A stretch of 64,000 nucleotides of DNA, taken from IMG/VR virus record IMGVR_UViG_3300037042_006844, positions 122,556 through 186,555 of that record; one strand, written 5' to 3'. Of this stretch, positions 1 to 64,000 are shown one piece after another. Under the pieces are notes generated by a model, which saw nothing but the letters and a program-made list of their open reading frames with translations, did no database searches and was not told the origin of the DNA. Made by a program: the position numbers and the translations under genes. Source of the stretch: a virus. How positions within the stretch are numbered: the first letter of the stretch is position 1; each line of letters begins with the position of its first letter.

Positions 1-2
1 CC

Positions 3-251
3 GATGAGCAGGAGAGCGGCACAACCCACAACCTCAACGGTGTCGGGTTCAGCGGGTGCGATGCTGAGATTTTGAGCAGCTTCGCGAAGCAACTCGCCAA
101 GGGACGCACGTTGAGCGCAAAGCAGATGGCGATTGTGTTCCGCAAGATGCCGCGCTACTGGCGGCAAGTGGCGGGTTTCATCCCGCAGGACAAGATGGAT
201 GCCATTGAGGCGCAAGCCAAGCTGGCACTGCCCGTGGCAGCTAAGGCGTAG
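3..251 (+). CDS. 3' end of a CDS truncated by the window edge, product unknown
   Basis: Open frame 3 from the window start to TAG at about 249-251 (…AKQLAKGRTLSAKQMAIVFRKMPRYWRQVAGFIPQDKMDAIEAQAKLALPVAAKA*). No start codon lies within the window. Confidence 0.35.
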   Translation, partial: DEQESGTTHNLNGVGFSGCDAEILSSFAKQLAKGRTLSAKQMAIVFRKMPRYWRQVAGFIPQDKMDAIEAQAKLALPVAAKA

Positions 252-593
252 CCCGCCAATACATAGCGAGTTGCCATGCTGCCGAAAGGCAGCTTTTTTG
301 TGGCCAGGTTTCTTATCCATATTCAAGCTATTTGACACGGTGAAAATCGATGTTACCATCTATCATATGAACGTATTCGATTTCTATAAATCTATCACCT
401 GCAGCATTGCAGATTATTTGATCTTTATAGCATCAATGGCTGTGCTGTATCTGGCGTTTAGTGTGATCGTGACATTTCTGGTTGACCAGTTTTGCAAAAT
501 TATTATGTTCATTCGCGCCCCCATCCGCATCCCCGAAACCGACAGCAATAGTAATAAGAATAAAACAACTAATTCAGTGGAATAAGTTCCCGA

Positions 594-621
594 TTGACTT
601 TCGCCGAATCGGGGTTATACT
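594..621 (+). promoter_or_regulatory. sigma70-like promoter (TTGACT-N16-TATACT) for the helicase gene; the predicted transcription start is 2-3 nt before the ATG, so the mRNA is leaderless
   Basis: TTGACT at 594-599, a 16-nt spacer, and TATACT at 616-621. The ATG at 631 is about 9 nt after the -10 box. The same TATACTTTAG module recurs at 41678-41705. Confidence 0.5.
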
Positions 622-630
622 TTAGGAACA

Positions 631-1989
631 ATGAATTTGGATCAATTGCTTGAACCTCAACGGGATCATGCTGTGCGTGGTCTCAACAGTCTGTTGCTCA
701 ACGGTGCTTTTGCCGATTTGAGCGAAACCGGTTGTGGCAAGACTTATGTCGCATCATGGCTCGCCAAACACCTAAACGTCCCCGTGGTTGTCGTTTGCCC
801 GAAAGTGGTCAAGCGCAACTGGACCAAAGTTTTGGGGTCGTTTGGCATCAAAGCCAATGTCGTTATCAATTTTGAGCTTCTCATGCGCGGCAACACTCCG
901 CATTTGACGTTTAAGAATGGGAAGGACGACAACTCCAGTTTCTATCAGATTCACTTCCCCAAGGATGCCCTTATCATCATCGATGAGGTTCACAAGTGCA
1001 AGGGTTGGAACAGCAAGAACAGCGATTTTCTGGTTGCTTGCAAGCAACAAGGTTTCAAGCTGTTGCTGTTGAGCGCAACTGCTGCGACCAATCCTTTGGA
1101 GATGCGTTCTTTTGGGTTTGCAACTCTGCTGCACGATCTCACGAATTTTCGCAAGTTTCTGGCAGATGCTGGTGCATACACCAGTCGTTTCGGTGGATAC
1201 CAGATTGATTTGACTTGTGACCGGACGCTCAAAGCGATGGGCAACATGCACCTTGATTTGTTCACCAAGCTGGAAATTGCTGGACGTATGACCCGCAAAC
1301 AATTTGGCAAGATTTTCCCGGATAATCGGGTGATTGCCGATGCGTTTGACATGGGGACCAATACCGCCAAGATTCAGAAAGTGTATGAAATCATGGAGCG
1401 GGAGCTTGCGCAACTCGAAGAATCGAGCCGTCATTATAAGGAACACCAGTTCGCTATCATGACCAAAGCTCGTCGTCTGGCGGAACTGCTCAAGGTTCCC
1501 ACGATGGTCGAGATGATTGAGGATCTATTCGATGAAGGCATCAGCCCCGTTTGTTTCGTAAACTACACCGAGACTGTGGATGCGATTCGAAGCAAGCTGG
1601 AAAAGAACAGCAAGCTGGCGAATCACCTCAACTTTATTGTTGGTGGTCAGAGCGAAAAGGTGCGCAATGCTGGCATCGATGCTTTCCAGAACAATACTCG
1701 TCGGATCATGATTGCCAACCTTGCAGCTGGCAACGCGGGTGTGGATTTGCACGATTTGCTGGGCGGGCATGGTCGTCATTCGATCATCAGCCCGAGCTTT
1801 AGCGCGATTCATTTGATCCAGGCTCTGGGTCGTATTCACCGTGCAGAGGGCAAAACCCCTTGCATCCAAACGATTCTGTTTGCTCTTGGCACGATTGAGG
1901 AAGTGGCATGTAAACGAGTTCAAGCCAAGATTAACAACACCGACATGTTGAATGACGGTGATTTGACTAGTGGTATCAAGATTATATAA
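631..1989 (+). CDS. superfamily-2 helicase of DEAD/DEAH or SNF2 type
   Basis: Walker A motif GCGKTYV and DEVH box (IIIDEVHKCK) in the translation. C-terminal helicase domain with QALGRIHRAEGK (motif VI). 452 aa. Confidence 0.8.
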   Translation: MNLDQLLEPQRDHAVRGLNSLLLNGAFADLSETGCGKTYVASWLAKHLNVPVVVVCPKVVKRNWTKVLGSFGIKANVVINFELLMRGNTPHLTFKNGKDDNSSFYQIHFPKDALIIIDEVHKCKGWNSKNSDFLVACKQQGFKLLLLSATAATNPLEMRSFGFATLLHDLTNFRKFLADAGAYTSRFGGYQIDLTCDRTLKAMGNMHLDLFTKLEIAGRMTRKQFGKIFPDNRVIADAFDMGTNTAKIQKVYEIMERELAQLEESSRHYKEHQFAIMTKARRLAELLKVPTMVEMIEDLFDEGISPVCFVNYTETVDAIRSKLEKNSKLANHLNFIVGGQSEKVRNAGIDAFQNNTRRIMIANLAAGNAGVDLHDLLGGHGRHSIISPSFSAIHLIQALGRIHRAEGKTPCIQTILFALGTIEEVACKRVQAKINNTDMLNDGDLTSGIKII

Positions 1990-1996
1990 GAAACAT

Positions 1997-2251
1997 ATGG
2001 CAACGAAAATCGTAGCAGTTTGGTATCCATTGAATACTGTCCGGGCAGGCCGCCGGGAGGTCATGACCGTCGAGAGCGATGCCGACATCAAAAAAGCGTT
2101 CGGTCTTTTATTGTTCGACAAAGCTGCCAACAATCTGTTGGTGAATTATGGTGGTAAACTGTATATCATCGAGGCAACCGACAGAATTAAACGCATTTAC
2201 ACCCGTCGAGTGACGGAGTATCATCCTTTGAGCGACATGGTCAAAATCTAG
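1997..2251 (+). CDS. hypothetical protein
   Basis: Track ORF 1970..2251. The likely start is the ATG within AACATATGG at about 1997 (MATKIVAVWYPL…). Confidence 0.4.
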   Translation: MATKIVAVWYPLNTVRAGRREVMTVESDADIKKAFGLLLFDKAANNLLVNYGGKLYIIEATDRIKRIYTRRVTEYHPLSDMVKI

Positions 2252-2313
2252 GTCGCTCATCTTCAACGGGGTTAACCTCCCCGTTATCTACAAAAACAAA
2301 AGGTCATTTCATT

Positions 2314-2356
2314 GTGGTTTCTCGCCCGTCTAACCTAAAAAGACGGGCATTTCTTT
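2314..2356 (+). terminator. rho-independent terminator
   Basis: GC hairpin GCCCGTCT…AGACGGGC followed by TTTCTTTTG. Confidence 0.5.
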
Positions 2357-2382
2357 TGTCCACATGCATATGTATATGATAT

Positions 2383-2610
2383 ATGCCACCACAACCGCCG
2401 CCAACAGAATGGAAAACCGGAAGCATCGACATACGAGGCTTGCAAACCAAATTGCAATCCTATGTGATCGTGCGTTCCAAATACAATGACCCGAGCTTGC
2501 CGTTGCTGCAAGACTTGATTAATGCTATAATCGCCAACCTTCAGAGCCTACAAACGCAGATAAATACTGGAGCAACCGTGGTGAATCTGCACACGTTCTG
2601 GGGATTGTAA
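2383..2610 (+). CDS. hypothetical protein
   Basis: 75-aa ORF after a run of ATGs (CATATGTATATGATATATG). Confidence 0.35.
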   Translation: MPPQPPPTEWKTGSIDIRGLQTKLQSYVIVRSKYNDPSLPLLQDLINAIIANLQSLQTQINTGATVVNLHTFWGL

Positions 2611-2642
2611 GCGCAATCCTGGCCAGGATTGTTATGCAAAAA

Positions 2643-2676
2643 GCCCCAACAGTGGAATAAATCCGTTGGGGCTTTG
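2643..2676. terminator. bidirectional terminator hairpin between convergent genes
   Basis: AGCCCCAAC…GTTGGGGCT with T/A runs on both sides. Confidence 0.5.
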
Positions 2677-2737
2677 TCTTTCTGTGTGTCTCACAAAATC
2701 AACGGGAATATGACAAACTCGTTGGTCATGAAAGAAT

Positions 2738-3070
2738 CTAGTTTTTATCCCACCGCTTGCGCCATTTTTCTTTTTCTGATACCTTTTTGCCAGCCTCGGT
2801 GATTTCATATATCGGCTGACCATCGTCATCGCTGCCAACCACTTCTACATATCCTTTGCTGCAAAGATACTCCATCTGAATAGCATGGATGAATTGCGTG
2901 GCAAGCTCTCGATCCATACCAGTAGTTTTCATTAAATCACATAATGTGTTTTCGATTGTGACTTCTGTTTCCACAGCATCTGAATCTTTTGATAAACAAT
3001 GTGCTAGAAACTCGTCGTTTGTGCCAGAGAAAAAATCAGGGAATATAGTGCTATTGATCAATCTGTTCAT
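2738..3070 (-). CDS. hypothetical protein
   Basis: 110-aa ORF. Stop codon (cta on the plus strand) and C-terminus …WDKN verified from the sequence. Confidence 0.5.
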   Translation of the reverse strand: MNRLINSTIFPDFFSGTNDEFLAHCLSKDSDAVETEVTIENTLCDLMKTTGMDRELATQFIHAIQMEYLCSKGYVEVVGSDDDGQPIYEITEAGKKVSEKEKWRKRWDKN

Positions 3071-3588
3071 ATGATTGATGTTACCGCCGATTTTTCGGGT
3101 GTCAACTTGAAAAACTCCCGATACGCCGACCGAGGAATTTTCTGTTTCGGATATAAATTCCGCAATTCTTTTCCCGCAACAAATCGAACTTTTATTGTTG
3201 GAAACTCGGTGATGTCGGTGATTATGTATATCAATTCATCATAAATCTTTCGGTCTGCCGGTGACGCATGAACAGGATCATGAATCTTTCGACCACTGCC
3301 CACCATAAAGCTTGGAGCGAAATTGCAGCCACCTTTGGTAAAACATTTATGTTCAAAATATGTTTGATCCACTTTGTGCATGTGATCAAAGCCAGATCCA
3401 TTGACATAATCCAAACAGTCGAACCATTTGGTCAATTGCAATTGAATCAAAGGAGCACATGCCCGACCATCGCGAAACAATAGGTTGAGATCATCACGGG
3501 TCAGATCGCCCCAACTGCATTGTTCAATGGTGAACGTATAGATTTTATTGATATTAATTGTGGTCATATTATGATACATTTTTCGCAC
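3067..3588 (-). CDS. hypothetical protein
   Basis: 173-aa ORF whose end overlaps the start of the downstream gene by 4 nt. Confidence 0.5.
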   Translation of the reverse strand: MRKMYHNMTTININKIYTFTIEQCSWGDLTRDDLNLLFRDGRACAPLIQLQLTKWFDCLDYVNGSGFDHMHKVDQTYFEHKCFTKGGCNFAPSFMVGSGRKIHDPVHASPADRKIYDELIYIITDITEFPTIKVRFVAGKELRNLYPKQKIPRSAYREFFKLTPEKSAVTSII

Positions 3589-3719
3589 GATGTTGGGTCA
3601 TTCTGTCAAGTCTCCGCAACAGACGGTCAATCCGGCAGCAAAGACACAACCGATCACCACAGCGGCACAGCTTTGCAGTTTGGCGCATTGCATCGATGCG
3701 GCCTGGATAACCGTCGCGG

Positions 3720-3944
3720 TCATATCGAATCAGTTTTGAGAGTGACATCATTACATTTGATAAATAGTTTCAACACCCGACGTTCTGCCCGTTGAAGCCG
3801 CAGAAAAGCGGCACGAAGCTCACGCTTCGATACATTATGCTTTCGAGCCACCATCATGTCCATAGCCACTTGGCACATGAATTTGGCATGATCTTCATTG
3901 GCTGACCAACGCTCGACAACTGGGTCAATCTGTTTGGTTTTCAT
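3720..3944 (-). CDS. hypothetical small protein
   Basis: 74-aa ORF in the minus-strand gene block. Confidence 0.3.
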   Translation of the reverse strand: MKTKQIDPVVERWSANEDHAKFMCQVAMDMMVARKHNVSKRELRAAFLRLQRAERRVLKLFIKCNDVTLKTDSI

Positions 3945-3986
3945 TTCGGTATATGTTGTGTTATTTCTATATTCTTGGACACTACC

Positions 3987-4346
3987 TTAGTCATTCATCA
4001 CAGTGGAAGGATGATTCGGCAACCACTCCTGCTTGACCGTGATCTGCTGCCACAGATACATGCGAATCTCGAACTGTTCCCATGATGGCGAATCGTCAAA
4101 CCGAATCGTGGTGCCCGATTCACTAATCACTGCGTCATTCAACATGCCTTCCGTGATGCTGACAGCATCATCATCATCCTCGTATTCACCGAGCCAAATC
4201 ACCGTGCGGTGTGGGTGTTCGCCCTGAGGTTCAGAAAAGCAACTAATCATTTCCTTGCCCTTGTAAACGTGGAAAAGCACGGTTGCATTGAGCATCTGGC
4301 GATACAGACTTTTGACTTTGATCATGTCCATTTTGGTCTCACTCAT
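3987..4346 (-). CDS. hypothetical protein
   Basis: 119-aa ORF with an acidic EYEDDDDA stretch. Confidence 0.5.
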   Translation of the reverse strand: MSETKMDMIKVKSLYRQMLNATVLFHVYKGKEMISCFSEPQGEHPHRTVIWLGEYEDDDDAVSITEGMLNDAVISESGTTIRFDDSPSWEQFEIRMYLWQQITVKQEWLPNHPSTVMND

Positions 4347-4506
4347 ATAATTAAAGATACCACGCTTTTGATAGAGGTCAATAGCTTTAATAACATTATA
4401 AATTCAAACCAGGAGTTATATGACGAGTTTTGAACATGTATGCACTGTTATAGCAGAAAAAAGCTATAAATGACTGGACAATGATATGAGCTTGTTGGCC
4501 AACAAA

Positions 4507-4530
4507 AAACCCAGCTTTTGGCTGGGTTGC
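4507..4530 (-). terminator. terminator hairpin for the 4551..4889 gene
   Basis: AACCCAGC-TTTT-GGCTGGGTT followed by a T-run on the minus strand. An inverted copy of the same hairpin lies at about 4958-4982. Confidence 0.45.
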
Positions 4531-4550
4531 CGATTGCTGCAATGACCTGA

Positions 4551-4889
4551 TCAGTCCTTGCGATCCTTGCGAATTTTATCGACTTGCATGGTGCCGAAAT
4601 GGGGCATCATATCCTTTGGAAACCTCGGGTCCTGAGCACGAACCTTGACCTTGCCGTTGACGATGACGAGGTCTTTCATCGCGATGCGCCAACCAGCGGG
4701 AAGCTTGACCACATGGCCTGGGGCATTGTTCATGGACTGCGTCACCGTCAACTCGGCTGGTTCGGCGACGGTTGCGTTTGCCCAACTGCAAAACTTGTTG
4801 GCGTTGGCGTTGGTGAGAACCTCGCCATACTTGGCGATCTGCGCGGCTTTGACTGCTTTGTCGACTTTCTGTTGTTTCGTCATGCCCAC
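4551..4889 (-). CDS. hypothetical protein, leaderless
   Basis: 112-aa ORF. The probable ATG start is the third codon (MTKQQKVD…). It sits immediately downstream of a TTGACT-N17-TATTAT promoter. Confidence 0.5.
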   Translation of the reverse strand: MGMTKQQKVDKAVKAAQIAKYGEVLTNANANKFCSWANATVAEPAELTVTQSMNNAPGHVVKLPAGWRIAMKDLVIVNGKVKVRAQDPRFPKDMMPHFGTMQVDKIRKDRKD

Positions 4890-4918
4890 ATAATACAGGA
4901 ATCAGCAGCACAAGTCAA
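4890..4918 (-). promoter_or_regulatory. sigma70-like promoter (minus strand) giving a leaderless transcript
   Basis: On the minus strand: TTGACT (plus-strand 4913-18), a 17-nt spacer, TATTAT (plus-strand 4890-95), and the ATG 6 nt later. Confidence 0.45.
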
Positions 4919-5005
4919 CAGCTTTCGATAAAAAGGTCAACAAATAAGTTCTGGCCGCGATTGACCCAGCCAAAAGCTGGGTTTGATGCGTAGGTATATG
5001 ATCGA

Positions 5006-5290
5006 TTAATTATCGAGCGTCAACCACCCGGTCGCGGGATAATAGTTGTCGCCGAGGCGCAGAGTCCAAACGCCATGTTGCGGATGGAGCGGATGCTGAC
5101 AGCGAATGACGTAGGTCTTGATCCTGGGGTCTCTGTAGTTGGGTATTGTCCGCACGATCTCCACACGATAACCGATGGGGAGTTGAACTGCCGGACGCGT
5201 TCCAGAAAAAAGGTTCTCGGCAAAGGCGCAACACGCACAAGCCACCGTGGCATTCGGCACGAACTGGTTTAGAGTCTCTCTCATGCCCAA
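5006..5290 (-). CDS. hypothetical protein, leaderless
   Basis: 94-aa ORF (MGMRETLNQ…). It has the same duplicated promoter and start module as 4551..4889. Confidence 0.5.
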   Translation of the reverse strand: MGMRETLNQFVPNATVACACCAFAENLFSGTRPAVQLPIGYRVEIVRTIPNYRDPRIKTYVIRCQHPLHPQHGVWTLRLGDNYYPATGWLTLDN

Positions 5291-5319
5291 ATACTACAGG
5301 AATCAGCAGCACAAGTCAA
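5291..5319 (-). promoter_or_regulatory. sigma70-like promoter (minus strand), a duplicate of the 4890..4918 module
   Basis: TTGACT-N17-TAGTAT on the minus strand, followed by gggcATG. Confidence 0.45.
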
Positions 5320-5736
5320 CAGCTTTCGACACAAAAAGATGAAAATAATCCGGGGCTGGCCCGCGTGGCCGCAGTTTTTGTATCCTGTTGTTATTCAACG
5401 CTTTGCATACATATCGTTTTTGTGTTTGTTATCTTATTGTTGCGCAACACTTTATAGCAATATTCCTTGCGTTGTATCCTGTTGTGCTATAGTGTGTTAT
5501 GGTGTCAGCATAGTAACTGTATGGCTCTTTATGTATGCTGTTGCATGATAACAGGATGCAACTTTAATTTCTAGTGTGTTTGCTAACGTGTTGACCGCGA
5601 ACATGTTGCAGTGTTTGCAGGCATATACTGAGTCGTCTGTTTATTTTTTTGGATTATTGCTATAAACTCTTGATGATCAAACACTTGCGAATTTATATAC
5701 TCCCCGGCATATTGAGTCTATATAAACGCCGCTTTG

Positions 5737-5865
5737 CGTTGCATTGCTGCAATCATAACCTGTTTGCTTATGTATTGAAAACATTGGGGTTTTTACACTT
5801 TTACCATATGTCTGACTCGATTTGCAATGCAGCAATCATAACCTGTTTACTTATGTATTGAAAAT
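5737..5865. repeat. two 44-bp direct repeats, TTGCAATGCAGCAATCATAACCTGTTTrCTTATGTATTGAAAA
   Basis: Copies at about 5737-5780 and about 5821-5865, read directly from the sequence. Confidence 0.6.
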
Positions 5866-6744
5866 GCAGCCGCTAGAGTCTCGCTTGACCTTTTTATAAA
5901 CGAGTGTAAAATGGGTTTATGTGGTGGTCAGTGAACATAGACCCAGTTTAATATAGCAATTCTCAGTCTATATCGGTTAGGCAAGCACCATATTGAGTGC
6001 ATACTGGTTTCCAGCATAGCATATGAGCATCAATTCAGTCTATATGCATAGTTCCTCGACATACTGAGTCTATAACGCTGCAACTCAACATAGACTCGAT
6101 CATCAGATACACTCATTATAGCATGGCACTATAAGCGCAACTGAGCCTATCCATTGAAACAACAACGCCGCAACTCAATATGCATTGGAAATTCCGAAAA
6201 AAATTTTTTTGAACTCGACAAAAATCCAAAAAACAGTTTTGGTAATAGACATACATAATAGACCAGCAGAATTTCTAATAGTTGTGGCGACCTCTTTACC
6301 ATACACTGTGTGTAGTGTCAAGTTATAAGAATTTGTATAATAATTCGGTCAACTCCCTGAAAAATAAACAGCCCTGCTCCAGCACCTACCATATATACAG
6401 ACACCACACAGCACCACATCATGAGCATATACCCACACACTGCAAAAATGCTCAGGAACACAGCAAAAATATGCAAAAAAGCCAATGAAATCAGGGGTTT
6501 GCGCTAAAAATGGACGTTATTCTTCATAGTTAGTCTACTTTTATTCATGTGCATTCTATACCCCCTAGTAGATATACAACCCTTCTTACCATCAATAATC
6601 TGCATATTATTATTGCTATTAATTCCAGTTTACTCCATATATACAATTTCGTCACCCCTCTGTTGAGCTTTTTGCAAAATGACCCGGGGGCCTGTTTCAA
6701 ATTATGAGGGGGGGGGGGTTCCTCTCATACGCAGGGGGGCCTGT

Positions 6745-6925
6745 TGAGCCTCTTTGCGGATGTTAAGCTCTCTCTAGGCTTATGATATGTTGAGCTTCCC
6801 ATATATGTTGAGCCTCTTTGCGGATGTTGAGCTTAGGCATATATTGAGCTTAGGCTTAGGCATATATGTTGAGCCTTTTTGCGGATGTTGAGCTTAGGGG
6901 CTCTTATGATATGTTGAGTTGTTGG
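6745..6925. repeat. iteron array of (T)ATGTTGAGC(Y)T
   Basis: About 10 copies. Three carry the longer unit TGTTGAGCCTCTTTGCGGATGTTGAGCTT. Confidence 0.6.
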
Positions 6926-7244
6926 TGTTGGTGTTGCTGCAAGGGTCTGAGCTTTTTGCAAAATGACCCGGGGCCTGTTAAGCTCTCTCTCTCTTAGGCT
7001 TATATGATATGAGGGGGGGGGTCTGTTGTGGAGCCCCCACCTATGGGGAGGGGTTTGATGTCTGAGCTTGAAGCTACCTATACACTCTCTCTCTCTCCTA
7101 AGCTCTCTCTGTCTCTCTATCTCTTATGAGATGAGCCTATGTGTGTGAAACTGAAATGATGAGTGGCACAGGCAATGCTATACATATTGGTATTTTATAT
7201 TTTGGTGATGTGTTGACCGCGAACATTCCTTGAATTGAATTCAT

Positions 7245-7835
7245 ATGAACATTTTGATTCTCTACTTATATGGTATGACCCACATGAAAAGACTGGTGCA
7301 GTTGTTTGCTGCTCTCACAATCGGCATTCTAATAATACTATTTTCTACAGGATGTGACGGCAAGAAAAAGTCCACCTATGAATTTCGTAGTCTGCCCAAA
7401 AATGAAGCACTGGATGTTCTGATGTATACCAATGCTATTCGTCCATTGAAGTGCTTTCGTATGAGTGATAAAACATATGCCATACCCAGTGTTAAGTGGA
7501 TACAAGAAGTATTTACCCCCGAATTCAAGAACTACCTATTCCGAAACAACTTGAAAACTGTTCGGGACAGCATCAACGATTGTGACAAATATTGTTTACA
7601 TGCCCGCAGTGTTGCCAGTGTATTGTATAGCAAAGAAACCAAACGCATCCCAGGTGCTGCACTGGCTATGGGTGAGTTCGTGTATTGGTATGGTTTGGAT
7701 ATGCATGATATTGTATTCTTTCTGGCATATGACGAAACATATGGCGATCTGGTTATGGTATTTTATGAACCCATGATTCAAAACATCATCATCTTTGAAC
7801 CCAGGGATGCTGGTTGTGTGGATTGTATGATGTGA
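7245..7835 (+). CDS. putative lipoprotein
   Basis: Signal peptide plus lipobox (…ILFSTGCDGKKK). The likely start is the internal Met of MKRLVQLF (about 7287). Confidence 0.5.
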   Translation: MNILILYLYGMTHMKRLVQLFAALTIGILIILFSTGCDGKKKSTYEFRSLPKNEALDVLMYTNAIRPLKCFRMSDKTYAIPSVKWIQEVFTPEFKNYLFRNNLKTVRDSINDCDKYCLHARSVASVLYSKETKRIPGAALAMGEFVYWYGLDMHDIVFFLAYDETYGDLVMVFYEPMIQNIIIFEPRDAGCVDCMM

Positions 7836-8084
7836 CTTTTTTATATAAAATATAACGCCTCCTTCTTTTTATAACTTGTTTTGTTGCAACTTCCATGATA
7901 ACATCTAGTCATGGATGATCGAATAATAGATTCAAAAACATCAAACCGACGACGGTTTTTCTCCTAATTTGTTTCAGGGTATTGTTGCTGCTGGTATAGC
8001 TCCCAGCATCATTGCCACAACAACTGTTAAAAACTATACCACACCACTACGATTCAGCATCAGGAGAATTGATATTAAATTAAT

Positions 8085-8375
8085 ATGAAAAATAGAAAAG
8101 GTTTTGGTAAAATCGACATCGACGGTAAGAAATTTCTGTTCAACTGGGCAAAAAACCTAGATGGAGATGGTCCTTTGCTTGTGATGTATGACGAGGATGA
8201 TAATAAAGTAGAAATACCATATAGTATTTGGAACATATATCCAGATAGTGATGAATATATGTCAGGACCGGGCACTTGGCATGGAAAACATAAACGTGGA
8301 CCTGAATGGGGTGGTTGGGGGAAACGTCAAGCAAGAGAGATGTATCGTAAATATCTAAAATTTATATCAATATGA
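8085..8375 (+). CDS. hypothetical protein
   Basis: 96-aa ORF rich in Lys, Gly and Trp. Confidence 0.45.
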   Translation: MKNRKGFGKIDIDGKKFLFNWAKNLDGDGPLLVMYDEDDNKVEIPYSIWNIYPDSDEYMSGPGTWHGKHKRGPEWGGWGKRQAREMYRKYLKFISI

Positions 8376-8575
8376 ACTGTAAAAAAAGCAATGTGAAGAA
8401 TAAAGAGTTTTATCAGGAAGCAGAAAATATGCAAACCGGATGGGGAAGACGATTGAAATCTATTGATGAGTTAAAAGATAAAATTAAAAACAAAAAAGAC
8501 ATTACCCTTAGTGATTTTGTATATACTCTTTATGGTGAGGGGCATTTTAGATATTTATATTCTACATATGAATGA
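8372..8575 (+). CDS. hypothetical small protein
   Basis: 67-aa ORF with ATGA overlap onto the previous gene. Confidence 0.3.
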   Translation: MNCKKSNVKNKEFYQEAENMQTGWGRRLKSIDELKDKIKNKKDITLSDFVYTLYGEGHFRYLYSTYE

Positions 8576-8831
8576 CTTATTGATGGGAATTGTGGGACAA
8601 CTAACGGTTGGCAGCGTTGTGTGGTATGTCACCTACTGCGTGATGCGCAACAAACTCGAAAAATTGGATCGTGAACGCTGCCCATATGGCAAGAGTTGCA
8701 TGACATATGATGTTGTTAAAAGCAAAGAGGCATTGGATCGAGTTGTGACCATGCTGGAAAAGAAAGTGGAGGGTTACAGTGAGAATAGACTTGAGACTCT
8801 CAAAATGCTACATGAGTTACGCAAGCTTTGA
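8568..8831 (+). CDS. small membrane protein, CxxxxCMxYD family
   Basis: Start at ACATATGAATGAC. One TM helix followed by RERCPYGKSCMTYDVV. Paralogue of 8944..9213. Confidence 0.45.
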   Translation: MNDLLMGIVGQLTVGSVVWYVTYCVMRNKLEKLDRERCPYGKSCMTYDVVKSKEALDRVVTMLEKKVEGYSENRLETLKMLHELRKL

Positions 8832-8867
8832 AAGTTTTTGATCGACCATAGAGTTACAACATTTTTT

Positions 8868-8912
8868 GCGCAAACCCGCTGATATTTTTTAATAATATCG
8901 GCGGTTTTTGAT
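8868..8912 (+). terminator. rho-independent terminator
   Basis: CCGCTGATAT…ATATCGGCGG followed by TTTTTG. Confidence 0.4.
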
Positions 8913-8943
8913 TTTCGTGTAGTATATTTATGGGATATACACA

Positions 8944-9213
8944 ATGAACGCATTTCTTATCATCATCACTATTATTGTCATCACTGCTGCGATCAGCATA
9001 TTTGCAACTCGCCATATCATGCAAAAAAGACAGGATCGGATCGCGCGTGAGGGCACCGATTGCATTTTTAACCGAGGCTGCATGGTGTATGATTGCGTGG
9101 GTGAGGCTCCTATAAAAACACAATTGACGAATTTATTGATTTATAAAATGAGCATGTGTCCCAACCAAAGCGGCGAAATTGTTGACATATTGAAAAAATT
9201 GCGTAGCAGTTGA
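8944..9213 (+). CDS. small membrane protein, CxxxxCMxYD family
   Basis: TM helix followed by REGTDCIFNRGCMVYDCVG. Confidence 0.45.
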   Translation: MNAFLIIITIIVITAAISIFATRHIMQKRQDRIAREGTDCIFNRGCMVYDCVGEAPIKTQLTNLLIYKMSMCPNQSGEIVDILKKLRSS

Positions 9214-9234
9214 TTCCGGGTTGCTTTTGACAGA

Positions 9235-9807
9235 GTGCGTGTTACACTGGTGTTATCAACACTAAAAATGACACACGATTTGGCTATAACATATCCCATT
9301 CAAAATAAAACTGAATGGAGTTTGATCGATTTCGACGAACCAGCTTTCTCCAATGCTGGACAGTATTTAACGCATTGGTATCCAAGAATTTTGTGTCCGG
9401 TGGGTGAGTGTCGAGAACTCTTGGATTCAGAGAGTGTTTTTTATGTTCGAGCATATGATCAAAATAGTGCTTTGCATAGCAAACTACTCGACCCTTGGAA
9501 TAGACCATTCAAAGTTTATTCATGTAGGAGTCCAAAACCCTCCAACAACCGCCGAGTTAACATCAACAATCATACAAAGTCGCACAATTGGCACAGTTTT
9601 TTAGCAACCATTCCGAAGGGAGTCTGTCCCAGTCGAGTGGTTGGTGAGGTCTTTATTACCTCAGTATGTTCTGTGCCAGTGGTATGTTTCAACATAGATA
9701 GGGCTGCATATTTACAAGTGGAGCACGATATTGTTTTAGAAGAAGGTAAATTATCGATGAATTATGGCATCAGATCGCCCGTTGTTAAATATCAAACTTT
9801 CAACTGA
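9235..9807 (+). CDS. hypothetical protein, LDPWNR-family paralogue 1
   Basis: Contains LLDPWNRPF. Stop TGA at 9805-07. The start may instead be MTHD at about 9268. Confidence 0.5.
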   Translation: MRVTLVLSTLKMTHDLAITYPIQNKTEWSLIDFDEPAFSNAGQYLTHWYPRILCPVGECRELLDSESVFYVRAYDQNSALHSKLLDPWNRPFKVYSCRSPKPSNNRRVNINNHTKSHNWHSFLATIPKGVCPSRVVGEVFITSVCSVPVVCFNIDRAAYLQVEHDIVLEEGKLSMNYGIRSPVVKYQTFN

Positions 9808-9811
9808 CTCC

Positions 9812-10429
9812 ATGAACCCGAAAAATAATAATTTCAGTTACGTAACAGAAACTATACTGCATAAATATCCCGTCACCAACAGCGAATGGATTGTTGTTGG
9901 AGTTCCTGGTAGTGTTGGCAATGGGTTAACGTTGTTTGAATATATGATGCGGTATTATCCATACATTCTTATTCATGGGATGGACGATACCAACGTTGCG
10001 AATGTTCTGCTGGGGGGTATATACAGAAAACATGATGATACACCACAAATTAGCTCACCATATTGGGGTGGTGTCGTTACGACGCCGGTTTCATTTCCAT
10101 CTAACAATGAAAAGCTCTATTTTGTTCGAACACCAGAGCGACATCATGCCAAATCTGAATATAAACAAGGTTCCGAATTGTTTCTTGATCCTTGGGACCG
10201 AGCTTTTATAGCAAGCCCTTGGTCCGCCGATGATAAAAGAATATCTGGCAAAGCGTATTCTAAAAATTGTTTATCGACGGGAGTTCCTTCTTTTAGAATG
10301 GATTGTCATGCATATTGGCATTTGATAAACGAGTATAACAAACAAATATTGGGGAGTGTATTTTTTACCACAGTCGATGGAACAATTGCGATCTGTATTA
10401 ATATTGCAATGGCGGCAACACTCAAATAG
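9812..10429 (+). CDS. hypothetical protein, LDPWNR-family paralogue 2
   Basis: ATG 5 nt after the previous stop, in the same frame as track ORF 9764..10429. Contains FLDPWDRAF. Confidence 0.5.
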   Translation: MNPKNNNFSYVTETILHKYPVTNSEWIVVGVPGSVGNGLTLFEYMMRYYPYILIHGMDDTNVANVLLGGIYRKHDDTPQISSPYWGGVVTTPVSFPSNNEKLYFVRTPERHHAKSEYKQGSELFLDPWDRAFIASPWSADDKRISGKAYSKNCLSTGVPSFRMDCHAYWHLINEYNKQILGSVFFTTVDGTIAICINIAMAATLK

Positions 10430-10430
10430 C

Positions 10431-10459
10431 TTGACCTGCCCCTAAATAAAGACTATACT
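10431..10459 (+). promoter_or_regulatory. sigma70-like promoter
   Basis: TTGACC-N17-TATACT, about 23 nt upstream of the ATG at 10482. Confidence 0.45.
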
Positions 10460-10481
10460 CTCTCTTGCACACACACATTAT

Positions 10482-10862
10482 ATGGCACGAAAAAAGACAC
10501 AACCACCCAAAATAGACGCAAAGCACAAAAAGCTGATCGCTGATGCTATTACTCGCAGTTGCAACCGAACCAGCGCATTCCCCAGTCTCACAATGCGGGA
10601 CATTCGACAGCTATGCAGCCAAATTCCATCTCACTACGACGATTGTATTGTGAGTTTTGGGTTTGTATTGAAGGATTTTGGAGAAGATCCCGTTGGAAGT
10701 GGTATGCATAATTTCGAAATGGCGTTGATACCCGTGAAAAACGTGTGCGTGCATCCAGATCAAACACATTTGGTTCTATGCGACGACGAATTGAGCGAGT
10801 ATATGACAACCAAATGTAAACATACATCTCTTCAACAAAACGACGATGTGGTCGAGGAGTGA
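10482..10862 (+). CDS. hypothetical protein
   Basis: 126-aa ORF. Confidence 0.45.
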   Translation: MARKKTQPPKIDAKHKKLIADAITRSCNRTSAFPSLTMRDIRQLCSQIPSHYDDCIVSFGFVLKDFGEDPVGSGMHNFEMALIPVKNVCVHPDQTHLVLCDDELSEYMTTKCKHTSLQQNDDVVEE

Positions 10863-10864
10863 AT

Positions 10865-11407
10865 ATGGTGCGCGATCTGTTTTCAATGAACGAAATTCAC
10901 AATAATACGTTGCAACTTCTTGAAGTTCTTGAGCCTCAAGAATTTGCAACCAGACCAACGCTATCGCAAATCATTGCTGAGTATCCAATAACCAATGGTA
11001 ACTGGGAAGCTGCGACACGAAAGGATTGTTATCACAACCACCGTGGTCCAGGTCGTGCCAAAACTTTAGAAGAAGCCTTGAAACGCGTGGTTAGTCATTG
11101 GGAGACCGATCCAATGCCGCCCCCAAATTGTCCGCCGTTTTCTATAATAGAAGAATGGATAGTTCGTGGACCGATAATAAATGTCATTTTGCCGCAGTAT
11201 TGTTGTTTGGACCCTTGGAACCGAAATTTTGAAAACAACCCCGTTCTTGCAGCAATGGGGCTGACCACACCAATCCGTATAACATATAATAAAAGATCCA
11301 TTGCAACGATTCGATGGACCACTGTCAATAAACAAGCAGTGTGCTGCGTGGAGTTGGGATCGACTGTGATAGCCAGCCCTTGGTTGTTCGGAATTTCACA
11401 TAAATAA
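10865..11407 (+). CDS. hypothetical protein, LDPWNR-family paralogue 3
   Basis: ATG 2 nt after the previous stop (the track shows a GTG start at 10859). Contains CLDPWNRNF. Confidence 0.5.
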   Translation: MVRDLFSMNEIHNNTLQLLEVLEPQEFATRPTLSQIIAEYPITNGNWEAATRKDCYHNHRGPGRAKTLEEALKRVVSHWETDPMPPPNCPPFSIIEEWIVRGPIINVILPQYCCLDPWNRNFENNPVLAAMGLTTPIRITYNKRSIATIRWTTVNKQAVCCVELGSTVIASPWLFGISHK

Positions 11408-11450
11408 CAAAAGCCGCAAATTTCGTCAAATTTTTTCTATTTATATTCAT

Positions 11451-11873
11451 ATGAGTGAACTAACAAACAATACATTTAAGAAGCATCTTGGACTGCTTCA
11501 CAATCGTCTCAACGAAATCGCAACACACGAAGGCAGAAGTGGCGATGAGGCAATCGGACAAATGAACACCGATGCCGAGAAAAGCCCAGAAAGCGTTTTG
11601 GCGTATCTTCAAAACGTCACAGACAAAGCTGGCAACCCAGATTTCAGTGGCGACTGGGATCATTATAGGGGAACATATTATTTCCACGTAGATTATCCTG
11701 GTAGCAGAATGTCATCGGCAGAAATCCATGTCACTCCAAATAAAGGTGGCGGATCGCAATGGGAATTTCTAACAGTGCGCCCTCATCAAGTCAAAAGGGT
11801 GAATACACTTCAGGAAATTGGAGCTTTGGTCACTGACTGGCTGGAAAATCATGGTGCCGCCCCTGACGCTTGA
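11451..11873 (+). CDS. hypothetical protein, a paralogue of 27871..28449
   Basis: N-terminus …NTFKKHLGLLHNRLNEIA, compared with …ETFKKHLGLFQARIRSLNEA in the other copy. Start at TCATATGAGT. Confidence 0.5.
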   Translation: MSELTNNTFKKHLGLLHNRLNEIATHEGRSGDEAIGQMNTDAEKSPESVLAYLQNVTDKAGNPDFSGDWDHYRGTYYFHVDYPGSRMSSAEIHVTPNKGGGSQWEFLTVRPHQVKRVNTLQEIGALVTDWLENHGAAPDA

Positions 11874-11927
11874 TAATATAGCGATTTTCTAAAAATCATT
11901 GATGTCGGAAAATTTCCCGACGGCACA

Positions 11928-11956
11928 CCTCGATCAAAACAGATCGAGGTTTTTTG
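11928..11956 (+). terminator. rho-independent terminator
   Basis: CCTCGATC-aaaaca-GATCGAGG followed by TTTTTTG. Confidence 0.5.
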
Positions 11957-11992
11957 TTGTGTGCCATGCATAACATATAGTTATTATAACAT

Positions 11993-12448
11993 ATGAAGTA
12001 TCTAAAATCATTAGCATTGGCAACGTTGCTGGGTATATCGACCCTATCAGCACAAACATTTACCAATGTAGTTGATCAGCGAGTTGAATCGCACGAAGAG
12101 TTCAATTACAACTACAAAAACCACTCCCAGACCATAACCAATCCGTTGACATTTTTTGTTACGTTTTCGGATGGTTCATCCACGAATATATACGGCAAAT
12201 TGACTCACCAAGATAAAGAGCAAGTTGTGTTCTCTGGTATTGCCAGCACCAATCCGACGGTAATTATTCAACCAATCGATAATTTTTATGGAACCAAGCA
12301 AGGCAGTGAATGGAAATTCTATTTTCACACCAGTTCTCCACTAACGGTTCACAGTTGGGGTGTATCAACGATCCCAGAGCCGTCTGTGTTGACAATCACT
12401 GGTCTTGCGATGATAGCATTTGCATTTTTCAGGAGGCACAGAGTATGA
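11993..12448 (+). CDS. secreted protein with a PEP-CTERM sorting signal
   Basis: N-terminal signal peptide MKYLKSLALATLLGISTLSAQ. C-terminal PEP motif, TM segment and basic tail (IPEPSVLTITGLAMIAFAFFRRHRV). Confidence 0.55.
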   Translation: MKYLKSLALATLLGISTLSAQTFTNVVDQRVESHEEFNYNYKNHSQTITNPLTFFVTFSDGSSTNIYGKLTHQDKEQVVFSGIASTNPTVIIQPIDNFYGTKQGSEWKFYFHTSSPLTVHSWGVSTIPEPSVLTITGLAMIAFAFFRRHRV

Positions 12449-12685
12449 TGCGCCGATGCTGCGAAAAACATGTGATCAGCAAAAACGGGTTTTATCTTGG
12501 AAGTGAGAAGGTTCGCTTTCCAAACCTCAACACGCAGTTATGTATGGTTTTCATTGTGCTTGTGAGCATAGGCATTGGCATTGCACTGGGCATGTATAAA
12601 TAGCAACGCCAGTGCTATAGTAGTTTTATAAAAACGCAATAATATTGGTGGCTGATAGTTATATCTAGTTGTTATAAACTTTAAT

Positions 12686-13747
12686 ATGACTGTTATCATC
12701 ATACCATGTTTCACGTATTACTACGAGACTGAACCTCTCGAAAGAATTCGGATATTGACATATGAATTCATTTTGAAAAACATCGACCGATATGCTGCCG
12801 ATGTCGTTTGTTTTGTAGGACGAAACTGTGGATTTGAAACGCACACCGAAATGCGTGGCAACAAAGAGCTTCGCTTCATTAACACTGCTGACTACGATCC
12901 CATGTATGGCGACGGTAGAATTGAGTTTAACACGTTTGCTGCGGTCAACACAATGTCTTCTGGAGACAAACTGATACTGGCTGATCTTGATCTCATCGTA
13001 TACGATCCAGCGTATTTTACAGAAATCTTCAGTGACCTTGATAAATACGACGTGGTGAGCACATTGGATACCCATGCAACGATGCCAACGTATCGCAAAT
13101 TTAACGATAGACCCGCAAATGGTTGGATAAACGATGATCATCGTGATCTGTCTTACCGATTAGAAATCATGAGACCCACTCCATATCGGGATGGAAAATC
13201 AAGATTTGCTCATTTTACGTTTGCATGTAGCTATGACTTTTTCAAGAGTGTTACCAACACACCCGCCACTATGGACGATTTCACACGCCTCGTCGCAACG
13301 AAATTTCCAAACGCACGAATCAAAGAGATCATATCCCACAGAAACACAGTGGGGATTCGTTCATCAAACCCCGATCCAGAAAGTTTGGATACGGGTGGAT
13401 TTTCGTTACCAGGAGATGGAAATGACGATGTGCGCTGCACCGAAGAATCATTCGCCAAAATCAAAGCGTTCCACATCGGAGCGTTTTCCCACATACCAAT
13501 ATCAGTTTTACATTTGCTGGGTCTGCGCCAAAATTCTATCATGGACAGCGGCGACATCATTTTGATGCCATTTTACATTTGCTGGGCAATCACCATGATG
13601 GACCGAGTTTATGATGATGCCACCAAAGCCAGATATTTGGCGTTGTTTGACACGGCACTGAAAAAATACAACATTGGACTTGACACTCCATATTTCAAAC
13701 GATATCATCAACTATTCAAATCATACTACCGAACCCATTTGTTATAA
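12686..13747 (+). CDS. hypothetical protein
   Basis: 353-aa ORF. Stop TAA, then an ATG 4 nt later for the methyltransferase gene. Confidence 0.5.
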   Translation: MTVIIIPCFTYYYETEPLERIRILTYEFILKNIDRYAADVVCFVGRNCGFETHTEMRGNKELRFINTADYDPMYGDGRIEFNTFAAVNTMSSGDKLILADLDLIVYDPAYFTEIFSDLDKYDVVSTLDTHATMPTYRKFNDRPANGWINDDHRDLSYRLEIMRPTPYRDGKSRFAHFTFACSYDFFKSVTNTPATMDDFTRLVATKFPNARIKEIISHRNTVGIRSSNPDPESLDTGGFSLPGDGNDDVRCTEESFAKIKAFHIGAFSHIPISVLHLLGLRQNSIMDSGDIILMPFYICWAITMMDRVYDDATKARYLALFDTALKKYNIGLDTPYFKRYHQLFKSYYRTHLL

Positions 13748-13751
13748 CCAT

Positions 13752-14345
13752 ATGAACGATGCTACTACCATTAAGAGAATCGCCGCTTTGCTGCAAACTC
13801 CTCGCTTGGAATTCAAATCCAAACAAAGCAACACCACAAAAGGATTGTATGATTTGATCATCAAACACGTCCGCCCCACCCATACTGTTGTGGAGTTGGG
13901 CAGTTTCGCTGGAGTCAGCAGTGAGTTGTTTGCCATCCACTGCGAAACGTTGTATTGTATTGATCGTTGGGAACCGTATTGGGAAATCAAACAAACCGAA
14001 CGTATGCAAACTGCCGAGCAACGTTTCGACAATATGACCAAAAACTATACCAACATTGTCAAAATGAAAAGTGATAGTTTGGATGCCGTGAAGAATTTTG
14101 AGGACGAAAGCATTGATCTCATTTACATTGACAGTGATCATAGCAGTGCTCAAGTGGACAAAGAAATCAGAGCATGGATGCCCAAAGTCAAACCAACGGG
14201 ATTGATAGCCGGGCACGATATCAATATGCCCACGGTATTCAAAGTGGTGATGCATTATTTTGATCCCACTTTGGTAGAGTTCTTCAATGACACGAGTTGG
14301 ATCACTCAGAAAAATAACATGAACGTGTGGACAGCACCAGCTTAA
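13752..14345 (+). CDS. class I SAM-dependent methyltransferase of the TylF/CmcI type
   Basis: ELGSFAGVSS (motif I) and IDLIYIDSDH…GLIAGHD. Start at CCATATGAAC. Same family as the four domains of 57960..60659. Confidence 0.65.
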   Translation: MNDATTIKRIAALLQTPRLEFKSKQSNTTKGLYDLIIKHVRPTHTVVELGSFAGVSSELFAIHCETLYCIDRWEPYWEIKQTERMQTAEQRFDNMTKNYTNIVKMKSDSLDAVKNFEDESIDLIYIDSDHSSAQVDKEIRAWMPKVKPTGLIAGHDINMPTVFKVVMHYFDPTLVEFFNDTSWITQKNNMNVWTAPA

Positions 14346-14352
14346 AAAACAT

Positions 14353-15198
14353 ATGAGCATCAAAATTGATTGCGACATCATCACGGTTGCGCCAAGACAT
14401 GTGGATTATCCAGCGTATCGTAAACGGCTCAAGGAGTTGGCACCCCATTTCAACAAAATCCATTATTTGTTCAACTACCACAGCGCAATACCTTACGCAG
14501 TTAATTACAGCGAAATGATTCGGCAAGACATCCCATTCTGTAATTTTATTGATGTGGATATGGTAAACACCAATGCTTCAGCACATTGGTATCATGCCAC
14601 GTTAACAGAAGCCTTCAAACATTGCACCAGCAAATACATCCTAATACTTGAGCCAGATTTTATTTTTAATGTATCTGAAGTAATCGCCGCAATGTCAACG
14701 TTCGACCGAGATGTGTTGACATATTCTGTGCGTCCCACGCCGAGCGATTGTGAAGGGAACAAAAGCTTTTTTAGAATATCCCCATCATTTTTCATGGTTA
14801 GACGATCATTGGCATTGCAAACGGCACAAGATTTTAGCGAAGGAATGACTGACAATTATACGGACCTTGATTTTCGAGAAGATGGAAGCACCGTATTGGT
14901 TAGATATCCACTAGAAAAGTTGAAATTGGTTGATTGTTTCAACAAATTTACCAATGATTTGTGGAAGCTGACTACAGATATTTGTTTGTTGACCGATTTG
15001 GGAATAACCAACTATTTTCATTATGCGGGGATCACGCACAATTTCTCGTTGTGCAGCCACGGAAATTTCGGCGGGTTGCACAATACAGATAATTTTGTGC
15101 AGTATCTCAAAGACAATTTGGATGTGCCCGGAGTGGCTTATCATCCAGATTATATTAATAATACCCACACACATCTCGCAGCAATTGCCGCTCTATAA
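14353..15198 (+). CDS. hypothetical protein, tandem paralogue A
   Basis: MSIKIDCDIITVAPRHVDYPAYRKRLKELAPHFNKIHYLFNYH…. Clearly paralogous to 15224..16075. Confidence 0.55.
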   Translation: MSIKIDCDIITVAPRHVDYPAYRKRLKELAPHFNKIHYLFNYHSAIPYAVNYSEMIRQDIPFCNFIDVDMVNTNASAHWYHATLTEAFKHCTSKYILILEPDFIFNVSEVIAAMSTFDRDVLTYSVRPTPSDCEGNKSFFRISPSFFMVRRSLALQTAQDFSEGMTDNYTDLDFREDGSTVLVRYPLEKLKLVDCFNKFTNDLWKLTTDICLLTDLGITNYFHYAGITHNFSLCSHGNFGGLHNTDNFVQYLKDNLDVPGVAYHPDYINNTHTHLAAIAAL

Positions 15199-15223
15199 GG
15201 TTCTCAATTGATATTTATATCAT

Positions 15224-16075
15224 ATGAGCACTATTATCAATTGCGAAATTATCACTGTCGTCCCACGTTGTGTTGACTATCCCGCATTCAGAAAACGTCT
15301 CAAAGAGTTGGAACCATACGTCAACAAAATTCATTATGTTTTCAACTATCATGCTGCCAGCCCGTCATCGTTCAACTACAGCGGTTTGATTCAACAAGAC
15401 ATGCCATTTTGTAATTTCATCAACATTGATGCGGCTACAATCCATGACCATTGGTATAATGTGGGAATGAAAACCGCATTCGATCAATGCACCAGCGATT
15501 ATGTTTTGTTTTTGGAGCCAGATTTTATATTCAAAACATCGGAAATACTGAACGTGCTTTCAACATTTACCCGAGATATATTGACGCATGGTAATCGTCC
15601 CACGGTAAATTTTGGAGACGTTGACACATCGTATCCTTGTTTGTCCCCATCGTTTTTTATGGTGAAACGATCATTGGCATTGCAAACATCATTGGAATTC
15701 GGAGAAGGAACCATCGCTGATTACACCAATATTCAATTCAACATGGATGGAACCACTTCTTTGGTGGCACCAGCCGAAACCACTCGTCGGGTGGACTGTT
15801 TCAATAGATTCACAAACGATTTGTTCAAACTCACCACCGACATTTGTTTGTTGAGTGATCTTGGCATCACCAATTATTATCATTACAACGGCATCACTCA
15901 TAATTTCACGTTGTGTCGCATGGGGGAGTATGCTACGTTGCACAACGCAGAAGAGTTTGTGTGGTATCTTAATGAGAATTTGAATTTGGACGGGATTGCC
16001 TACGACCAAGCTTATATTGACGAGAGCAACACATATCTTGCTGCAATCGGATCAAACAACAACAACAATAATTAA
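15224..16075 (+). CDS. hypothetical protein, tandem paralogue B
   Basis: MSTIINCEIITVVPRCVDYPAFRKRLKELEPYVNKIHYVFNYH…. Ends with a poly-Asn tail. Confidence 0.55.
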   Translation: MSTIINCEIITVVPRCVDYPAFRKRLKELEPYVNKIHYVFNYHAASPSSFNYSGLIQQDMPFCNFINIDAATIHDHWYNVGMKTAFDQCTSDYVLFLEPDFIFKTSEILNVLSTFTRDILTHGNRPTVNFGDVDTSYPCLSPSFFMVKRSLALQTSLEFGEGTIADYTNIQFNMDGTTSLVAPAETTRRVDCFNRFTNDLFKLTTDICLLSDLGITNYYHYNGITHNFTLCRMGEYATLHNAEEFVWYLNENLNLDGIAYDQAYIDESNTYLAAIGSNNNNNN

Positions 16076-16162
16076 AAAATAACACGATCATTGGGATGTG
16101 CATATGTATTATTGAAGGGAGTCATACAACTTGACTTCCGACACACAAACACAAAAACACAT

Positions 16163-16576
16163 ATGACACAACCACAACACAGCAAAACTGGGAATGTTGA
16201 CGGCAATCATCCCGATTTCCAACCATTCAAAACACATCCGAAGGACAGCGACTTCTTAAACCCGGACGGCACCTTTAATCCTCGACATATTCGGGAACCA
16301 CACGCCTATATGGCAGCTTATAACGAAGCGCATGGGTGTCCAGAACAAAAACAGGCAGCATCGAGCGCAAAAACTCCCTACGAACTTCGTTGGGATATCC
16401 TCAAAGAAATGATTAGTGTCACTCAAAACGAGTGGTTCACCAAAAAAGAGATTGCGGAGCGCAACGCTGATAGAAGCGCAAGACCTGTGGAATACATTGG
16501 GGATTTTCCGCTAGACCGCGCAGTCGAACGTGCAGAGACAGTTTACAGCAAATTCATTTGCAATAACAGAAAGTAA
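16163..16576 (+). CDS. hypothetical protein
   Basis: Track ORF 16091..16576. The likely start is the ATG within CACATATGACAC. Confidence 0.4.
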   Translation: MTQPQHSKTGNVDGNHPDFQPFKTHPKDSDFLNPDGTFNPRHIREPHAYMAAYNEAHGCPEQKQAASSAKTPYELRWDILKEMISVTQNEWFTKKEIAERNADRSARPVEYIGDFPLDRAVERAETVYSKFICNNRK

Positions 16577-16605
16577 AATCACCTAACTGTTTTATATAGA
16601 TCGAA

Positions 16606-16640
16606 AATCCCGTCAACTTTCGCTGACGGGATTTTTGTTT
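16606..16640 (+). terminator. rho-independent terminator
   Basis: AAATCCCGTCA…TGACGGGATTT followed by TTGTTTT. Confidence 0.55.
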
Positions 16641-16680
16641 TCCTTGACTTCATAAAAAGCGGGTGTATCTTGGTATCAAG

Positions 16681-17145
16681 ATGATAATTATAAAAGACAA
16701 CTGCAACATTTTCGATGGTGGTGCTCAAGCCATCATTCATCAAGCCAACTGTTTCAACACGATGGGTAGTGGAATTGCCCGTCAGATTCGTGAACTCTAT
16801 CCAGAGGCGTATGCTGCGGATTGCATGACAGACCGAGGAGATCGGCGCAAGCTGGGTCATTTTAGCTGGACAAAGACCGGCGATGGTAAGTTTCACATCT
16901 ATAATTGCTATAGCCAATACGAATATGGCAGAGAACGTAGGCACACCAATTACGAAGCAATTTACACGGGGCTTACTGACATCAAAGCACACGCTGAGTC
17001 GCATGGTCTGACCACGTTGAGTCTGCCGCATATGATGGGTTGTATGTTGGGTGGCGGCAGTTGGAGAATTGTCGCTGCAATTATCGATGAGATTTTCTCC
17101 ACCGATCCAGAAACGGCGTTGTATATCTGCAAATACAATCCTTAA
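16681..17145 (+). CDS. macro domain protein (ADP-ribose binding or processing)
   Basis: GGAQAIIHQANCFNTMGSGIARQI matches the macro-domain glycine-rich motif. The ATG sits about 9 nt after a TTGACT…TATCTT promoter, so it is near-leaderless. The track's upstream start is a GTG. Confidence 0.65.
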   Translation: MIIIKDNCNIFDGGAQAIIHQANCFNTMGSGIARQIRELYPEAYAADCMTDRGDRRKLGHFSWTKTGDGKFHIYNCYSQYEYGRERRHTNYEAIYTGLTDIKAHAESHGLTTLSLPHMMGCMLGGGSWRIVAAIIDEIFSTDPETALYICKYNP

Positions 17146-17158
17146 AATAAAAAAACAT

Positions 17159-17509
17159 ATGAAAAATAGACCAGCAGTAGTTACGTTATTTGATAAAAAC
17201 CGATGGGACAGCTATAAAGAGCGTTCTTATCAACCGTTTAATTGTGAAACATGGCAGAGTCTATTACGTTCTGACTTAGCAATTAGTGTGGATTACATCA
17301 ACCAAACATTTACTGTGGTTAAAAATAGATATGGGTATTATGATAAAATCAAAAATGCTCCAATGAATTTGATGACCACGTTTATTTTCGATCCAGAATT
17401 GGATACGATGGAAAAACTTGGCAAATTTGGTCAGAAACCGTCAGACGTTGGTATTACTAATAATAATAAACCTCAACAAACACTATTTGCATGGGAGGCA
17501 CCGCATTGA
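17159..17509 (+). CDS. hypothetical protein
   Basis: Track ORF 17051..17509. The likely start is in AACATATGAAAAAT. Confidence 0.4.
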   Translation: MKNRPAVVTLFDKNRWDSYKERSYQPFNCETWQSLLRSDLAISVDYINQTFTVVKNRYGYYDKIKNAPMNLMTTFIFDPELDTMEKLGKFGQKPSDVGITNNNKPQQTLFAWEAPH

Positions 17510-18249
17510 ACACCACATTGGAACTTGGCACTTTCGTAAACACGGTCGCCGTAAAAAATCATCCATTCAAAAAACTGGTGGCACATCACAAATGCGCCAC
17601 TCCATTTGAATACATCATCGAAATTCTGCCAAAATGTAGTCCGACAGGACCGTGGATTGCTGGTGGGGCATTGTTACGCACATACACTGGACAGCCTCTT
17701 GACAGCGATGTTGATGTGTTTTTTCAAAACAAAGAGCAGTGTGATAGGTTCATCACCACCATTACAAGTGGTGCCTACGGTGGATCGATGGAAGATCGCA
17801 AGAAAAATCAATACACTGTGGAAACCCGGTTCAGCAACCAATGGCACACCACAATCACCATGAACTACATGGGTCGGGACTGGAAGATTCAGTGCATTAC
17901 ATTCGTGTTTTTTAAGACCATTAATGAATTGTTTGAATCATTTGATTTCGATGTGTGCATGATGGCATATGACGGTAATGAGTTGTATGTCAACAACACC
18001 ACATTTGATGCAATCGAAAACAAAATGGTTAAGTTGATGAAAATCAACTATCCCAGTATTACACTAAAACGACTTGTCAAATACATGCGTCAGGGGTATA
18101 ATGTTGATGACGCGGACGTTACAATGCTCGTCGCCAGTTTCCGAGGACCGAAGGAACCTGTTGGCATTATGGATGAAAGTGGTGAAAACGGAGGAAGGTG
18201 GGCAAAAATATCAAAAACCAACAATTGGTATATAAATTTGAGGCGATGA
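17491..18249 (+). CDS. Pol-beta-superfamily nucleotidyltransferase-like protein
   Basis: WIAGGALLRTYTGQPLDSDVDVFF fits the hG[GS]…[DE]h[DE]h nucleotidyltransferase signature and resembles the head domain of CCA-adding and MNT enzymes. Confidence 0.4.
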   Translation: MGGTALNTTLELGTFVNTVAVKNHPFKKLVAHHKCATPFEYIIEILPKCSPTGPWIAGGALLRTYTGQPLDSDVDVFFQNKEQCDRFITTITSGAYGGSMEDRKKNQYTVETRFSNQWHTTITMNYMGRDWKIQCITFVFFKTINELFESFDFDVCMMAYDGNELYVNNTTFDAIENKMVKLMKINYPSITLKRLVKYMRQGYNVDDADVTMLVASFRGPKEPVGIMDESGENGGRWAKISKTNNWYINLRR

Positions 18250-18262
18250 TTTAAGAAAATTT

Positions 18263-18502
18263 ATGAGCAAATATAAAACAAAAACGGCAATGGAAATCCG
18301 AATTGAACACTCCGAGTCTGAAGGACAGTATCTAAAAGTCTGTCAGGCAGACAATTGTATTGGTCTATATGCTATGAACTCGAAACATGATGGTTTAGTT
18401 TTGGGTTGTCTTGAGATCGATCCTGGCATGGCACCTATGCTAATCAAGGCGATTCAAAGAGTGGCGGACTGCATTAATGATAATAATGATAATAAGGAAT
18501 AA
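18263..18502 (+). CDS. hypothetical protein
   Basis: 79-aa ORF. Confidence 0.4.
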   Translation: MSKYKTKTAMEIRIEHSESEGQYLKVCQADNCIGLYAMNSKHDGLVLGCLEIDPGMAPMLIKAIQRVADCINDNNDNKE

Positions 18503-18567
18503 ATTATTATGAGTGTTGATTATACTAATAAAGTGGGGAGTATTGTGCTGGATATCTTAACAAACAT

Positions 18568-18810
18568 ATGACTGTAGGAAATTTAATTGAGTTATTGAAA
18601 GCGCAGGATCAGAACTTGCCTGTTATGGTTCGAGGATATGAGGCTGGCGTTGATGATGTAACTAGTATCCGTCGGATGAAAGTTGTATTAAATGCAAATA
18701 CCACCGAATGGTATTATGGAGATCATGAGCCTTATGATTTGAAGCAATTAGACATACCGGAAAATGCCGTGACAGCTTTGTTCTTACAAGGAGGTTCGGA
18801 GATCGTATGA
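18568..18810 (+). CDS. hypothetical protein
   Basis: 80-aa ORF starting at AACATATGACT. Confidence 0.4.
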   Translation: MTVGNLIELLKAQDQNLPVMVRGYEAGVDDVTSIRRMKVVLNANTTEWYYGDHEPYDLKQLDIPENAVTALFLQGGSEIV

Positions 18811-19094
18811 GAATTGACGTTCTACCAATCACGATGGTCAAAGTAACATGTCTGGATGCTGACTGTCCATACACAAAAAAATGTGCAAACCATGTATCTG
18901 CCGATTTTGGGCGCAATCAATGTGGATTTAGTCCACAGTTGTCGAAGCTTAAATGCGGCGGGGTTTTTTGTGATACCAAACGGAAAAAAGTGCAACGCAC
19001 CGATGCTTTTGAGGGATTGCCAGAAAACTACGTCAGACTCGATCATGGTGCTGTGCTATGGCACGCCCTAAGAAATTTAGTTATGGATTATTGA
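18807..19094 (+). CDS. hypothetical Cys-rich protein
   Basis: 95-aa ORF with ATGA overlap onto the previous gene. Confidence 0.4.
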   Translation: MRIDVLPITMVKVTCLDADCPYTKKCANHVSADFGRNQCGFSPQLSKLKCGGVFCDTKRKKVQRTDAFEGLPENYVRLDHGAVLWHALRNLVMDY

Positions 19095-19132
19095 TCTTTA
19101 TCCCAGCGTAGAGTTGCCAATTAAGATTCGTA

Positions 19133-19540
19133 TTGATGGGCATGATGATGGAGCACTTGAAGCGCAAATTGGTGCGGATGAGATTGATGAATTTGTTGAA
19201 AGAATTTCGACATTTTGTGGGGGAGTTCATACACCATTGCTTAGGGATCATTTTGAATTCAAACGCACAGATTAACTTGACACGGGATAAAAAAAGTGAT
19301 ATAGGATATAGTATTTATATGAATTTAATAAGTTTAGTGAAAACAGAAAACATTGAAGATTTGCCAAACGCACTTAGAGCATTGGCAAACATCGCTGAAA
19401 CCGATATTAAAAGAATGGGGAGTTCTGCCAATTCGATTGGTATTTTTGGGGAGATAGATGGCGTTGTGGGCGATTTTGATTATGAGGTAAATTGCTCTCA
19501 TTTAAGTGGACTTTCAGACTATATTGAAAAAAATAATTAA
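19133..19540 (+). CDS. hypothetical protein
   Basis: 135-aa ORF. Confidence 0.4.
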   Translation: MMGMMMEHLKRKLVRMRLMNLLKEFRHFVGEFIHHCLGIILNSNAQINLTRDKKSDIGYSIYMNLISLVKTENIEDLPNALRALANIAETDIKRMGSSANSIGIFGEIDGVVGDFDYEVNCSHLSGLSDYIEKNN

Positions 19541-19541
19541 T

Positions 19542-19988
19542 ATGGAACAACTATTAGCACATATATTCGGGGACTACATCTTTCAGTCAGATTATCAGGC
19601 ATTAAACAAAAGCAAGAGGTCGTTTCCATGTTTTCTGCATGTATTGATCTATACAAGTATGTTTTTGTTTCTCACCACCAGTTGGAAGGCATTGCTGGTA
19701 ATCGGTGGGGTGCATTTTGTATTGGATAGGTGGCACTTCATTATTCGTAGGTTAATTTGGTGTAAGAATCATCTTGGACCTGGACTATCGTATGTTCCAT
19801 TTGCCAAATGTAATGCGACTGGCTATTATGATAACCTTATGAATGAGGTCACAAATCATCCGTCAACAAATGAGGAGATCAATGGATACACTCCCCGCCT
19901 CAATTATATTACGATTTGGCTTTATATCATTACGGACAATGCCATCCATTTGTTGACAAATTATTTGGCACTCAAATATCTAGCGTAA
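19542..19988 (+). CDS. hypothetical membrane protein
   Basis: ATG 2 nt after the previous stop (track ORF 19506..19988). TM helices present. Confidence 0.45.
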   Translation: MEQLLAHIFGDYIFQSDYQALNKSKRSFPCFLHVLIYTSMFLFLTTSWKALLVIGGVHFVLDRWHFIIRRLIWCKNHLGPGLSYVPFAKCNATGYYDNLMNEVTNHPSTNEEINGYTPRLNYITIWLYIITDNAIHLLTNYLALKYLA

Positions 19989-20004
19989 ATCCATATTTAT
20001 TGAT

Positions 20005-20346
20005 ATGAAACGCATTCTTTTTTCTATGGCTCTGGTTGCAACCGCATTGGTGGGGTGTGCCTCACATGAAACCACGGAGTCTCCCCAGCCCCCATCTACT
20101 GTGATTTACTATTATGATCCAATGCCCCCTTCGATGTGGATATACGAGTCACGTTTTTATCGCCACACACCCAGACCGGGTGTTGTTGTAGCAAGACCTC
20201 CGCATCGTGAGCCGCCACATGGGCATGATGATCACAGAGTTGCACCAACACCACCAATACCACCACCCGTCAAGGCACCTCCAGTGCATAACAACAACAA
20301 AATGCAGCCCCAGCCCGCAAATCGCATACATAATAGCGAGCGTTGA
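20005..20346 (+). CDS. Pro-rich lipoprotein
   Basis: Lipobox …ATALVGCASHE. Pro/His-rich C-terminus. Confidence 0.5.
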   Translation: MKRILFSMALVATALVGCASHETTESPQPPSTVIYYYDPMPPSMWIYESRFYRHTPRPGVVVARPPHREPPHGHDDHRVAPTPPIPPPVKAPPVHNNNKMQPQPANRIHNSER

Positions 20347-20371
20347 CAAATTGAGGTGGTTGTGTTAAGAT
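20343..20371 (+). promoter_or_regulatory. sigma70-like promoter (TTGACA-N17-TAAGAT) upstream of the structured leader of the coaD-coaE gene
   Basis: Read directly from the sequence. Confidence 0.45.
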
Positions 20372-20377
20372 AGTTAA

Positions 20378-20433
20378 ATGGTCGGAATTCCTCCTCTTGG
20401 CTAAAGCCGAAGAGGTTTCCTTCCTCCAAAAAT
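20378..20433 (+). repeat. conserved 5' leader element, copy 1, with a TAAA-loop hairpin
   Basis: AATGGTCGGAATTCCTCC-CTCTTGGC-TAAA-GCCGAAGAGG-TTTCCTTCCTCCAAAAATATG. About 85% identical to 41614..41661, with compensatory changes in the stem. Confidence 0.6.
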
Positions 20434-21567
20434 ATGAAAACCTGCATTTACCCCGGAAGTTTTGACCCAGTTACATTCGGACATGTTGATATTATCAACC
20501 GTGCAGCCAGCACGTTTGACAAAGTTATTGTTGCGGTTGGGATCAACAGCAGCAAAAAATATACATTCAAAACTGAACAACGCATACAGTTTCTTAAAAA
20601 CAATATCAAGCAGAGTAATGTATGTGTAATGCCATTCGATGGATTGCTGGCGGATTTTGCATACGAAAACAATGCCAAGACCATTATCAAAGGTGTTCGC
20701 AACAACCAAGATTTTGATTATGAAAGATTGTTGCACGAAATCACCATCACACAGCAAGCTGGAATTGACACACATATTCTGGTGGCAGATCAAAAGTTGA
20801 GCCACATCAGCAGCACTGCCGTAAAAGAACTGTGCAAATTTCAAGGGTTAATTCATGAATATGTTCCCTATGATGTCAAGGAAGCATTGGAGTGGGTGCT
20901 GAATGGGCAATTTATTGTGGGAGTCACTGGAGAAATTGGCATGGGCAAAAGCTATGTCAGTTCAAAGATCGTCGAAAAAACGGATGGCTGGCTTGGATAT
21001 GTGCATCCAGTGACAAATGTGGATTTGGATAAAGTGGCGCACGAATTGTATGAATCGGATGCTCCAGCCCATTTGGAATTGCGAGAAAATATCATTGAAC
21101 GGTTTCAAATGAAAAGTGGCTTCAGCCGAAAAGAGTTGGGCGATGTTGTGTTCAATGACATCAATAAACTACAACAACTCAATACTTTGATTCGCACACC
21201 ACTACTCACATTGCTGCGCAAGAAAATCAGAGAGCACAAGGGTTTGATTTTGTTGAATGGAGCATTGCTGGTTGAAGGCAACTACTTGTCGCTTTGCAAC
21301 AACAATGTGGTGGTAGTAGAATCAACAGAGCAGCAACAATTGGAAAATCTGGAACGTCGTGGGTTGACCGAAAAACAAGTTGAACGTCGATGGGCAAGTC
21401 AACTGACCACAGATGGAAAAATCAGACAGATCAACAGAGAAATTGAAAAGCATGGTCATGGCAAGTGCATCAAATACCAAAATGTTTACGTTGATCCATA
21501 TCAGGACCATATGAACACGTTTTTGATCAATCCATTGTATAACATGATGAGCAATCTTGAGAAATAA
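20434..21567 (+). CDS. coaD: bifunctional phosphopantetheine adenylyltransferase (CoaD) and dephospho-CoA kinase (CoaE) fusion
   Basis: N-terminal domain aligns with E. coli PPAT throughout (IYPGSFDPVTFGHVDI, SKK…F…EQR, KGVRNNQDFDYE, ISSTAVKE). C-terminal domain has a P-loop (IVGVTGEIGMGKSYV) and dephospho-CoA kinase-like layout. Confidence 0.75.
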   Translation: MKTCIYPGSFDPVTFGHVDIINRAASTFDKVIVAVGINSSKKYTFKTEQRIQFLKNNIKQSNVCVMPFDGLLADFAYENNAKTIIKGVRNNQDFDYERLLHEITITQQAGIDTHILVADQKLSHISSTAVKELCKFQGLIHEYVPYDVKEALEWVLNGQFIVGVTGEIGMGKSYVSSKIVEKTDGWLGYVHPVTNVDLDKVAHELYESDAPAHLELRENIIERFQMKSGFSRKELGDVVFNDINKLQQLNTLIRTPLLTLLRKKIREHKGLILLNGALLVEGNYLSLCNNNVVVVESTEQQQLENLERRGLTEKQVERRWASQLTTDGKIRQINREIEKHGHGKCIKYQNVYVDPYQDHMNTFLINPLYNMMSNLEK

Positions 21568-21799
21568 TAATTATAGTAATATGAGACCAGCACAAGCATA
21601 TAAAGTAAACCGAAATTTAGGTATCCATGATTCATACGCTCCCCACCCGCTTGCAAAAGATACGATTCTGTTTGAATGCACACGACATACTTATGGTTGC
21701 ATTGGACATGGAGGTATTGCGGTCACGTTCGACTCAGATGGAGACTATCCTTTTTTTGAAATAAATGAGGAGGATGTTGACCCTGTTGACAAAGTATAA
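21557..21799 (+). CDS. hypothetical protein
   Basis: 80-aa ORF. Confidence 0.3.
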   Translation: MRNNNYSNMRPAQAYKVNRNLGIHDSYAPHPLAKDTILFECTRHTYGCIGHGGIAVTFDSDGDYPFFEINEEDVDPVDKV

Positions 21800-21838
21800 A
21801 AACGTGCTAAGATATAAACAGTAAATAATACAAACAAT

Positions 21839-22378
21839 ATGATTCTTAAAACTAAATGCACTTGGTCTGATTGCGGACAAAATATTGAATTCGATGAGAG
21901 CCAGATAAACACAGAATGCTTGTGTCCATCTTGCAATCGTGAAATTAAATTGGCGGTCAATAATAGCAGCACTCCAATGGGCATACCAATTGCGGTTAGA
22001 TTGCATAGCAATAATAACAACGTTTCTATTGCTTGCAACTATACAAACGGTGATGCTCTTCAAAATTTAAGAGGCAATACGCACTACAAAACCACACGAA
22101 TATTTATTGAAATCATCCGATATTTCTTCTATGTCAATGCTGCGTTTCTTGTTATTGGCTATTTAGCATCGTTTATTGCCTCAAGTGGAGACGTATCTCC
22201 TAATACAGCATTAACGATCATAAATTTTGTCAACTCTGGAGCGTTTCAATTCTTTATTGTTGCGTGGGGTGTGTTGATCTGTTTGTTTCTCGGTTCTCTG
22301 TGGAAGGAAACAGCATCTTTGTTGGTGGATATTGCCGACGTTCAAATGTCAGTTTACAAGAATAATCGTAGGGATTGA
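21839..22378 (+). CDS. membrane protein with an N-terminal zinc ribbon
   Basis: CTWSDCGQ…CLCPSCNRE, followed by several TM helices. Confidence 0.5.
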   Translation: MILKTKCTWSDCGQNIEFDESQINTECLCPSCNREIKLAVNNSSTPMGIPIAVRLHSNNNNVSIACNYTNGDALQNLRGNTHYKTTRIFIEIIRYFFYVNAAFLVIGYLASFIASSGDVSPNTALTIINFVNSGAFQFFIVAWGVLICLFLGSLWKETASLLVDIADVQMSVYKNNRRD

Positions 22379-22423
22379 CATTTCATAGTTCCATGCCATA
22401 ATTATATTCAAGGTCAACAACCC

Positions 22424-22795
22424 CTAGGCTAAAGCCATAGGGGCTTGAAAGACACCGAGCTTTCTCAGTGATTTACATTCATTTGGCGAATTGACTGTCG
22501 CCTGCCCATCAAGTATGTTTCCATACGAGACGGGAAGTTTGGAACGATTTCCTATGTTCCGTGCAGCATTTAAGTCTGCATCATACACAATCCCACTCTT
22601 CGCATAAAACCTACAACCTCTACGCACACCCTCTTTGATACCACTAAAACTATCAATTTGAGAAGTGTAAGCAGGGCTAACTAGAATAACATTTTTTCCA
22701 ATGTTTTCTGCCTTGTAAGTTAATATTCTGCGAAGTTCAAATAATGGAACTTGTGCTATATGAGCAGTAAATGGATTTCGCCTCCTGCAATTCAC
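22424..22795 (-). pseudogene. tnpB: truncated TnpB (C-terminal RuvC region only), same lineage as 24855..26051
   Basis: …VRRGCRFYAKSGIVYDADLNAARNIG parallels …VRKGCRYYGLDKVVLDADLNAANNI in the full-length copy. The N-terminal roughly 270 aa are absent. A TAAA-loop hairpin overlaps its 3' end (22421-22443). Confidence 0.55.
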
Positions 22796-23116
22796 AAATC
22801 CAAAACATCCAGTTGGAAATATACAAGTTCTATCGAGCAGAGAGACTCCTATTTGGAAAATAACGAGCAGGATTTGCTATTGCACAGCAAATTGAACGAT
22901 CTGGGTTATTATACAAAAGACCAGCTTCCTACGAAAAACTTGGGTAACAGTGAAAATAAAAAATGAAAGTGCGTAGATCAGCTTGACTTCCAACCATTTC
23001 TCCGCTAAAGTTATTTACAGACAACATTGGATATAGGTTTCAGTGTTACGTCTAAAAAACAAAACAAAAGTATTCGGTTATAATTATCGGATATAAAAAA
23101 AGAAAGGTCAGTAGTA

Positions 23117-24727
23117 ATGAAAAAACTAGTAAAATGCCCGCCCCTGCCGAGAATGGCGAAATCGCTGCAAAATACAGATCATGATCCATACACAGCAACC
23201 GCCGATATTATTGATAACAGCATCGATGCTGATGCTACAACAATAAAACTGGATGTTTGCGTGGAAAATAAAGAATTTGTTGTTAGAATTATCGACGATG
23301 GATTTGGTATGGATGTGGACGGCTTGCTTGCGGCAATGACTTATGGCGATCATCGATCTGGAGATGGTGGTCATGGCAAGTTTGGTTTGGGGTTAAAAAC
23401 TTCCGCAACCAGTATAGGTAATCGATTTGAAGTCCACACAAGAGACGAAGACGGCAAAATTCTTCGAGGTAGTTTTGATGTGGACGAGCTTATCGCCGAA
23501 GAGGACCCTGACCATCAGTGGGAACATGAAATTAGCGATGAAATTGGCGACGAAGACGTTTTGTGGTTCAATGAATGTGTGGGGACTGGAACTGGAACAA
23601 TAGTCACTATAACAAAAATCGACCGAACTAATGCGTCTCAATTTGCAACGCGTATGAAACAGCATTTGGGACAAGTTTACCGTAACTATTTGGCACCTTC
23701 AAAAGATGCAACTATTCCGGGTAAAATCAAAATGTATGTCAATAATGCTCTGATTTATGCAGTAGACCCGCTGCTTCGGCATATACCATCCACAAAACCG
23801 TATGAAATTCCAATTGAGCTTGCTCCTGGAGAAGTGGTTCACGCAACTATAGTCAAACTTGGTAAACTTGAAGCTGAATCAGATAAAGTCGTCGATGAAA
23901 ATGATGATGACTACCAAAATAATCTCAACACAAATATTCGGAATCAAGGTGTATATGTCATGAGAAATGATCGGGAGATCATGTCGGCTGATAAAAAGGT
24001 GTTTGCGTTTACTTGGCCTGGAAAAGGACACAACAGTATGAATTATATTCGAGTGGAATTAGCATATAGTTCAGAACTGGATAAACATTTTCAGCTAAAC
24101 CATAATAAAACCGCTATTCAAATCCCAAGTCAGAGTATCCGAGATAAAATCAAAAGTGCTTTAGTTAATCCGATTAAAGAAATTAAAAGGCAGATAGACG
24201 AAGAAAAAGCCGCCGTTCCAGATGGTAAAATGCAGGAAATATTTGATGCCATCAATGCTACCCTAATTGAAAAACGGAGAACTCTTATTCTTCCAAAAGG
24301 AAAGAGCGAGACCCGTCAGCCGAGCGGCGGAACCAACAATTCTGGGTCTATACAACCGAAAAACAGTGGCAGGAAAAGAGGCGTGGGGAGCAATCCCAAT
24401 TTGAATCGAAAAGAAATTGTTCCAACTATCGGTGTTGTTTCCAACGGAAAGGGCGGCGCAATATTCGAATACGGACTCAATCTTGATGACGGCAAGCCCG
24501 ATCAAATGTATGTTAATTGGAACACAGATCATCCATTTTATCAAAAATTTGTGATTAACCACGCCCCCGATCAACTGATTGCGACGACATATTTGATAAT
24601 TGGATTAGCAGCCGCATTTCAAATGGAACAGGGCAATTGTTGTTCTGATGAAAACGACAAATTGGTCGATAATTTGATGGAGAGAATTTCTACCGCCATA
24701 TCTCAAAATATGAGAACATTATCCTAA
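23117..24727 (+). CDS. GHKL-superfamily ATPase (HATPase_c_3/MORC-like), 536 aa
   Basis: N-box ADIIDNSIDADAT, G1 box IIDDGFGMD and G2 box GKFGLGLKTSA at the N-terminus. Flanked by a TnpB fragment and a TnpB gene. Confidence 0.65.
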   Translation: MKKLVKCPPLPRMAKSLQNTDHDPYTATADIIDNSIDADATTIKLDVCVENKEFVVRIIDDGFGMDVDGLLAAMTYGDHRSGDGGHGKFGLGLKTSATSIGNRFEVHTRDEDGKILRGSFDVDELIAEEDPDHQWEHEISDEIGDEDVLWFNECVGTGTGTIVTITKIDRTNASQFATRMKQHLGQVYRNYLAPSKDATIPGKIKMYVNNALIYAVDPLLRHIPSTKPYEIPIELAPGEVVHATIVKLGKLEAESDKVVDENDDDYQNNLNTNIRNQGVYVMRNDREIMSADKKVFAFTWPGKGHNSMNYIRVELAYSSELDKHFQLNHNKTAIQIPSQSIRDKIKSALVNPIKEIKRQIDEEKAAVPDGKMQEIFDAINATLIEKRRTLILPKGKSETRQPSGGTNNSGSIQPKNSGRKRGVGSNPNLNRKEIVPTIGVVSNGKGGAIFEYGLNLDDGKPDQMYVNWNTDHPFYQKFVINHAPDQLIATTYLIIGLAAAFQMEQGNCCSDENDKLVDNLMERISTAISQNMRTLS

Positions 24728-24748
24728 ACAATTAGACTATAGAACACA

Positions 24749-24782
24749 AAGCCCAGAGGAAACATCTTCTGGGCTTTTTTAT
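24749..24782 (+). terminator. rho-independent terminator
   Basis: AAAGCCCAGA…TCTGGGCTTT followed by TTTTATG. Confidence 0.55.
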
Positions 24783-24819
24783 GCCCATGTGTCGGCACGC
24801 TGAAAATTCGTCAGAGCAG

Positions 24820-24847
24820 TTGACATTTTATAGAACCGTGGTAAGAT
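24820..24847 (+). promoter_or_regulatory. sigma70-like promoter (TTGACA-N16-TAAGAT) reading antisense into the tnpB 3' end and hairpin
   Basis: Read from the sequence. Its function is uncertain. Confidence 0.35.
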
Positions 24848-24854
24848 ATAAGTG

Positions 24855-26051
24855 TCAATTGACACACGACCCTAAAGGGTCGGTGCTTGCCAGAGAAGAA
24901 CCTCTGACGATTGGTTGATTGACAGCAACCTGTCCATCGAGTGCGGAGCACGAGATGGAGTGTTCTTTGTCATATCTAAAAGTGATATTGTTCGCAGCAT
25001 TTAGGTCTGCGTCCAATACGACTTTATCAAGTCCATAATACCTACATCCTTTACGGACTCCGTTATCAAGACCACGATGGTCTAATTGGGATGTCCAGTG
25101 CGGATTAACGATGACCACTTGTTTTCCAAGTGATGCTGCCTTGTAGGTCAATATGTTCCTGAGAAGGAAATATGGCATTTGTGAATTGCGATTATTAAAT
25201 CTTCGTCCTTTGAACTTGGATTTAATCTTGGTCAAATCCTCAATCACAATGGTATTTGCCTTTGTGGTGAGAAGATGATTTACAACATTGTGTATGTAGT
25301 TCTTTGAAAAATGGTGTTCACGTCTGCGGAGTTTGGTTTGCTTAACTCTGGTAGAATGTGATTTGTGAGATTGGAGTTTTCTCTTGTTCCAACGTATCTT
25401 ACGTTTGGTTCGGTTAAACTCATTGCCTTTGATGATAATGCCTTCACTGGTAGAAGCAAGTCGTTTGAGTCCCAAATCAACTCCAATACATTTTTTGTTG
25501 TCTTGGAATGTTGTGGTATCGTCAAATACAATAGAGAGGAACACTCTATCGTCTCTTACAAAAAGAGAAGGGTCTTTGAGTTTGTATTTTGAAAATAATT
25601 CGTTGACCTTATTATACTTGAGAAGTTTGGCAGTGATACGACCATTACAAGTTGTCAGTTTAATGGCGTCTTGACCAATCCAAGTATAGATGCGAGTGTC
25701 CAGTTGGATGTTTAGTCGGTTTGTCTCAACTGGTTCTGTGATTTTATGGCAATTGGAACGAAGAGATTTGTATTTTGCAACCACGTCTTGTTCTGCCTTA
25801 ATGACAAACTGACTTGGAAGCATTGGAAGTTGTTCTCGAACCATCTTATAACATCTTTGGTGAAGAGGCATAAGACCATTACAGGACTTCATTCCAAATC
25901 GGATTTTAGATATGATATTGAAAGCATCACGTTTCAACGATAGTGATTTGATGAGAGATTGTTTATCCTCATCATTTTCAAAAATCAGTTGAACATTGTA
26001 TGTTTTCATTATTACTGGATATACATATTGTGAAGAAACAGAAAACAACAA
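24855..26051 (-). CDS. tnpB: TnpB-like RNA-guided nuclease (compact lineage without a canonical CxxC zinc ribbon)
   Basis: RuvC-like motifs (IGVDLGLKRL, …IVIEDL…, DADLNAANNI). The likely start is the internal Met of MKTYNVQLIF. Confidence 0.75.
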   Translation of the reverse strand: MLFSVSSQYVYPVIMKTYNVQLIFENDEDKQSLIKSLSLKRDAFNIISKIRFGMKSCNGLMPLHQRCYKMVREQLPMLPSQFVIKAEQDVVAKYKSLRSNCHKITEPVETNRLNIQLDTRIYTWIGQDAIKLTTCNGRITAKLLKYNKVNELFSKYKLKDPSLFVRDDRVFLSIVFDDTTTFQDNKKCIGVDLGLKRLASTSEGIIIKGNEFNRTKRKIRWNKRKLQSHKSHSTRVKQTKLRRREHHFSKNYIHNVVNHLLTTKANTIVIEDLTKIKSKFKGRRFNNRNSQMPYFLLRNILTYKAASLGKQVVIVNPHWTSQLDHRGLDNGVRKGCRYYGLDKVVLDADLNAANNITFRYDKEHSISCSALDGQVAVNQPIVRGSSLASTDPLGSCVN

Positions 26052-26130
26052 ACTATTTTGAGAAAGTGAGATATTTTCGTTGCTCCTCCCCTACCCTAAA
26101 GGGATAGGGGTTTCCGCAACGAGTGAGAAT

Positions 26131-27237
26131 ATGAAGATAGACATTTCAGCAATTGACCGCTCACAATTTATGGTGCATGAGCATGTTGTGAACGGCGAGG
26201 TCGTTTATTTGGTTCACCCAAAAAATATGGGAGTAAAATGGACTAATGACAATATACATTTGAGATCGAGTATATGGGACAGCGATGGCAATTTGGTGAG
26301 TGCCAGCTTCAAAAAATTCACCAACTGGGGAGAGAATCCTGAGAATTTTCCTGTTCCAGAGTCGTTGCGAAACGCATGTGTTGTGGAGAAGCTCGACGGA
26401 AGCACTTTAATTGTCAGTAAGTATAAGGGCAATTATATTCTTAGAACCCGTGGAACCACAGATGCTGCCAAACTGGACAATGGTTATGAGTTGGAGCAGT
26501 TTAAGCAGACCATTTTGCCTAAACTGTTGGATGTTCATTTGGTTGCTGGAGATACGTGGAAGTATTCATTCTTGTTTGAGTGGGTCAGTCCCGTAAACAA
26601 AATTGTATTAAACTACGGAGATTCTCCAGACTGGTTTTTGATCGGTATCATTTATCATGGGGACTATTCTTTGATTGATCAACTTACGTTGGACAATTTA
26701 GCTTGGCAACATGGTTTGAAACGCCCAACTGTTTACAGCTTTCCAACCATTGAGCAATTATTGAAGGATGTTGATGCTTGGAAGCTCAAGGAGGGCGTGG
26801 TCGTTTACAGCAATCGTGATCAAATGCTGCACAAAGTCAAGGGGGCGTGGTATCTTGCATTGCACCACATGAAGAGCGAGTTGGCGAGTGTTGAGAAAGT
26901 GATGGATGTTTGGTTGGATCAAAACATGCCTACATACAATGCTTTTTATGATTACATTGCGACCACGTTCGATTTTGAGTTGGCAGAGCAGTGCCGTGGA
27001 ACCATCAGCAATCTTTGTGATGCTCGTAAAGAGGTTGATAAGATTGTTGCTGCGATGGCAGATTTCGTGGAGTCGAAAGTGCGTTGTCTGCCGTCACGCA
27101 AAGAGCAAGCACAGCTTGTATTGGGTTCTTATGGTAACACCAACCGTTCGGCGTATGTGTTCGCACTACTCGACGGCAAGACGCTAACTAAAGATCAATA
27201 CAAGAAATTGATGTTCCAAGTAATAATGAAAAAGTGA
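26131..27237 (+). CDS. rnlA: RNA ligase 1 (T4 RnlA/gp63 family)
   Basis: Motif I VVEKLDGSTLIVSKYKGNYILRTRGT (T4: LTKEDGSLVS…KSKGS). Also FKKFTNWGENPE, FLFEWVSPVNKIVLNY and EGVVVYS…HKVKGAWYLALH, which match T4 Rnl1 blocks. ATG at 26131; the track's upstream start lies inside the IS hairpin. Confidence 0.75.
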   Translation: MKIDISAIDRSQFMVHEHVVNGEVVYLVHPKNMGVKWTNDNIHLRSSIWDSDGNLVSASFKKFTNWGENPENFPVPESLRNACVVEKLDGSTLIVSKYKGNYILRTRGTTDAAKLDNGYELEQFKQTILPKLLDVHLVAGDTWKYSFLFEWVSPVNKIVLNYGDSPDWFLIGIIYHGDYSLIDQLTLDNLAWQHGLKRPTVYSFPTIEQLLKDVDAWKLKEGVVVYSNRDQMLHKVKGAWYLALHHMKSELASVEKVMDVWLDQNMPTYNAFYDYIATTFDFELAEQCRGTISNLCDARKEVDKIVAAMADFVESKVRCLPSRKEQAQLVLGSYGNTNRSAYVFALLDGKTLTKDQYKKLMFQVIMKK

Positions 27238-27245
27238 ACACAAAA

Positions 27246-27280
27246 CAAAAGCCCCACCGAGAAATTGGTGGGGCTTTTTT
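27246..27280. terminator. bidirectional terminator
   Basis: AAAAGCCCCACC…GGTGGGGCTTTTTTG between convergent genes. Confidence 0.55.
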
Positions 27281-27300
27281 GTAGAATGTTATATTGATTG

Positions 27301-27828
27301 TTAATAACGCTGGCGAATGTCTTTGACAATGCGCCGCTCATAGGCACCCCCTTTGGTTTGAATCACGATTTCTTTGCCGTTCTTGCCATGATCCATGACT
27401 TGCACGACAGTTCCGCCTTGCAATGGATCGTTGTCTGCATCGCCAAAAACGATTCCTGGATTTTTGATTATAGGTTCGGCTTCTGAAATGCTGGTGACGT
27501 GTCTGGTAGAACGCGGACCAGCCGAGTTTTCTCCTTTCGTCACTGTGATTTCGAGATCGTTCGGACCCCCGGCACACTTGACGTTAACAAAAAATCCTAA
27601 CGGAGATACTGAAAATACCCAAGCTTCCGTTCGAGTTCCATCATGACCACCATCCAATTCTTGGTCATAATGTGCTCCTACTTTTTTATAACCATTTTTG
27701 CGCATTAATGCTTCGATTGCTTTTGCTGCTACGTTCGAAGGCTTGTTAGCATATTTTGGTTGGAGTGTTGGGTATTTGCTTTCAGCCAGCACTTCGCGGA
27801 TGAGATTTTTGAGAGTTGATATTGTCAT
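27301..27828 (-). CDS. hypothetical protein
   Basis: 175-aa ORF. Confidence 0.5.
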   Translation of the reverse strand: MTISTLKNLIREVLAESKYPTLQPKYANKPSNVAAKAIEALMRKNGYKKVGAHYDQELDGGHDGTRTEAWVFSVSPLGFFVNVKCAGGPNDLEITVTKGENSAGPRSTRHVTSISEAEPIIKNPGIVFGDADNDPLQGGTVVQVMDHGKNGKEIVIQTKGGAYERRIVKDIRQRY

Positions 27829-27870
27829 ATGATAATAAATATATAGAGTTCAAAAAAAAAACAAATTTTT

Positions 27871-28449
27871 TTACAGATTTTCAGCATCATCGCCAAAATC
27901 CTCTGGGCTGGGCAATGGTCCTGGGAGTTCGTTTGCTGTTCTGATTTTCTTTCTGGCTGCCAATCTTGCTGGAATATCGTTCGGCACATGCACAACTGCA
28001 TAAATACAGTTTGCCAATGAGCTGCCGTGATGATTAAACTGTTTGTCGATCATGGCAACATCCTCCGGGGGCAAATCTTCTGAATGTCCGCCGCCACCAA
28101 CTCGAACGTGTCTGATTCTGCCGTTTGAAAATACAACCGCAATTGGTTCAGGGACACCGTCTTCATATACTCCAGAAGGTATTTCGAAATCATATACACC
28201 AGAGTAGTTTTTGCCATATTCGACTTCAAACTGGGATTTAGTAAACTCGCCATTCTCCACAGGTTGCCCATGAGCCATGACGGGACCATGCGCCCCTTTC
28301 AGCTTTTTGCTCAAACCTTTTACTGCTTGCATATCGGGATGATTTGCGGGTAAATTCGTTGAAGCTTCATTGAGTGAGCGAATTCTTGCTTGGAAAAGAC
28401 CCAAATGCTTTTTGAATGTCTCGTTGAGAATGTTGTTGGTGTTGTCCAT
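27871..28449 (-). CDS. hypothetical protein, a paralogue of 11451..11873
   Basis: Shares the N-terminal TFKKHLGL motif. Confidence 0.5.
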   Translation of the reverse strand: MDNTNNILNETFKKHLGLFQARIRSLNEASTNLPANHPDMQAVKGLSKKLKGAHGPVMAHGQPVENGEFTKSQFEVEYGKNYSGVYDFEIPSGVYEDGVPEPIAVVFSNGRIRHVRVGGGGHSEDLPPEDVAMIDKQFNHHGSSLANCIYAVVHVPNDIPARLAARKKIRTANELPGPLPSPEDFGDDAENL

Positions 28450-28530
28450 ATATAATCTATAAATATATGTGAAAATGGAAAACCCCTCAATTTTGTCAAG
28501 GGGCGTTGATTATTTTGCAATTGCTATATG

Positions 28531-28911
28531 TTACTTCACTGGCACAGCATTGGTGCCATGATCTCTTGGAGGCGGACCATCATGTGGTGGGCGTGGTCCC
28601 ATTGGACCTTTGCCGTGTGGTCCCATTCCGTCTCTGCGAGGACCGCCCCCGGGACGACCTCCCATCGCATCACGCATTATTGCTTCACGCATTTTTTTGC
28701 GATCATCAGAGGAAATCTTCAGACGTTCTTCTCTGTCCAGCTTGCCATTTTTGTTGGTATCATATTTGGCAACCATTTCAGCTTGCACTTTCTTTTGTGC
28801 TTCGGTCATTGGAGGACGGGGTCCGGGAGGTGGTCCCTTTGGTCCTTCTTGAGCGTTAACAACATTGATTGTGAGTGCAGCCAGTAGTGCGAGCAGTGCG
28901 TATTTTTTCAT
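28531..28911 (-). CDS. secreted Pro/Gly-rich protein
   Basis: Signal peptide MKKYALLALLAALTINVVNAQ. PGPRPP and GPxG repeats. Confidence 0.5.
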   Translation of the reverse strand: MKKYALLALLAALTINVVNAQEGPKGPPPGPRPPMTEAQKKVQAEMVAKYDTNKNGKLDREERLKISSDDRKKMREAIMRDAMGGRPGGGPRRDGMGPHGKGPMGPRPPHDGPPPRDHGTNAVPVK

Positions 28912-29048
28912 TTTTGTCCTTTTGGTTCAACACCACCTTGATAAATGGTGCCGTCACATATAACTATACTCGGAACATACCACTTCGTCAATAGCTCACA
29001 CCGTATTAACCCCATTTCATCTCACAAATTGGCAGGTTCGTCCCAAGC

Positions 29049-29076
29049 TTGACTTTTTTTAACTTCGTGCTATTAT
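29049..29076 (+). promoter_or_regulatory. sigma70-like promoter (TTGACT-N16-TATTAT), ATG 7 nt downstream (leaderless)
   Basis: Read from the sequence. Confidence 0.45.
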
Positions 29077-29082
29077 TATATT

Positions 29083-29316
29083 ATGAGCGAACAACATTTT
29101 TTTGGACCGTCGTGGAATCCAGCAATCAGAGATTTATTGAATCACTTAAAAAATCTTCAAGACGTTGCTGATTATCGTGCTCGGTTGATCACCAACAACT
29201 TTTATGCTCACGAAACTGAGGAAGAACAAACGTTGCGTCAAGCAAAGGCTCAAGCCGCAGCAGATACATATGCGTATTGCATCAGCTGTATTATGGATTT
29301 GAATCGAAAAATCTGA
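29083..29316 (+). CDS. hypothetical protein
   Basis: 77-aa ORF. Confidence 0.4.
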   Translation: MSEQHFFGPSWNPAIRDLLNHLKNLQDVADYRARLITNNFYAHETEEEQTLRQAKAQAAADTYAYCISCIMDLNRKI

Positions 29317-29356
29317 CGGTTGACAATCAGCGAGTGTGTGCTATGATATAACACAT

Positions 29357-29818
29357 ATGGCGACACTATTTTTAACAGTTGGCTTACCCGGAAGCGGCAA
29401 GAGCACATGGGCAAAGCGATTCATTGCGAATCACGCGGAGCCTATCACCTATTTGAGCAGTGATGAACTCCGAGCCAGATTTGGAACGGGTGAAGAGGAC
29501 CAAACAGTTACTCCGCAGGTTTTTTCACATATTCGTCAAGAAATTGGGAATTTATTGAAAAACGGCAAAAACGTGATGGTGGATGCGACCAACGTCAACC
29601 GCAAAGACCGCATAGATTCGATTCGCATCGCAAAAAAGTATGGTGCCAGAGTGACCGCATTTGTATTTGAAATGAATCGTGCGGGATTGATCAAGAGAAA
29701 CGCCGACAGAGGCAAGCAGGGCGGTCGAGTTGTTCCAGACTGGGTCATCGACAAAATGCTTGCCAAGTATGAAGCTCCCTCCAATGCCGAGGGAATTGAT
29801 GATATTGTTTATGTTTGA
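29357..29818 (+). CDS. pnk: polynucleotide 5'-kinase (T4 Pnk kinase-domain homologue with no HAD phosphatase domain)
   Basis: LTVGLPGSGKSTWAKRFIA (T4: LTIGCPGSGKSTWAREFIA), VDATNVNRKDR and VPDWVIDKMLAKY. Start at ACACATATGGCG. Confidence 0.7.
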   Translation: MATLFLTVGLPGSGKSTWAKRFIANHAEPITYLSSDELRARFGTGEEDQTVTPQVFSHIRQEIGNLLKNGKNVMVDATNVNRKDRIDSIRIAKKYGARVTAFVFEMNRAGLIKRNADRGKQGGRVVPDWVIDKMLAKYEAPSNAEGIDDIVYV

Positions 29819-30455
29819 AAGACCTTTGAAACTACGGCACGGTGCCGAGCAGAATGTGTTTTTCACATCTGATACGCATTTCAACCACAACAAGGAGTTT
29901 ATTTACAAAAGTCGTGGATACATCGACCGGTATGAACACAACGATGCATTGATCACCAAAATCAATGAGCGCGTTCATGCTCAGGACGTATTGTTTCATC
30001 TGGGCGATTTTTGTTTGAATATCACTCCTCCAGAATTCCAGACAATTATCAGCCGTATCAACTGCCAGAATATTTACTATATCTGGGGCAACCACAACAG
30101 TTGTATTCGTAAGTATTATGAGGATGCCGTTCTCCAGAAGTTGAACGCGGCAATTGAAATGTATCCATACACGGTGGGTAACATCACCTTTTTGGGCGAC
30201 TACAAAGAAATCATTGTCAATGGGCAATTGATTGTGCTGCATCATTATCCTCACGATATTTTCAACCAGCAGCAAAACGGTGCTTGGCAGCTTAGTGGAC
30301 ATAGCCATTACACCAACCAAAAAACTCAAATCGACTATTTGGAAAAGAAAAGCTTGGATGTGGGCTGGGATGGTCACGGCAAGCCTTTGAGCTTTGACGA
30401 AATTTATAGAATTATGAGCACGAAAACCAACGTGCGAACCGACGATCATCACTAA
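29811..30455 (+). CDS. calcineurin-like metallophosphoesterase, a candidate 2',3'/3'-phosphatase partner of Pnk
   Basis: VFFTSDTHFNH, LGDF and WGNHNS motifs. The ATG overlaps the pnk stop (ATGTTTGA). Confidence 0.6.
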   Translation: MFERPLKLRHGAEQNVFFTSDTHFNHNKEFIYKSRGYIDRYEHNDALITKINERVHAQDVLFHLGDFCLNITPPEFQTIISRINCQNIYYIWGNHNSCIRKYYEDAVLQKLNAAIEMYPYTVGNITFLGDYKEIIVNGQLIVLHHYPHDIFNQQQNGAWQLSGHSHYTNQKTQIDYLEKKSLDVGWDGHGKPLSFDEIYRIMSTKTNVRTDDHH

Positions 30456-30463
30456 CATAGATT

Positions 30464-30661
30464 ATGAAAACAAAAACATATAAATGCCACGACGTATCAT
30501 TCAATTTCAGCAAAATGGATGAGGACACACTGTTTCGGATGTGGACCCACTATTGCGGCGGGTCTGCATCCGAATCGAAAACAATAAGTGCATTGATTGA
30601 AAATATAGCGCATCTGCGTGGATTCGATGTCACTAAATGGGAAGCAAGAGAATCGGATTGA
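30464..30661 (+). CDS. hypothetical protein
   Basis: 65-aa ORF. Confidence 0.35.
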   Translation: MKTKTYKCHDVSFNFSKMDEDTLFRMWTHYCGGSASESKTISALIENIAHLRGFDVTKWEARESD

Positions 30662-30685
30662 CAATTCGAGAGATCGTGCTATTTT
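30658..30685 (+). promoter_or_regulatory. sigma70-like promoter (TTGACA-N16-TATTTT), ATG 7 nt downstream
   Basis: Read from the sequence. Confidence 0.45.
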
Positions 30686-30691
30686 GATATT

Positions 30692-31072
30692 ATGAAAATT
30701 GAACTAACACCACAGCAAGTCCACTCCGTAGTATTTAACTCTCCTTGGGAAACTCGAACCGCAGTTTTTGATCAGATAATGGTGCTCGCCGAAAAGGGTG
30801 CTCAAGAGCCACCTCTGCCAAAAGTGGTGCCGCCCGTGGAACCGGGTTGTGACAGTGGAGTAAATGCACTGTGTGATAATGAGTCTATTTCCGAATTACT
30901 GGCAACCGTCACTCAGTATGAAAATTCATACGGCGATAATATTATCAAAACTCGAATCGGAATGTGGATGCGTGCTATACCAAACCTCTCAGCAGAAAAC
31001 GCCCTAGAATTATGCAATCGTTTGCGAAACGCTCAGTTGTATTATCAGATTAAGAATTTTGATACAATATGA
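30692..31072 (+). CDS. hypothetical protein
   Basis: 126-aa ORF. Confidence 0.45.
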   Translation: MKIELTPQQVHSVVFNSPWETRTAVFDQIMVLAEKGAQEPPLPKVVPPVEPGCDSGVNALCDNESISELLATVTQYENSYGDNIIKTRIGMWMRAIPNLSAENALELCNRLRNAQLYYQIKNFDTI

Positions 31073-31287
31073 AAATATACATTGTTGAGTCCGTGGCATT
31101 TAACGAACATACCGAGATACTCCACGTTAACTCCGATTTGAATAAAACAATTGAATACGTGGATAAGTGTAAATCGCCGTATGATGAGGATGATAATTAC
31201 GAAATTGGAGTCTTTGAATTCGTTTCAAAAGAAGGCAGCACCGAATTTGTGTATAGTAAACAAGTATACGAGCGAATTTTCAAATAA
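31069..31287 (+). CDS. hypothetical protein
   Basis: 72-aa ORF with ATGA overlap. Confidence 0.4.
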   Translation: MKIYIVESVAFNEHTEILHVNSDLNKTIEYVDKCKSPYDEDDNYEIGVFEFVSKEGSTEFVYSKQVYERIFK

Positions 31288-31291
31288 ATTT

Positions 31292-31573
31292 ATGAACAGC
31301 AAAAACAACACTACGTTTAGTAGCAACCGCAACATCATCAAATACACCGCAAAGTATTTTGTGCTCAGTATTCTGGGCGTTTTAATCTGGGACTGTGCAG
31401 GAAAATTGAGCACAGAACGGGATACATTCGCAAATATTTTCGGAGCCGCACTTTTCACTGGACTTTTTTTAGGGTTCGTGTTAATCTTGAAAAGTGACAT
31501 CGCCAAGTTGATAACGACTGACGATCAAACAACTGACAACAAAACAGAAAACAAAACAAATGAGCAGCAGTAA
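31292..31573 (+). CDS. hypothetical membrane protein
   Basis: Track ORF 31151..31573. An ATG follows the previous stop. Two TM helices. Confidence 0.4.
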   Translation: MNSKNNTTFSSNRNIIKYTAKYFVLSILGVLIWDCAGKLSTERDTFANIFGAALFTGLFLGFVLILKSDIAKLITTDDQTTDNKTENKTNEQQ

Positions 31574-32489
31574 GACATTGGTGAAGATGGTTAGTATTGG
31601 GCTGGTCGCAAGTGCGCTGGCGTTAGCAACAACTGGTTGTAATCGGATTGAACCCGGATGGGTCGGAATCAAAGTCAACCAAGCTGGAAGCGCAAAAGGT
31701 GTGGAGGATTATCCTCTGCAAACTGGCTGGGTGCTGTATATGCCGGGTCTCACCAAAGTATATGAGTATCCCACATTTCAGCAGAACGTCATTTGGTGCG
31801 CGAGTCTAAACGAGGGACGAGCATTGGATGAAAGCATCAGCTTCAACTGCAAGGGTGGTGCAGCCATCGTGGCAGATGTGAGCATGAGCGGCAAGTTCAA
31901 GATCGAGAAGGTGCCGTTTATTTTCGTCAAGTTCCGCACTGAACCGAGCCTAATCGTCCACGGATATTTACGCAACGAAGTCCGTGATGCACTGGGACGC
32001 ATTGCATCCACATATGATCCGATGGATGTGATTGGCGACAAGCGTGGAGAGTTTCTGGATGCTCTCAAGAAGGAAGTGGATTCAAGGGTTGGTGATTGGT
32101 GGGTTGTTGACTATATCACATTCGCCAACAAGCTCCGTATGGACCCTCGCATTGAGCAAAGCATCAACACAATTATTGAGCAGAAACAACAGACGGCAGC
32201 AAGTGAATTGAAAGTCAAACAAACCAAGGCTGAAGCTGATCAGCAAGTCGCCAAGAGTGAGGGTGAAGCTCGCAGCAAGAAGGCTCTGGCAGAAGGTGAA
32301 GCTCAAGCCATTCTTGCCAAGGCAAAGGCTCAAGCAGAAGCAAATACACTGCTCACGCAAAGCATGACGCAGATGTTGCTACAGTATGATGCACTGCAAA
32401 AGTGGGATGGCAAGCTGCCCACGATTACTACTGGAAGTGGTGTAGTGCCTTTCATCAATGTTGGCGGTGTCGTATCCACCAACCGATAG
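31560..32489 (+). CDS. SPFH/band-7 (prohibitin/flotillin-like) lipoprotein
   Basis: Lipobox LALATTGC. SPFH core plus an Ala/Glu-rich coiled-coil tail (EGEARSKKALAEGEAQAILAKAKAQAEA). Confidence 0.65.
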   Translation: MSSSKTLVKMVSIGLVASALALATTGCNRIEPGWVGIKVNQAGSAKGVEDYPLQTGWVLYMPGLTKVYEYPTFQQNVIWCASLNEGRALDESISFNCKGGAAIVADVSMSGKFKIEKVPFIFVKFRTEPSLIVHGYLRNEVRDALGRIASTYDPMDVIGDKRGEFLDALKKEVDSRVGDWWVVDYITFANKLRMDPRIEQSINTIIEQKQQTAASELKVKQTKAEADQQVAKSEGEARSKKALAEGEAQAILAKAKAQAEANTLLTQSMTQMLLQYDALQKWDGKLPTITTGSGVVPFINVGGVVSTNR

Positions 32490-32567
32490 AAAAGCAACAG
32501 ATAGGGGAACTCAAGGCTCCATTGACGAAAGTTGATGGAGCCTTGTTTATTGTGGGAAACTAAATTT

Positions 32568-32789
32568 ATGGCAAAGAAACTCGTAATCAAATGTGTGGTG
32601 TGTGACAAATCCGATAATTTTTCGGATTCCAAAGACGTTACCCAGGCAAGATGGAAAATTATTGGTTGGAATATCGGTCAAGACGAACCCATATGCACAT
32701 GCAACAAATGTGATTATTTTGATCAACCAAAAAAGCAAGCAAAGTCGAGCGTTGACAAAACAAAAAAAGCTGCTAAGATAACACCATGA
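32568..32789 (+). CDS. small zinc-ribbon protein
   Basis: CVVCDK…CTCNKCDYFD. Confidence 0.4.
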   Translation: MAKKLVIKCVVCDKSDNFSDSKDVTQARWKIIGWNIGQDEPICTCNKCDYFDQPKKQAKSSVDKTKKAAKITP

Positions 32790-33940
32790 ACAAGACATAC
32801 GACACAATTTATTCAAAAGATTCCCTTGGCAACATTCGCATTTGGTATATGAAACAGCAAGATGCGAAATATTGCACCATTTCGGGTCTCAAAGACGGAG
32901 AGAAAGTCACTAGCGAGTGGACCCTCGTCGAGGGAAAGAATACTGGCAAGAAAAACGCCACATCTGCCGAGCAGCAAGCCACTGCCGAGATCATCTCCCG
33001 CTATAAAAAGCAACTTAAAACGGGATATTTCAAAAATATAAAGGATGCTGGTAAGATTTTGTATGTGGAACCCATGCTGGCTCAATCGTTGCACAAGCTC
33101 GCCGACAAGAATTTGCCAGACTACAACAAACAGCACTGGGCGATTCAATGTAAATTCAACGGTAACAGGTGCGTTGCCACCAAGAGTGGTCTGTTCACCC
33201 GCACGGGGGAACGCTATATGAGCGTTCCGCATATTGAAGCGGCTCTCAAGCCATTTTTCGATAAAAATCCAGACGCAGTTCTGGATGGTGAGCTATTTAA
33301 CAACGATTTGCGACAAAAGTTGAACGAAATAAGCGAGCTATTGCGTAAAACTGTGAAAATAACCCCAGAAATTCTTGCCAAAAGCAAGAATATGGTGCGA
33401 TATTATGTTTACGACGGCTACGGTTTCAACAGCGATACGTATGACTTCGATGCGGCAACACCGTATCGCATCCGCAAAGAATATATTGATGGAAATATCG
33501 TCGGTGCCTATGATTACATTGAGCACGTTGAAACGACCACAATCAAAAACGAATCGCACATGATGGAAATTTTCCAGAAGTATTTGGCTGACCAGCAGGA
33601 GGGTGGTATTCTGCGAAACATGGCGGCTCCTTACGAACACAAGCGCAGCAAAAACCTTGTCAAGGTAAAAGTCGATGAAGATGATGAAGCTGTGATTGTT
33701 GATTTGACTGATGGAAATGGCAATTGGAGTGGTGCCGCAACCAATGTCACACTCAAATGGAAAGATAAAACATTTGATGGTGTATTCAAAGGTGAATATG
33801 AACAACGGGTTGAAATCCTAAAAAATAAAAAGGATTGGATCGGCAAGACAGTCACGTTCTTTTTTATGGGTTTGACTGGTTTGGGAACCCCGAATTTCGC
33901 CAGAGTAAATCCAGATAATTGTTTCAAAACGGATCGATAA
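32786..33940 (+). CDS. ATP-dependent DNA ligase (T7/T4-like), with motif I written KFNGNR
   Basis: Nucleotidyltransferase motifs: I (CKFNGNRC), III (VLDGELF), IV (EGGILRN) and V (LVKVKVD), plus a C-terminal OB-like domain. Confidence 0.6.
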   Translation: MNKTYDTIYSKDSLGNIRIWYMKQQDAKYCTISGLKDGEKVTSEWTLVEGKNTGKKNATSAEQQATAEIISRYKKQLKTGYFKNIKDAGKILYVEPMLAQSLHKLADKNLPDYNKQHWAIQCKFNGNRCVATKSGLFTRTGERYMSVPHIEAALKPFFDKNPDAVLDGELFNNDLRQKLNEISELLRKTVKITPEILAKSKNMVRYYVYDGYGFNSDTYDFDAATPYRIRKEYIDGNIVGAYDYIEHVETTTIKNESHMMEIFQKYLADQQEGGILRNMAAPYEHKRSKNLVKVKVDEDDEAVIVDLTDGNGNWSGAATNVTLKWKDKTFDGVFKGEYEQRVEILKNKKDWIGKTVTFFFMGLTGLGTPNFARVNPDNCFKTDR

Positions 33941-33955
33941 AAAAAGAAGGCGCAT

Positions 33956-34279
33956 ATGATGATTCGAAACGTGCATCTGATTTATACAGTTACGACAGTG
34001 AAATTCCGCGCCGAAGTTCCCACAGACAACTGGTGCGATTCAAGATGCTGGGGATACTATTTCGATTTGAAAACAGCCAAACGAATGGTATCGAAAAATT
34101 ATGCTGCTTTTAATGAGGCTGGATATTGGCCCTGGATTGTGATTGAAGGAGTTAAACCAGGAATTGGGCATGTGGATCGCAATGAATATTGGTTCGTTTA
34201 TGACAACGATACACAAAAATATGTTGCGGCGGAAAAACCAACGTATGCATATTTTGCGGTGTGCTGGGGAATGGGGTAA
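33956..34279 (+). CDS. hypothetical protein
   Basis: 107-aa ORF starting at GCGCATATGATG. Confidence 0.4.
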   Translation: MMIRNVHLIYTVTTVKFRAEVPTDNWCDSRCWGYYFDLKTAKRMVSKNYAAFNEAGYWPWIVIEGVKPGIGHVDRNEYWFVYDNDTQKYVAAEKPTYAYFAVCWGMG

Positions 34280-34287
34280 TATAACGC

Positions 34288-34761
34288 ATGATATTCAAAA
34301 TTATAGATAGAATCACAATTCGGAAATTTTCGGAACTGTGTGTGATTGCCGCATTGATTATTTTTGCATTGGTTAATATCAACCAGCTTGCCCGACAGAT
34401 ATTTGTGAAAGGGCATGGTAAACGCATGGGCGTGGTCACAAAACTAACAGAGCGTGGTTGGTTCAACAAAAGTTGGGAAGGCGAACTGTTTGTTCCGAGT
34501 GAAGAAATCAATTACAGTAGTGGAGCATTGGACCCGGACATATGGAATTTCAGTGTAACCGACACAAACTTGGTGAGCAAAATTGAATCGTGTATTGGAA
34601 AAAATGTAATACTTATTTACAATCGCAGCTTTGATCCAAAACATCGAGAAACATTATTTGACGTAATTGAGATCACCACAAATAATGTGCAGCAAGTGTT
34701 CATTCAGATTCAAGACCCGATGGTTCCCTTTCCCAGATTTGTCGCCGTAACAAATCATTGA
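34288..34761 (+). CDS. hypothetical protein
   Basis: 157-aa ORF. Confidence 0.4.
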   Translation: MIFKIIDRITIRKFSELCVIAALIIFALVNINQLARQIFVKGHGKRMGVVTKLTERGWFNKSWEGELFVPSEEINYSSGALDPDIWNFSVTDTNLVSKIESCIGKNVILIYNRSFDPKHRETLFDVIEITTNNVQQVFIQIQDPMVPFPRFVAVTNH

Positions 34762-34811
34762 TAATATCAAAGCTTGACAAAGCACCAACCTTTTGATAAA
34801 TTGGTAGCAGC

Positions 34812-35096
34812 ATGAAACCTACATCATCTGGAATTTATGAGTGGTTCGATCACACTGGCAAAAAGCGGTTGGTCGAAGTCGTGGACGTAAGCAGAGGCAT
34901 GTTGCCGCCATATTTGCGGGTGTATTTTAATGGCAGTTACTACAACATCCACGATGAGCATGACCCGGAATGCCCCCAATTCGATCATCTGACCAAAGCA
35001 GAATGGGCTGACAAATGGGGCAGTCGCATTGCCAATAATTTTGAATTACCAGACGAGCAATTGTATCTGGCTCCCGACAAAAACACTGAAGTATAA
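34812..35096 (+). CDS. hypothetical protein
   Basis: 94-aa ORF. Confidence 0.4.
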   Translation: MKPTSSGIYEWFDHTGKKRLVEVVDVSRGMLPPYLRVYFNGSYYNIHDEHDPECPQFDHLTKAEWADKWGSRIANNFELPDEQLYLAPDKNTEV

Positions 35097-35112
35097 CAAA
35101 CGCACAGTCATA

Positions 35113-35283
35113 ATGAAACTAAACAGATCCAAAGTATTCTCAGCGTATATAACTTTCTTTTTATTAAGCATCATTCCGATGCTATTTTTCGAAATGAACA
35201 GCCCTATCAGCCGCGAGCTTGTTATTTTTAATGCGAAACTCTCATTAATTATACTGGCGATCTATCTTTGCACCACCGAATAA
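35113..35283 (+). CDS. small membrane protein
   Basis: Track ORF 35029..35283. The internal ATG starts MKLNRSKVF…. Two TM helices. Confidence 0.35.
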   Translation: MKLNRSKVFSAYITFFLLSIIPMLFFEMNSPISRELVIFNAKLSLIILAIYLCTTE

Positions 35284-35297
35284 CAACATAACAACAT

Positions 35298-35948
35298 ATG
35301 AACTATTTCATTGCCACAGATTGCGAAACCGGAGGAATCGGAGACGACAAAAGTTTGCTCACAGCATACTTTGCTTTTCTCAGACAATATGACGACGGCA
35401 GCATCGTGAAGCTCGATGAGTTGGATTTGAAAATCAAGCCAAACGACGATGTGTATCGTATTACAACCGAAAGTCTTGAGATCACTCACATCAATTTGAT
35501 TCAGCACAACAAAGGTGCCATTTCCGAAAAACAAGCTGGAACCAAGCTGTATGATAAGCTGCGCATTTGGTATAGTGACAGCGGAAATACCAAGCTTATT
35601 CCAATTGGACATAATGTGGCGTTCGATATTCGTCGCATCACTAATACTTTGGTAAACCGGGGAAGCTGGGAACAATATGTTAGTTATCGTGTGTTGGACA
35701 CATGCACTATCGCCCAATTTCTACGGTTAACTGGTAATTTGCCAACAGATTTGTCGTGTGGTTTGGGCAACCTTAGAGATCATTTCAAAATCGAAATGCC
35801 CGAAGGTGCTGCACATGAAGCAAAATACGACACGCTTGTCACCGTAAAGGTGCTACAGCATTTAATGGAAATTGTCAGTAGCAGTAACAAGAAAACGACC
35901 CAACCTCCGTTGTGGGGGACCACGGTTACTACCGGAGACGGTTGGTAA
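35298..35948 (+). CDS. DEDD-family (DnaQ-like) 3'-5' exonuclease
   Basis: Exo I motif ATDCETGG, Exo II motif IGHNVAFDI and Exo III motif HEAKYDT. Confidence 0.7.
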   Translation: MNYFIATDCETGGIGDDKSLLTAYFAFLRQYDDGSIVKLDELDLKIKPNDDVYRITTESLEITHINLIQHNKGAISEKQAGTKLYDKLRIWYSDSGNTKLIPIGHNVAFDIRRITNTLVNRGSWEQYVSYRVLDTCTIAQFLRLTGNLPTDLSCGLGNLRDHFKIEMPEGAAHEAKYDTLVTVKVLQHLMEIVSSSNKKTTQPPLWGTTVTTGDGW

Positions 35949-35980
35949 CATATTCAAACCCAAGTTTTGAAAAAAAGCGT

Positions 35981-36008
35981 TTGACTTCTTATCAAACGCT
36001 GCTAAGAT
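35981..36008 (+). promoter_or_regulatory. sigma70-like promoter (TTGACT-N16-TAAGAT) for rIIA
   Basis: The -10 box overlaps the track's first ATG, so the real start is probably the ATG at about 36025 (MKTIATNN…). Confidence 0.45.
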
Positions 36009-38457
36009 GAGTTTATCGCTGAGAATGAAAACTATCGCAACCAATAACACAGTCACAAACAGTCCAAACCTTACTTCGACTGGATTTACCATCCGTCCGA
36101 AGAATTTGGGAAAAATCATCAATATCGTTGAGAACGACATCTATTCTGATAAAGTTCTCGCCGTTATCCGAGAATATTCCTGCAATGCCTACGATGCCAA
36201 TATCGAAGCTGGCAAGCGGGAGACTCCCATCGTTGTTTCTCTACCATCACGTTTGAGCAGTGAGTTCAAAGTTCGTGATTACGGCAATGGTTTGACCGAA
36301 GCTGAAATTCATGAGATTTATACCTCCTACGGTGAATCCACCAAAGAGGATTCCGATGATTATATCGGTCAGCTTGGAATTGGTAGCAAGAGCGGCTTTG
36401 CTTATGGTGAGAATTTCGTTGTGACCAGTTGGAAAAACGGAGTCAAAACCATTTACAACGCCGTAAAAGGCACCAATGAGCGTCAGATGGTGAAGCTGTT
36501 CAGCCTACCTTCCGATGAACCCAGTGGTATTGAAGTGACCATTCCTGTTAAAAACGGGGATGAGGTATCATTCAAAAACAAAAGCATTGAGTTTTTCAAG
36601 TATTGGAAAATCCAACCCAAGCTAATTGGTGCGAGCCAGCAAGAAATCGACTCTTTCCAAACCCCAGTAATTCTTGAAGGCAAAGGTTGGCAAATTACCA
36701 AATCGTTCAACAGTAAATGGTCGGGTGTGTCTGCGATTGCCGTCATGGGCAACATTTCATATCCTATTCAGTGGGGGTTGGTGCAAGATAAACTGCGCAC
36801 CCATTTGGATTCGATGACCCAGGATAGAACGCTTTTCATGAAGTTTCTGCCGTTTATCACCAACAATCGGTTCGTGATTCGGTTCGGCATTGGGGACGTT
36901 CAGATGGCTCCCAGCCGAGAAGCATTGCAATACACTGACCGCACCGTTAATGGCATTGTCAAACGCCTTTTGGAAATCAGCAAAGAAATCGAAGCAGTGG
37001 TCCTCAATATTTTCAACAATTGCACAACGTTGTGGGAATACAAAGGTCATCTCAATAACATTTTTGGAAGAGCTTTGGGTGGTGGTTATTACTCTGCTCA
37101 CGAGACTGTGTTCTATAGTATGTCAAACATTGAAGTGCTTTATGATTTGGTTAAAAACAAATTGCATTTCAACGGAGCCAACGTGGTCAGCGCACATTAC
37201 GAAAATGTTTCTTATTGGGATGTCAACAAAGGAAAAGTATCGATGGTGCTCCAACCAAAAGCATCTCCATCATTATCGCCAGGAGCAACTTTAAGTAGTA
37301 GTATGCAAGAGCCTGCCTACGAGTCAATCGTAACTAGCCATTACGTTAATAGCCGCGATAAATTGGTAACTGAGTCTCCGAGATTTGGAAACCAGTATTT
37401 CAAAATCATTGCCACTCCCCATGCACATTTTGTGATCATGGATATTGATCGCAAAAGCAATGTCAAGCAGTGTCTCAAATGGTATATCAGTGAAGGCGCA
37501 AAAAATCCTAAATTGAATATTCAGCATCGTGCTCCGAAACTGGTTTATACACTACAATTTGGAAATGATGCGGTGCGTGCTGCATTTTTCAATGCGTTTA
37601 ACATCAAAGGTGCTACAATTGTCAATTTCAGCCAAATATTTGAACTGTATAAACCATTGATTCCAAAACGGCAGAGTTCTGCTACCAAGCTGGAAGATGA
37701 TACTGTGTATTGCGGCATGATTAACCCTGGGAACCATTTCAGCTACTATCGGTCCCGCAACACGCTCGACGCTCTGGCAGAGTGGAGAGCCAACGTTGAT
37801 CTCAAAGCTGAAAAAGGGTTTTATGTTGATATGAGCAGTGCCAACGGGAATGTTGTGATCAATGGTATGGTGATTACGCCTTGGACATTTTTCAGCAATA
37901 TCAGTATGCTAAAAAATGCTGGTGTTGATTTTGGTCAAATTACTCGGGTTCAACTATTCGGTAGTCGCATTATGAATGGGAATAAATTTGATCGCAACAA
38001 ACAAAATTGGACAAATTTTGTTACATACATGGAACAGTTTCTCCGGGGCTACGACAAAAGTCCGTTCGTGGCTTCGTCTGTTATACATAAAAGAGTTAAT
38101 GATCCACATCGACCGTTTTATATTCACAAAGATGCATTGGCGCAGATCGCGCAGTATTTTTCAAAAAATCATTTGTTGCACGAATTCCTCGGTGCGTTTC
38201 CTTGGATGCCGACCAACATTCAAGATCGGATTGGTATTTTGAATTCGTTGCACGTTGAGATTGTGCATGGAAAGGATGTTGCGGTTAAAGACACGATGGA
38301 ACATTATTTTGACACGATCATCAAGAAATATCCCATGCTTAAAACACTGCTATTTGTCCCCAGTTATAAAGATGTGCAGGGTCAGGTCCCAGTGACGATT
38401 GTCCAAGAAATTGTTGATTATATTAAACTTGTTGACAGCCTTCAAAGTAACGGCTAA
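36007..38457 (+). CDS. rIIA: rIIA-like protein with an N-terminal GHKL ATPase fold
   Basis: N-box EYSCNAYDA, G1 box VRDYGNGL and G2 box GQLGIGSKSGF. About 800 aa. Directly upstream of a clear rIIB homologue. Confidence 0.65.
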   Translation: MSLSLRMKTIATNNTVTNSPNLTSTGFTIRPKNLGKIINIVENDIYSDKVLAVIREYSCNAYDANIEAGKRETPIVVSLPSRLSSEFKVRDYGNGLTEAEIHEIYTSYGESTKEDSDDYIGQLGIGSKSGFAYGENFVVTSWKNGVKTIYNAVKGTNERQMVKLFSLPSDEPSGIEVTIPVKNGDEVSFKNKSIEFFKYWKIQPKLIGASQQEIDSFQTPVILEGKGWQITKSFNSKWSGVSAIAVMGNISYPIQWGLVQDKLRTHLDSMTQDRTLFMKFLPFITNNRFVIRFGIGDVQMAPSREALQYTDRTVNGIVKRLLEISKEIEAVVLNIFNNCTTLWEYKGHLNNIFGRALGGGYYSAHETVFYSMSNIEVLYDLVKNKLHFNGANVVSAHYENVSYWDVNKGKVSMVLQPKASPSLSPGATLSSSMQEPAYESIVTSHYVNSRDKLVTESPRFGNQYFKIIATPHAHFVIMDIDRKSNVKQCLKWYISEGAKNPKLNIQHRAPKLVYTLQFGNDAVRAAFFNAFNIKGATIVNFSQIFELYKPLIPKRQSSATKLEDDTVYCGMINPGNHFSYYRSRNTLDALAEWRANVDLKAEKGFYVDMSSANGNVVINGMVITPWTFFSNISMLKNAGVDFGQITRVQLFGSRIMNGNKFDRNKQNWTNFVTYMEQFLRGYDKSPFVASSVIHKRVNDPHRPFYIHKDALAQIAQYFSKNHLLHEFLGAFPWMPTNIQDRIGILNSLHVEIVHGKDVAVKDTMEHYFDTIIKKYPMLKTLLFVPSYKDVQGQVPVTIVQEIVDYIKLVDSLQSNG

Positions 38458-38550
38458 GATACTTATAGTGGATAGAACAAAAACGTCGGTCATAACAAAT
38501 TAGAGAGTAATAAACAAAAAAGAATAGATAGCAATAATAATAATAAACAT

Positions 38551-39843
38551 ATGATTAGCATAAGCCAAAGCACCAATAGCGTCACGATCATCATCTCCGA
38601 TCCAGTGACCTTTACATACGAAGGACATTATACAGTTAATCGGGATCAAGCCCATTACGAAGCTGTAATGGAAGCGATTCGCAACAACGATGAGGCTGCG
38701 ATCAAGAATCTGTGCAATGTTTCAAAAGCCATTACAACCTACACCGAGGGTAAGGTCCGAGTTGAAAACGGTCACGTTTACTACGGCAATGTTCTTGTGG
38801 AGGGCATCATTGTGGATCGTATTTTGGGATTCATCAAGGAAAAGCTGCCCATTCAGCCCGTTCTTCGTTTCATCAACAAGCTCATGGAAAATCCTTCCAG
38901 CCGTGCTGTGAATGAACTCTACAAGTTCCTTGAGCACCGCAACATGCCCATCGGTCCTGACGGCACTTTCTTCGCATACAAGGGAGTTCAGAATGATTAT
39001 TTCAGCAAAACTGCTGGCGACATCGAAGTCATTGAAGGCATCGTGGCAGATGGTAAAATTCTGAATGCTGTTGGTCAACGAATCGAAGTAAAGCGTAATC
39101 AAGTTTGCGACAACAAAGACATTGGTTGCAGCAAAGGGCTTCATGCTGGCAGTCTGAAGTATGCTTGCGAGTTTGGCTCTGATGGCAAAGTTGTGATCGT
39201 GGAGATCGATCCCAAGGACGTTGTGAGCATTCCCACAGATTGCGGTTGTCAAAAGCTTCGGACTTGCGCCTACAAAGTGGTTGGAGAGTTCGAAGGAGTT
39301 CCTTTGAGCGACAACTATTGCGATGCATATTCAGATGATGATGCGACCTACGAAGATGAAACTGACGAGAACGAAAGCGATCATTGTTGCGGCGATCCCG
39401 CCGACGGTTGCCCATGTGGTTGCGGCAGCGATCCCGAAAAGTGCATTGCTCGTCCTGCGGATGATGACGATGACGAAATCATCGAAGTCGCGGTTTCCGA
39501 CACAAACAATACGTGTTCTTCAAATTGTGAATGTAAATACGATGAAACCGATACATGCACCCATTGCGGAGGTAATCTTAACAGCGAATGCTGCCAGCAC
39601 AGTGACGATTCCGAGCCACAAACCGTTCTGGACGATGCTTTCGGCGAGGGATTTGATGATGGATACGATGACGGTGTAAACAGTTTGGGATATCAAGGCA
39701 CGACTTTGGATATCACCGAAGATGTTGTTCGCAATGAGCACATTGTGACTGCCGCCCAATACAGCGAGGTCTGGAAAGAGGGATACCAGAAGGGATATGA
39801 TGAAGGTGTGCGGGAACGTCCAGACAATAATGTTAACGTCTGA
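38551..39843 (+). CDS. rIIB: rIIB-like protein with an extra Cys/Asp-rich C-terminal extension
   Basis: Blocks matching T4 rIIB: VENGHVYYGNVLVEGIIVDRILGF, NPSSRAVNELYKFLE, DGTFFAYKGV, CSKGLHAGS and DPKDVVSIPTDCGCQKLRTCAYKVV. About 120 additional C-terminal residues rich in Cys, Asp and Glu. Confidence 0.75.
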   Translation: MISISQSTNSVTIIISDPVTFTYEGHYTVNRDQAHYEAVMEAIRNNDEAAIKNLCNVSKAITTYTEGKVRVENGHVYYGNVLVEGIIVDRILGFIKEKLPIQPVLRFINKLMENPSSRAVNELYKFLEHRNMPIGPDGTFFAYKGVQNDYFSKTAGDIEVIEGIVADGKILNAVGQRIEVKRNQVCDNKDIGCSKGLHAGSLKYACEFGSDGKVVIVEIDPKDVVSIPTDCGCQKLRTCAYKVVGEFEGVPLSDNYCDAYSDDDATYEDETDENESDHCCGDPADGCPCGCGSDPEKCIARPADDDDDEIIEVAVSDTNNTCSSNCECKYDETDTCTHCGGNLNSECCQHSDDSEPQTVLDDAFGEGFDDGYDDGVNSLGYQGTTLDITEDVVRNEHIVTAAQYSEVWKEGYQKGYDEGVRERPDNNVNV

Positions 39844-39874
39844 CCGCACATAGGATAGATTATAAATACCACCA

Positions 39875-39908
39875 GAGGGGCAGCGAAAGCTGCCCCTCTT
39901 TTTTGTTG
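39875..39908 (+). terminator. rho-independent terminator
   Basis: AGAGGGGCAGC-GAAA-GCTGCCCCTCT followed by TTTTTTG. Confidence 0.6.
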
Positions 39909-39920
39909 AAAATTATTTGA

Positions 39921-39948
39921 GTTGACGTTTTGCCAATTGGCGGTATAG
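39921..39948 (+). promoter_or_regulatory. sigma70-like promoter (TTGACG-N16-TATAGT) for the NAMPT gene
   Basis: Followed by an approximately 200-nt GC-rich structured leader before the ATG at 40159. Confidence 0.45.
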
Positions 39949-40158
39949 TTATGTATGTAGCCGAGATGAGATTTATAAGTCGAAGCTGCGAAACAGCTGT
40001 TAACCCAACCCATCTCCCCAGAAGCCAACACCATTTCCATGGTTTCGGGTGGTATAGTTTCCGTCCGACCTCAGATGTCTCTGTAAGGGGCTGCATCTGG
40101 AGGTAGGGATCCGATCACCGACTCTGTTCAAATTCCAACAAAGAAAGACGTTTAAGAT

Positions 40159-41556
40159 ATGAATAAAAACATCTGTTTAACTACTGACAGCTACAAGCTA
40201 AACCATTGGAATCAATACCCTCGTAACACCGAGATTGTGTATAGTTATTTCGAGTGTCGCAAAGGAGCAACCTTCGCCGAAACCCCGTTCTTCGGGCTTC
40301 AATACATTATTAAAAGCCACCTTGAGGGCGCAGTCGTGACCAGGGAGAATATTGAGAAGGCAGCTAGGCTTTGCAAATTCCATTTTGGCGACGAGCGTTA
40401 CTTCAACCGTGAGGGCTGGGAATACATCCTCAATAATTGGGGAGGTAAACTTCCAGTCGTTATCAAGGCTGTTGAGGAGGGAACTGTGGTTCCGGTCAAC
40501 AACGTGTTGATGACCATTGAGAATGTGGGCGGTGCCATGACGGCTTGGCTCACCAATTTCCTTGAGACGATTTTGTCCCAAGTATGGTATCCCACAACCG
40601 TTGCAGCTTTGAGCCGTGAGGTCAAAAAGAATATCAAAGAATATCTTGATTTAACCAGTGAGGGCGGACTGCTCAATTTCGGACTGCATGATTTTGGGTT
40701 CCGGGGGGCATCGTCTTGGGAATCTGCTGGTATTGGTGGTGCGGCTCATCTAATCAACTTCCTTGGCACCGATACTTTGGTCGCGATGGAGGTCGCCATG
40801 AACTATTACAATGCAAACCTCGAAGGATTAGCATACAGTGTGGCAGCAACCGAGCACAGTGTGATGACTGCTTTGGGCAAGGACGGTGAGGAAACGGTCG
40901 TCGAGAATCTGCTCAATGAATATCCCACGGGTATTCTTTCTGTGGTCTCCGATAGCTACGACATCTACAATTTTGTTAACAACATCGTTGGACGCAAATT
41001 TAAGGATTGGATTCTTGAGCGTGATGGTGTGTTCGTGGTTAGACCAGATTCCATTACTCCGAGCCATCCAACTCCTGAGCAGGAAATGGTTTGGATTATG
41101 TGGAGTCTTTGGGACAATTTTGGTGGCATTATAAACAGCAAGGGATTTAATGTTATCAATCCCAAGGTTCGTGTTCTTTGGGGCGATGGAATCGATTTGG
41201 AAGGTATCAAAAAGATTCTGTGTGCTGTTGCCGATGCTGGATTTGCAACCGAAAATATCGCATGTTTCGGAATGGGTGGCGGACTCTTACAGAAAGTCAA
41301 TCGTGATACACAGCGTTGTGCATTCAAATCGTCTGCACAGTATCGCAACGGTCAGTGGTTTGATATTTTCAAGAGTCCCAAGGATATTTCCAAGGCTTCC
41401 AAAAAGGGCAAGCTCAAGCTCACCAAGATTGACGGCAAGTTCGTTACTGTTGGTGAAAACGATCCCGGTGAGGATTATTTGAAGGTTGTGTTTACGAATG
41501 GTGTGCTGGTCAAGGAAATTGACTTTGCAACCGTTCGCAAGAACGCTGCTCTATGA
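40159..41556 (+). CDS. nicotinamide phosphoribosyltransferase family protein (NAMPT/NadV; possibly the Namat of a NARP1 pathway)
   Basis: Full-length match to the NAMPT family: LTTDSYKLNHW, VYSYFECR, FGLQY, KAVEEGTVVP, HDFGFRGASS, GTDT, EHS, VVSDSYDIYN, RPDSI, GDGID, FGMGGGLLQKVNRDTQRCAFK and EIDFATVRKNAAL. Confidence 0.85.
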   Translation: MNKNICLTTDSYKLNHWNQYPRNTEIVYSYFECRKGATFAETPFFGLQYIIKSHLEGAVVTRENIEKAARLCKFHFGDERYFNREGWEYILNNWGGKLPVVIKAVEEGTVVPVNNVLMTIENVGGAMTAWLTNFLETILSQVWYPTTVAALSREVKKNIKEYLDLTSEGGLLNFGLHDFGFRGASSWESAGIGGAAHLINFLGTDTLVAMEVAMNYYNANLEGLAYSVAATEHSVMTALGKDGEETVVENLLNEYPTGILSVVSDSYDIYNFVNNIVGRKFKDWILERDGVFVVRPDSITPSHPTPEQEMVWIMWSLWDNFGGIINSKGFNVINPKVRVLWGDGIDLEGIKKILCAVADAGFATENIACFGMGGGLLQKVNRDTQRCAFKSSAQYRNGQWFDIFKSPKDISKASKKGKLKLTKIDGKFVTVGENDPGEDYLKVVFTNGVLVKEIDFATVRKNAAL

Positions 41557-41613
41557 ACTACCCACCCGCTAAAGCAGGCGGGTTTTCTGCTCCCACAAAG
41601 ATAAAATTGTGAA
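41551..41613. mobile_element. apparent tnpB-less miniature derivative of IS-2 (right-end hairpin fused to left-end sequence)
   Basis: 41551-41587 (CTATGAACTACCCACCCGCTAAAGCAGGCGGGTTTTC) matches 60849-60885 at the IS-2 tnpB 3' end in 35 of 37 positions. The next stretch TCTGCTCCCACAAAGATAAAATTGTG matches TCTGCTCCCTCAAAGATAAATATAGTG at 62133-62158, beyond the tnpB start. The NAMPT stop codon lies inside the element. Confidence 0.4.
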
Positions 41614-41661
41614 AATGGTCGGAATTCCTCCCCTTAGGGGTTTCCTTCCTCCAAAACTATG
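41614..41661 (+). repeat. conserved 5' leader element, copy 2
   Basis: AATGGTCGGAATTCCTCC-CCTTAGGGG-TTTCCTTCCTCCAAAACTATG. The stem differs from copy 1 but remains self-complementary. Confidence 0.55.
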
Positions 41662-41677
41662 AAATGGATTAATCCCC

Positions 41678-41705
41678 TTGACTTCTATAAAATCTGTGGT
41701 ATACT
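41678..41705 (+). promoter_or_regulatory. sigma70-like promoter (TTGACT-N16-TATACTTTAG)
   Basis: Near-identical -10 region and downstream sequence to the helicase promoter. ATG 7 nt downstream. Confidence 0.5.
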
Positions 41706-41711
41706 TTAGAT

Positions 41712-41846
41712 ATGAGTGAATATAAAATAAAAACTGTCGTTAATATAGAGTTGGAAAAGGATCATGTTACTGTTGTGGTGTGTGAAAAAGCAGGGTATTT
41801 AGTTCATTATTTCTCATTCGACAATTCGATGGTCATTACTTGGTGA
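41712..41846 (+). CDS. leaderless small ORF of 44 aa (MSEYKIKTVVNIELEKDHVTVVVCEKAGYLVHYFSFDNSMVITW), not in the ORF track
   Basis: ATG 7 nt after the -10 box. Stop TGA at 41844-46. Too short to appear in the supplied track. Confidence 0.3.
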   Translation: MSEYKIKTVVNIELEKDHVTVVVCEKAGYLVHYFSFDNSMVITW

Positions 41847-41858
41847 AAACATAAACGT

Positions 41859-42407
41859 ATGATAAAACTCAAATTACAACAGTGTTTGTGGATCAATCTG
41901 GCGTTTCCAGAATCATCCAAACTGCAACAGCGTGGTATTGCCGACAAGATTGAATCCGACTGCGTTGACATTATCAAAGCAAATTTCACCAATGTAAAAG
42001 CTGCTCGCAGTCGCAGAAGCATTGAAGATGTCACGGTGGAAGGTTGTTATGTTGACATCAAAACCAGCGATGAAGTTTTAATGTTCAAAATGCCCAACTT
42101 GATCAGCATTGATCGGCTTCACAAGTTGGATAAACCACTGTTCTATGTGTTTGTTACCTATAACAGCATCAACAAAGTTATTCTCGACATTAAAGTGATG
42201 AACGTCTATGAATTGAACTGGAGCCAATTGCATATCCAAAATTTGGGTGTGGGACAGCTTCAAATCAAAAACATGTCGAGATTCATGAAAGCTGGTCCCA
42301 GCGCGATGAATGAGCAAACGTGGAAAAACACATTGAAACAACAAGCGGTTCTTTTCTACGACAAGCTGATCAAAAAAACAGAAATTCGTAAAAATAAATG
42401 GTCGTAA
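41859..42407 (+). CDS. hypothetical protein between the NAMPT-family and PRPS-family genes
   Basis: 182-aa ORF. Contains EGCYVDIKTSDE, which resembles a PD-(D/E)xK core, but this is only weakly supported. Confidence 0.45.
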   Translation: MIKLKLQQCLWINLAFPESSKLQQRGIADKIESDCVDIIKANFTNVKAARSRRSIEDVTVEGCYVDIKTSDEVLMFKMPNLISIDRLHKLDKPLFYVFVTYNSINKVILDIKVMNVYELNWSQLHIQNLGVGQLQIKNMSRFMKAGPSAMNEQTWKNTLKQQAVLFYDKLIKKTEIRKNKWS

Positions 42408-42422
42408 TAATATAAAATCACT

Positions 42423-43403
42423 ATGAACGTGAACACTCTAAAGTTATTTGCGGGAACCAGCAACGTTCCACTTGCTGAACGTATAGCTTCCAATTTTTTG
42501 AACTCCAAACTCGGCGATATTTTTCACCACAAATTTCCCAGCGGAGAAACATATTGCCAATTTCGTGAGAATATTCGTGGGTGTGATGTGTTTTTGATTC
42601 AAAGCATCACTGCTCCCGCCAACGAAAATTTGATGGAATTGTTGGTGATGGCGGATGCTGCTAGACGCGCCAGTGCAGACCGCATTACTGCAATCATTCC
42701 CTATTTTGGCTATGCCAGACAAGATAGAAAAGAGAAAAGCAGGGTGCCGATCACTGCCAAGCTCGTTTTGGACTTGATCGAAGCGAGCGGAATTGACCGT
42801 GTGGTAACTATGGATTTGCACAGTCCACAGGTCAGTGGCTTCACCAACCTTCCGTTCGACCATCTGACCTTTGAACCCGTATTGAACAATTGGATTAGAA
42901 ACAAATACCATAGTTTGGCTTTGCGAGACAGTGTTATTTTGATGGCACCCGATGTTGGAGCCGTCAAACGTGTGGAAAAATACGCAACCACGCTTGGCAC
43001 TGACTTTGGATTCATCAGCAAAAAGCGTGTGGGTGATGATACGGTTGAATTGCAAAGCATTGTTGGTGACGTGGCTGACAAGCACGTTGTTATCATCGAT
43101 GATCTGACCGAGAGTTGCGGAACCATGATTCAAGCTGCCAAGGCTTGCAAACACAATGGAGCCAAAAATGTGACATGTGCGGTGACTCATGGAGCTTTCA
43201 CGAATATTGGTGTGGAACGTTTGTGTGAAACATCCAGCATCGATCATTTGGTTCACAGCAACACAGTGAATCATGCATGGGACACAAACATGGATATGTG
43301 CAAAGACCCTCGCAGCATCACACAGCTTGATGTCAGCATGTTGTTTGCCAAAGCAATCAGCAGCATTCACAACAACGAAAGCATCAGTGAATTATTTGTA
43401 TGA
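42423..43403 (+). CDS. ribose-phosphate pyrophosphokinase family protein (PRPS, or the ADPR pyrophosphokinase Adps of a NARP1 pathway)
   Basis: PRPS architecture: N-terminal domain, VVTMDLHSPQVSGFTNLPFDHL (flexible loop) and VVIIDDLTESCGTMIQAAK (PRPP-binding loop). The latter deviates from the canonical DDMIDTAGT. Confidence 0.8.
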   Translation: MNVNTLKLFAGTSNVPLAERIASNFLNSKLGDIFHHKFPSGETYCQFRENIRGCDVFLIQSITAPANENLMELLVMADAARRASADRITAIIPYFGYARQDRKEKSRVPITAKLVLDLIEASGIDRVVTMDLHSPQVSGFTNLPFDHLTFEPVLNNWIRNKYHSLALRDSVILMAPDVGAVKRVEKYATTLGTDFGFISKKRVGDDTVELQSIVGDVADKHVVIIDDLTESCGTMIQAAKACKHNGAKNVTCAVTHGAFTNIGVERLCETSSIDHLVHSNTVNHAWDTNMDMCKDPRSITQLDVSMLFAKAISSIHNNESISELFV

Positions 43404-43593
43404 TAGCAACATTTACTGATATATATTACCAGATACGCACATAAAAAGAAAGTGCTTGCAGTTTGATGGAACGGTGTTAAGATAGAAGTGTTGATGGTTC
43501 TTTGCATGGTGAGGGGAGCAGCCCTTCCAGAACATCTTTGAATGGCGGAGTCGCCTCGACCTAAAAATCGAATGCGACCATCGAAAAGAACAG

Positions 43594-43622
43594 TTGACAG
43601 ACAGAGCAAAGTCTGCTAAGAT
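43594..43622 (+). promoter_or_regulatory. sigma70-like promoter (TTGACA-N17-TAAGAT) for the tRNA cluster
   Basis: About 35 nt upstream of the first tRNA. Confidence 0.45.
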
Positions 43623-43657
43623 AGATGAAGTTAGCAGTTGATTTTTGAAATTAGAAT

Positions 43658-43732
43658 GGGGTCTAAGCTTTAATGGTGAAGCAAGCGGCTTTTAACCGCT
43701 AGAAGACGGATCGTTACCGTCAGGCCCTACCA
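43658..43732 (+). tRNA. tRNA-Lys (anticodon UUU)
   Basis: Manual fold. Acceptor stem GGGGTCT/AGGCCCT with G1-U72 and U5-G68 wobble pairs. D arm GCTT-TAATGGTG-AAGC. Anticodon stem-loop AGCGG-CTTTTAA-CCGCT. T arm GACGG-ATCGTTA-CCGTC. ACCA encoded. Confidence 0.65.
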
Positions 43733-43748
43733 AATTTACAGTTAAAAT

Positions 43749-43824
43749 GGGGTTATCGTCTAATGGCTAGGACGGGAGACTTTCAATCTCCAAATCGTGG
43801 GTTCAATTCCCCGTAGCCCTACCA
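43749..43824 (+). tRNA. tRNA-Glu (anticodon UUC), with a T stem that pairs poorly
   Basis: Acceptor stem GGGGTTA/TAGCCCT (with wobbles). D arm GTCT…GGAC. Anticodon stem-loop GGAGA-CTTTCAA-TCTCC. T loop TTCAATT. ACCA encoded. Only 3 bp of the T stem pair in my fold. Confidence 0.45.
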
Positions 43825-44154
43825 TTTTCACTGTCAGGTCAATAATGACAGACCGTTAGCAATAAGCGGTGTCAATGTGCAAAAAAATTCAAGTGGTATA
43901 GCACATCTGACGTTATAGATTCCACTTGATGGTGGAGGGGCGCGGAATAGCCCCCTAGACAAACAGATTGACGGATTGATATAATCGAAGGATATTATAT
44001 CTAATGCAACAGATAAATCCGATATAATGGTTTGTCGAGAGTTTGACATAACTCTACAACAACATATGTCTGGTTGCGGGGATGAGCCAATGGTGTCTCG
44101 GTTATCCGATTGGATCGAGATTCAATAACCCTACAATCGGACCAATTTTATAAT

Positions 44155-44231
44155 TGCGGAATAGAGTTCTGGTGAACTCCGGTGTCTCATAAGCACTCGC
44201 TAGAAAAGTTCGATTCTTTTTTCCGCTACCA
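44155..44231 (+). tRNA. tRNA with anticodon CAU (Met or Ile2 type); mismatch at positions 1:72
   Basis: D arm GAGT-TCTGGTGA-ACTC. Anticodon stem-loop GGTGT-CTCATAA-GCACT, with G-U pairs. T arm AAAAG-TTCGATT-CTTTT. Acceptor 3' strand TTCCGCT plus ACCA. Confidence 0.5.
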
Positions 44232-44236
44232 ATTTC

Positions 44237-44330
44237 GGTTCTGTAGTTTAACTGGTAAAACCCCATACTTATAATATGGTAATCGCTAGATGTGCGTGAC
44301 TTCTCGGTTCGAATCCGAGCAGAACCACCA
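44237..44330 (+). tRNA. class II tRNA with a long variable arm and an apparent UAU anticodon
   Basis: Acceptor stem GGTTCTG/CAGAACC plus A and CCA. D arm GTTT-AACTGGTA-AAAC. Anticodon stem-loop CCATA-CTTATAA-TATGG. Variable arm of about 23 nt with a CGC/GCG stem. T arm CTCGG-TTCGAAT-CCGAG. Confidence 0.55.
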
Positions 44331-44394
44331 AATTTATGACGAACGTGTCATAAAAAAACAAAGTTACATTGAATTAATACTAATATAATAGAAT

Positions 44395-44721
44395 ATGAAA
44401 AAGATACTTCTAACAGTTGCAACCCTCTCTCTTCTTTTGACCGCTAGTGCGGTTGATACCAAGGAACTCTACGATTCACAATGCTCCAAGTGTCATGGAA
44501 CAAATGGCAATGGTGTGACCAAGATGGGTCAAAAGCTCAATGCGAAGGATTGGACCGATGTCAAGATTCAAGCCGCAATGACCGAGACCAACATGGTCAA
44601 GGCAATTAAGGTGGGCATTAAAGATGCCGAGGACAAGACTCGCATGAAGGCATATTCAGATATGACTGATGCCGATGTGACGAATTTGGTTACGTATATC
44701 AAAACCTTCAAAAAGCAATAA
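44395..44721 (+). CDS. small secreted c-type cytochrome
   Basis: Signal peptide and a single CSKCH haem-binding motif (CxxCH). Confidence 0.65.
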   Translation: MKKILLTVATLSLLLTASAVDTKELYDSQCSKCHGTNGNGVTKMGQKLNAKDWTDVKIQAAMTETNMVKAIKVGIKDAEDKTRMKAYSDMTDADVTNLVTYIKTFKKQ

Positions 44722-44739
44722 CATCGTATATAACATCGT

Positions 44740-45069
44740 ATGAAGAAATCATTGATGCTCGGGGTTTTGATTCTCAGCGGAATGTTGTGTCAAGCACAAA
44801 ACGCTGGAACCAACGAATTGTATAACAGCAAGTGCAGCAAGTGCCATGCAAAAGATGGCTCGGGCAACACACTGATGGGCAAAAAGTATAGTGCGAAAAA
44901 CTATACAGATGCAGCCGTCCAAAACAAGCTTACTGATGAAGCTTTTGATAAGTCCCTCAAAGAGGGTTACACCGATGCCGAAGGCAAGAAAGTAATGCAG
45001 GCTTTTCCAGAGCTTACGGCACTGGAGCGCAAGGAACTCATCAAAACGATGCGGTCCTTCAAGAAATAA
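44740..45069 (+). CDS. small secreted c-type cytochrome, a paralogue
   Basis: Signal peptide and LYNSKCSKCHAKDG. Paralogous to 44395..44721. Confidence 0.65.
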   Translation: MKKSLMLGVLILSGMLCQAQNAGTNELYNSKCSKCHAKDGSGNTLMGKKYSAKNYTDAAVQNKLTDEAFDKSLKEGYTDAEGKKVMQAFPELTALERKELIKTMRSFKK

Positions 45070-45088
45070 GATTGACATATCAATTTAT

Positions 45089-45161
45089 GCGGAATTAGTG
45101 TCATGAGGAGCACGGCTATCGACCAGATAGCAAGGTTGGTGCAAGTCCAAATTCCGCTCCA
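45089..45161 (+). tRNA. degenerate tRNA-like element with G at position 33, an ACC anticodon loop and a 4-bp T stem; possibly a pseudo-tRNA
   Basis: Acceptor stem GCGGAAT/ATTCCGC plus U and CCA. D arm GTGT…GCAC. Anticodon stem-loop GCTAT-CGACCAG-ATAGC. T arm TTGG-TGCAAGT-CCAA. Confidence 0.3.
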
Positions 45162-45169
45162 CTTTTTCA

Positions 45170-45245
45170 GGGCTCTTAGCTTAATTGGTTAAGCAGCAAA
45201 CTCATAATTTGTTGAGTGGGGGTTCGAGTCCCTCAGGGCCCACCA
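45170..45245 (+). tRNA. tRNA-Met (anticodon CAU)
   Basis: Acceptor stem GGGCTCT/AGGGCCC (with U-G). D arm GCTT-AATTGGTTA-AAGC. Anticodon stem-loop GCAAA-CTCATAA-TTTGT. T arm GGGGG-TTCGAGT-CCCTC. Discriminator A plus CCA. Confidence 0.7.
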
Positions 45246-45248
45246 TTT

Positions 45249-47681
45249 CTATCCTCTTCCAACAGTTGTTATTGGGTATGACGTAATTCTCGCCCAGTCT
45301 ATATCGAATTGTCGAACAGTAACAATGGTCGGCCAAATTTGGATACCAAATTGATATCCCGTGGTTGCTGGCATGATATATGAACTGGTTCCGTATTGAA
45401 TGCCATCGATCAAATAATGCATTTTGTTTGTAACGTTGTTTCTGACCAATTGGAATTTATGCCAGCCATCATCACCAGCCGATCCACTTCCGTATTTCAC
45501 AGACGTTGGGAATGATTGATTGATGCTGGCACTTCGCGCAGCATATCTCCAAGAACCAGTGATGGACCCCACCGATCCAGTTCTTTCAAAATAAAATCCT
45601 CTGACTACCCCTGTTGCCAATATATCACTAAACAATCCGACTCGCATTATATGATCTGGGGCTGTTTGAACATTTCTCATAATGGTTTCAAATGATCTAA
45701 AATCGCCCCATGCAATATGCATCGGTTGGGTTGGTGCCGCTATAAGCCCTGGTGTAAACGCACTCGGTGTAGTTGTGGAAGTGCTGCTTTGCCTTCTCAA
45801 CACACCAGGATGCCCCAGCGTTGAACTTAGCGTGGGAAGCATTGTTCCGTTATATATATTCCAACCATCATAGACTTGGTCTGCCGACTGGTGCGCCGAT
45901 AAAAATTCCCAAGATATATCTACAAGTCTGCTGGTATCTCTATACCCCAACAAATAGCTAGCTGACGTGGCATTTGTGGCGGTTGTTGTGCTTGTTGCAC
46001 TGGCAGCTTTCACTGCCCAACTGCTTGTGATTGGATACGTAGAAGCAGAAAGCAATCCTTTTTGATAATACGATCCGTGCTGACCATCGAGTTTATCAGA
46101 ATCACTGGAATAGCTGCTGAAGCTTGCGGACGTTACATGTTGCGCCCAACTGCTTGTTATTGGATACGTTGAGGCTGTGTGCAGCGTTGTTCCACCTCCT
46201 GGTGCCCAACTTGCACTACGGGCATTTTCAGCCCAGCTTGAGGTAAACGGATATGTCGAACCAGTATGCAGTGTCGTGCCGCCTCCACTTGATGGTGCCC
46301 AACTTGCACTACGTGCTTGATTTGCATAGCTGGCAGTTCCAGCAAATAATGATGCAGTAATTACTGAACAACTTATATGCCCCGCAACGTCCAGTGTATT
46401 TACTGGGTTGCTGACTCCTATACCAACTTTTCCGTTTGGTTGTGGTTGCCCAGTAGTCCCAGGAGTATTTGCGAATATAACATTGGCAATGTTTGTTTGA
46501 TCTGGCGCAGTGTTTATGGCTCCTCGACCAATTGCAATGCTGTTACCATACCCTCCTGTCGATGTATAATCTCCGATCAAAATTGAAGAGGAATTTCCCG
46601 CCGAGTTATTAACCGTGTCAGTCTGACCCGCTGCATAACCTATGAAAATGCTGTTATTTGCTGTAGTAGCCCCCGATCCAGCCCACGTTCCGATGAAATT
46701 GCTATTCAAAGCTCCAGTCGCCGAATCCCCTGCCGAATATCCAATGAAATTGCTGTTGTATGCATTTGAAGCATTAGCACCAGCAAAGTATCCAATGAAA
46801 TTGCTTTCATATGCGTTTATTGCATTAACACCCGCTCTGTCACCGATGAAATTACTACGTGCGGCATGATCAGCACTAGAGCCAGCAAAGTATCCAATGA
46901 AATTACTGTCGCCCGCATCGGTTGAGAATTTTCCCGCTTTATATCCAATGAAATTGCTGGCTCTGACACTACCAGATGCGCCATATCCCGTTTGATATCC
47001 TATAAAATTGCACTCCATGGCATCGGGGGCATTATATCCAGAACCACTTCCAATAAAATTGCTTTTGACGGGAGCACTTCCTGTATTGCTGACGATGTGC
47101 CCAATTAATATCAGATTTCCAGCAATACTGGCTCCCGTATTAATTTGAAGACCGTTGTTTGGAGAAATCGATGCGGATGCACTTCCACTTATGATTTTGG
47201 ATGGATCGCCGCCGCCAGGTGCCCAACTTGCACTGTGGGCATGGCTTGAACTATGAGCATGGCTTGCACTGTGGGCATGGCTTGCACTACGAGCATAACT
47301 AGATGATGTCGCATTATCGGCTTTCAAAGCATGGCTTGCACTGTGTGCGTGGCTTGAGCTTCTTGCCCAGCTTGCACTGTGTGCATGGCTTGAGCTTCTA
47401 GCATAGCTCGCCGACACAGCGTTTCTTGCCCAACTGCTTGTGATCGGGTATGATGAACCAGTGCGAATTCCTGGTAGATTTACCGAATTGCCGAGTCCGT
47501 CATAATAGCTAGCCGATGCTATTTGCACCAACCGTCCATATGTGGTTGATATTTGCTTTCCTAGTAAAGAATAGTTCATATTTAGAGTCAGTGTGTATAT
47601 ATAATTATCAATAATATCTTCCGTCCACAAACGAATTTCCTGCGGTGCTACCTGGGAAATAACTTGCCCCAGCACCACCAC
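45249..47681 (-). CDS. tail fibre or receptor-binding protein, paralogue 1, repeat-rich
   Basis: 810 aa. NSNFIGY.AG repeats and ARSASWAPGGG…STYPITSSWA repeats. Block SILIGDYTSTGGYGNSIAIG shared with the upstream paralogue. Confidence 0.65.
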   Translation of the reverse strand: MVVLGQVISQVAPQEIRLWTEDIIDNYIYTLTLNMNYSLLGKQISTTYGRLVQIASASYYDGLGNSVNLPGIRTGSSYPITSSWARNAVSASYARSSSHAHSASWARSSSHAHSASHALKADNATSSSYARSASHAHSASHAHSSSHAHSASWAPGGGDPSKIISGSASASISPNNGLQINTGASIAGNLILIGHIVSNTGSAPVKSNFIGSGSGYNAPDAMECNFIGYQTGYGASGSVRASNFIGYKAGKFSTDAGDSNFIGYFAGSSADHAARSNFIGDRAGVNAINAYESNFIGYFAGANASNAYNSNFIGYSAGDSATGALNSNFIGTWAGSGATTANNSIFIGYAAGQTDTVNNSAGNSSSILIGDYTSTGGYGNSIAIGRGAINTAPDQTNIANVIFANTPGTTGQPQPNGKVGIGVSNPVNTLDVAGHISCSVITASLFAGTASYANQARSASWAPSSGGGTTLHTGSTYPFTSSWAENARSASWAPGGGTTLHTASTYPITSSWAQHVTSASFSSYSSDSDKLDGQHGSYYQKGLLSASTYPITSSWAVKAASATSTTTATNATSASYLLGYRDTSRLVDISWEFLSAHQSADQVYDGWNIYNGTMLPTLSSTLGHPGVLRRQSSTSTTTPSAFTPGLIAAPTQPMHIAWGDFRSFETIMRNVQTAPDHIMRVGLFSDILATGVVRGFYFERTGSVGSITGSWRYAARSASINQSFPTSVKYGSGSAGDDGWHKFQLVRNNVTNKMHYLIDGIQYGTSSYIMPATTGYQFGIQIWPTIVTVRQFDIDWARITSYPITTVGRG
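47215..47440. repeat. tandem repeats of about 15 nt (GCATGGCTTGCACTG-like) inside the tail-fibre gene, encoding SAS(H/W)A(H/R) repeats
   Basis: Direct inspection of 47215-47440 shows at least 8 imperfect copies. Confidence 0.55.
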
Positions 47682-50172
47682 TGTTTATAATTGCAAACGA
47701 GTTGGCATTGTATCGTTGTCCAGATGCGGTTCCAACCCATGTAATTCCTGGAGCATACACAACGCCAAAAGTATCGGCTGCGCAAAACCATGCTGTGAAC
47801 GCAAGAGACCCAACTAAAGTAACTGTCCAACCACCATCAGCACTGACTGTGGCACTGTTTGAAGCATACCAGTGTCCCAACCCTCCAGCAACAATACTAT
47901 AACTTCCCCCAAGTCTCACATTTGCTCCGAACAGTGATGCTATATGCAAACTTCCAGCGGGAACCGTTCCAAACCGAATGCCCGCCCCAGTCGCAACTGT
48001 TGTATATGGTCCTGATGCATAAATACAATGTTGTGTGGTGGATCTTAATTCCATATTTTGGAACACGAATTTTCCGAACACGTTTGCCGCATATATCGAA
48101 TTTTTGCCAGCAGCAGGAGAACCAGAGAGAATGACATTTGCGGGAGTTCCAGAATTTCCATTAAATATTACTCGCCCCGATCCAACAACGTTTGACAGAT
48201 TTACAGTCTGCGCATATGTTCCATCTGCCAATTGAACCGTTACGTCGTATATTCCAGTATCAATTGACGAAACTACATCCATTGCTTTCTGCAAAGTTGC
48301 AAATGGAGCACCGACTGTCAATCCATTGTTTGAATCGTTGCCAGTTGTGCTAACATAATATGTTCTTTCCGCCAGCAACACTGTGCGAGTCGTTGCCGAT
48401 GTTGGTGCTGGAGCATATGATGCTGATACGGCATTTCTAGCCCAACTGCTTGTTATTGGATATGTGCTGCCAGTGCGAAGTGTTGATCCTCCACCCCCAC
48501 CACTGCTTGGTGCCCAACTTGCACTACGAGCTTGTTTTGCATAACTTGCTGTGCCAGCAAACAATGATGCGGACACAACCGTCGCCGATATGTTTCCGGC
48601 CACATCCAATGCATTAACTGGGTTGCTGACTCCTATACCAACTCTACCGTTGGATTGAACAGAGCCAGTTGTTGTGGTGCCAGTATAAATACCCGTTGCG
48701 AACAACACATTTCCAATGCTCACTTGTTCTGGTAGAGTATTTTGAACTCCCTGACCAATCGCAATGCTGTTGCTGTTACCACCAGTTGACGTAAAATCAC
48801 CAATCAGTATTGAAGATTTTCCTATCACTGAGTTATCAACGATATCAGCGTAACCTGCACTATAACCTATGAAAATACTGTTGTTGGCTTTGGGTGCGTT
48901 AACACCACACCAACGACCAATGAAATTGCTGTATGATGCGCTTACTGAGTTCTGTCCAGCAGCAAATCCTATGAAATTGCTGTTATTGGCTTCGGTTGCT
49001 TCAGAGCCAGCACTGACACCTATAAAATTGCTTTCATATGCATTTACAGCCCAGTTGCCCGAACCCATTCCAATAAAATTGCTGCTGTGGGCATTGGTGG
49101 CTTGTGATCCAGCACCCGCTCCAAAAAAATTACTGTTTGTGGCACTGACGGCGTTGATGCCAGCACTATTTCCCATGAAGTTGGAAAACGAGGCTTCAGC
49201 AGCATTGATACCAGCCCAAATTCCAATAAAATTGCTGTTTTCAGCATTTGTTGCTGCTTCGCCAGCTTGTGTTCCAATGAAATTGCTGTTGTTGGCGTTT
49301 GCTGCTTGATTTCCAGCACCGGCACCAACAAAATTGCTATATACCGCATATACTGCTTGATTTCCAGCACCATCTCCAACAAAATTGCTATGGTGGGCAT
49401 ATGATGCGCTGAGTCCAGCTTCATAGCCCAACAAATTGGTATTGGCTGGAGGAGTTTTTGTGTTGACGATATAACCAGTTATCAATACATCCCCTTCAAA
49501 ACTTGCAGATGTGTTGACTTGCAAGCCCCCAGCTGGCGAAATCGAGGCTGATACGCTGCCATTGATAATTCTGGTTGGTTCACCGCTACCACCCGGTGCC
49601 CAGCTTGCACTTCGAGCGTGGTTTGCATAACTGGATGATGATGCGTTTGAACTGATATTGATCAGCATTTTTCCAGCCGTTGTGTGTTGGTATAAACAAT
49701 ATCCAACCACAGTTGGCACTGCGTTTCCATCTGGGGGAGTCAATGAGTATCTACCAGGAGTTGTTCCGCTCAAATACAATAATGACCCAGCCGAATAGCC
49801 CGATGTATTGACATCATTGACTTGACCTTGGGCTGTAACGTATCCTTTGCTTGCACTGAGAATATTTTGAGCAGCTACACCAGCAACGTTGTATTTCTTC
49901 GTAACACCATCACTGATTGCTTTGAAACCGATTGGGTATGTTAGCAAAGACCCCGACAGTGTTATAGCATCACCCGCAGAAATATTTTCGCCAGCATAAA
50001 TTTGCCCAAGGGTCTCTTGACCAATTTTCAACGTCAATCCAGATTGATCGTTGTATACGGCGTATGTGTGGTTATCTTTGTCCCAAAACAGCAACCCTTC
50101 TTGCCATGCAGGTTTTGTTGCATTGGTAGCCGCTTGGATATACGAATTCTGATCTATTTGAAAAATGTGCAT
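47608..50172 (-). CDS. tail fibre or tailspike with a right-handed beta-helix (pectate-lyase-like, putative depolymerase) domain, paralogue 2
   Basis: 854 aa. YVSTTGNDSNNGLTVGAPFATLQKAM is the hallmark N-terminal cap of beta-helix tailspikes. Shares the NFIG repeats and SILIGDFTSTGGNSNSIAIG with paralogue 1. Confidence 0.65.
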   Translation of the reverse strand: MHIFQIDQNSYIQAATNATKPAWQEGLLFWDKDNHTYAVYNDQSGLTLKIGQETLGQIYAGENISAGDAITLSGSLLTYPIGFKAISDGVTKKYNVAGVAAQNILSASKGYVTAQGQVNDVNTSGYSAGSLLYLSGTTPGRYSLTPPDGNAVPTVVGYCLYQHTTAGKMLINISSNASSSSYANHARSASWAPGGSGEPTRIINGSVSASISPAGGLQVNTSASFEGDVLITGYIVNTKTPPANTNLLGYEAGLSASYAHHSNFVGDGAGNQAVYAVYSNFVGAGAGNQAANANNSNFIGTQAGEAATNAENSNFIGIWAGINAAEASFSNFMGNSAGINAVSATNSNFFGAGAGSQATNAHSSNFIGMGSGNWAVNAYESNFIGVSAGSEATEANNSNFIGFAAGQNSVSASYSNFIGRWCGVNAPKANNSIFIGYSAGYADIVDNSVIGKSSILIGDFTSTGGNSNSIAIGQGVQNTLPEQVSIGNVLFATGIYTGTTTTGSVQSNGRVGIGVSNPVNALDVAGNISATVVSASLFAGTASYAKQARSASWAPSSGGGGGSTLRTGSTYPITSSWARNAVSASYAPAPTSATTRTVLLAERTYYVSTTGNDSNNGLTVGAPFATLQKAMDVVSSIDTGIYDVTVQLADGTYAQTVNLSNVVGSGRVIFNGNSGTPANVILSGSPAAGKNSIYAANVFGKFVFQNMELRSTTQHCIYASGPYTTVATGAGIRFGTVPAGSLHIASLFGANVRLGGSYSIVAGGLGHWYASNSATVSADGGWTVTLVGSLAFTAWFCAADTFGVVYAPGITWVGTASGQRYNANSFAIINSGGAGASYFPGSTAGNSFVDGRYY

Positions 50173-50269
50173 ACGTTATTTCGTATATAAATAGATGTTG
50201 GTTGCGGTGTTGACAACAAATATTTTCGTGGTAAACTGTTGGTAGTCGTAGATACAACAAAAACAAAAT

Positions 50270-50521
50270 ATGTCACAATTTATTAAATTAACTCGCGTTC
50301 TCAGGGGTTCGGACCCAGAGGTTTCTTTTCCCCAATTGTATAATATAGATACAATTATAACAATTTTGCCAGAGGACGGAGGGGGATCGAGGGATCAGTG
50401 CATTATTGTTACAATTGGGTTTTCTGACGGAGATTTAGTCAAAGAATCCTTCAAAACTGTGTGTGACTTGATTGCAATTGTCTCGCCAATGCCCCAACGA
50501 AAGTCCCTTGTTAAGGGATAA
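50270..50521 (+). CDS. hypothetical protein
   Basis: 83-aa ORF. Confidence 0.35.
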   Translation: MSQFIKLTRVLRGSDPEVSFPQLYNIDTIITILPEDGGGSRDQCIIVTIGFSDGDLVKESFKTVCDLIAIVSPMPQRKSLVKG

Positions 50522-50544
50522 CGCAAATAGACCAATATTATATT

Positions 50545-51090
50545 ATGAATGTCCACGATCACCTAAAGCCGTTAACGGTAACGGAGATCAAAACTTATTA
50601 TCAGTCAAACACGATACCAGCAGCATCAGCCATGATGCACGTAACTGGGGATTTCAATCTGTCCACGTTGATTCGTAACAGCAACTTTTTTGGTTATGAG
50701 AAGGTATACTATGTGGGCGGTAGCAAGCAGTATGATCGTCGTGGCACCGTTGGAACACACAATTACGTCGATGTTAACTTCATCAAGACCGAAGAGGAGT
50801 TCGTCAAGGTTATGCGTGAGGATGGTTATAAGATAATTGCAATTGAAAACAACATAGAGCATCCATCCGACAGTTTTTTTAAGTTTTTCGATGCAATCCA
50901 AAACGTTGCTGAATTTGGCAAGCCCATCTTCATTTTTGGCGAAGAACAGCGCGGTCTCAGTGATTATATGCTGTATAACAGTGACCACATTTTGTTTATA
51001 CCAGGTAATGGGACCGTGCGCAGTCTGAACGTGGGGACTGCCAGTGGCATAGTTTTGTCATATTATTACGCCCGTTATTTTATGAAATAG
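50545..51090 (+). CDS. SpoU/TrmH-family (SPOUT) RNA 2'-O-methyltransferase
   Basis: IIAIENNIEHP, PIFIFGEEQRGLS and FIPGNGTVRSLNVGTASGIVLSYY match SPOUT motifs I-III. Confidence 0.65.
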   Translation: MNVHDHLKPLTVTEIKTYYQSNTIPAASAMMHVTGDFNLSTLIRNSNFFGYEKVYYVGGSKQYDRRGTVGTHNYVDVNFIKTEEEFVKVMREDGYKIIAIENNIEHPSDSFFKFFDAIQNVAEFGKPIFIFGEEQRGLSDYMLYNSDHILFIPGNGTVRSLNVGTASGIVLSYYYARYFMK

Positions 51091-51200
51091 CTCAGGGGGT
51101 GGTGTTGATTTTTATAGTTGACACCCGCCCATCTATGATCTATGATCCATTTATGCAGAACACAAACAAAAAATTTGACAAAGACCCGATTGGTTCCAGA

Positions 51201-52046
51201 ATGAAATCTTCTTACGAGGATCGGACTAGATATTGTCTGCCTCGTAGAACATACACCATTTTGCGTCTCGATGGCAAATCGTTTCATTTTTACACCCAAG
51301 ACCTCGACAAACCTTTTGATGCGGGTTTTATCGAAGACATGAATCGAGCCGTTGTCAACACGATTCATGAAATTTCACAAGGTGTTGCTTTTGCCTACGC
51401 ACAGTCTGACGAAATTTCAATTCTGCTCACCGATTTTGAGAATGATCAAACAGATGCTTGGTTTGGTGGCAATATTCAAAAAATGAGTAGTGTTGCTGCC
51501 AGCATTATGACTGCTCAATTCAACCGTTTCAGACATATTAGACATTACAACCAAGTTCTTGGGACTTTGAATTTGGCAGACCCAACAATTGCTGCGGATG
51601 TGAATGCAAAAAATCGACTGTCGCCAATTTGGCTGCCGTATTTTGATTGCCGAGCGTTTACCATTCCCGACAGAACCGAAGTTATGAATTATTTTCGGTG
51701 GAGGCAGCAGGATTGCATTCGCAACAGTTTGAGCATGGTCGCACAAAGCATGTTCAGTCACGGCGAATTACAGAATAAAAGCCAAATTGACATGCACGAA
51801 ATGTTGCACCAAAAAGGTGTGAACTGGGCAACCGATTATACCGCTGCCCAGAAGAACGGTAGAATTTTTGTGAAAGAAACCAAACCGACTGAACATATGA
51901 GCAATGTGATAAGTTGGGAGGCTGATATGGCGAACTACAAAGTGGTTCCGGTTCCAACGCACATCGTAAAATGGCAAGCCAATGAAGCTTGGGTCTTTAG
52001 CAAAGACGAAGGCAAACTGCTTGACATGATTCCTAAATATGCATAA
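51201..52046 (+). CDS. Thg1-like protein (tRNA-His guanylyltransferase / 3'-5' polymerase family)
   Basis: TYTILRLDGKSFHFYTQDLDKPFDAGFIEDMNRAVVNTIHEISQGVAFAYAQSDEISILL aligns with the Thg1 core (RVDGRAFHKFS…KPND…DIVLAYGQSDEYSF). Start placed at MKSSYED, by analogy with the Thg1 N-terminus; the track ORF starts at 51099. Confidence 0.7.
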   Translation: MKSSYEDRTRYCLPRRTYTILRLDGKSFHFYTQDLDKPFDAGFIEDMNRAVVNTIHEISQGVAFAYAQSDEISILLTDFENDQTDAWFGGNIQKMSSVAASIMTAQFNRFRHIRHYNQVLGTLNLADPTIAADVNAKNRLSPIWLPYFDCRAFTIPDRTEVMNYFRWRQQDCIRNSLSMVAQSMFSHGELQNKSQIDMHEMLHQKGVNWATDYTAAQKNGRIFVKETKPTEHMSNVISWEADMANYKVVPVPTHIVKWQANEAWVFSKDEGKLLDMIPKYA

Positions 52047-52446
52047 CAGTGACCATCACAAAATCAACAGACGGACGATCACAAAATGCCGAGTCTACGA
52101 CGAAAAATATCGTTGTTGGGACACATCTCCATTGATGATTTATCCGGGGGAGCCAATCGTCAAACAAGGAAGAATCATTCAATGGTGGACGGGATTGATT
52201 GATATTAACAAGAAGGAGATTTACGAAGGCGACATCGTTCGTAAATTGATGTCGCGGTCGCTGTGGGATGTTCCAGAATATGATCGCGGAGTGATTACGT
52301 GGGTAAGGGAATCATTTTGCATTAACCAGAAAAACATTGGCAGCACAAACATATCGGAATACGTTTCCTGTGATTGTTGCTCTACTGATTTGAATGTGAT
52401 CGGAAACATTTTCGATAACCCAGAACTACTATTGGACACCGTATGA
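52039..52446 (+). CDS. YopX-like protein
   Basis: C-terminal …VIGNIFDNPELL is typical of YopX-family proteins. Confidence 0.45.
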   Translation: MHNSDHHKINRRTITKCRVYDEKYRCWDTSPLMIYPGEPIVKQGRIIQWWTGLIDINKKEIYEGDIVRKLMSRSLWDVPEYDRGVITWVRESFCINQKNIGSTNISEYVSCDCCSTDLNVIGNIFDNPELLLDTV

Positions 52447-52643
52447 ACGATAAAAAGCGAACACATCATTATTTGAAATTGGAACTCTCCAAAGAGTTGA
52501 GTGAGAACGATATCGATTACATCCAACATATGTTGGAGCGAGTATTGCATGATTCATTCATCGACCGCACGGAACACCAACTCGGAAAAAAGTTTGAAAT
52601 TAAACTAACAAAAATAACATATACATCCAGCACGGGAATCTAA
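52443..52643 (+). CDS. hypothetical protein
   Basis: 66-aa ORF with ATGA overlap. Confidence 0.35.
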   Translation: MNDKKRTHHYLKLELSKELSENDIDYIQHMLERVLHDSFIDRTEHQLGKKFEIKLTKITYTSSTGI

Positions 52644-52648
52644 AAAAT

Positions 52649-53212
52649 ATGGCTATACAAATACCATCACCAAAAGACCGCAATCTGATGTTCGCCGCGA
52701 ACGTCAATAATACCAGCATTGCTGAACTAACCAAAGCATTGATAGATATCAGCAACGACGACATTTATATCGGAAAGCTCTATGCCCTTCATGGACTGGC
52801 ATACACACCACAACCCATCAAAATTCACATCGATAGTTATGGCGGTCAAGTATATCAATGCCTTGGACTATTGAGCATAATGAAAAATTGCGCAACGCCG
52901 ATTCACACAATCGTTACTGGCTGCGCCATGAGTTGTGGATTTATGATCAGTATCAGTGGCCACAAACGGTTTGGACACAAACACTCCACGTTTATGTATC
53001 ATCAAATCAGCAGTCTCCAAGGCGGCAAACTCAAAGATTTGGAGGAAGATATTATTGAGGCAAAACGGTTGCAGCACATCATTGAACAGCACACGATGGA
53101 GCAAACCAAAATTTCTCAGATCAGACTGACCGAGAGCTATGAAAAGAAAGAAGATTGGTATATGAATGCCAAACAAGCACTCAAATTGGGAGTGATTGAC
53201 GACATTCTATGA
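52649..53212 (+). CDS. clpP: ClpP-family serine protease
   Basis: IHIDSYGGQV and the catalytic-Ser context GCAMSCGFMI, followed by MYHQ containing the catalytic His. Confidence 0.75.
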   Translation: MAIQIPSPKDRNLMFAANVNNTSIAELTKALIDISNDDIYIGKLYALHGLAYTPQPIKIHIDSYGGQVYQCLGLLSIMKNCATPIHTIVTGCAMSCGFMISISGHKRFGHKHSTFMYHQISSLQGGKLKDLEEDIIEAKRLQHIIEQHTMEQTKISQIRLTESYEKKEDWYMNAKQALKLGVIDDIL

Positions 53213-53374
53213 GACGGGAGCTACGCAAAGATATGTTTAATTGGTTGACATTGGAGTTTGGTCTTGAAAGAATACTATTAATAGTGATTACATCTTGCTT
53301 CGTTTTCGTTCCTTTGGGGATTTGGAAAATGATAGAGATCATAATCTGGCTATGGCACCACCACAACATTCACC

Positions 53375-53620
53375 TCACCGTCGGCTAAACACAGATGACC
53401 AAGCATTATTGCTACCTACATAATACTTACCATTAATTTTGTTCACTATTTTGTATATTCCGCTTATTTTCCCAGTATCGTCGCATGGATTTTTCGTTAA
53501 GCAGTTGTTTGTGTTTTTGATAATATCGTTTGCCTCTGTTGCGTTGTTGTTCAAGCAACTCTTCTCTGGTTCTATTGAGTTTTTTTCTTCCCATAATATT
53601 TTTTCGTTTGTTGTTGACAT
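53375..53620 (-). pseudogene. N-terminal GIY-YIG nuclease fragment, a homing-endonuclease remnant
   Basis: GIYKIVNKINGKYYVGS is the GIY-YIG motif. The ORF stops after about 80 aa with no downstream domain. Confidence 0.35.
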
Positions 53621-53680
53621 AGTGTGATGTAGCCTCTATACTATAAGTAGAATGTTGGAGAATAAAACGTCAAAGAATTT

Positions 53681-53926
53681 ATGTCTTGGTTTGTATATTT
53701 AGTGATAACTTCAAAAAACACATTGTATTGCGGTTATACTATCAACATTGAGAAACGTGTTGCCACGCACAATGCTGGTCGTGGTGCTAAATACACACAA
53801 AAGCGATTGCCTGTGAAACTGGTTTATTCAGAAGAATTCGCAACTAAAACCGAAGCGATGCAACGTGAATATGCCATTAAACAGATGAGTCGCAGTGAAA
53901 AATTGAAATTGATAAAAAACACATGA
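53681..53926 (+). CDS. small GIY-YIG nuclease-superfamily protein (YhbQ/UPF0213-like)
   Basis: WFVYLVITSKNTLYCGYTINIEKRVATHNAGRGAKYT…REYAIKQMSRSEKLKLI parallels E. coli YhbQ. Confidence 0.6.
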   Translation: MSWFVYLVITSKNTLYCGYTINIEKRVATHNAGRGAKYTQKRLPVKLVYSEEFATKTEAMQREYAIKQMSRSEKLKLIKNT

Positions 53927-54282
53927 ACCGATTTTTGTGCAGATGTAAAAATCTGGCAACGTGGCAATATATGCCATCTTCGAGCAATCCAGATTACGAC
54001 TATTTTTGCGAGCTTTGCGTTCCCCGTGGATGCAGTTGCAACAACCATCACATTGAGGATGGTGATAACATTGCCGAGGGAGATGTTTTTGAGCATCCAG
54101 AAGAAGATGGAAGCTGGAAATGGCTGATCGAAAATGTTGAATGGTGCTACATAGATTCACAAGGTAGAGAACTGCCTTGCATCGAATTCTGGCATGAACC
54201 GGAAGGGTTCGATGCCAATGAAGAAACCATCGAACATTACAAAAAGCACAATATCAAATACTTCACAACAGACGAAGAATAA
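53923..54282 (+). CDS. hypothetical Cys-rich protein
   Basis: 119-aa ORF. Confidence 0.4.
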   Translation: MNRFLCRCKNLATWQYMPSSSNPDYDYFCELCVPRGCSCNNHHIEDGDNIAEGDVFEHPEEDGSWKWLIENVEWCYIDSQGRELPCIEFWHEPEGFDANEETIEHYKKHNIKYFTTDEE

Positions 54283-54288
54283 TAATCT

Positions 54289-54894
54289 ATGCATACATCA
54301 ACACAAAAATTGATTAGATGGAGTGAGGAATTGGGAGTTGATCAACTAGCCAAAGTTGTGCTGGAATCTCCCAGATTCGACATTTGGAGTGGTAGCAGCA
54401 AACCAACGCAGCATCACTATGGCAAACATGGTTTGACCATTCATACACACGAAGTGGTCAACCTTTGTATGGAAATTCCACATACATTATGCGTTCAAGT
54501 CAACACAATCGAACTGTTTTTGTCTGCGGTGTTTCACGATTGCGGTAAAATGTTTGATTATAAACCAGCACGGGGAGATTTTGCTGGATCTATTGATTAC
54601 AATAATTGGGTCGGAACTGATCACAAACGGCTGATTCATCATGTTAGTCGATCAGCATTGATTTGGCAGACTGCATGGGACAATGCTGTATCAAACAACA
54701 TTTGTGACCGAGACCCAGAATTGGTGGATCGTGTATTGCACAACATATTGTCGCATCATGGTCAGCGTCAGTGGGGTAGTCCAGTGATGCCAAAAACCAA
54801 AGAAGCATGGCTTTTGCATTTGTGTGACGGCATCAGTGCTCGTATGAACGATGCCGATAAATGGGATTTTGTTGCAGATACACCGAAACTATAG
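54289..54894 (+). CDS. HD-domain phosphohydrolase
   Basis: His at IHTHE, HD motif at LSAVFHDCGK, downstream His and Asp at LSHHG and HLCD. Confidence 0.6.
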   Translation: MHTSTQKLIRWSEELGVDQLAKVVLESPRFDIWSGSSKPTQHHYGKHGLTIHTHEVVNLCMEIPHTLCVQVNTIELFLSAVFHDCGKMFDYKPARGDFAGSIDYNNWVGTDHKRLIHHVSRSALIWQTAWDNAVSNNICDRDPELVDRVLHNILSHHGQRQWGSPVMPKTKEAWLLHLCDGISARMNDADKWDFVADTPKL

Positions 54895-54917
54895 AATGTT
54901 TTGCCATATTTATAATC

Positions 54918-56084
54918 ATGGCAAATACAAACTATACTGATTTACTCTTCAAAGACAATTTTATTTCTTGGATCAACGCTATCGCTTCAAACGATAGCGA
55001 TGCAACCATTAAAACGGCTGCAAAAGAAATTTCCACCAACGTATCCACAGACACAGCGGTTGCTCCAAAACCATACTACAATGCGCTGTATAACAAATAT
55101 CAATTCAAAATTCTATCGACCAAAATAAATGGGGCGATTGGATCAGCACTGTATTCGTTCGTTGGGCAAAAACAAAAGCTGATCGGCACAATTCAAAAAA
55201 ATCCCGTTGTCAAAACGGTGACTCCTCCAACCCCAGTTCCTCCCGCACCCACTCCCACACCAGAAACAGTCTATACGTTTGGTGTGTTAGGCGACAGTGG
55301 TATGAGCGGGTTGTTGGAATACACAGAAGCAGTGGCTACACAAATTCAAAGCTACAATCCACAATGGGTTGTTCATGTTGGGGATTGCAATTACAGCAGC
55401 CCGGGATTGTTGTGGAACAATTTTTTGCAATATTGGCAACACGATTCTTTCTACGCCAGACACATGTATATAGCGTTTGGTAATCACGATCTGGATGTCG
55501 ATTACGGAGGGGCGATATTGACTGCTTTAGAATACACCACTGCTGCCGCGATTGGTCCTGAGAAACAAGATACGCATCTTCTGTGCTATGATTTTGTGCG
55601 TGGACCCGTTCATTTTTTCGTATTTAACACAGGCAACACAGCTTCTGGCGATCAAATGGATGAAGAAATTGACCCAAACATTCAACTGCAAGCTCAGATT
55701 GATGAACTTGAGCCATTGATGTTGGCATCCACATCTCCTTGGAAAGTGGTTGTGTGTCATAAACCTCCCTATACAAGTGAACAGGTGCATAGAGAGGGCG
55801 CAGCACCCATGCGCCTCGACTATGCTGCACTGGGAATTGATATAGTTCTCAGCGGTCACAGCCACGACTACGAGGTATACACCAACGGAGGCATTCAATA
55901 TTTTGTTCAAGGTTTGGGCGGAGCATCAAGACGTTGCGTGACCGAACCATTGGTTGAAGGTTATGTTACGGATTTCTGCCAAAATTGGGGTTATTCAATC
56001 TGTAATGTTACTTCAAAACACTTCACAATTGCCACGTTCGACATTGCTGGATACACCATCGACGTTCGCTCGTTCAGCAAATAA
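54918..56084 (+). CDS. calcineurin-like metallophosphoesterase (purple-acid-phosphatase-like)
   Basis: VHVGDCNY, FGNHDLD and GHSHDYE motifs. Likely start at MANTNYT; track ORF 54861..56084. Confidence 0.65.
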   Translation: MANTNYTDLLFKDNFISWINAIASNDSDATIKTAAKEISTNVSTDTAVAPKPYYNALYNKYQFKILSTKINGAIGSALYSFVGQKQKLIGTIQKNPVVKTVTPPTPVPPAPTPTPETVYTFGVLGDSGMSGLLEYTEAVATQIQSYNPQWVVHVGDCNYSSPGLLWNNFLQYWQHDSFYARHMYIAFGNHDLDVDYGGAILTALEYTTAAAIGPEKQDTHLLCYDFVRGPVHFFVFNTGNTASGDQMDEEIDPNIQLQAQIDELEPLMLASTSPWKVVVCHKPPYTSEQVHREGAAPMRLDYAALGIDIVLSGHSHDYEVYTNGGIQYFVQGLGGASRRCVTEPLVEGYVTDFCQNWGYSICNVTSKHFTIATFDIAGYTIDVRSFSK

Positions 56085-56104
56085 CACCAATATAACAAAC
56101 GAAA

Positions 56105-56148
56105 AACCGTCAGACGTATATGCACATCTGACGGTTTTGTTTTTTTAG
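56105..56148. terminator. bidirectional terminator
   Basis: AAAACCGTCAGA…TCTGACGGTTTTGTTTTTTT. Confidence 0.6.
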
Positions 56149-56160
56149 GGTTTGTGTTCT

Positions 56161-56376
56161 CTACTTAAACGGAACAGTCCATTTAGGTTTGTTGTTGGCA
56201 TCTTTGTTTGCGTCTGCCACTTTGTTGATAAACTGATCAACTTTTTGTTGACGCTGCGTTGCACGCCGATCCGCAATCTTTTTTGCTTCTTCGGCTTGCG
56301 CAACTGTCATACTTGGATTATTGGTGATGAGACCGCCAATTGGTTTGAGACTTACGATTCCTCCTGCTACGAACAT
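56161..56376 (-). CDS. hypothetical protein
   Basis: 71-aa ORF. Confidence 0.35.
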   Translation of the reverse strand: MFVAGGIVSLKPIGGLITNNPSMTVAQAEEAKKIADRRATQRQQKVDQFINKVADANKDANNKPKWTVPFK

Positions 56377-56414
56377 AATAGTGTATTCCTTTCGTTATAT
56401 ACTAATAAATAGTC

Positions 56415-56630
56415 TTATGGAATGTTTGCCAGTGCATTTTTTGCAATATTGTGGTTTGCATCCATTTGCTGTTCAATTTTAGAATACAGCCGGTCCCTAT
56501 AATATCCGCTACGATAGTGTTCCAAATTGAAAACCCGCATATCTTCATCACACATACATCGCATGTGAATATAGCTATATGTTATTTTGGTGGGCGTATT
56601 ACAGCACACACATCGAATGTCATTGTTCAT
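56415..56630 (-). CDS. hypothetical Cys-rich protein
   Basis: 71-aa ORF with CVCC…CMCDED. Confidence 0.35.
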   Translation of the reverse strand: MNNDIRCVCCNTPTKITYSYIHMRCMCDEDMRVFNLEHYRSGYYRDRLYSKIEQQMDANHNIAKNALANIP

Positions 56631-56719
56631 GTATATCTAAAATATCACACACTTATCAAAAAACAAGGGTTGTCACAATAATGTAACAACCCTTGTTGCG
56701 ATAATTTGTATGGATATTC

Positions 56720-57676
56720 CTATTTAATATCACCAATCCAATGAACCGTTACCATGTCGGTTGCATCATCATGGATACCATAATAATTGCAATGACTTAC
56801 ATCCAAGCAAAGGTTTTGTGTATAGCTTTTGGCAGTGGGCCTGCCATTATACAACCATACTGGTTTTCTTTGCGGCGTATGCCCAAAAACTTGGTTAATT
56901 CCCATAATTGGTCTGAACTCGCTAGAATCGCACCAAATGATTCCACCGAAAGGATGGTCGCCACCACGGCTATATCCAGCACACAGAATTTCCTCTCGCA
57001 CACCACCTCCAAATGCTACTTTCAATGCTTTGTCGCAAGTTGATCGTAACTGCTCTTTAAGGTCGAATTCCCGACGATAGAAATGCTCATGGAATCCAGC
57101 ATGAGTGCAAAGCCAACTGCCAACCCAAGTATGCAATGGTAGCTTTTCCCAATCGTTTTCAGTCATGATGGCATTAATAGCAAACTCTTTTGCTTGTTCA
57201 TAGCCACTGCATTTGTATGCACGGTGTGGCACGGCATAATGAATGTCGTGGTTGCCCATCAGATGAATTCGATTTGGTTGCTTCAGAGAATTCACCAACC
57301 AATCTGCGGTTTCGGCAGCATCGGCGGGGGTATCACCGAAGTCATCAAAATAGTCACCGAGAAAGACAACTGCATCAGCAGCCTCATGCTTGATTATTTT
57401 GTCAGCTTTTTCCCATTTCAAGTGAATATCTGGGATAATTAATGTTCGTTTACTCATCTTATAATGATAACACGGAACTTCCACGATGTCAACATCTGGC
57501 TCAGTATTTTTTGGCTTTTTTGGGCGACCCCAATCAATGCCGTCGTAGTTTTTGTTATACTGACTTTTCTTCACTGGACGGGGTTTGTCCCCCTTGCCCG
57601 CTTGTTTGTTGCTCATAAAGTTGCTGGTATCCGTCTTCAATGGCTGTAAAAAACTGTCCTTTGCGATACATTTCAA
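56720..57676 (-). CDS. Ser/Thr-phosphatase-like metallophosphoesterase (lambda PPase family)
   Basis: LIIPDIHLKW, VFLGDYFD and MGNHDIHY motifs. Possible true starts at MSNKQ (about 57616) or MSKRTL (about 57456). The track ORF overlaps 57555..57950. Confidence 0.6.
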   Translation of the reverse strand: MKCIAKDSFLQPLKTDTSNFMSNKQAGKGDKPRPVKKSQYNKNYDGIDWGRPKKPKNTEPDVDIVEVPCYHYKMSKRTLIIPDIHLKWEKADKIIKHEAADAVVFLGDYFDDFGDTPADAAETADWLVNSLKQPNRIHLMGNHDIHYAVPHRAYKCSGYEQAKEFAINAIMTENDWEKLPLHTWVGSWLCTHAGFHEHFYRREFDLKEQLRSTCDKALKVAFGGGVREEILCAGYSRGGDHPFGGIIWCDSSEFRPIMGINQVFGHTPQRKPVWLYNGRPTAKSYTQNLCLDVSHCNYYGIHDDATDMVTVHWIGDIK

Positions 57677-57950
57677 AAGCTATTGCCGTATCGCTTTTGA
57701 GAAATTTCGGGTCGTTCGGAGGCCTGATCCAGAATCCTCCGTCAGCTTCCTTTTCATATACCACAAAAATGACATTGAATAGTCGTTCTTCCAATGCATC
57801 ATATAGTTCTTTGATAGGATTGTCAATATAGAAAATGTCTTTTTCGCTCCAGTGTCCATCTATGCGAGGACACACGCACATTCTATACTCACCTTCGATC
57901 AATACTTTGAATACAAAGGCATTCGGTTTTTTATTATTATTTTCGCTCAT
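57555..57950 (-). CDS. hypothetical protein
   Basis: 131-aa ORF. Confidence 0.45.
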   Translation of the reverse strand: MSENNNKKPNAFVFKVLIEGEYRMCVCPRIDGHWSEKDIFYIDNPIKELYDALEERLFNVIFVVYEKEADGGFWIRPPNDPKFLKSDTAIAFEMYRKGQFFTAIEDGYQQLYEQQTSGQGGQTPSSEEKSV

Positions 57951-57959
57951 ATATTGTTA

Positions 57960-60659
57960 TCAATCTTCATCCCAAATTTTGATTTTGCTCCAGCTAGAGT
58001 CCTTGAAATAAATATCGGGTTCACCAAAATGATCCAGTGCTGCTTGCACAACATTACCACTGCCCCAATAGTTTCCAGTTATGAATCCTTCTGGACGAAT
58101 TTTTGGCAGCCATTGGGCAAGCAAACGCCAGTTATACTGATAGCTTTTGTATTCATTGAGATAAATCAGATCGATACTCCCTGGTTCAAACCGATCAGCA
58201 GCTTCCATTGCATCAACATCTTCAATGACTTTGACGCACGGATATGATGCTGTGCGCAGATTAAAATTGTGCCGCACATCATCCAACGCAATGCTTTTTG
58301 GCCAGCTATCATCAATTTTATCAAATTGATCTACGACCCACAGTTCTTCTGGTTGTAGATACTTTGCGAGCAACGATGTGGCTTCGCCTTGATAACAGTT
58401 GATTTCGACGATGCGTTTGATTTTGAAATTGCGCTCGGTTTGATTTTTGTTGACGTAATTACAGAAATCGATGAACCCTGTGAGATATATTTTGGCTGGG
58501 TTATCCAACATGCTCAAAAATTTGATATCACTATCGGTGGCAAAAAACTGCTCTTGAACACCTATGCCAATGCGGCTGTTTTGAATCATGCGCAATTTGT
58601 TTTTATTGCTTTGCATTCGCTTTTTGTTGATCCGCTTGACCCAACTACCATCTTCAAAATGGGCATCGATATTGCTCACCGTATCGGTGATAGTTTTGAC
58701 CACACTGTCGCTACCCCATTCTCCGCCACCAATCACGCCGCCATCGCGTAATTTGGGCAGATACAAATCCAACAACTGCTTGATCATGCTGGCTGAGTTA
58801 TTGGTTCCGATGTAAATGAAATCCAAACTGCCGTCCGCAAACTGTTTTGCCGCACCCACGATATCTGTGTCGTAGTGTCTAATACATGGATACTGCTTGG
58901 AACGCAGAAAAAAGTTGTGCTTTACATCATCCCATTTATGTTTGAAAATAGTTTCGTCGTCGTTAACAACGTCACCGCTGATGCGGCTTTCAAACGACTC
59001 GACTGCATGTAAACTCGTTGGATTGAATTTATGCGCAAAAATAGTGGTCAATTCTCCTTGGAAACTATTGAGTTCCAATATATTTTTGACTGGGGTTTTG
59101 CTGCTAACATAGTCGCACAAATCCAAGGCACCTTGAAGCGGGGCAGGCACAAAATATGGTGTGTCGAGAATGAAATCAATGCTTTGCTGGCTTACATAAA
59201 ATTGGTTGCTCACGCCTTGATCTGTTGCGGGAACTCCCAGACGAAACTTTTTAACTGACGTAATCAGTGGTATTGTTGCCATATGTTTTGTATAATAATC
59301 TGTATTATTAGATTCTGTTGGTTCTGTTAATTTTGTTGATCTTATTCTGGCTGAGTGAGTGATCCAAGTTGAATCTGAAAAGAAAACATCGGGTTCTCCA
59401 ATAGTCTCTAAACATGCATTGACCACCTCACCATTACCCCAACCAATCCCGGCAATAATGCCATTCTTTTTAAGTTTTGGTAATGCCCGTGCGATAAGCG
59501 ATTTCAAATAATCTTTATTGCTGTGCTCGTTGATGTAAACCAAATCAATACTATCATCCGCAAACAGGTCTGTCAACACAGTTTCGGGACTAAATTTGAG
59601 GGGCTTGACGCACGGATACGGTTTGATTCTGAATTTGAAATTCGATTCGACCTTTTGCATGTCCAAAGCCGACTGGGAAATTTTCGGCTGTTTGTCGAAC
59701 TTTTCAACGGCATACAAACTGGTTGGAGCTAGATATTTTGCAAACAGTTCAGTGGTCTCACCTTGATAGCAATTGATCTCCACAACGGTGTCCAGTTTTT
59801 GACCTTTTAGATGGTCAAAAAAACTTAAAATTGCTTTGGTTTGATCGGTCTGGTCGTTTTCCAACAACCAAGCAATATCATCGTCGCAAGCAGTAAACGA
59901 CTTGGATATGCTTACTCCCAATCGGGTATTTGGAAGAACATACAGACCCGCATTGCGTTTGATACGAGGCGTTACTTTTACCAACCAACTACTATCATCA
60001 AAATGTATATCGACATCGCCAAACGCTTCAATGATGGCTTTGGTCACTCCACCCTTGCCGAGATCGTGACCGCCCATGTAACCACCCAATTTAATTTTTG
60101 GTAGATATGTGTTGATGTCTCGTATCACGCCTTCATAAGTATGATCTCCGTCAATATACACAAAATCCAAACTGTTGTCCGCAAACATATCAACAGTGTC
60201 ATAGCTGAATTTTTTGATATGTCTGACACATTCAAACGGCTCGGTTCGTAATTTGAAATTGTAGCTGACATCGTCAAAATTTGCAAATGAGCTATCATCG
60301 TTCGCATCATATCCATTCACAAACGGATCGATGGCATACAAATCTTTTGGATTGAACTGCATTGCGAATAAACTGGTGCTTTCACCTTGATAGCTTCCGA
60401 TCTCCACCATTCGTTCAACGGTAGTATCATTTTTTACATGATCAATACATGCAAGAAGTCCACGCAGCCAGTTATTTTGAAATAACTCGTCGTGATTCAA
60501 GATATACTCAATGTTTTCCTTGGTGGCAAAAAATTGCCTACCACCGAGACCGGTGCCCAATCGCATACAAGGCAATGTTGTGCGTAACAATGAGTTATCC
60601 ATAACGTATTTTTTTAGTCTTTCAAGTATTGCAAATTTTTGGTGAAACACTGAAAGCAT
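57960..60659 (-). CDS. 899-aa protein made of four tandem TylF/CmcI-type methyltransferase-like domains
   Basis: Four repeats of about 200 aa, each with a G(S/E)(Y/F)QGE…(L/I)D(F/L)(V/I)Y(I/L)…G-rich…D(S/G)(S/T)W block. Only one domain keeps the catalytic DGDH signature (LDFVYIDGDH); the others read INEHS, IGTNNS and LNEYKS. Confidence 0.7.
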   Translation of the reverse strand: MLSVFHQKFAILERLKKYVMDNSLLRTTLPCMRLGTGLGGRQFFATKENIEYILNHDELFQNNWLRGLLACIDHVKNDTTVERMVEIGSYQGESTSLFAMQFNPKDLYAIDPFVNGYDANDDSSFANFDDVSYNFKLRTEPFECVRHIKKFSYDTVDMFADNSLDFVYIDGDHTYEGVIRDINTYLPKIKLGGYMGGHDLGKGGVTKAIIEAFGDVDIHFDDSSWLVKVTPRIKRNAGLYVLPNTRLGVSISKSFTACDDDIAWLLENDQTDQTKAILSFFDHLKGQKLDTVVEINCYQGETTELFAKYLAPTSLYAVEKFDKQPKISQSALDMQKVESNFKFRIKPYPCVKPLKFSPETVLTDLFADDSIDLVYINEHSNKDYLKSLIARALPKLKKNGIIAGIGWGNGEVVNACLETIGEPDVFFSDSTWITHSARIRSTKLTEPTESNNTDYYTKHMATIPLITSVKKFRLGVPATDQGVSNQFYVSQQSIDFILDTPYFVPAPLQGALDLCDYVSSKTPVKNILELNSFQGELTTIFAHKFNPTSLHAVESFESRISGDVVNDDETIFKHKWDDVKHNFFLRSKQYPCIRHYDTDIVGAAKQFADGSLDFIYIGTNNSASMIKQLLDLYLPKLRDGGVIGGGEWGSDSVVKTITDTVSNIDAHFEDGSWVKRINKKRMQSNKNKLRMIQNSRIGIGVQEQFFATDSDIKFLSMLDNPAKIYLTGFIDFCNYVNKNQTERNFKIKRIVEINCYQGEATSLLAKYLQPEELWVVDQFDKIDDSWPKSIALDDVRHNFNLRTASYPCVKVIEDVDAMEAADRFEPGSIDLIYLNEYKSYQYNWRLLAQWLPKIRPEGFITGNYWGSGNVVQAALDHFGEPDIYFKDSSWSKIKIWDED

Positions 60660-60848
60660 AATTGCCCAGCACCTTCCACATAATGGTTGCGAAACTCAAT
60701 GTGCAATGCTTTTGGAACACTCGTTTTTTTATTGCATAGAATGCAACGTTCAAACTGAGAGTCTTTTTCAGACTCGACGGGAACATTGCCAGCAATGATG
60801 GCTTTCTGTGGAACATTATTATTCATGTATTTGACCTATAACTATTTG

Positions 60849-62160
60849 CTATGAACTACCCACCTGCTAAAGCAGGTGGGTTTCCACCGCAATAGTTATG
60901 AGTTTCTATCGGGTAGTTCCTACCCGTATTAAACGTTGTCTTTGGAAATGAGAAGTCCAAGATATTCTTGGCAGCATTCACATCTCTATCGTGTTTCTCA
61001 TTACAATCTGGGCAAGTCCATTCTCTATCATTTAATGTAAGAGAATGATTAACATATCCACAATGAGAACACGTCTTACTGGATGGTTCAAATCTACCTA
61101 TTTTTAGGAAGTTCTTACCATACCAGTCGCTTTTATATTGGAGCATATTTACAAATTTTCCCCAAGCATAATCTCCTATGAGTTTATTAGTTGGTGAATA
61201 GTTGTTCTTCTGCATCCCCCGAATGGTTAAATCCTCAATACAGATATTACCAATTTGGTTATCATTGGTTAGTTTGTATGAGAGTTTATCCAAGAAATCT
61301 TTGCGTTGTCTTGTTATTTTAGAATGGAGTTTGGTTATCTGCTCTTGCTTGGAGATATGAGCAGTAGAACCTTTAGTGAGTTGCTCCAAATCCTGTTGGT
61401 GTTTAGTAAGTTTATCAGCAGATTGTTTCAATACCTTCGGGTTCTCAATCTTTGTTCCATCATTCAGAGTAAGAAATGTTTTTACTCCAAAATCTATTCC
61501 TATTGCTTTATCCTTTTTTGGTGTTGGTTTCTTTGATAGTTCTTTTTCAACCTCTACAAGAATGGAAACATAGTATCGTTTATCTCTGTCTTGGGATACG
61601 ATTGCTTGTTTAATCGTTCCTTCTGCTTGTCGGTCAAAGATACATTTAATGCCTCCACGAAACTTTGGAATGACTAATCGCTTTCCATCATAGTTCAACT
61701 TAATGTTGTTATTAGTCATTGGGACAACGAACGATTTACGAGCATACTTCTTCGACTTAAACTTTGGAAATCCAGCATTGGAACGAAAGAAGGAAGTATA
61801 TGCTCTATCCAAGTTGAGGATGGATTGCTGTAGCGATTGAGAACCTATCTCACTCAACCATTCATTTGTCTTTTTCAACTTTGGAAGTTCAGTTGCCATA
61901 TCCTGCCAGTTCAATGTTTTCTTGGTTTCTTTGTAATGCTTAATCTTTACTTCAAGGAAATGGTTGTATATCCATCGGCAGTGTCCAAAATGCTTGGACA
62001 AAAGAACCTCTTGTTCCTTGGTAGGATATATTCTGTATTTGTAAGCAACGTTATACATTCTACAACATACATATCATTCACTTTCTAAAAACGATTAATT
62101 ATTTTTCAATGGGTCGCATTCATCCCATATGGGGTTTCTGCTCCCTCAAAGATAAATATA
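60849..62160 (-). mobile_element. IS200/IS605-family element carrying only tnpB (IS-2)
   Basis: TnpB 60856..62058. Perfect TAAA-loop hairpin CCCACCTGC-TAAA-GCAGGTGGG at 60859-80, which encodes the TnpB C-terminus. Hairpin CCCATATGGGG plus TTTCTGCTCCC beyond the start (62108-62160). Boundaries are approximate. Confidence 0.45.
60856..62058 (-). CDS. tnpB: TnpB (OrfB_IS605 type, with a zinc ribbon)
   Basis: YKYRIYPTKEQ N-terminus, DFGVKTF (RuvC I), CIEDL (RuvC II), CSHCG…CPDCN zinc finger and DRDVNAAKNI (RuvC III). Confidence 0.8.
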   Translation of the reverse strand: MYNVAYKYRIYPTKEQEVLLSKHFGHCRWIYNHFLEVKIKHYKETKKTLNWQDMATELPKLKKTNEWLSEIGSQSLQQSILNLDRAYTSFFRSNAGFPKFKSKKYARKSFVVPMTNNNIKLNYDGKRLVIPKFRGGIKCIFDRQAEGTIKQAIVSQDRDKRYYVSILVEVEKELSKKPTPKKDKAIGIDFGVKTFLTLNDGTKIENPKVLKQSADKLTKHQQDLEQLTKGSTAHISKQEQITKLHSKITRQRKDFLDKLSYKLTNDNQIGNICIEDLTIRGMQKNNYSPTNKLIGDYAWGKFVNMLQYKSDWYGKNFLKIGRFEPSSKTCSHCGYVNHSLTLNDREWTCPDCNEKHDRDVNAAKNILDFSFPKTTFNTGRNYPIETHNYCGGNPPALAGG

Positions 62161-62164
62161 GTGG

Positions 62165-62554
62165 TTACTTCCAAACTACTTGCAACACCACTATTAGAAC
62201 ACTAAGTCCAATCAATGTCAAGGTTTTTGGAGTAAGCTGCTCGTTAAAATAAAACGTGGTTAGTATAGTAAACATTAACATTCCAATACTGAACGTAAAT
62301 ATCCTATTAGGCCAGATTTTGCCGTCGAAATGCTCGCTGATCAGTTTAACGCTGTAAATTGATAATAATGTATTGGGCATCGACAATAACAACATTGGAT
62401 ACTGGTATCGTTTGAATGCTTCGTGCAAAAACTGCCCATATAGTTGGTGCCAGCCAACTACATATACGATTACCAATAAACATAGTCCGTAAAACAGTTT
62501 CATCGGTTGGAGTTCATTGTTACAATGAACCCGGGGGTATTGAGTCCAACCCAA
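62165..62554 (-). CDS. hypothetical membrane protein
   Basis: 129-aa ORF with about 4 TM helices. Confidence 0.45.
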   Translation of the reverse strand: MGWTQYPRVHCNNELQPMKLFYGLCLLVIVYVVGWHQLYGQFLHEAFKRYQYPMLLLSMPNTLLSIYSVKLISEHFDGKIWPNRIFTFSIGMLMFTILTTFYFNEQLTPKTLTLIGLSVLIVVLQVVWK

Positions 62555-62760
62555 GCATCTTGTTGGTTATAATGGTGGAATTCCATAGCCTCATTCTCGG
62601 TCATGCCATCGTCCATAAGCTTTTGCAGCACTTTGTCGGTATCATATACAACATATTCGCCGCTACCACTACGGGATCCAATACCAGCGATACAGTCGTC
62701 GTATCCATCCATTGTGATGAGTTCGTTCGTTTCAATATACTCCTGTAAACTTGTTTTCAT
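62500..62760 (-). CDS. hypothetical protein
   Basis: 86-aa ORF. Confidence 0.3.
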   Translation of the reverse strand: MKTSLQEYIETNELITMDGYDDCIAGIGSRSGSGEYVVYDTDKVLQKLMDDGMTENEAMEFHHYNQQDAWVGLNTPGFIVTMNSNR

Positions 62761-63305
62761 TTGGGGCTTAGATATCCGTGCTTAATGTAGTGAATAATGT
62801 TTTCTCGTCCAACCGGGTCCATGCTGTGAACCAAAAACGATGGATGTGCTACGCCCTCTTTTCTGCATTCTTCGCACAAAAATCTGGCGCAGTCATAACC
62901 AGTTTTTTCGTCAGTGATCGGACCATCATAATGATGATCATTCTCCTCCAGAATGTGGTCGTAACAAACGAACTCAGGAATTCCTTTGCTGCGAATAACA
63001 TCGCAAAATGCATCGTAGTTTCTCACAATTGTCCATTCAGTTGGAATGGTTGGGAGTGTAACCCAATAAACCCAATCAGGCATTCGGATATCGTCAAGAA
63101 AAAGATAGTATGGTTGCATAGAGTTTTCTTCCAGATGTAGAGTATACATCACTTCTCCATCGTTGTAAAGACAATCGTTGGTTCTCTCGACCTTTTTGAC
63201 CACGATCCCATTTCTGCCATAATGGGCAATAATTTCGTCCAACTGTTCGGCAGTTTTGACTTTATGTAGCTGAATTGAATTGTTGTTGATAATATCTCGC
63301 ATCAT
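62757..63305 (-). CDS. hypothetical protein
   Basis: 182-aa ORF. Confidence 0.45.
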   Translation of the reverse strand: MMRDIINNNSIQLHKVKTAEQLDEIIAHYGRNGIVVKKVERTNDCLYNDGEVMYTLHLEENSMQPYYLFLDDIRMPDWVYWVTLPTIPTEWTIVRNYDAFCDVIRSKGIPEFVCYDHILEENDHHYDGPITDEKTGYDCARFLCEECRKEGVAHPSFLVHSMDPVGRENIIHYIKHGYLSPK

Positions 63306-63343
63306 TTAGATACTTATATGTAGTTGAGTTGCGTTATAAATAA

Positions 63344-64000
63344 TGAAAATCGGAATAATAACAATGGCAGCGGGAAGAGTTTACAGAGAATATGCTCAAC
63401 GACTTTTGGATTCTCTGCATTTATTTCTACCAATTCACGAACGAACAGTTATCATTCTTGGCGACGATACCACCAATCATTCCAGTCTGGCAATACGAAC
63501 GCTGTATATTCCACCGTTGCCAAAACCACTGAACACTTTACTGCGATTTCATTATATAAAACAATGCGATCTGTCGGAGTTTGATTTGATTTATTATATA
63601 GATGCCGACTGTGAAGTGGTCGTTCCAATAGGAGACGAAATTTTTCCAGATAAACAGGGGCAATTGTGTGTGGTAAAACACCCTTGGGCAGATAAATGTG
63701 GTTACGGTTTGGGACCGGATGATTTTTACGAAAGAAATCCTCTATCGCAAGCCGCAACGTCCGATCCTCGTAACGGTATTTACTACCAAGGGTGTTTTTT
63801 TGGCGGGTATCGTGATGATTTTCTGACTATGGTAGAATTGTTGGATAAAAATGTCAAGCTGGATTTGAACAACCGAATCATTGCCAAATGGCATGACGAG
63901 TCCCACATGAACAAATATTTCATCGACAATCCACCAAAAGAATTGTCGCCATCATATGCTTATCCTGGGTGCGATTCGTATCGTGGTATATTTCCAGCCT
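63344..64000 (+). CDS. glycosyltransferase family 6 (ABO/alpha-1,3-Gal-transferase-like), 3'-truncated by the window edge
   Basis: A frame stays open from ATG at about 63344 to the window end (absent from the track for lack of a stop). DxD motif at YYIDADCE. GCFFGGY…AKWHDESHMNKYF matches the GT6 signature (human ABO: LGGFFGG…AVWHDESHLNKYL). Confidence 0.65.

Follow-up and report, generated by a model that had tools for sequence, protein, structure and literature searches.

The DNA examined here, referred to below as the window, is a 64-kb stretch of a ~303-kb contig from an uncultured jumbo phage, with a mean GC content of ~42%. Its largest ORF-free interval, of ~1.9 kb (5291-7244), separates two outward-facing blocks of small ORFan genes of early type, one running leftward and one rightward. 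The left edge is a leftward gene start, with leftward early genes running from ~5284/5290, the right edge is the ATG at 7245, from which the rightward genes run, and the whole divergent intergenic region is syntenic in relatives. The runner-up gap in the window is a tRNA cluster of 785 nt. A previous, sequence-only reading had delimited a non-coding region at 5590-7230 and had seen no plausible ORF in it. Indeed, ORFs of at least 75 aa are absent from every frame within 5458-7244, so that the non-coding character stands, but the interval that is really free of ORFs exceeds the one proposed. Coding potential was rejected, since no ORF is conserved, indels relative to a close relative (16, 22, 4, 4, 2, 2, 1, 5 and 14 nt) have lengths that are for the most part not divisible by three, and those small ORFs that follow the promoter P2, described below, vary between strains.

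No cultured relative of the phage was found, the best helicase match having 24.5% identity and the best rIIA matches ~26%, and no DNA similarity to known phages was detected. Searches of IMG/VR with two flanking proteins, a 26-mer repeat and the core of the promoter P_R gave zero or chance matches only. Ten neighbouring proteins had no match in Pfam or PHROG, and no initiator, primase or polymerase gene adjoining the region was recognizable with these two collections, although an initiator of an unrecognized kind may be present among the ORFans; the closest recognizable replication-type gene encodes an SNF2-like helicase, 3.3 kb away. GC skew within the 64-kb window tracks gene orientation and reaches its cumulative minimum near 6-7 kb; because skew follows gene orientation, this minimum is uninformative with regard to an origin.

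Judging by their sequences, sigma-70-like promoters are directed outward from the region, P_L to the left and P2 and P_R to the right, and the same type is also seen in the other promoters of the phage in the window. P_L (5291-5319, minus strand; TTGACT-17-TAGTAT) has an ATG 6 nt downstream, which is an arrangement of the leaderless type; equivalents exist in relatives L010 and L017, and a duplicate at 4890-4918 serves a paralogous gene. P2 (5885-5912, plus strand; TTGACC-16-TAAAAT) is followed only by a non-conserved ORF of 10 codons, and its -10 element is TATAAT, nearer the consensus, in L008, L084, L085 and L086. P_R is a sigma-70-like block (6311-6380, plus strand; (T/G)TGTCAAG..TG-TATAAT-AAtTCGGTCAAC..CCT.AAAA..AACAGCCC), of which the promoter proper occupies 6316-6345; it is conserved at 9 loci, representing 7 lineages, in a single copy per locus. 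No ORF follows P_R for ~900 nt in the window, the distance to the first ORF being 530-900 nt across loci, and this first ORF appears to carry its own signals. A candidate promoter recognized by eye only, P3 (7056-7084, plus strand; TTGATG-17-TATACA), would be followed by a CT-rich leader, as is a promoter at 10431-10459. Finally, TGGCACaggcaATGC at 7164-7178 (plus strand) is the sole exact match in the window to a -24/-12 (sigma-54-type) promoter, where ~0.5 are expected by simple counting; this single site is conserved in L007, L084 and L085, and its significance is uncertain.

Downstream of P_R, three segments follow one another in the same order in 7 of 7 lineages: ~150 nt rich in A+C and poor in G, ~160 nt rich in A+T, and a cluster of G-runs. 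The first segment in the window (6352-6500, plus strand) contains 42% A, 30% C and 13% G; beyond ~35 nt of the P_R transcript, composition is conserved but sequence is not. The second (6500-6660), a candidate unwinding element of 30-36% GC with a conserved TATTATTGCTATTAAT motif, lies at +161 to +320 from P_R in every lineage. On the other side of P_R is an A/T tract (6186-6236; A7T7, AAAAATCCAAAAAA; 31-32% GC), which has an equivalent in L010. It belongs to the AT-rich stretch that had been noticed earlier, recovered here at 6150-6300 with 31-32% GC; the A+T-richness of 6150-6300 and 6550-6650, at 30-32% GC against ~42% for the window, is moderate only. The third segment, the G-run cluster (6684-7053, plus strand), comprises G5 at 6686, G11 at 6708, G6 at 6734, G9 at 7013 and GGGGAGGGG at 7045. 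Its first run of at least six G lies at +368 nt from P_R, and across the 7 of 7 lineages the first such run lies at +327 to +375 nt, on the plus (non-template) strand throughout. Such runs are nearly missing from tens of kb of flank (GGGGGGT has 18 copies in 7 gaps, against 0 in 57 kb of flank), the G-rich motifs (GGGGGGTGG) keep strictly to one orientation, and within the window the long G and CT tracts singled out by the sequence-only reading (G>=9 and (CT)>=5) occur in this region only. The main conserved features absent from that reading are this fixed layout from P_R to the G-runs and the presence of several sigma-70-like promoters.

Many independent contigs terminate in or beside the region. 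Together with the strict orientation of the G-rich motifs and an architecture that resembles the T5 iss (bioRxiv 10.1101/866236), this could suggest a role at DNA ends, namely an iss-like injection stop or first-entering end, a pac site, or oriented Chi-like G-rich sites shielding a nearby end from host exonuclease. We consider such a role very unlikely. The contig ends coincide with G-runs or repeats (L011, L012, L013, L017 and L028 all end in G-run modules) and are therefore best explained by assembly failure, so that their interpretation as genome termini was rejected; the repeats and G-runs would thus account for the breaks at this point in assemblies of these phages. Moreover, the assemblies of the window, L010, L030, L084 and L085 read straight through, paired DnaA boxes are absent, and no terminase gene was found near the region within the window. 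The partition or packaging site that had been proposed alongside an origin received no specific evidence.

Every repeat listed in the sequence-only reading was recovered, at frequencies far exceeding chance. The region contains at least five repeat families: ATGTTGAGC, TGAGTCTATA, (A/T)(A/T)CCTGTT, TTGCAA palindromes and TGGCC(A)C boxes. Two TGGCC boxes (GGCTGGCCCGCGTGGCCGC) lie at 5354-5373 (plus strand), and relatives have 2-6 direct TGGCCAC boxes in the same place, where L011 carries 6 copies of the 12-nt CTTGGCCACAAC. Two direct repeats of 43 nt, previously given as 44 bp (5739-5781 and 5822-5864, plus strand; 93% identity), each include a TTGCA..TGCAA palindrome and a ATAACCTGTT site. Units of the TGAGTCTATA type occupy 5959-6098, partly as 30-nt tandem units, with another at 5708-5722 and one inverted copy at 6091-6098. 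Four strong units and the inverted one are confirmed, but the earlier count of about eight was generous, the other two or three being degenerate; at no more than one mismatch, 4 are found on the plus strand in the region and 2 elsewhere. The inverted pair seen near 6060-6095 corresponds to GAGTCTAT/ATAGACTC at 6066-6098. As for CCTGTT, 8 of its 22 copies in the window fall inside the region, which makes up 3% of the window, and AACCTGT was found in 7 of 7 lineages.

An iteron-like array at 6740-6920 (plus strand) is made of ~10 (A/G)TGTTGAGC(C/T)T units (ATGTTGAGC-type) spaced by 18-19 or 24-27 nt, and has the usual attributes of iterons, that is, at least three direct repeats in the same orientation with a regular spacing of ~17-22 bp, although the conserved core of the unit is only 8-9 bp. 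Seven of the 8 copies of TGTTGAGC in the window lie within 6661-6893 (233 nt), all on the plus strand, against a whole-window expectation of 2.4, and the degenerate form T[GA]TT[GA]AG[CT] occurs 13 times. A 38-nt extended super-unit is present in 3 copies, 61-64 nt apart. Both the ten or so short units with three extended ones and the two-copy repeat of the sequence-only reading were thereby recovered, the latter as an exact 26-nt repeat, TGAGCTTTTTGCAAAATGACCCGGGG, which sequence comparison places at 6664-6689 and 6948-6973 (plus strand). The (CT)n tracts (6768-7124, plus strand, at 6768, 6983, 7085 and 7103) are length-variable and found only in the window phage and close strains. A CRISPR mini-array was rejected, as the 'spacers' between the 38-nt units are built of sub-motifs that the repeats themselves contain (ATGTTGAGCTT and TTAGGC); no cas genes were seen within the window. 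The DnaA box TTATCCACA, a consensus that may not be that of the host, has no site in 5291-7244 with up to one mismatch, and its total in the window is at the chance level.

A 17-mer, GTGTTGACCGCGAACAT, is present in two exact copies, as had been reported, at 5588-5604 and 7210-7226 (both on the plus strand), against an expectation in the window of 0.16 even when 3 mismatches are allowed; the left copy is conserved in L008, L052 and L084-L086, and the right copy stands 19 nt before the ATG at 7245. The role of boundary that these positions had suggested does not hold: a target-site duplication or element boundary was rejected because the left copy is inside a conserved non-coding block that continues ~250 nt leftward, and because related motifs (TTGACCGCGA/TTGACCCGACAT) recur in relatives. 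These comparisons indicate that the 17-mer is a recurring motif. Its five matches in IMG/VR are all unrelated chance matches, and its TTGACC was discarded as a -35 element, since by inspection no conserved -10 follows it.

Two strains ~97% identical to the window, L084 and L085, differ from it in the G-runs, in the (CT)n tracts and in how many copies of the units they carry. In the order window/L084/L085, G-run lengths are 11/12/11, 6/7/7 and 9/11/10, and two tracts are either (CT)6 or (CT)4; these are short-read assemblies, and some of the differences may be errors. The window has 4 of the TGAGTCTATA units, L085 has 5 and L084 no fewer than 6, and the block 6740-6800 is rearranged in both strains. 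Variation of tract length between near-identical strains, here in short-read assemblies, is the behaviour of contingency loci and bears out the suspicion that the tracts are slippage-prone. The companion suggestion of G4 or H-DNA structures fared less well: a canonical four-tract G4 motif is absent in the window phage, in which only two G4Hunter windows reach 1.5 or more, and the (CT)n tracts are shared with close strains only.

The ORF-free gap is retained between leftward and rightward ORFan blocks in relatives down to 72% helicase identity. The sequence-only reading had named absence, or lack of repeats, in close relatives as the outcome that would count against it; instead, wherever the sequence of a relative extends that far, the gap is found in the same syntenic place and is repetitive, while the small flanking genes turn over. 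A block at 5340-5625 is 92-94% identical to L008, and 5464-5703 is 100% identical to L084, L085 and L086; the block at 5340-5625 includes the left 17-mer and three ATCCTGTT sites, two of them direct (5384 and 5478) and one inverted (5550). A second highly conserved block, at 6055-6180, combines an inverted repeat of 8 bp with a pair of ATRTTGAG sites in inverted orientation, at 6084 and 6174. Non-coding parts at 92-94% match the best coding DNA in conservation, and parts of the region are 92-100% identical as compared to 60-90% in neighbouring genes; such figures indicate that parts of the region are under strong purifying selection. On a deeper scale, P_R is the only conserved block, and this promoter and the layout behind it are kept down to 72% helicase identity. 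The iteron-like arrays are, in contrast, lineage-specific, with repeat copy number and sequence shifting between lineages (for example, ~12 TTGCAAT units in L010). Sequence comparison thus indicates that the cis-acting, non-coding, repeat-rich region is real and kept across the clade. Rapid turnover of flanking genes, reshuffled units of variable copy number and (CT)n tracts limited to one lineage might be taken to mean that the region consists of repeat debris without a function, or marks a hot spot of recombination where two gene modules meet, but the pattern of conservation, both the purifying selection and the retention of promoter and layout, already contradicts this reading, which is largely refuted and which we find scarcely credible.

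Blocks that are non-coding and yet conserved like coding DNA could also encode one or several regulatory or sponge RNAs, transcribed from 5340-5625, 6055-6180 or P_R, with the repeats acting as RNA motifs. P2 and P_R, which have no ORF behind them, are in line with this, and the plus strand of 5345-5630 folds somewhat better than shuffled sequences (z = -2.6). On the other hand, the folding of P_R transcripts does not surpass that of shuffled sequences (z = -1.2, +2.1 and +0.9), and past their first ~35 nt only their composition is conserved. Rfam gave no match at E<=1 in 4800-7800, and in 7 relatives only a tRNA elsewhere reached the gathering score. The candidate RNAs are not delimited by intrinsic terminators, and the few substitutions in a long helix (5378-5399/5540-5561) are, by inspection, not compensatory. 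Non-coding RNAs are therefore an unlikely explanation. A long-range hairpin between the CA-rich 5' and GU-rich 3' parts of the P_R transcript was also rejected, as it is paired in minimum-energy folds that have z values no better than those of shuffles.

Our preferred reading, to which we assign a probability of roughly 0.4, is that the region is a divergent early-promoter hub that also serves as an iteron-type origin activated by transcription, for which T4 oriE/oriF would be the nearest counterpart. The iterons would be bound by a phage early protein and the A+T-rich segment would melt. The untranslated P_R transcript may then form a persistent RNA-DNA hybrid, G-rich RNA on a C-rich template, which could prime leading-strand synthesis as in the models of T4 oriF/oriG, ColE1 RNA II and mitochondrial LSP-CSBII; such a hybrid is supported only indirectly, by the non-template G-runs at their conserved +327 to +375 nt. 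The repeats may double as operators of the divergent early promoters. A promoter directed into an A+T-rich element is characteristic of R-loop origins, and P_R has such an element 160-320 nt downstream in 7 lineages, a distance exceeding that of T4. The origin-like architecture of the sequence-only reading is supported as far as iterons, AT-rich DNA, the divergence point and an early-type promoter are concerned, all of which match T4 oriE/oriF/oriG; a recognizable neighbouring initiator gene and DnaA boxes, in contrast, were not found.

A purely transcriptional control hub, without a role in replication, is nearly as likely as the hub-plus-origin. The arrays would be operators for phage regulators at the divergent early promoters, the long C-rich, G-poor P_R leader would be a Rho-loading site or attenuator gating read-through, and the G-runs and (CT)n tracts would be pause, antitermination or phase-variable elements. 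Several observations fit well: the three or four sigma-70-like promoters, including a P2 whose -10 drifts towards the consensus in relatives; the TGGCC(A)C boxes and ATCCTGTT sites directly upstream of P_L; the conserved A+C-rich, G-poor and unstructured leader; the CT-rich leader also found behind the promoter at 10431; and tract lengths that vary between strains in the manner of contingency loci. Moreover, G-run modules are found again in later rightward intergenic spacers, before later genes, of L010, L011 and L030, a recurrence that a role in gene expression fits no less well than a unique origin does, if not better. However, 1.9 kb is very large for the promoters and operators of a gene-dense phage, P_R lies far from a first ORF that apparently has its own signals, a unidirectional array of ~10 sites spaced by 18-19 nt is seen more typically where an initiator binds than in operators, and no regulator was identifiable among the neighbours in Pfam or PHROG.

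The hub-plus-origin reading can be carried further, to a proposal that we consider doubtful: this clade of uncultured, freshwater-type jumbo phages would initiate replication in the style of ColE1 and mitochondria, from a host-type promoter, an untranslated G-poor RNA of ~350 nt, an A+T-rich segment and hypervariable non-template G-runs, where a stable R-loop, possibly a hybrid G-quadruplex, would both end transcription and supply the primer, beside lineage-specific iterons for an initiator. Variation in G-run length would then tune origin firing between strains. To our knowledge, hardly any jumbo phage, and none of the uncultured ones, has a known replication origin or early-control region. 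The region offers a testable landmark across the clade, with one conserved promoter, a fixed distance from promoter to G-runs and identifiable repeat families. If it is an origin, metagenome coverage could be converted into estimates of replication state, and the cognate initiator could be searched for among the neighbouring ORFans; should its role be regulatory alone, it still defines, for a large group of phages, a promoter grammar of sigma-70 type in which most genes are leaderless.

Among known systems, the iss of T5 spans 1662 bp of untranslated DNA beside the pre-early genes and is full of direct and inverted repeats; it is kept in order in relatives, unlike the neighbouring ORFs, and its function is itself hypothetical (bioRxiv 10.1101/866236). 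The present region likewise is large, untranslated and full of repeats and palindromes, with a layout that is conserved unlike the adjoining earliest genes. The T5 region, however, lies in a long terminal repeat and has 8 paired DnaA boxes, whereas no DnaA boxes are present here, and it has no G-run cluster.

The ori of PLE, a phage satellite, is of iteron type, with a RepA_N initiator (PMC8263062). Like it and other iteron theta origins, the region has a non-coding array of direct repeats whose sequence is lineage-specific and restructured between strains. It differs by the lack of a recognizable adjacent Rep or initiator gene, by a core repeat of 8-9 bp, by many more repeat families and by its setting in a ~300-kb phage of virulent type. 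Priming by ColE1 RNA II and the R-loop/G-quadruplex primer of mitochondrial LSP-CSBII share with the P_R unit an untranslated transcript and a promoter placed a few hundred nt upstream of non-template G-runs, at a conserved distance. They belong to other replicons, without homology to the present one; the window phage has no canonical G4 motif, and the P_R RNA shows no special structure, whereas RNA II does.

The closest parallel is with T4, in which oriE, oriF and oriG all lie near points of transcriptional divergence, and in which no link between the iterons and oriE activity has ever been established (PMC3016281). No sequence similarity exists between the two systems. T4 has minimal origins of ~100 bp and 12-nt repeats, as opposed to 1.9 kb and at least five repeat families here; its origins are devoid of the A+C-rich segment and of the G-run cluster conserved here 330-375 nt downstream; and the present promoter is of an unmodified sigma-70 type, without a MotA box. 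The likeness lies in the arrangement: in both cases, a large virulent phage has origin-type elements at a transcriptional divergence, a promoter of host sigma-70 type aimed into an A+T-rich stretch, no DnaA boxes, and evenly spaced short direct repeats that are syntenic in relatives while differing in sequence. If the region is an origin, it could be compared with the still unexplained oriE iterons of T4.

The repeat-rich region lies between divergent gene blocks, with small minus-strand genes (2738-5290) on its left and a long plus-strand gene run from 7245 on its right. Over 5458-7244 no frame contains an ORF of at least 75 aa, and no gap of this kind in the window is larger (the second largest, 785 nt, is the tRNA cluster). 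Indels relative to a close relative measure 16, 22, 4, 4, 2, 2, 1, 5 and 14 nt, which is not a coding pattern. The sequence-only reading, which placed a non-coding region at 5590-7230, was thus right about its nature but not its extent: the interval is bounded by the start of the first leftward gene, at about 5291, and by the ATG at 7245. Each item of its feature list was found again. Seven of the eight window copies of TGTTGAGC fall within 233 nt, all on the plus strand, and the region also holds 11 of the 13 copies of the broader core ATRTTGAG, two in inverted orientation. The 43-nt repeat, the exact 26-nt repeat, three 38-nt units, the TGAGTCTATA units and the 17-bp direct repeat (an exact 17-mer pair) were all verified, as were runs of G11, G6 and G9 and (CT)4-6 tracts; G runs of at least 9 or (CT)n of at least 5 units occur nowhere else in the window. 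The word CCTGTT is common to several of the repeat families; of its 22 copies in the window, 8 lie in this region, which makes up 3% of the sequence.

The window encodes rIIA/rIIB, NAMPT (40159-41556), PRPP synthetase (42423-43403), a DNA ligase, a T4-type RNA ligase (26080-27237), a Thg1-like tRNA-His guanylyltransferase (51099-52046), an SNF2-like helicase, two TnpB-like genes and five tRNAs. A protein encoded to the right of the region is also present on a 303,564-bp JGI contig, which identifies the source as an uncultured jumbo phage. No DNA similarity to the window was found in the phage DNA collection, and the best protein matches in cultured phages are 24.5% identical for the helicase and about 26% for rIIA. 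Helicase homologues in metagenomes number more than 1,800 at 66-99% identity, so the phage is part of a large uncultured clade. The NAD-salvage pair NAMPT and PRPP synthetase, the Thg1-like enzyme and the RNA ligase suggest tRNA-repair and NAD-related functions. Both TnpB-like genes (24855-26051 and 60856-62058, minus strand) have OrfB_IS605 and Cas12f1-like TNB domains, and the second also HTH_OrfB_IS605. The tRNA cluster (43658-45245) includes a tRNA-Ile call (anticodon TAT; 44237-44330, plus strand) that at 94 nt is unusually long for a tRNA. In a 151-aa protein (11993-12448, plus strand), an N-terminal signal peptide is combined with a C-terminal tail, ..PEPS..hydrophobic..RRHR, that looks like a PEP-CTERM sorting signal and may hint at the host group.

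Genes of this phage are usually preceded by TTGAC(A/T)-N16/17-(TGn)TAnnnT, with the ATG 6-9 nt past the -10 hexamer. Such promoters (for example 29049-29084, 30658-30694, 32752-32788 and, on the minus strand, 57492-57455 and 5319-5282) are sigma-70-type and appear to give leaderless or near-leaderless mRNAs; this type of expression in many genes may be a clue to the host. The first leftward gene has a sigma-70-type promoter, P_L (5319-5291, minus strand). Two copies of a segment of about 36-45 nt, comprising promoter and upstream sequence (4890-4934 and 5291-5335), stand ahead of the leftward genes 4551-4889 and 5006-5290, and the Logan contig L006 breaks exactly at this duplication. Two TGGCC boxes lie at 5354-5373; in relatives, direct TGGCCAC boxes sit directly upstream of the leftward promoter (L011 17158-17225; L010 6680-6710; L017 17810-17835). 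A rightward promoter, P2 (5885-5912, plus strand), has the -10 element TAAAAT in the window and TATAAT in four relatives. Searched against Pfam and PHROGs, the twenty nearest proteins gave no match except the helicase. The first rightward gene (7245-7835, plus strand) has a 196-aa product with a signal of lipoprotein type (..ILFSTGC), and the protein may be an early superinfection-exclusion lipoprotein. In the close strains L084 and L085 a 4-nt insertion falls exactly at its annotated ATG, so translation may in fact begin downstream, at the ATG of 7275 or that of 7284.

About 45 related loci, retrieved with the helicase and two flanking proteins, were compared with the window. Their order is constant: the helicase and a block of small minus-strand genes are followed by a gap of 0.8-2.1 kb without an ORF, and this by plus-strand genes. 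The small genes on either side turn over rapidly, which makes the gap a stable landmark; far from being absent or non-repetitive in relatives, it keeps its syntenic place and carries repeat arrays of its own. These iteron-like arrays differ by lineage, from a tandem array in L010 (about 12 units of 30-36 nt that have TTGCAAT as their core, besides (A/T)(A/T)CCTG sites) to six 12-nt CTTGGCCACAAC units of the TGGCCAC-box type just upstream of the leftward promoter in L011. Against the close strains L008 and L052, segments 5340-5625 and 6055-6180 are conserved at at least 92-94%, equal to the best coding DNA, and the intervening segments decay.

Two independent assemblies of close strains, L084 and L085, span the whole region at about 97% identity, with differences clustered in the repeats. 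The iteron block at 6740-6800 is rearranged, and the 30-nt TGAGTCTATA unit is present in four copies in the window, at least six in L084 and five in L085. The tracts suspected of slippage do vary in length: in the window, L084 and L085 respectively, the G-runs measure 11, 12 and 11 at 6708, 6, 7 and 7 at 6734, and 9, 11 and 10 at 7013, and (CT)n at both 6983 and 7085 is 6, 4 and 4, with the caution for single-base homopolymer differences that short-read assemblies call for. The (CT)n tracts are not conserved past close strains. A GIY-YIG/NUMOD3 homing-endonuclease-like gene lies beside the helicase block in L084 (8955-9728), L085 (8393-9166) and L086 (5961-6734); no counterpart was seen at the matching left end of the window.

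Many contigs of relatives stop inside the region, five in a G-run module and others at repeats. We rejected these stops as genome ends, given their position in G-run modules and repeats and the five assemblies that read through, and read them as assembly failure. An end-related role like that of the T5 iss region, which the architecture resembles, is unlikely, as the DnaA boxes of T5 iss are absent here.

Only one block of the gap, at 6311-6380, is conserved across all lineages: (T/G)TGTCAAG...TG-TATAAT-AA(A/T)TCGGTCA...CCT.AAAA..AACAGCCC. By its motifs it is a near-consensus sigma-70-type promoter facing right, P_R. Scanned with a sequence model of P_R, every relative of at least 72% helicase identity that reaches the site has a single copy at its locus, and the more distant loci with long flanks have none. 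What all the examined lineages share downstream of P_R is a pattern of composition and not of sequence: A+C-rich and G-poor from +12 to +160 (G 6-16%), A+T-rich from +161 to +320, and G-rich from +321 to +470 (G 31-58%). The first run of at least six G begins at +327 to +375 in seven of seven lineages, on the plus strand every time, and such runs are near-absent in the flanks (up to 18 kb per locus). GGGGGGT has 18 copies in seven gaps versus none in 57 kb of upstream flank, and AACCTGT occurs in all seven gaps. In L017, paired G-run modules (GAGGGGGGGGTGGGGG...GGTGGGGGGGTG, about 75 nt, 18420-18495) separate a -35-like TTGTCAAG from the TATAAT of P_R, as though they had been inserted or moved. 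In L051, a relative at 89% helicase identity, a C14 run (4600-4613; G14 on the other strand) lies at the left edge of the gap, on the strand opposite to that of the G-runs in its right half.

There is no doubt that the region acts in cis as a non-coding hub from which early transcription is driven both ways. P_R is followed by 530-900 nt without an ORF, and its role is probably not that of a messenger promoter, because so long an untranslated, C-rich and G-poor RNA would be a poor messenger and because signals that appear to belong to the first ORF itself lie ahead of it. These are a candidate promoter read at 7056-7084 and TGGCACaggcaATGC at 7164-7178 (plus strand, correct GG-N10-GC spacing), the sole exact sigma-54-type (-24/-12) match in the window, 67 nt ahead of that ORF and kept in L007, L084 and L085. 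That the region holds non-coding RNA genes is possible but unlikely: there are no Rfam matches and no terminators, and fold energies of the P_R transcript are no better than those of shuffles. The plus strand of 5345-5630 alone among segments has a modest fold score (z = -2.6), with no compensatory changes.

We favour, at a probability of roughly 0.4, a transcription-activated, iteron-type origin within this divergent early promoter region. To the observed promoters, layout and repeats, with their conservation and variability, this reading adds steps in which an initiator would bind the iterons, the DNA would melt, and an R-loop would form and prime replication; that the region is such an R-loop primer is doubtful. 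Confidence in the origin is held there because the Pfam and PHROG search of the neighbours gave no recognisable initiator gene, the region has no DnaA boxes, GC skew in the window tracks transcription, and this phage has no canonical G4 motif. It is lowered further by the G-run modules that recur in later intergenic spacers of three relatives, which suit a role in gene expression. A purely transcriptional hub, made up of operators, a Rho-type attenuator and perhaps tracts that are phase-variable, is a possible alternative, nearly as likely. The observations of the sequence-only reading stand and its interpretation is borne out in part: promoters, iterons and the divergence point agree with an origin, and the absence of DnaA boxes and of a recognisable initiator gene does not.

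The choice of an origin draws on known systems. In ColE1 RNA II and mitochondrial LSP-CSBII, the RNA-DNA hybrid is stabilised by G-runs of the non-template strand placed at a fixed distance from the promoter; the conserved G-run cluster studied here is arranged likewise. T4 oriE depends on an early promoter and has direct repeats at even spacing, which relatives keep in syntenic regions, and T4 oriF and oriG combine a promoter with an A+T-rich unwinding element, the transcript serving as R-loop primer (PMC3016281). Like the T4 origins, the region has a promoter that is conserved and directed at an A+T-rich stretch, iterons arrayed in one direction, a position where transcription diverges and repeats that differ by lineage, and it is this set, with the G-run placement, that led us to the origin reading. 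No sequence homology to known origins, RNAs or repeat elements was found. What is unusual about the region is a fixed layout kept clade-wide, in which the promoter is followed first by an A+C-rich segment, next by an A+T-rich one and then by G-runs; an R-loop primer system, if true, would make it a new variant of phage origin/early-control regions. By architecture, it would belong among these non-coding regions, closest to T4 oriE/oriF.

Follow-up and report, generated by a model that had tools for sequence, protein, structure and literature searches.

Eight genes scattered across 38 kb of viral DNA raise the question of whether a phage carries one expanded RNA repair system or a smaller repair module among genes of other purposes. 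The window, the whole 64-kb stretch of DNA that was analysed, comes from a very large phage genome, and an identical copy of its kinase gene is found on a 303.6-kb contig. A first-pass annotation had assigned all eight ORFs and five tRNAs to a single system. Every ORF is present where it had been placed, the tRNA positions are also correct, and the family assignments are right in broad terms. The unifying claim stands for the Rnl1 RNA ligase, the kinase and the metallophosphoesterase (MPE) and is plausible for the Thg1-like protein (TLP); it is weak for the SpoU methyltransferase and is not supported for the nucleotidyltransferase (NTase), the macro domain protein and the HD protein. On balance, the best explanation overall is a split-gene RNA healing-and-sealing module that sits in a mosaic region among independent counter-defence genes, as opposed to a single integrated repair machine.

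The enzyme families of the module are established from sequence, whereas we infer their substrates and the order of steps from the chemistry of T4 Pnkp/Rnl1 and C. thermocellum Pnkp and from gene linkage. The repair genes may act in counter-defence, and their likely purpose would be to reverse tRNA cleavage by host abortive-infection ribonucleases. The tRNA-mending kit is a familiar phage toolkit, already known from comparative-genomics papers of 2010, 2021 and 2022, and the window holds a well-supported ordinary example of it, scattered among separate anti-defence genes. The published framework for this toolkit is given in PMC2904730, PMC7824862 and PMC9503650.

Table 1. Features of the 64-kb window, with the evidence for each assignment.
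Feature	Position	Strand	Evidence
Macro domain protein, probably Adpp-like	16681..17145	+	PF01661, phrog_335, AG74 gp177
Pol-beta-type NTase, Gad2 (Gabija anti-defence 2) family	17491..18249	+	PF26128, tblastn, motifs
Rnl1-family ATP-dependent RNA ligase (sealing step)	26131..27237	+	PF09511, phrog_562, 2C5U
Sigma-70-like promoter, TTGACA-16-TATGAT with TG extension	29320..29347	+	consensus match only
Standalone polynucleotide 5'-kinase domain (5' end healing)	29357..29818	+	AAA_33, phrog_505, 4JST, 1LTQ
Binuclear MPE (putative 3' end healing)	29811..30455	+	phrog_547, invariant metal motifs, kinase linkage
NARP1-like NAD+ reconstitution pair	40159..43403	+	Pfam signatures
Namat/Nampt-family gene	40159-41556	+	PF18127 + PF04095
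182-aa ORF between Namat- and Adps-family genes	41859-42407	+	
Adps/Prs-family gene	42423-43403	+	PF13793 + PF14572 + PF00156
Five tRNAs: Lys-UUU, Glu-UUC, Met-CAU, 94-nt 'Ile-UAU', Met-CAU	43658..45245	+	ARAGORN, Rfam
SpoU/TrmH-type RNA 2'-O-methyltransferase	50545..51090	+	PF00588, TrmH relatives
TLP, 3'-5' nucleotidyltransferase	51201..52046	+	PF04446, phrog_4717, 4KGK
HD-domain protein resembling the catalytic domain of 3'-5' exonuclease YhaM	54289..54894	+	PF01966, 9H3F, NCBIfam YhaM
cREC (cyclic-phosphate-processing receiver) domain protein	62757..63305	-	PF20274

The ligase, kinase and phosphoesterase genes

The assignment of a T4-type Rnl1 is borne out by PF09511 (36.8 bits, above the gathering score of 28.3), by phrog_562 (8e-35 across residues 37-366) and by the T4 Rnl1 structure 2C5U (3e-7), in whose alignment motif I KxDG, motif III FE, motif IV EGxV and motif V KxK are all present. 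The longest version of this ORF begins at a TTG at 26080, and a terminator-like hairpin lies past the gene at 27247-27278. The kinase matches AAA_33 at 4e-27 and covers only positions 1-144 of the 295-position polynucleotide kinase profile phrog_505, in agreement with the earlier description of a Pnk kinase domain that lacks the phosphatase domain. Among solved structures the C. thermocellum Pnkp kinase is nearest (4JST, 8e-14), with T4 Pnk slightly behind (1LTQ, 2e-11); the GxxGSGKST P-loop and the SSDxxR motif line up with both, and homologues of this lineage are all 151-153 aa long. The promoter-like site ahead of the kinase ends 9 nt before its ATG, matches 11 of the 12 consensus positions and is the top site between 25.9 and 31.2 kb, with about 50 similar sites in the window as a whole.

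The phosphoesterase had been described as following the kinase directly, with an overlap. Read from the sequence, the kinase stop and the MPE start share the 8 nt ATGTTTGA at 29811-29818, and this arrangement indicates that the MPE is translationally coupled to the kinase. The MPE has no match in Pfam or NCBIfam. It matches phrog_547 at 2e-37, and every metal-binding motif expected of a metallophosphoesterase (D21-x-H23, G65-D66, G93-N94-H95, H145 and G163-H164-x-H166) is invariant. Its best fold match is Aquifex aq_1665 (1XM7), and it belongs to that subfamily, which has no known substrate, not to the lambda-phosphatase/CthPnkp subfamily; the model of the MPE is only of moderate quality (pLDDT 72). 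An ATP-dependent DNA ligase gene lies at 32786-33940, 2.3 kb downstream of the kinase-MPE pair.

The association of the three genes was followed in other phages. When IMG/VR loci were picked solely on MPE similarity (28-40% identity), the MPE adjoined Pnk and/or Rnl1 in nine of the ten with readable flanks, and in one metagenomic phage (L009) Pnk and MPE are fused into a 341-aa protein. Ten cultured phages were sampled, spaced evenly down the hit list; in six of them, with an HMM check, Rnl1, a Pnk-like 'ATPase' and MPE lie within about 2.5 kb. The six belong to Stephanstirmvirinae, Demerecviridae, Pakpunavirus, Ackermannviridae, Vequintavirinae and Saclayvirus. Because of these conserved neighbourhoods and the one kinase-MPE fusion, a split healing-and-sealing set of Rnl1, kinase and MPE is well supported as a prediction. 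The P-loop kinase would phosphorylate 5'-OH ends; the coupled MPE, a putative 2',3'-cyclic phosphodiesterase/3'-phosphatase, would strip 2',3'-cyclic or 3'-phosphate ends; and Rnl1, 2.1 kb upstream of the pair, would seal the healed break.

The Thg1-like protein and the tRNAs

The Thg1-like call was confirmed by PF04446 (1.6e-25), phrog_4717 (3e-66) and, as the closest relative, the B. thuringiensis 5'-repair TLP (4KGK, 9e-37). The invariant residues are D24 and S69-D70-E71, and a promoter-like site precedes the gene at 51118-51146. TLP could rebuild or mature tRNA 5' ends, and a role as a tRNA 5'-end repair accessory is plausible for this candidate. The SpoU gene, which ends 110 nt upstream, does encode a member of the 2'-O-methyltransferase family (PF00588, 5.5e-22), as had been proposed, but its linkage to repair is weak. 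It is found near a TLP gene solely in two close relatives among the IMG/VR loci (L014, L017), and homologues occur in just 11 cultured phage records. Its place in the repair set is uncertain, weaker than that of TLP.

Might these two enzymes belong to the ordinary maturation of tRNAs encoded by the phage, and not to damage repair? The task of TLP would then be G-1 addition or 5'-end proofreading, and that of SpoU a Gm18-type methylation. The nearest relatives of SpoU are indeed TrmH Gm18 enzymes (7EDC, 2e-6; NCBIfam TrmH, 2e-11), and its homologue in Rhodococcus phages is annotated as a tRNA methyltransferase. tRNA genes lie within 10 kb of TLP in 26 of 80 TLP loci (189 tRNAs altogether), and in the window 6 kb separate it from the tRNA cluster. 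The linkage of TLP to ligase or kinase is moderate only: an RNA ligase or Pnk lies within 3 kb in 12 of the 80 loci and within 10 kb in 15, counts that have no matched control. The tRNAs themselves argue the other way. ARAGORN finds exactly five in the window, where at least five had been claimed, with no tRNA-His among them; Rfam confirms four of the five at gathering score, and the CCA end is encoded in all five genes. Two acceptor stems (Lys and Glu) carry G1.U72 wobble pairs and the initiator-like tRNA-Met has U1.U72; apart from the latter, no mismatch in the five stems clearly needs editing. Furthermore, TLP is found directly inside Pnk/MPE/Rnl operons, in the orders TLP-Pnk-MPE (L008) and TLP-Rnl1...MPE (L005). 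In mycobacteriophage Yeet it is two genes away from Pnkp, XacN1 has the order TLP-rIIA-rIIB-RNA ligase, and an MPE or macro gene directly adjoins TLP in three further loci (L082, L095, L081). We regard pure maturation as rather unlikely, though it keeps the most weight among the alternatives. The five tRNAs are possibly spare tRNAs, repair substrates or both; those for Lys-UUU and Glu-UUC, among others, could replace damaged host tRNAs.

Ends on which the kinase-phosphoesterase pair may act

T4 Pnkp uses both DNA and RNA as substrates. The pair could heal DNA ends, preparing nicks with 5'-OH/3'-phosphate termini for the ATP-dependent DNA ligase encoded close by; such nicks might come, for instance, from attack by host nucleases or arise while phage DNA is processed. 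In FKP3, PT07 and ECP2303 the cassette of the three genes again includes a DNA ligase, and 11 of the 80 TLP loci have one. However, the gene found most regularly with the pair is Rnl1 and not the DNA ligase, and the kinase has its nearest relative in that of CthPnkp, an RNA repair enzyme. DNA healing in place of RNA healing thus appears improbable, although one role does not preclude the other.

The MPE might instead break down nucleotides or small immune signalling molecules (cyclic oligonucleotides, ADPR derivatives) and not act on polynucleotide ends. This would fit the lack of a known substrate in the aq_1665 subfamily, the published prediction that calcineurin-like phage enzymes elsewhere target cyclic nucleotide signals, and the NAD+-related genes that are its frequent neighbours in cultured phages, but its coupling or fusion to a polynucleotide kinase and its consistent position beside Rnl1 make this very unlikely.

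Nucleotidyltransferase, macro, HD and cREC genes

If all eight genes formed one integrated system for 3' and 5' damage, the NTase would restore lost nucleotides, the macro protein would remove the ADPR-1''-P that repair generates, and the HD protein would be a second 3' phosphoesterase. Published neighbourhood analyses do connect Thg1, PNK, macro and RNA ligase, and Pol-beta NTases, HD proteins and calcineurin phosphatases are among the published phage RNA repair components. A macro homologue abuts TLP in L081 and lies within 10 kb of it in 10 of the 80 loci, and an HD gene of another family (phrog_990) stands beside MPE in PT07 and RSP15. The evidence from the individual genes points elsewhere, and together with their dispersal across 38 kb and their separate promoter-like sites it leaves the integrated system with little probability.

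The NTase is of the Pol-beta type, as annotated, but its family match takes it out of RNA repair. A local Pfam search gave no match, and none of the RlaP or CCA-enzyme Pfam families was found at E<=1. In the precomputed Pfam annotation it is labelled PF26128 'Gad2', tblastn retrieves the annotated Gad2 of SPbetaL7 and SPbetaL6 (5e-6), and the GG...DxD and FDFxVC motifs are common to both proteins, whereas the C-terminal ~170 residues of Gad2 are absent here. An RNA-end enzyme (RlaP or CCA-adding enzyme) was rejected for this homologue of a validated anti-Gabija protein, which is better explained as a Gad2-family anti-Gabija candidate.

For the macro protein (PF01661, 6e-8; phrog_335 'phosphatase', 1e-41; nearest PDB relatives DarG and TARG1) the proposed ADPR-1''-P phosphatase-type chemistry stands and the role in RNA repair does not. 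Among phage relatives whose gene context is informative, the closest is Vibrio phage AG74 gp177 (37% identity, 4e-24), which is flanked by Adps and Namat in an operon of the NARP1-AP type. The window has a matching Namat/Adps pair, 23 kb away, with Pfam signatures identical to those defining NARP1. No KptA/Tpt1-type enzyme, which would make ADPR-1''-P during repair, was found in any scanned ORF of the window. The macro protein is probably an ADPR-1''-phosphate phosphatase of the NAD+ reconstitution type, like Adpp, whose function has been demonstrated for Vibrio phage Gary, and would serve the Namat/Adps pair; the 23-kb distance and the nearest solved relatives, DarG and TARG1, count against this reading. 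The Namat/Adps pair is a separate counter-defence module that accompanies repair genes in other phages, adjoining Rnl1/kinase/MPE in AG74, PT07 and B09_Aci05.

The HD family call also holds, marginally for PF01966 (22.9 bits; cutoff 22) and more clearly for the YhaM structure 9H3F (1.4e-11, chain residues 136-286 of 321). With NCBIfam YhaM matched at positions 150-285 of 314, the protein is predicted to be the catalytic domain only of a YhaM-type nuclease. No link to repair was found, and none of the fetched repair loci held a homologue.

A gene missed by the first-pass annotation encodes a cREC domain (PF20274, 8e-19; cutoff 27 bits), for which a role in RNA 3'-end processing is a published prediction (PMC7824862, PMC9503650). 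Its product is possibly a repair accessory, an extra candidate for 3'-end processing, and in Escherichia phage ECP2303 a cREC-like ORF abuts the Rnl1 gene.

Kinase, phosphoesterase and ligase

The first-pass annotation had read eight ORFs and the tRNAs as one expanded, split-gene RNA repair system, plausibly serving counter-defence. Every ORF it called was recovered in place and the components of a repair toolkit are present, but the NTase, macro and HD genes are better placed elsewhere and the whole does not form an integrated machine. Independent counter-defence functions form a mosaic in the region: an RNA healing-and-sealing set accompanied by spare tRNAs, a NARP1-like pair for NAD+ rescue together with an Adpp-like macro protein, and a Gad2-like protein. 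As to repair, the window is a rather complete, dispersed example of a known toolkit and introduces no new principle.

Coordinates of the features discussed, by position in the window
Feature	Coordinates	Strand	Remarks
Sigma-70-like promoter matches (examples)	594-621, 29049-29076, 29320-29347, 30658-30685, 32752-32779, 34774-34802		7-10 nt before a start codon
Sigma-70-like promoter match (example)	3105-3078	-	7-10 nt before a start codon
Single-domain Methyltransf_24 protein	13752-14345		paralogue of the 899-aa protein
Two adjacent ~280-aa ORFs	14353-15198, 15224-16075	+	faint glycosyltransferase family 2 matches
Macro domain protein	16681-17145	+
NTase	17491-18249	+
CoaD-CoaE fusion, 377 aa	20434-21567	+	CoaD 162 bits (cutoff 103), CoaE 82 bits (cutoff 66)
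TnpB fragment	22424-22795	-
rIIA-like (816 aa) and rIIB-like (430 aa) genes	23117-24727 and 36007-39843	+
TnpB (IS605 OrfB / Cas12f-like), full-length	24855-26051	-	directly upstream of Rnl1, divergent
Rnl1	26131-27237	+
Pnk-like kinase	29357-29818	+
Phosphoesterase (MPE)	29811-30455	+
SPFH/Band 7 protein	31560-32489	+	between phosphoesterase and DNA ligase
DNA ligase	32786-33940
Nampt/Namat-family and Prs/Adps-family gene pair	40159-43403	+	Pfam signatures used to define NARP1
182-aa ORF	41859-42407		splits the Namat/Adps pair
tRNA cluster	43658-45245		five tRNAs
tRNA-Met(CAU), initiator-like	44155-44231	+	U1.U72 mismatch atop acceptor stem; not reported by Rfam at gathering score
'tRNA-Ile(UAU)'	44237-44330	+	94 nt, long class II-type variable arm, discriminator A73
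Tandem cytochrome c genes	44395-44721, 44740-45069	+	inside tRNA cluster, between fourth and fifth tRNA
SpoU (TrmH-type methyltransferase)	50545-51090	+
Thg1-like protein (TLP)	51201-52046	+
YopX protein and ClpP-like protease	52039-52446, 52649-53212	+	just downstream of TLP gene
HD protein	54289-54894	+
407-aa metallophosphoesterase	54861-56084	+	start overlaps HD gene end
318-aa Metallophos protein	56720-57676	-	behind consensus promoter 57826-57798
899-aa protein	57960-60659	-	four separate Methyltransf_24 matches
TnpB (IS605 OrfB / Cas12f-like), full-length	60856-62058	-	adjoins cREC gene
cREC domain protein	62757-63305	-	PF20274 68.5 bits (cutoff 27)

The ligase proved to be of the T4 Rnl1 type, as annotated, with matches to PF09511 (36.8 bits, cutoff 28.3), phrog_562 (8e-35) and the PDB entry 2C5U (3e-7). 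In the alignment with 2C5U, motifs I, III, IV and V are paired as eKlDGs/tKeDGs, FEwv/FEfv, EGvV/EGyV and KvKgawY/KiKsdwY, and the KxDG of motif I, the EGxV of motif IV and the KxK of motif V are all aligned to T4 Rnl1. The C-terminal part is covered by phrog_562 up to position 365 of 377, and the PDB alignment ends at residue 290. The score against TIGR02308, the NCBIfam equivalog for T4 RnlA function, was 65 bits, far under the cutoff of 242. Local HMMs run across the window detected no Rnl2 and no phrog_990-type HD protein.

The kinase was likewise borne out as a homologue of the Pnk kinase domain (AAA_33 at 4e-27), its closest solved relative being the kinase of Clostridium thermocellum Pnkp (4JST, 8e-14), followed by T4 Pnk (1LTQ, 2e-11). 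Its GLPGSGKST and SSDELR motifs, a P-loop of the form GxxGxGK[ST] and an SSDxxR-type motif with the general-base Asp and an Arg, align with their CthPnk counterparts. With 153 aa it covers only positions 1-144 of the 295 in the polynucleotide kinase profile phrog_505 and residues 3-133 of 1LTQ, in agreement with the reported absence of a phosphatase domain; it lacks the C-terminal HAD (DxDxT) 3'-phosphatase domain of T4-type bifunctional Pnkp. Nor is it a three-domain single-chain protein, as TIGR04075 is matched at positions 9-123 of 851 only, with 71 bits against a cutoff of 750. The overlap noted with the following gene is real, the kinase stop and the phosphoesterase start sharing ATGTTTGA at 29811-29818.

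The product of that following gene is a calcineurin-like phosphoesterase (phrog_547 at 2e-37) in which all binuclear metal-binding motifs of the set DxH, GD, GNH, H and GHxH are present. The residues concerned (D21/H23, G65/D66, G93/N94/H95, H145 and G163/H164/H166) are invariant among 11 sequences of 29-41% identity. Searches against Pfam and NCBIfam returned nothing at E<=0.01, and a few close homologues bear a precomputed PF12850 label. The AlphaFold model is of moderate confidence (pLDDT 72), and its best fold match is Aquifex aq_1665 (1XM7), a protein of unknown function that is also the sole sequence match. Assignment to the CthPnkp/lambda-phosphatase type was rejected, as no such match was obtained by sequence or by fold. 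The linkage to Pnk and Rnl1 makes the protein a candidate 2',3'-cyclic phosphodiesterase or 3'-phosphatase acting on RNA ends.

That linkage recurs in other phages. IMG/VR loci were fetched solely by phosphoesterase similarity, and a Pnk-like kinase and/or Rnl1 gene lies beside the phosphoesterase gene in nine of the ten loci with readable flanks; a wider alignment-based scan, limited to the single usable peptide pattern, added none to the 13 loci already in the set. One contig carries the order TLP-Pnk-MPE with nearly no spacing (L008) and another the order TLP-Rnl1...MPE (L005). In a third (L009, IMGVR_UViG_3300012979_001247, positions 994-2019), a Pnk-like kinase at the N-terminus and an aq_1665-type metallophosphoesterase at the C-terminus are naturally fused into one protein of 341 aa. 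Among cultured phages the phosphoesterase is present in 1244 records, of which we examined ten spaced evenly along the list. Rnl1, a ~135-aa "ATPase" recognized by the kinase HMM and the phosphoesterase lie within ~2.5 kb in six of these, each from a different taxon: Klebsiella FKP3 (Stephanstirmvirinae), Vibrio AG74 (Demerecviridae), Pseudomonas PT07 (Pakpunavirus), Ralstonia RSP15 (Ackermannviridae), Escherichia ECP2303 (Vequintavirinae) and Acinetobacter B09_Aci05 (Saclayvirus). The other four (Cellulophaga phi17:2_18, Enterococcus ZJGS2, Staphylococcus V1SC04 and Vibrio D257) have no trio neighbours. Since the iterated MPE HMM drifted to other metallophosphoesterases, adjacency claims rest on the seed HMM. 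In the RSP15 locus (L119), ORF097 (3540-4502) is deposited as 'metallophosphoesterase' and matches the Rnl1 HMM at 7e-57, and ORF098 (3029-3574), deposited as 'NEDD4-binding protein', matches the kinase HMM at 1e-26; both labels are probably wrong and conceal the repair trio.

That the three proteins work together is well supported by the fusion, by the translational coupling and by the recurrence in separate lineages. The simplest mechanism would be the classical one, in which the kinase phosphorylates the 5'-OH, the phosphoesterase removes the 2',3'-cyclic phosphate or 3'-phosphate and Rnl1 seals the ends, a chemistry that we infer. No biochemical work on the trio turned up in the literature that could be searched. 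Many cultured phages of E. coli, Klebsiella, Pseudomonas, Vibrio, Acinetobacter and Ralstonia carry it, with no annotation beyond "tail fibre attachment catalyst", "ATPase" and "phosphoesterase". Should it prove to be a functional healing-and-sealing pathway, a substrate would be at hand for a metallophosphoesterase subfamily whose function is unknown, many phage genomes could be better annotated (those with the phosphoesterase number more than a thousand), and one could predict which therapeutic phages escape tRNA-cleaving defences.

Two further metallophosphoesterases are encoded in the window. The best PHROG match of the 318-aa Metallophos protein, a weak one, is the phosphatase segment of phrog_8238 (737 positions, annotated "RNA ligase"), whose N-terminal 141 positions are also matched by the window kinase; no match to the PDB was found for it. 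It could perhaps be a second end-healing phosphatase. The 407-aa protein was discarded as a repair candidate, as its similarity is to the purple acid phosphatases of plants and fungi (1XZW, 8e-8).

Thg1-like protein, methyltransferase and tRNAs

The Thg1-like assignment stood without change: the TLP matches PF04446 with 89.9 bits (cutoff 29.2; 1.6e-25) and the Bacillus thuringiensis TLP (4KGK) at 9e-37, and its catalytic D24 and S69-D70-E71 are invariant. Among cultured phages, 161 records have a TLP gene. Pnkp is encoded two genes from the TLP gene in mycobacteriophage Yeet, the order in Xanthomonas phage XacN1 is TLP-rIIA-rIIB-RNA ligase, and in several loci the immediate neighbour of the TLP gene is a metallophosphoesterase or macro gene. 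Of 80 metagenomic TLP loci, 15 have an RNA ligase or Pnk gene, as detected by local HMMs, no more than 10 kb away and 12 have one no more than 3 kb away; tRNA genes, 189 in total, are found at up to 10 kb in 26 loci. The local HMMs are more sensitive than tblastn for the ligase and kinase, and 15 of 80, a count with no matched control, is still moderate. When all window proteins were compared with the same loci by tblastn, the commonest neighbours were NAMPT and PRPP synthetase rather than ligase or kinase. The linkage of TLP to repair genes is real but moderate, and TLP is a plausible accessory for rebuilding or maturing the 5' ends of tRNAs.

SpoU was upheld by PF00588 (78.8 bits, cutoff 29.7). 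Against the NCBIfam equivalogs (TrmH G18, TrmL 34, TrmJ 32 and RlmB) its scores were all well under the cutoffs, the best being 43.9 with TrmH, for which the cutoff is 227. It is rare, with 11 cultured phage records, and lies near the TLP gene in close relatives only. In Rhodococcus phage NiceHouse, a small "RNA ligase" gene and a PRPP-transferase/NAMPT-like pair lie 1.1 kb from SpoU.

A broader reading joins the trio, TLP and the TrmH-like SpoU in a three-stage pathway, by which cut tRNAs would be healed and sealed, their 5' ends rebuilt and 2'-O-methylation added against recutting, the whole forming a conserved supermodule with the NAD+ reconstitution genes. Such a pathway would follow the bacterial Pnkp/Hen1 logic by way of unrelated enzymes and, if true, one cassette would rescue both translation and NAD+ from abortive-infection effectors. 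We regard this reading as very improbable.

At least five tRNAs had been reported; ARAGORN found exactly five, four of which were confirmed by Rfam at the gathering score. A role of TLP as 5'-editor of mismatched phage tRNAs found no support, as the sole true 1:72 mismatch is in the initiator-like tRNA-Met and the frequencies of G1.U72 pairs come without a control. A tRNA with the same U1.U72 mismatch is found on a related contig (L026, 1910-1985). The long variable arm and A73 of the 'tRNA-Ile(UAU)' are unusual for an isoleucine tRNA.

Genes placed outside RNA repair, and cREC

The Pol-beta-type NTase had been counted among the RNA-end enzymes, a claim that we withdraw in favour of the Gad2 (Gabija anti-defence 2) family. 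The NTase and all of its homologues carry the precomputed Pfam label PF26128, and the window protein matches the annotated Gad2 genes of Bacillus phages SPbetaL7 and SPbetaL6, which are experimentally validated. By tblastn the match to SPbetaL7 Gad2 is at 5e-6 over residues 44-214, with 22-24% identity, and the GG...DxD and FDFxVC motifs of the aligned core are invariant between the two. The window protein differs in that it is not a full-length Gad2: with 252 residues, where Gad2 has ~400, it is missing the ~170 residues of the Gad2 C-terminus. An RlaP or CCA-adding enzyme was rejected, as neither the NTase nor its homologue P0008 has a Pfam match at E<=1 and the matches are to Gad2.

For the macro protein, the first-pass annotation named the probable chemistry, that of an ADPR-1''-P phosphatase, but the likely context is NAD+ reconstitution rather than repair. 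The protein passes its Pfam cutoff, matches phrog_335 at 1e-41 and belongs to a family found in 2678 phage records. Three observations point to NAD+ reconstitution. The protein is 37% identical (E 4e-24) to AG74 gp177, whose gene lies between Adps and Namat; in Vibrio phage Gary, which is related to AG74, the macro gene encodes an ADPR-1''-phosphate phosphatase that lets the NARP1 pathway overcome the aRES defence; and the window itself has Namat- and Adps-family genes, placed at the family level as to Namat versus Nampt and Adps versus Prs. Compared with the NARP1-AP operon (Adps-Adpp-Namat), the window differs in that the macro gene, at 16.7 kb, is 23 kb from the pair at 40.2-43.4 kb and outside the published Adpp criterion of at most two genes from Adps or Namat, and in that the pair is split by an ORF with no Pfam or PHROG match. 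This 182-aa ORF fills the slot held by the macro phosphatase in some phages. Alternatively, the macro protein may be a DarG/TARG1-like de-ADP-ribosylase.

The HD assignment survives in part: the protein passes its Pfam cutoff, marginally, but no homologue is present in any of the fetched repair loci. It has 201 aa and aligns with only the C-terminal half of the 3'-5' exonuclease YhaM (9H3F, 1.4e-11, chain residues 136-286), so the catalytic domain is present and the N-terminal OB-fold domain absent.

A cREC domain protein had been missed by the first-pass annotation. For this domain, processing of RNA ends that bear cyclic phosphates and association with RNA ligases have been predicted (PMC7824862, PMC9503650), and in ECP2303 a cREC-like ORF abuts the Rnl1 gene.

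Known systems and genomic setting

The closest parallels to the trio are T4 Pnkp with Rnl1, which act against PrrC, and C. thermocellum Pnkp. The first shares with the window an Rnl1 ligase with all nucleotidyltransferase motifs, a homologous P-loop 5'-kinase and non-contiguous genes, whereas in the window a separate metallophosphoesterase stands in place of the HAD phosphatase domain. The second shares healing by a kinase and a binuclear metallophosphoesterase, and the kinase-MPE fusion of a related phage contig is a natural counterpart; in the window, however, three separate genes are found, the ligase is of Rnl1 type rather than a Pnkp ligase domain, and the phosphoesterase is of the aq_1665 rather than the lambda-phosphatase subfamily. 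C. thermocellum Pnkp works with Hen1, of which there is none among the window ORFs scanned. By analogy, the module would work like CthPnkp with a phosphoesterase from outside that subfamily.

Inventories of phage RNA repair list the same families of components. Iyer et al. 2021 (PMC7824862) listed for jumbo phages ligases, PNK, HAD, calcineurin and HD phosphatases, RlaP, CCA enzyme, Thg1, cREC and tRNAs, and in the phage V5-type neighbourhood of Iyer et al. [quoted passage not shown] The window has all of Rnl1, kinase, calcineurin-like phosphoesterase, cREC, Thg1, macro and tRNAs, and the V5-type cassette was found directly in ECP2303, FKP3, AG74, PT07, RSP15 and B09_Aci05. Unlike that neighbourhood, the window parts are scattered across ~37 kb, with TnpB elements and unrelated genes in between, no sirtuin or MazG lies beside the ligase, and a TrmH-like SpoU lies beside the TLP gene. 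Anantharaman et al. 2010 (PMC2904730) reported Thg1-PNK-macro-RNA ligase neighbourhoods, and phage loci again show TLP genes in company with those for PNK, RNA ligase and macro proteins; in the window, by contrast, TLP is 21 kb from the kinase. The window TLP, although its best solved match is BtTLP (4KGK) and the catalytic carboxylates are conserved, differs from the latter by a ~27-residue insertion and a longer C-terminus.

The source is an uncultured jumbo phage, with relatives common in metagenomes. This is based on the presence of both rIIA- and rIIB-like genes, on the lack of a close deposited relative (a nucleotide search with 26-31 kb against INPHARED matched nothing) and on a 303,564-bp contig that bears a kinase identical to that of the window. 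Alongside the rIIA- and rIIB-like genes, a further HATPase_c_3 protein of 536 aa is encoded elsewhere in the window.

The exact consensus TTGACA-N15-18-TATRAT occurs at only three sites in the window, upstream of the Pnk, TLP and 318-aa Metallophos genes. Co-regulation by consensus promoters was nevertheless rejected, as ~50 sites with at least 10 of 12 matches precede many unrelated genes. The position of many sigma-70-like matches just ahead of start codons suggests that much of the mRNA of this phage is leaderless or almost so.

Two minor observations concern the left part of the window. The pair of ~280-aa ORFs follows the methyltransferase gene and lies upstream of the macro and Gad2-like genes. 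The CoaD-CoaE fusion combines pantetheine-phosphate adenylyltransferase with dephospho-CoA kinase, so that the final two steps of coenzyme A synthesis are phage-encoded.

Follow-up and report, generated by a model that had tools for sequence, protein, structure and literature searches.

A hairpin repeat beside coaD-coaE and NAMPT

The viral DNA analysed here, a stretch of 64,000 nucleotides (hereafter the window), carries a coaD-coaE fusion gene on its plus strand (20434-21567; Pfam CTP_transf_like and CoaE) whose protein has 448 homologues in the protein database. Upstream of this gene lies a predicted outward sigma70-like promoter, Pout (20343-20371, plus strand), identified by its match to the consensus. 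Pout comprises a -35 hexamer TTGACA (20343-20348) that overlaps the stop codon of ORF113, a 17-nt spacer and a -10 hexamer TAAGAT (20366-20371). The interval between promoter and gene is filled by a hairpin-bearing segment (copy 1; 20377-20433), which begins 5 nt past the -10 and stops 0 nt before the coaDE ATG. Copy 1 thus stands directly 5' of coaD-coaE, as the original prediction held, and transcription would make it the 5' UTR of the gene. A second copy (copy 2; 41614-41658) comes after a NAMPT gene and a hairpin.

The two copies share exact halves. The first, AATGGTCGGAATTCCTCC, has exactly two matches in the window (20377-20394 and 41614-41631), against a chance expectation of 0.02; two matches were reached in none of 100 shuffles. 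The second, GGTTTCCTTCCTCCAAAA, also has exactly two (20414-20431 and 41639-41656), and a looser pattern, CCTCC-N-GGTTTCC, adds a third site at 26085-26115. With exact halves at 20377-20433 and 41614-41658 and so low a chance expectation, the proposed repeat in two places is real.

The centre of copy 1 is a subterminal imperfect palindrome (20393-20415; CCTCTTGGC-TAAA-GCC(G)AAGAGG) of 6 bp, one bulged base, 3 bp and a 4-nt loop. As RNA, copy 1 folds at -19.2 kcal/mol (z -2.7 versus shuffles), and the top strand as single-stranded DNA gives a z of -2.75. Top strand refers here to that of the transposon discussed below, which for copy 1 is the window minus strand; the plus-strand reading is the coaDE 5' UTR. 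On the minus strand, TTCAT abuts ATTTTTGGAGGAA GGAAACC TCTTCGGC TTTA GCCAAGA GGAGGAATTCCGACCATT, an arrangement that aligns with the left end (LE) of a neighbouring insertion sequence, IS-A.

An intact tnpB element at the RNA ligase gene

IS-A (24854-26130, minus strand) is an intact, tnpB-only element of the IS200/IS605 family, 1277 bp long and delimited by shared ends and empty sites. Its tnpB (24855-26009, minus strand) encodes Pfam OrfB_IS605 and Cas12f1-like TNB domains, its LE spans 26052-26130 (minus strand), and its right end (RE) has the terminus ...GTCAATTGAC at 24854. The LE hairpin (26088-26110; CCCCTACCC-TAAA-GGG(A)TAGGGG) is closed by CGTTGC (26078-26083) and GCAACG (26116-26121), and the RE hairpin (24867-24882; CGACCC-TAAA-GGGTCG) matches that of the LE in its loop and stem top. 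These boundaries were set by four more copies at unrelated sites (L028-L031; loci of relatives are numbered with the prefix L), whose TnpB proteins are 72-91% identical in amino acids to that of IS-A. The copies share, 5' of tnpB, TTCAT abutting AT... CGTTGC GGAAACC CCTATCCC TTTA GGGTAGG GGAGGAGCAACG and, at the tnpB 3' end, GGCAAGCACCGACCCTTTAGGGTCGTGTGT..TTGAC as the terminus. In L029, the 5' part of the LE, ATGGCGTCGGTTCCTCC, aligns to AATGGTCGGAATTCCTCC of the leader. Since four other insertions share both LE and RE, the hairpin at 26088-26110 is part of the left end of an insertion sequence. What had been taken for a related hairpin in the RNA ligase leader consequently belongs to a tnpB element.

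The RNA ligase gene (26131-27237, plus strand; Pfam RNA_lig_T4_1) begins with ATGAAG right after the IS-A LE. Its native promoter, assigned by consensus match, lies at 24820-24853 on the plus strand (TTGACA, 16-nt spacer, TAAGAT, 6 nt). In a comparison of 60 related loci, about 36 distinct relatives show an empty leaderless site of the form TTGACx-16/17-TAAnnT, 6 nt, ATGAA(G/A)ATTGA. The window site reads TTGACA-16-TAAGAT-ataagt, then IS-A, then ATGAAG; the L001 site reads TTGACT-16-TAAAGT-aattgt, then an element of a second type (L-type, described below), then ATGAAG. Both are clean insertions with no target duplication, and the reconstructed empty site for IS-A is TTCAT joined to ACTTATATCTTACCAC. 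IS-A has split the RNA ligase gene from its own promoter. A tblastn search with the RNA ligase gave only matches of 26% identity or less, with no usable annotated relative.

Three places in the window are TnpB-like by tblastn with five TnpB proteins: IS-A, IS-B and a fragment at 22430-22783. IS-B (60851-62151, minus strand; Pfam HTH_OrfB_IS605, OrfB_IS605 and TNB) is a second tnpB element, with tnpB at 60856-62058, a TAM of TTTAT at 62152-62156 and an RE of ...GGGTAGTTCAT; comparison with the L020 copy shows that the top of its LE hairpin is deleted. The fragment belongs to a truncated L-type element (22413-22795, minus strand) that retains the C-terminal third of tnpB, with its Pfam TNB domain, and the RE (CAAGCCCCTATGGCTTTAGCCTAGGGGTTGTTGAC, terminus at 22413). 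Its protein is 85% identical in amino acids to the L007 TnpB, and its RE is the same as in L007 and L004. The window holds, in all, one intact sister-type element, one truncated tnpB-plus-RE fragment and two solo LEs (copies 1 and 2).

The repeat in related phages

The exact repeat halves occur in 27 IMG/VR stretches, among them contigs of 369, 354 and 296 kb, and individual contigs carry several copies. Their arrangement is constant: a sigma70-like promoter is followed after 5-7 nt by AATGGTCGGAATTCCTCC, then by the hairpin and GGTTTCCTTCCTCCAA..., and after a further 1-4 nt by the ATGAA of varied genes. In most repeat-bearing loci, a tnpB homologue lies next to promoter and leader on the opposite strand (tblastx of fetched loci against the window). 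The repeat is 60-190 nt from a divergent tnpB start in L001/L005/L006, L002, L004, L007, L013, L015, L016 and L026, and these L-type elements end in an RE hairpin matching the LE hairpin. On the top strand, the layout is TTCAT abutting A(T)n GGAGGAAGGAAACC, hairpin and GGAGGAATTCCGACCATT, followed by the outward promoter, tnpB, a same-design RE hairpin and TTGTTGAC. The extracted elements accordingly run from TTCAT through LE, the reverse complement of the promoter, 60-190 nt and a tnpB of 384-408 aa to the RE, which reads CAAGCCCCTAT(CCC/GGC)TTTA(GGG/GCC)TAGGGGTTGTTGAC; the element ends in TTGAC.

The LE and RE hairpins follow one design: read on the top strand, a 6-bp stem, a bulged pyrimidine, 3 further bp and a TTTA loop. 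IS-A and 8 full L-type elements all have it, and both hairpins fold as single-stranded DNA. The RE region at the tnpB 3' end, where an omega RNA guiding TnpB would be encoded with its guide drawn from the flank past the RE, is conserved as GGCAAGC.CC...hairpin...TTGAC. Copy 1 is identical to the LE of the full-length L001 element, and its promoter and LE are found unchanged inside the full-length tnpB elements of L001/L005/L006. The repeat of about 57 nt is very probably the left-end DNA of an IS200/IS605-type tnpB element and not a dedicated regulatory RNA.

The end signature is not confined to phages. A scan of prokaryotes, with one genome per species, also recovered GGAAACC-N8-TTTA-N7-GGAGGAA, and the cellular signature is multi-copy in Desulfobacter latus, Methanosarcina, Desulfosporosinus, Clostridia and others, with TTCAT about 15 nt upstream of GGAAACC. 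These cellular ends bear on the CCUCC stretches, which had been read as a mimic of the anti-Shine-Dalgarno sequence. CCUCC is the complement of the GGAGGAA / GGAGGAAGG signature of cellular insertion sequence ends; being common to such ends and ancient, it was not selected here as a mimic. Moreover, a Shine-Dalgarno-like motif precedes only 7 of the 85 likely genes of the window, so that a mimic would find nothing to sequester.

Covariation of the hairpin

The 9-bp hairpin is fully paired (100%) in 16 distinct LE sequences, with 5 pairs changed on both sides. Its covariation score of 0.349 compares with 0.109 in shuffles and is reached by 0 of 500 shuffles. The TAAA loop, the three top pairs and the bulged purine are conserved across the 16 hairpins. 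An outer GGAA/UUCC helix was also predicted by folding; it shows no covariation, is broken in 2-3 of the 16 sequences and was rejected. The compensatory stem changes that had been proposed are hence found among copies in other genomes, but not between copies 1 and 2, whose difference is a 12-nt deletion in copy 2. Pairing is indeed kept across related genomes, as the proposal of selection for structure would have it, although selection on a DNA hairpin fits equally well as selection on RNA. The stem covariation suits a transposase-binding DNA hairpin as well as an RNA and cannot separate the two.

By analogy with IS608, ISDra2 and the ISGst elements, the hairpin would be the subterminal imperfect palindrome that Y1 TnpA binds on the single-stranded top strand, and the invariant flanks would serve cleavage-site recognition. 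TnpA of IS608 recognises subterminal imperfect palindromes at both ends, with the cleavage sites some way off (PMC3201880). On the same analogy, the stem covariation may reflect how transposon lineages diverged under the need to keep the hairpin paired.

The same structure could belong to a cis-regulatory RNA leader, such as a translational operator, a processing site or a CCUCC segment that sequesters a ribosome-binding region, selected at particular genes. Such a leader would explain why the element is always oriented with the downstream gene, 5-7 nt past a -10, and why its hairpin covaries with a conserved loop and bulge and, in copy 1, folds better than shuffles. It is nevertheless very improbable. 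The element is homologous to the LE of tnpB transposons, and in relatives it physically is that LE; its signature recurs in bacterial and archaeal insertion sequence ends that lack the promoter, and in 8 of 25 contexts what follows it is not a gene. Rfam gave no match with either the gathering threshold or E up to 1, and Shine-Dalgarno motifs are barely used in this phage. A leader dedicated to the two genes, as first envisaged, is contradicted by its nature as a transposon LE and by its absence from orthologous coaDE and NAMPT loci.

Intrinsic terminators of the ordinary kind, or REP-like palindromes between genes with no transposon tie, would likewise appear as GC-rich stem-loops in intergenic DNA, and a hairpin after NAMPT (the B-type remnant described below) is followed by TTTTCT on the plus strand. 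This explanation of the hairpins is scarcely credible. The L-type hairpin lies 3' of a promoter and directly 5' of a start codon and is followed by GGUUUCCUUCC, with no U run; what comes after it is GGUUUCCUUCCUCC and then the start codon. It fails as an intrinsic terminator for want of that U run, and the terminator reading does not account for the TAM, the conservation of the flanks or the neighbouring tnpB. Left-end DNA of a transposon remains the favoured account.

Copies 1 and 2 as solo left ends

Searches of the window by tblastn with the five TnpB proteins found no tnpB adjoining copy 1 and nothing TnpB-like adjoining copy 2, which makes both of them solo left ends. Copy 1 (minus strand) is an L-type LE by its exact halves and its identity to the L001 LE. 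An RE hairpin was not found within its reach, and without an RE it cannot be a complete mobile unit; it is a promoter-plus-LE stub that survived the loss of the remaining element. Copy 1 and the fragment at 22413-22795 were also considered as halves of one element. This was rejected on two counts: the RE would lie upstream of the LE on the top strand, and the subtypes differ, copy 1 being L001-like and the fragment L007-like.

The ATGAA that follows copy 1 (20434-20438, plus strand) is both the complement of the TAM (5'-TTCAT) and the native start of coaDE. Relatives whose coaDE lacks the element likewise begin with ATGAAA. At the coaDE loci of relatives (proteins 63-92% identical), neither promoter nor element is present, and coaDE abuts or overlaps its upstream gene. 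Judged from its sequence, Pout is the sole evident promoter of coaDE, and copy 1 has possibly been co-opted as promoter and 5' UTR of this gene. Neither a megablast of the coaDE region against cultured phages nor a protein-guided scan of viral contigs for coaDE gave a match.

Copy 2 (minus strand) is a decayed L-type LE, as established by sequence comparison with the variants of relatives. It corresponds to the CCCCTTGGC-TAAA-GCCGAAGGGG variant (L007, L020, L023) minus 12 nt, GGCTAAAGCCGA, from the hairpin top. The stem that remains is CCCC-TTA-GGGG (41630-41640), its RNA shows no folding advantage over shuffles (z +0.5), and all that is left of the promoter is a -10-like TAAAAT, with no -35. 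The ATGAA 3' of copy 2 (41659-41663, plus strand; TAM complement) opens only a short ORF, which runs into the next promoter, that of a 44-codon ORF. The original prediction gave the short ORF 13 codons, where it has 16. Copy 2 is missing from 13 NAMPT loci of relatives, two of which have a PRPP synthetase gene directly after NAMPT. Copy 2 is a dead stub, the decayed remnant of an LE.

Abutting copy 2 is a 48-nt single-hairpin remnant of a B-type insertion sequence (41553-41600, minus strand), homologous to the IS-B RE and to the 5' flank of the IS-B LE. Its top strand reads TTTAT, then CTTTGTGGGAGCAGAAAACC CGCCTGC TTTA GCGGGTG GGTAGTTCAT. This remnant resembles a terminator after NAMPT, the plus strand continuing with TTTTCT.

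Target site and decay of the elements

Among 25 distinct contexts, the LE is directly followed by ATGAA in 23 and by GTGAA in 2, equivalent to TTCAT and TTCAC abutting the LE. In 8 of the 25, this 'start' opens an ORF of 2-31 codons (<35) and is not a gene start. The background frequency is also modest, with 15 of 49 long ORFs in the window beginning with ATGAA. From the short ORFs and this background it follows that ATGAA is the TAM complement and not a translation requirement. The elements sit 3' of TTCAT without target duplication, and relatives show the empty sites. TTCAT is the published TAM of ISGst5, an IS605-family TAM (Meers et al.).

The choice of target has a direct consequence in this phage. 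With ATGAA, complementary to TTCAT, as the commonest start context, the elements would land between a gene and its promoter. The genes are mostly leaderless or devoid of a Shine-Dalgarno sequence and often start with ATGAA, so that surviving insertions lie just 5' of an ATG. Survivable insertions would, on this scheme, fall exactly between the transcription start (or the upstream gene) and the next ATG.

In other contigs, the inner point at which a solo copy is truncated varies, and single-hairpin versions that join an LE flank to an RE terminus also occur. Such varied truncations and single-hairpin versions are the pattern expected from the decay of transposon copies. The varied truncation points, together with the missing TnpA, would also suit a domesticated promoter-plus-LE cassette spread by homologous or illegitimate recombination during co-infection, independently of transposition and in the manner of the PeSL cassettes discussed below. 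In keeping with this possibility, the identical promoter spacer and LE stand before different genes in different phages, while the spacer of copy 1 occurs once only in the window. Both copies, in addition, edge segments that are missing in relatives (ORF113, promoter and LE for copy 1; copy 2, promoter, ORF44 and ORF182 for the other). As a full account, recombination is unlikely: at most loci the cassette still sits within an intact tnpB element, and the strict TTCAT-type junction (25/25) is a mark of transposition that would not be maintained by recombination alone. It speaks to later spread rather than origin and so complements the transposon-end explanation; recombinational spread may add to the distribution of the cassette.

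Several points run against the transposon-end reading, the lack of an RE in copy 1 among them. Another is that coaDE here and the RNA ligase gene in L001 both have an identical promoter-plus-LE in front of them, which cassette recombination could explain. A further one is that neither tblastn nor phmmer found Y1 TnpA in the window or among the fetched loci, 1.47 Mb in all. PDB 2a6m served to validate the IS608 TnpA query, and the one weak TnpA candidate was negative in Pfam. With no TnpA detected, the elements are non-autonomous as far as seen, and any current mobility would need a transposase in trans; a missing TnpA is expected of non-autonomous tnpB-only elements.

A predicted outward promoter in a leaderless genome

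At least 14 consensus promoters in the window have a -10 followed by ATG after 6-9 nt, the arrangement of leaderless genes. Against this background, TTGACA-17-TAnnnT stands at a fixed distance from the LE, pointing outward, in 13 of 16 L-type contexts. The outward promoter is absent from all four LEs of the IS-A type, and 2 of the 109 LEs from bacteria and archaea have it. Spacers differ by lineage, whereas hexamers and spacing are kept, which argues for selection on promoter function. That function is predicted from the consensus and its conservation. If active, the promoter would restore expression of the gene that the insertion cut off, with the LE carried along as its 5' UTR. At its tip, the LE has an A/T run similar to the usual A/T-rich start context of the phage.

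The LE may also contribute to translation. It contains an internal ATG (AATGGTCGG) whose A falls on nt 6 to 8 past the -10, a spacing as in leaderless genes. In the transcript, this AUG (AAUGGUCGG) opens an 8-codon mini-ORF, MVGIPPxG, whose stop is the UAA in the hairpin loop, and the AUG of the target gene lies 28-31 nt beyond that stop. Ribosomes could load at the LE-internal AUG and then reinitiate at the AUG of the target gene. Start and in-frame stop of the mini-ORF are kept in most copies; the ATG is missing in L004 and L015, which makes the loading and reinitiation idea speculative. A conserved leader peptide was rejected, since the ATG is missing from these two copies and codon 7 changes along with the stem.

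A broader scheme can be put forward with some hesitation, its likelihood falling well short of even. In it, L-type elements are self-compensating transposons for leaderless phages, which combine TTCAT targeting, a promoter of their own and AUG loading, and the solo stubs are domesticated cassettes. What appears to go beyond the known family is the outward promoter of this phage subfamily and its fit to leaderless ATGAA starts, both recognised from sequence.

Comparison with known systems

The elements conform in most respects to the IS200/IS605 family. Like IS608, ISDra2 and ISGst2-5, they have subterminal palindromes of the same design at LE and RE and no terminal inverted repeats. As in IS200/IS605 elements generally, insertion is 3' of a 5-nt motif without target duplication, tnpB carries OrfB_IS605 and TNB domains with its 3' end running into the RE, and decayed or miniature derivatives are present. 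A tnpB with these domains lies between the ends of IS-A, IS-B and the L-type elements of relatives, but not in copies 1 and 2. Unlike IS608, ISDra2 and ISGst2-5, the elements described here are phage-resident, stand at the ATGAA starts of leaderless or Shine-Dalgarno-less genes and have no tnpA found nearby. In contrast to cellular IS200/IS605 elements, the L-type also has the predicted consensus sigma70 promoter reading outward through its LE.

The study that defined TAM, TEM and PATE also describes PATEs, ORF-less derivatives of IS605-type elements (Meers et al.). Copies 1 and 2 resemble PATEs in being short and non-coding, with IS605-type ends, and PATE-like single-hairpin forms (TTCAT abutting LE flank, hairpin and GGT(A/T)GTTGAC) occur in L001, L009, L018 and L020. 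Unlike PATEs, which consist of LE and RE without an ORF, copy 1 is an LE with a promoter and no RE, and copy 2 is a damaged LE joined to a B-type insertion sequence end; neither is a complete LE-plus-RE unit.

Two other systems offer partial parallels. PeSLs of T4-type phages are conserved promoter-terminator motifs that mediate modular gene shuffling and, in the portions of these reports consulted, are not presented as transposon ends (PMC2839356, PMC4122927). They share with the present elements a repeated promoter-stem-loop module that borders variable segments in large phages; they differ in having no sequence relation to them, the module here being a transposon end with a TAM junction. 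IStrons are IS605-type transposons fused to a group I intron and removed from RNA by splicing (PMC4227781). They, too, are IS605-family elements, equipped with an extra device by which insertion does the host gene no harm, as is proposed here; unlike in IStrons, the proposed device is an outward promoter with a tolerated 5' UTR, and no intron is involved.

Implications

The repeat is a true one and its hairpin is truly conserved, yet it is transposon-end DNA of the IS200/IS605 family. Insertion sequence debris without hairpin conservation, the outcome that was to count against a structured leader, describes it by half: the DNA is that of an insertion sequence end, but the hairpin is conserved. 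An apparent regulatory RNA is thereby reclassified, which warns against calling such phage repeats riboregulators.

The elements are documented in an uncultured phage lineage (some contigs >350 kb) with pervasive leaderless genes and several IS605-family tnpB elements; one tnpB subfamily, which inserts at start codons, carries an additional, predicted outward promoter. The intact elements, with a predicted TAM and a putative flank-derived guide, make TnpB-driven homing between co-infecting phages directly testable. If promoter and LE leader are functional, they would offer a transposon a simple way to offset the cost of its insertion in a compact viral genome, and would also be a source of portable promoters.

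Hairpin elements and the segment after NAMPT

Four of the related phage loci (L001, L009, L018 and L020) carry, at four unrelated sites, elements of ~55 nt with a single hairpin, which lies between the 5' flank of a left end (LE) and the 3' terminus of a right end (RE) of the IS200/IS605-family tnpB transposon. On the top strand they read TTCAT/A..GGAGGAAGGAAACC-hairpin-GGT(A/T)GTTGA(C/T)/ (unbracketed slashes mark the ends), and they represent either minimal mobile units or scars left by recombination between LE and RE.

At the 3' side of NAMPT in the window, a 7-nt direct repeat, CTATGAA (41551-41557 and 41657-41663), flanks 99 nt (41558-41656) that consist of a hairpin remnant homologous to the ends of IS-B, the window's second tnpB element, and copy 2, the decayed solo LE. 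The first copy of the repeat contains the NAMPT stop codon. The repeat probably arose from an RE terminus (..GTTCAT) mimicking the TTCAT adjacent motif, and target duplication is disfavoured as its source. In L032 and L034, PRPP synthetase lies directly 3' of NAMPT, where the window has an extra segment (41664-42407) comprising a leaderless 44-codon ORF (41712-41846) and an ORF of 182 aa (41859-42407). The latter has no Pfam match; its stretch ...EDVTVEGCYVDIKTS... could represent a PD-(D/E)XK nuclease motif.

IS-B itself (60851-62151) encodes a 400-aa TnpB with an HTH domain and has TTTAT as its adjacent motif. Compared with the L020 copy, its LE hairpin has lost its top, so the element is probably immobile.

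Surroundings of coaDE

ORF113 (20005-20346) lies between DUF3307 and the promoter-plus-LE stub, the solo LE with an outward promoter that precedes the coaD-coaE fusion gene (coaDE). It encodes a protein with a lipoprotein-type signal (MKRILFSMALVATALVGC...) and a tail rich in proline. The ORF, which the coaDE loci of relatives lack, ends in a stop codon that overlaps the -35 element of the outward promoter. The closest coaDE relative, L045, shares 92% amino acid identity. However, comparison of L045 656-700 with window 20434-20480 shows that the N-termini differ (MNNNKNNKIAVFAAS in L045 versus MKTCIYPGS in the window), whereas MK(T/I/N)C(I/V)Y is common to the window and to more distant relatives. 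This pattern suggests a recombination breakpoint within the first ~15 codons of coaDE.

Leaderless genes, tRNA and possible RNA repair

The genes of this phage are organised around leaderless starts. At least 14 consensus promoters in the window (TTGACx-16/18-TAnnnT) have an ATG 6-9 nt past the -10 element, including plus-strand sites at 594-633, 29049-29085, 30658-30694, 32752-32788 and 51118-51155 and minus-strand sites at 57492, 5319, 4918, 4381 and 3105. A Shine-Dalgarno-like motif accompanies only 7 of the window's 85 likely genes. About 36 distinct relatives have a leaderless RNA ligase gene, and a tblastn search with RNA ligase as the query found no match above 26% amino acid identity in cultured phages.

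The tRNA-Ile with anticodon TAT identified by ARAGORN (44237-44330) spans 94 nt, compared with 75-77 nt for neighbouring tRNAs. Positions 44237-44327 match the whole Rfam tRNA model (60 bits), and the surplus length is a candidate for either an intron or a long insertion. Also encoded are a protein with a cyclic-phosphate processing receiver (cREC_REC) domain (62757-63305), the RNA ligase (26131-27237) and two metallophosphoesterases (54861-56084 and 56720-57676), which together may form an RNA-repair toolkit.
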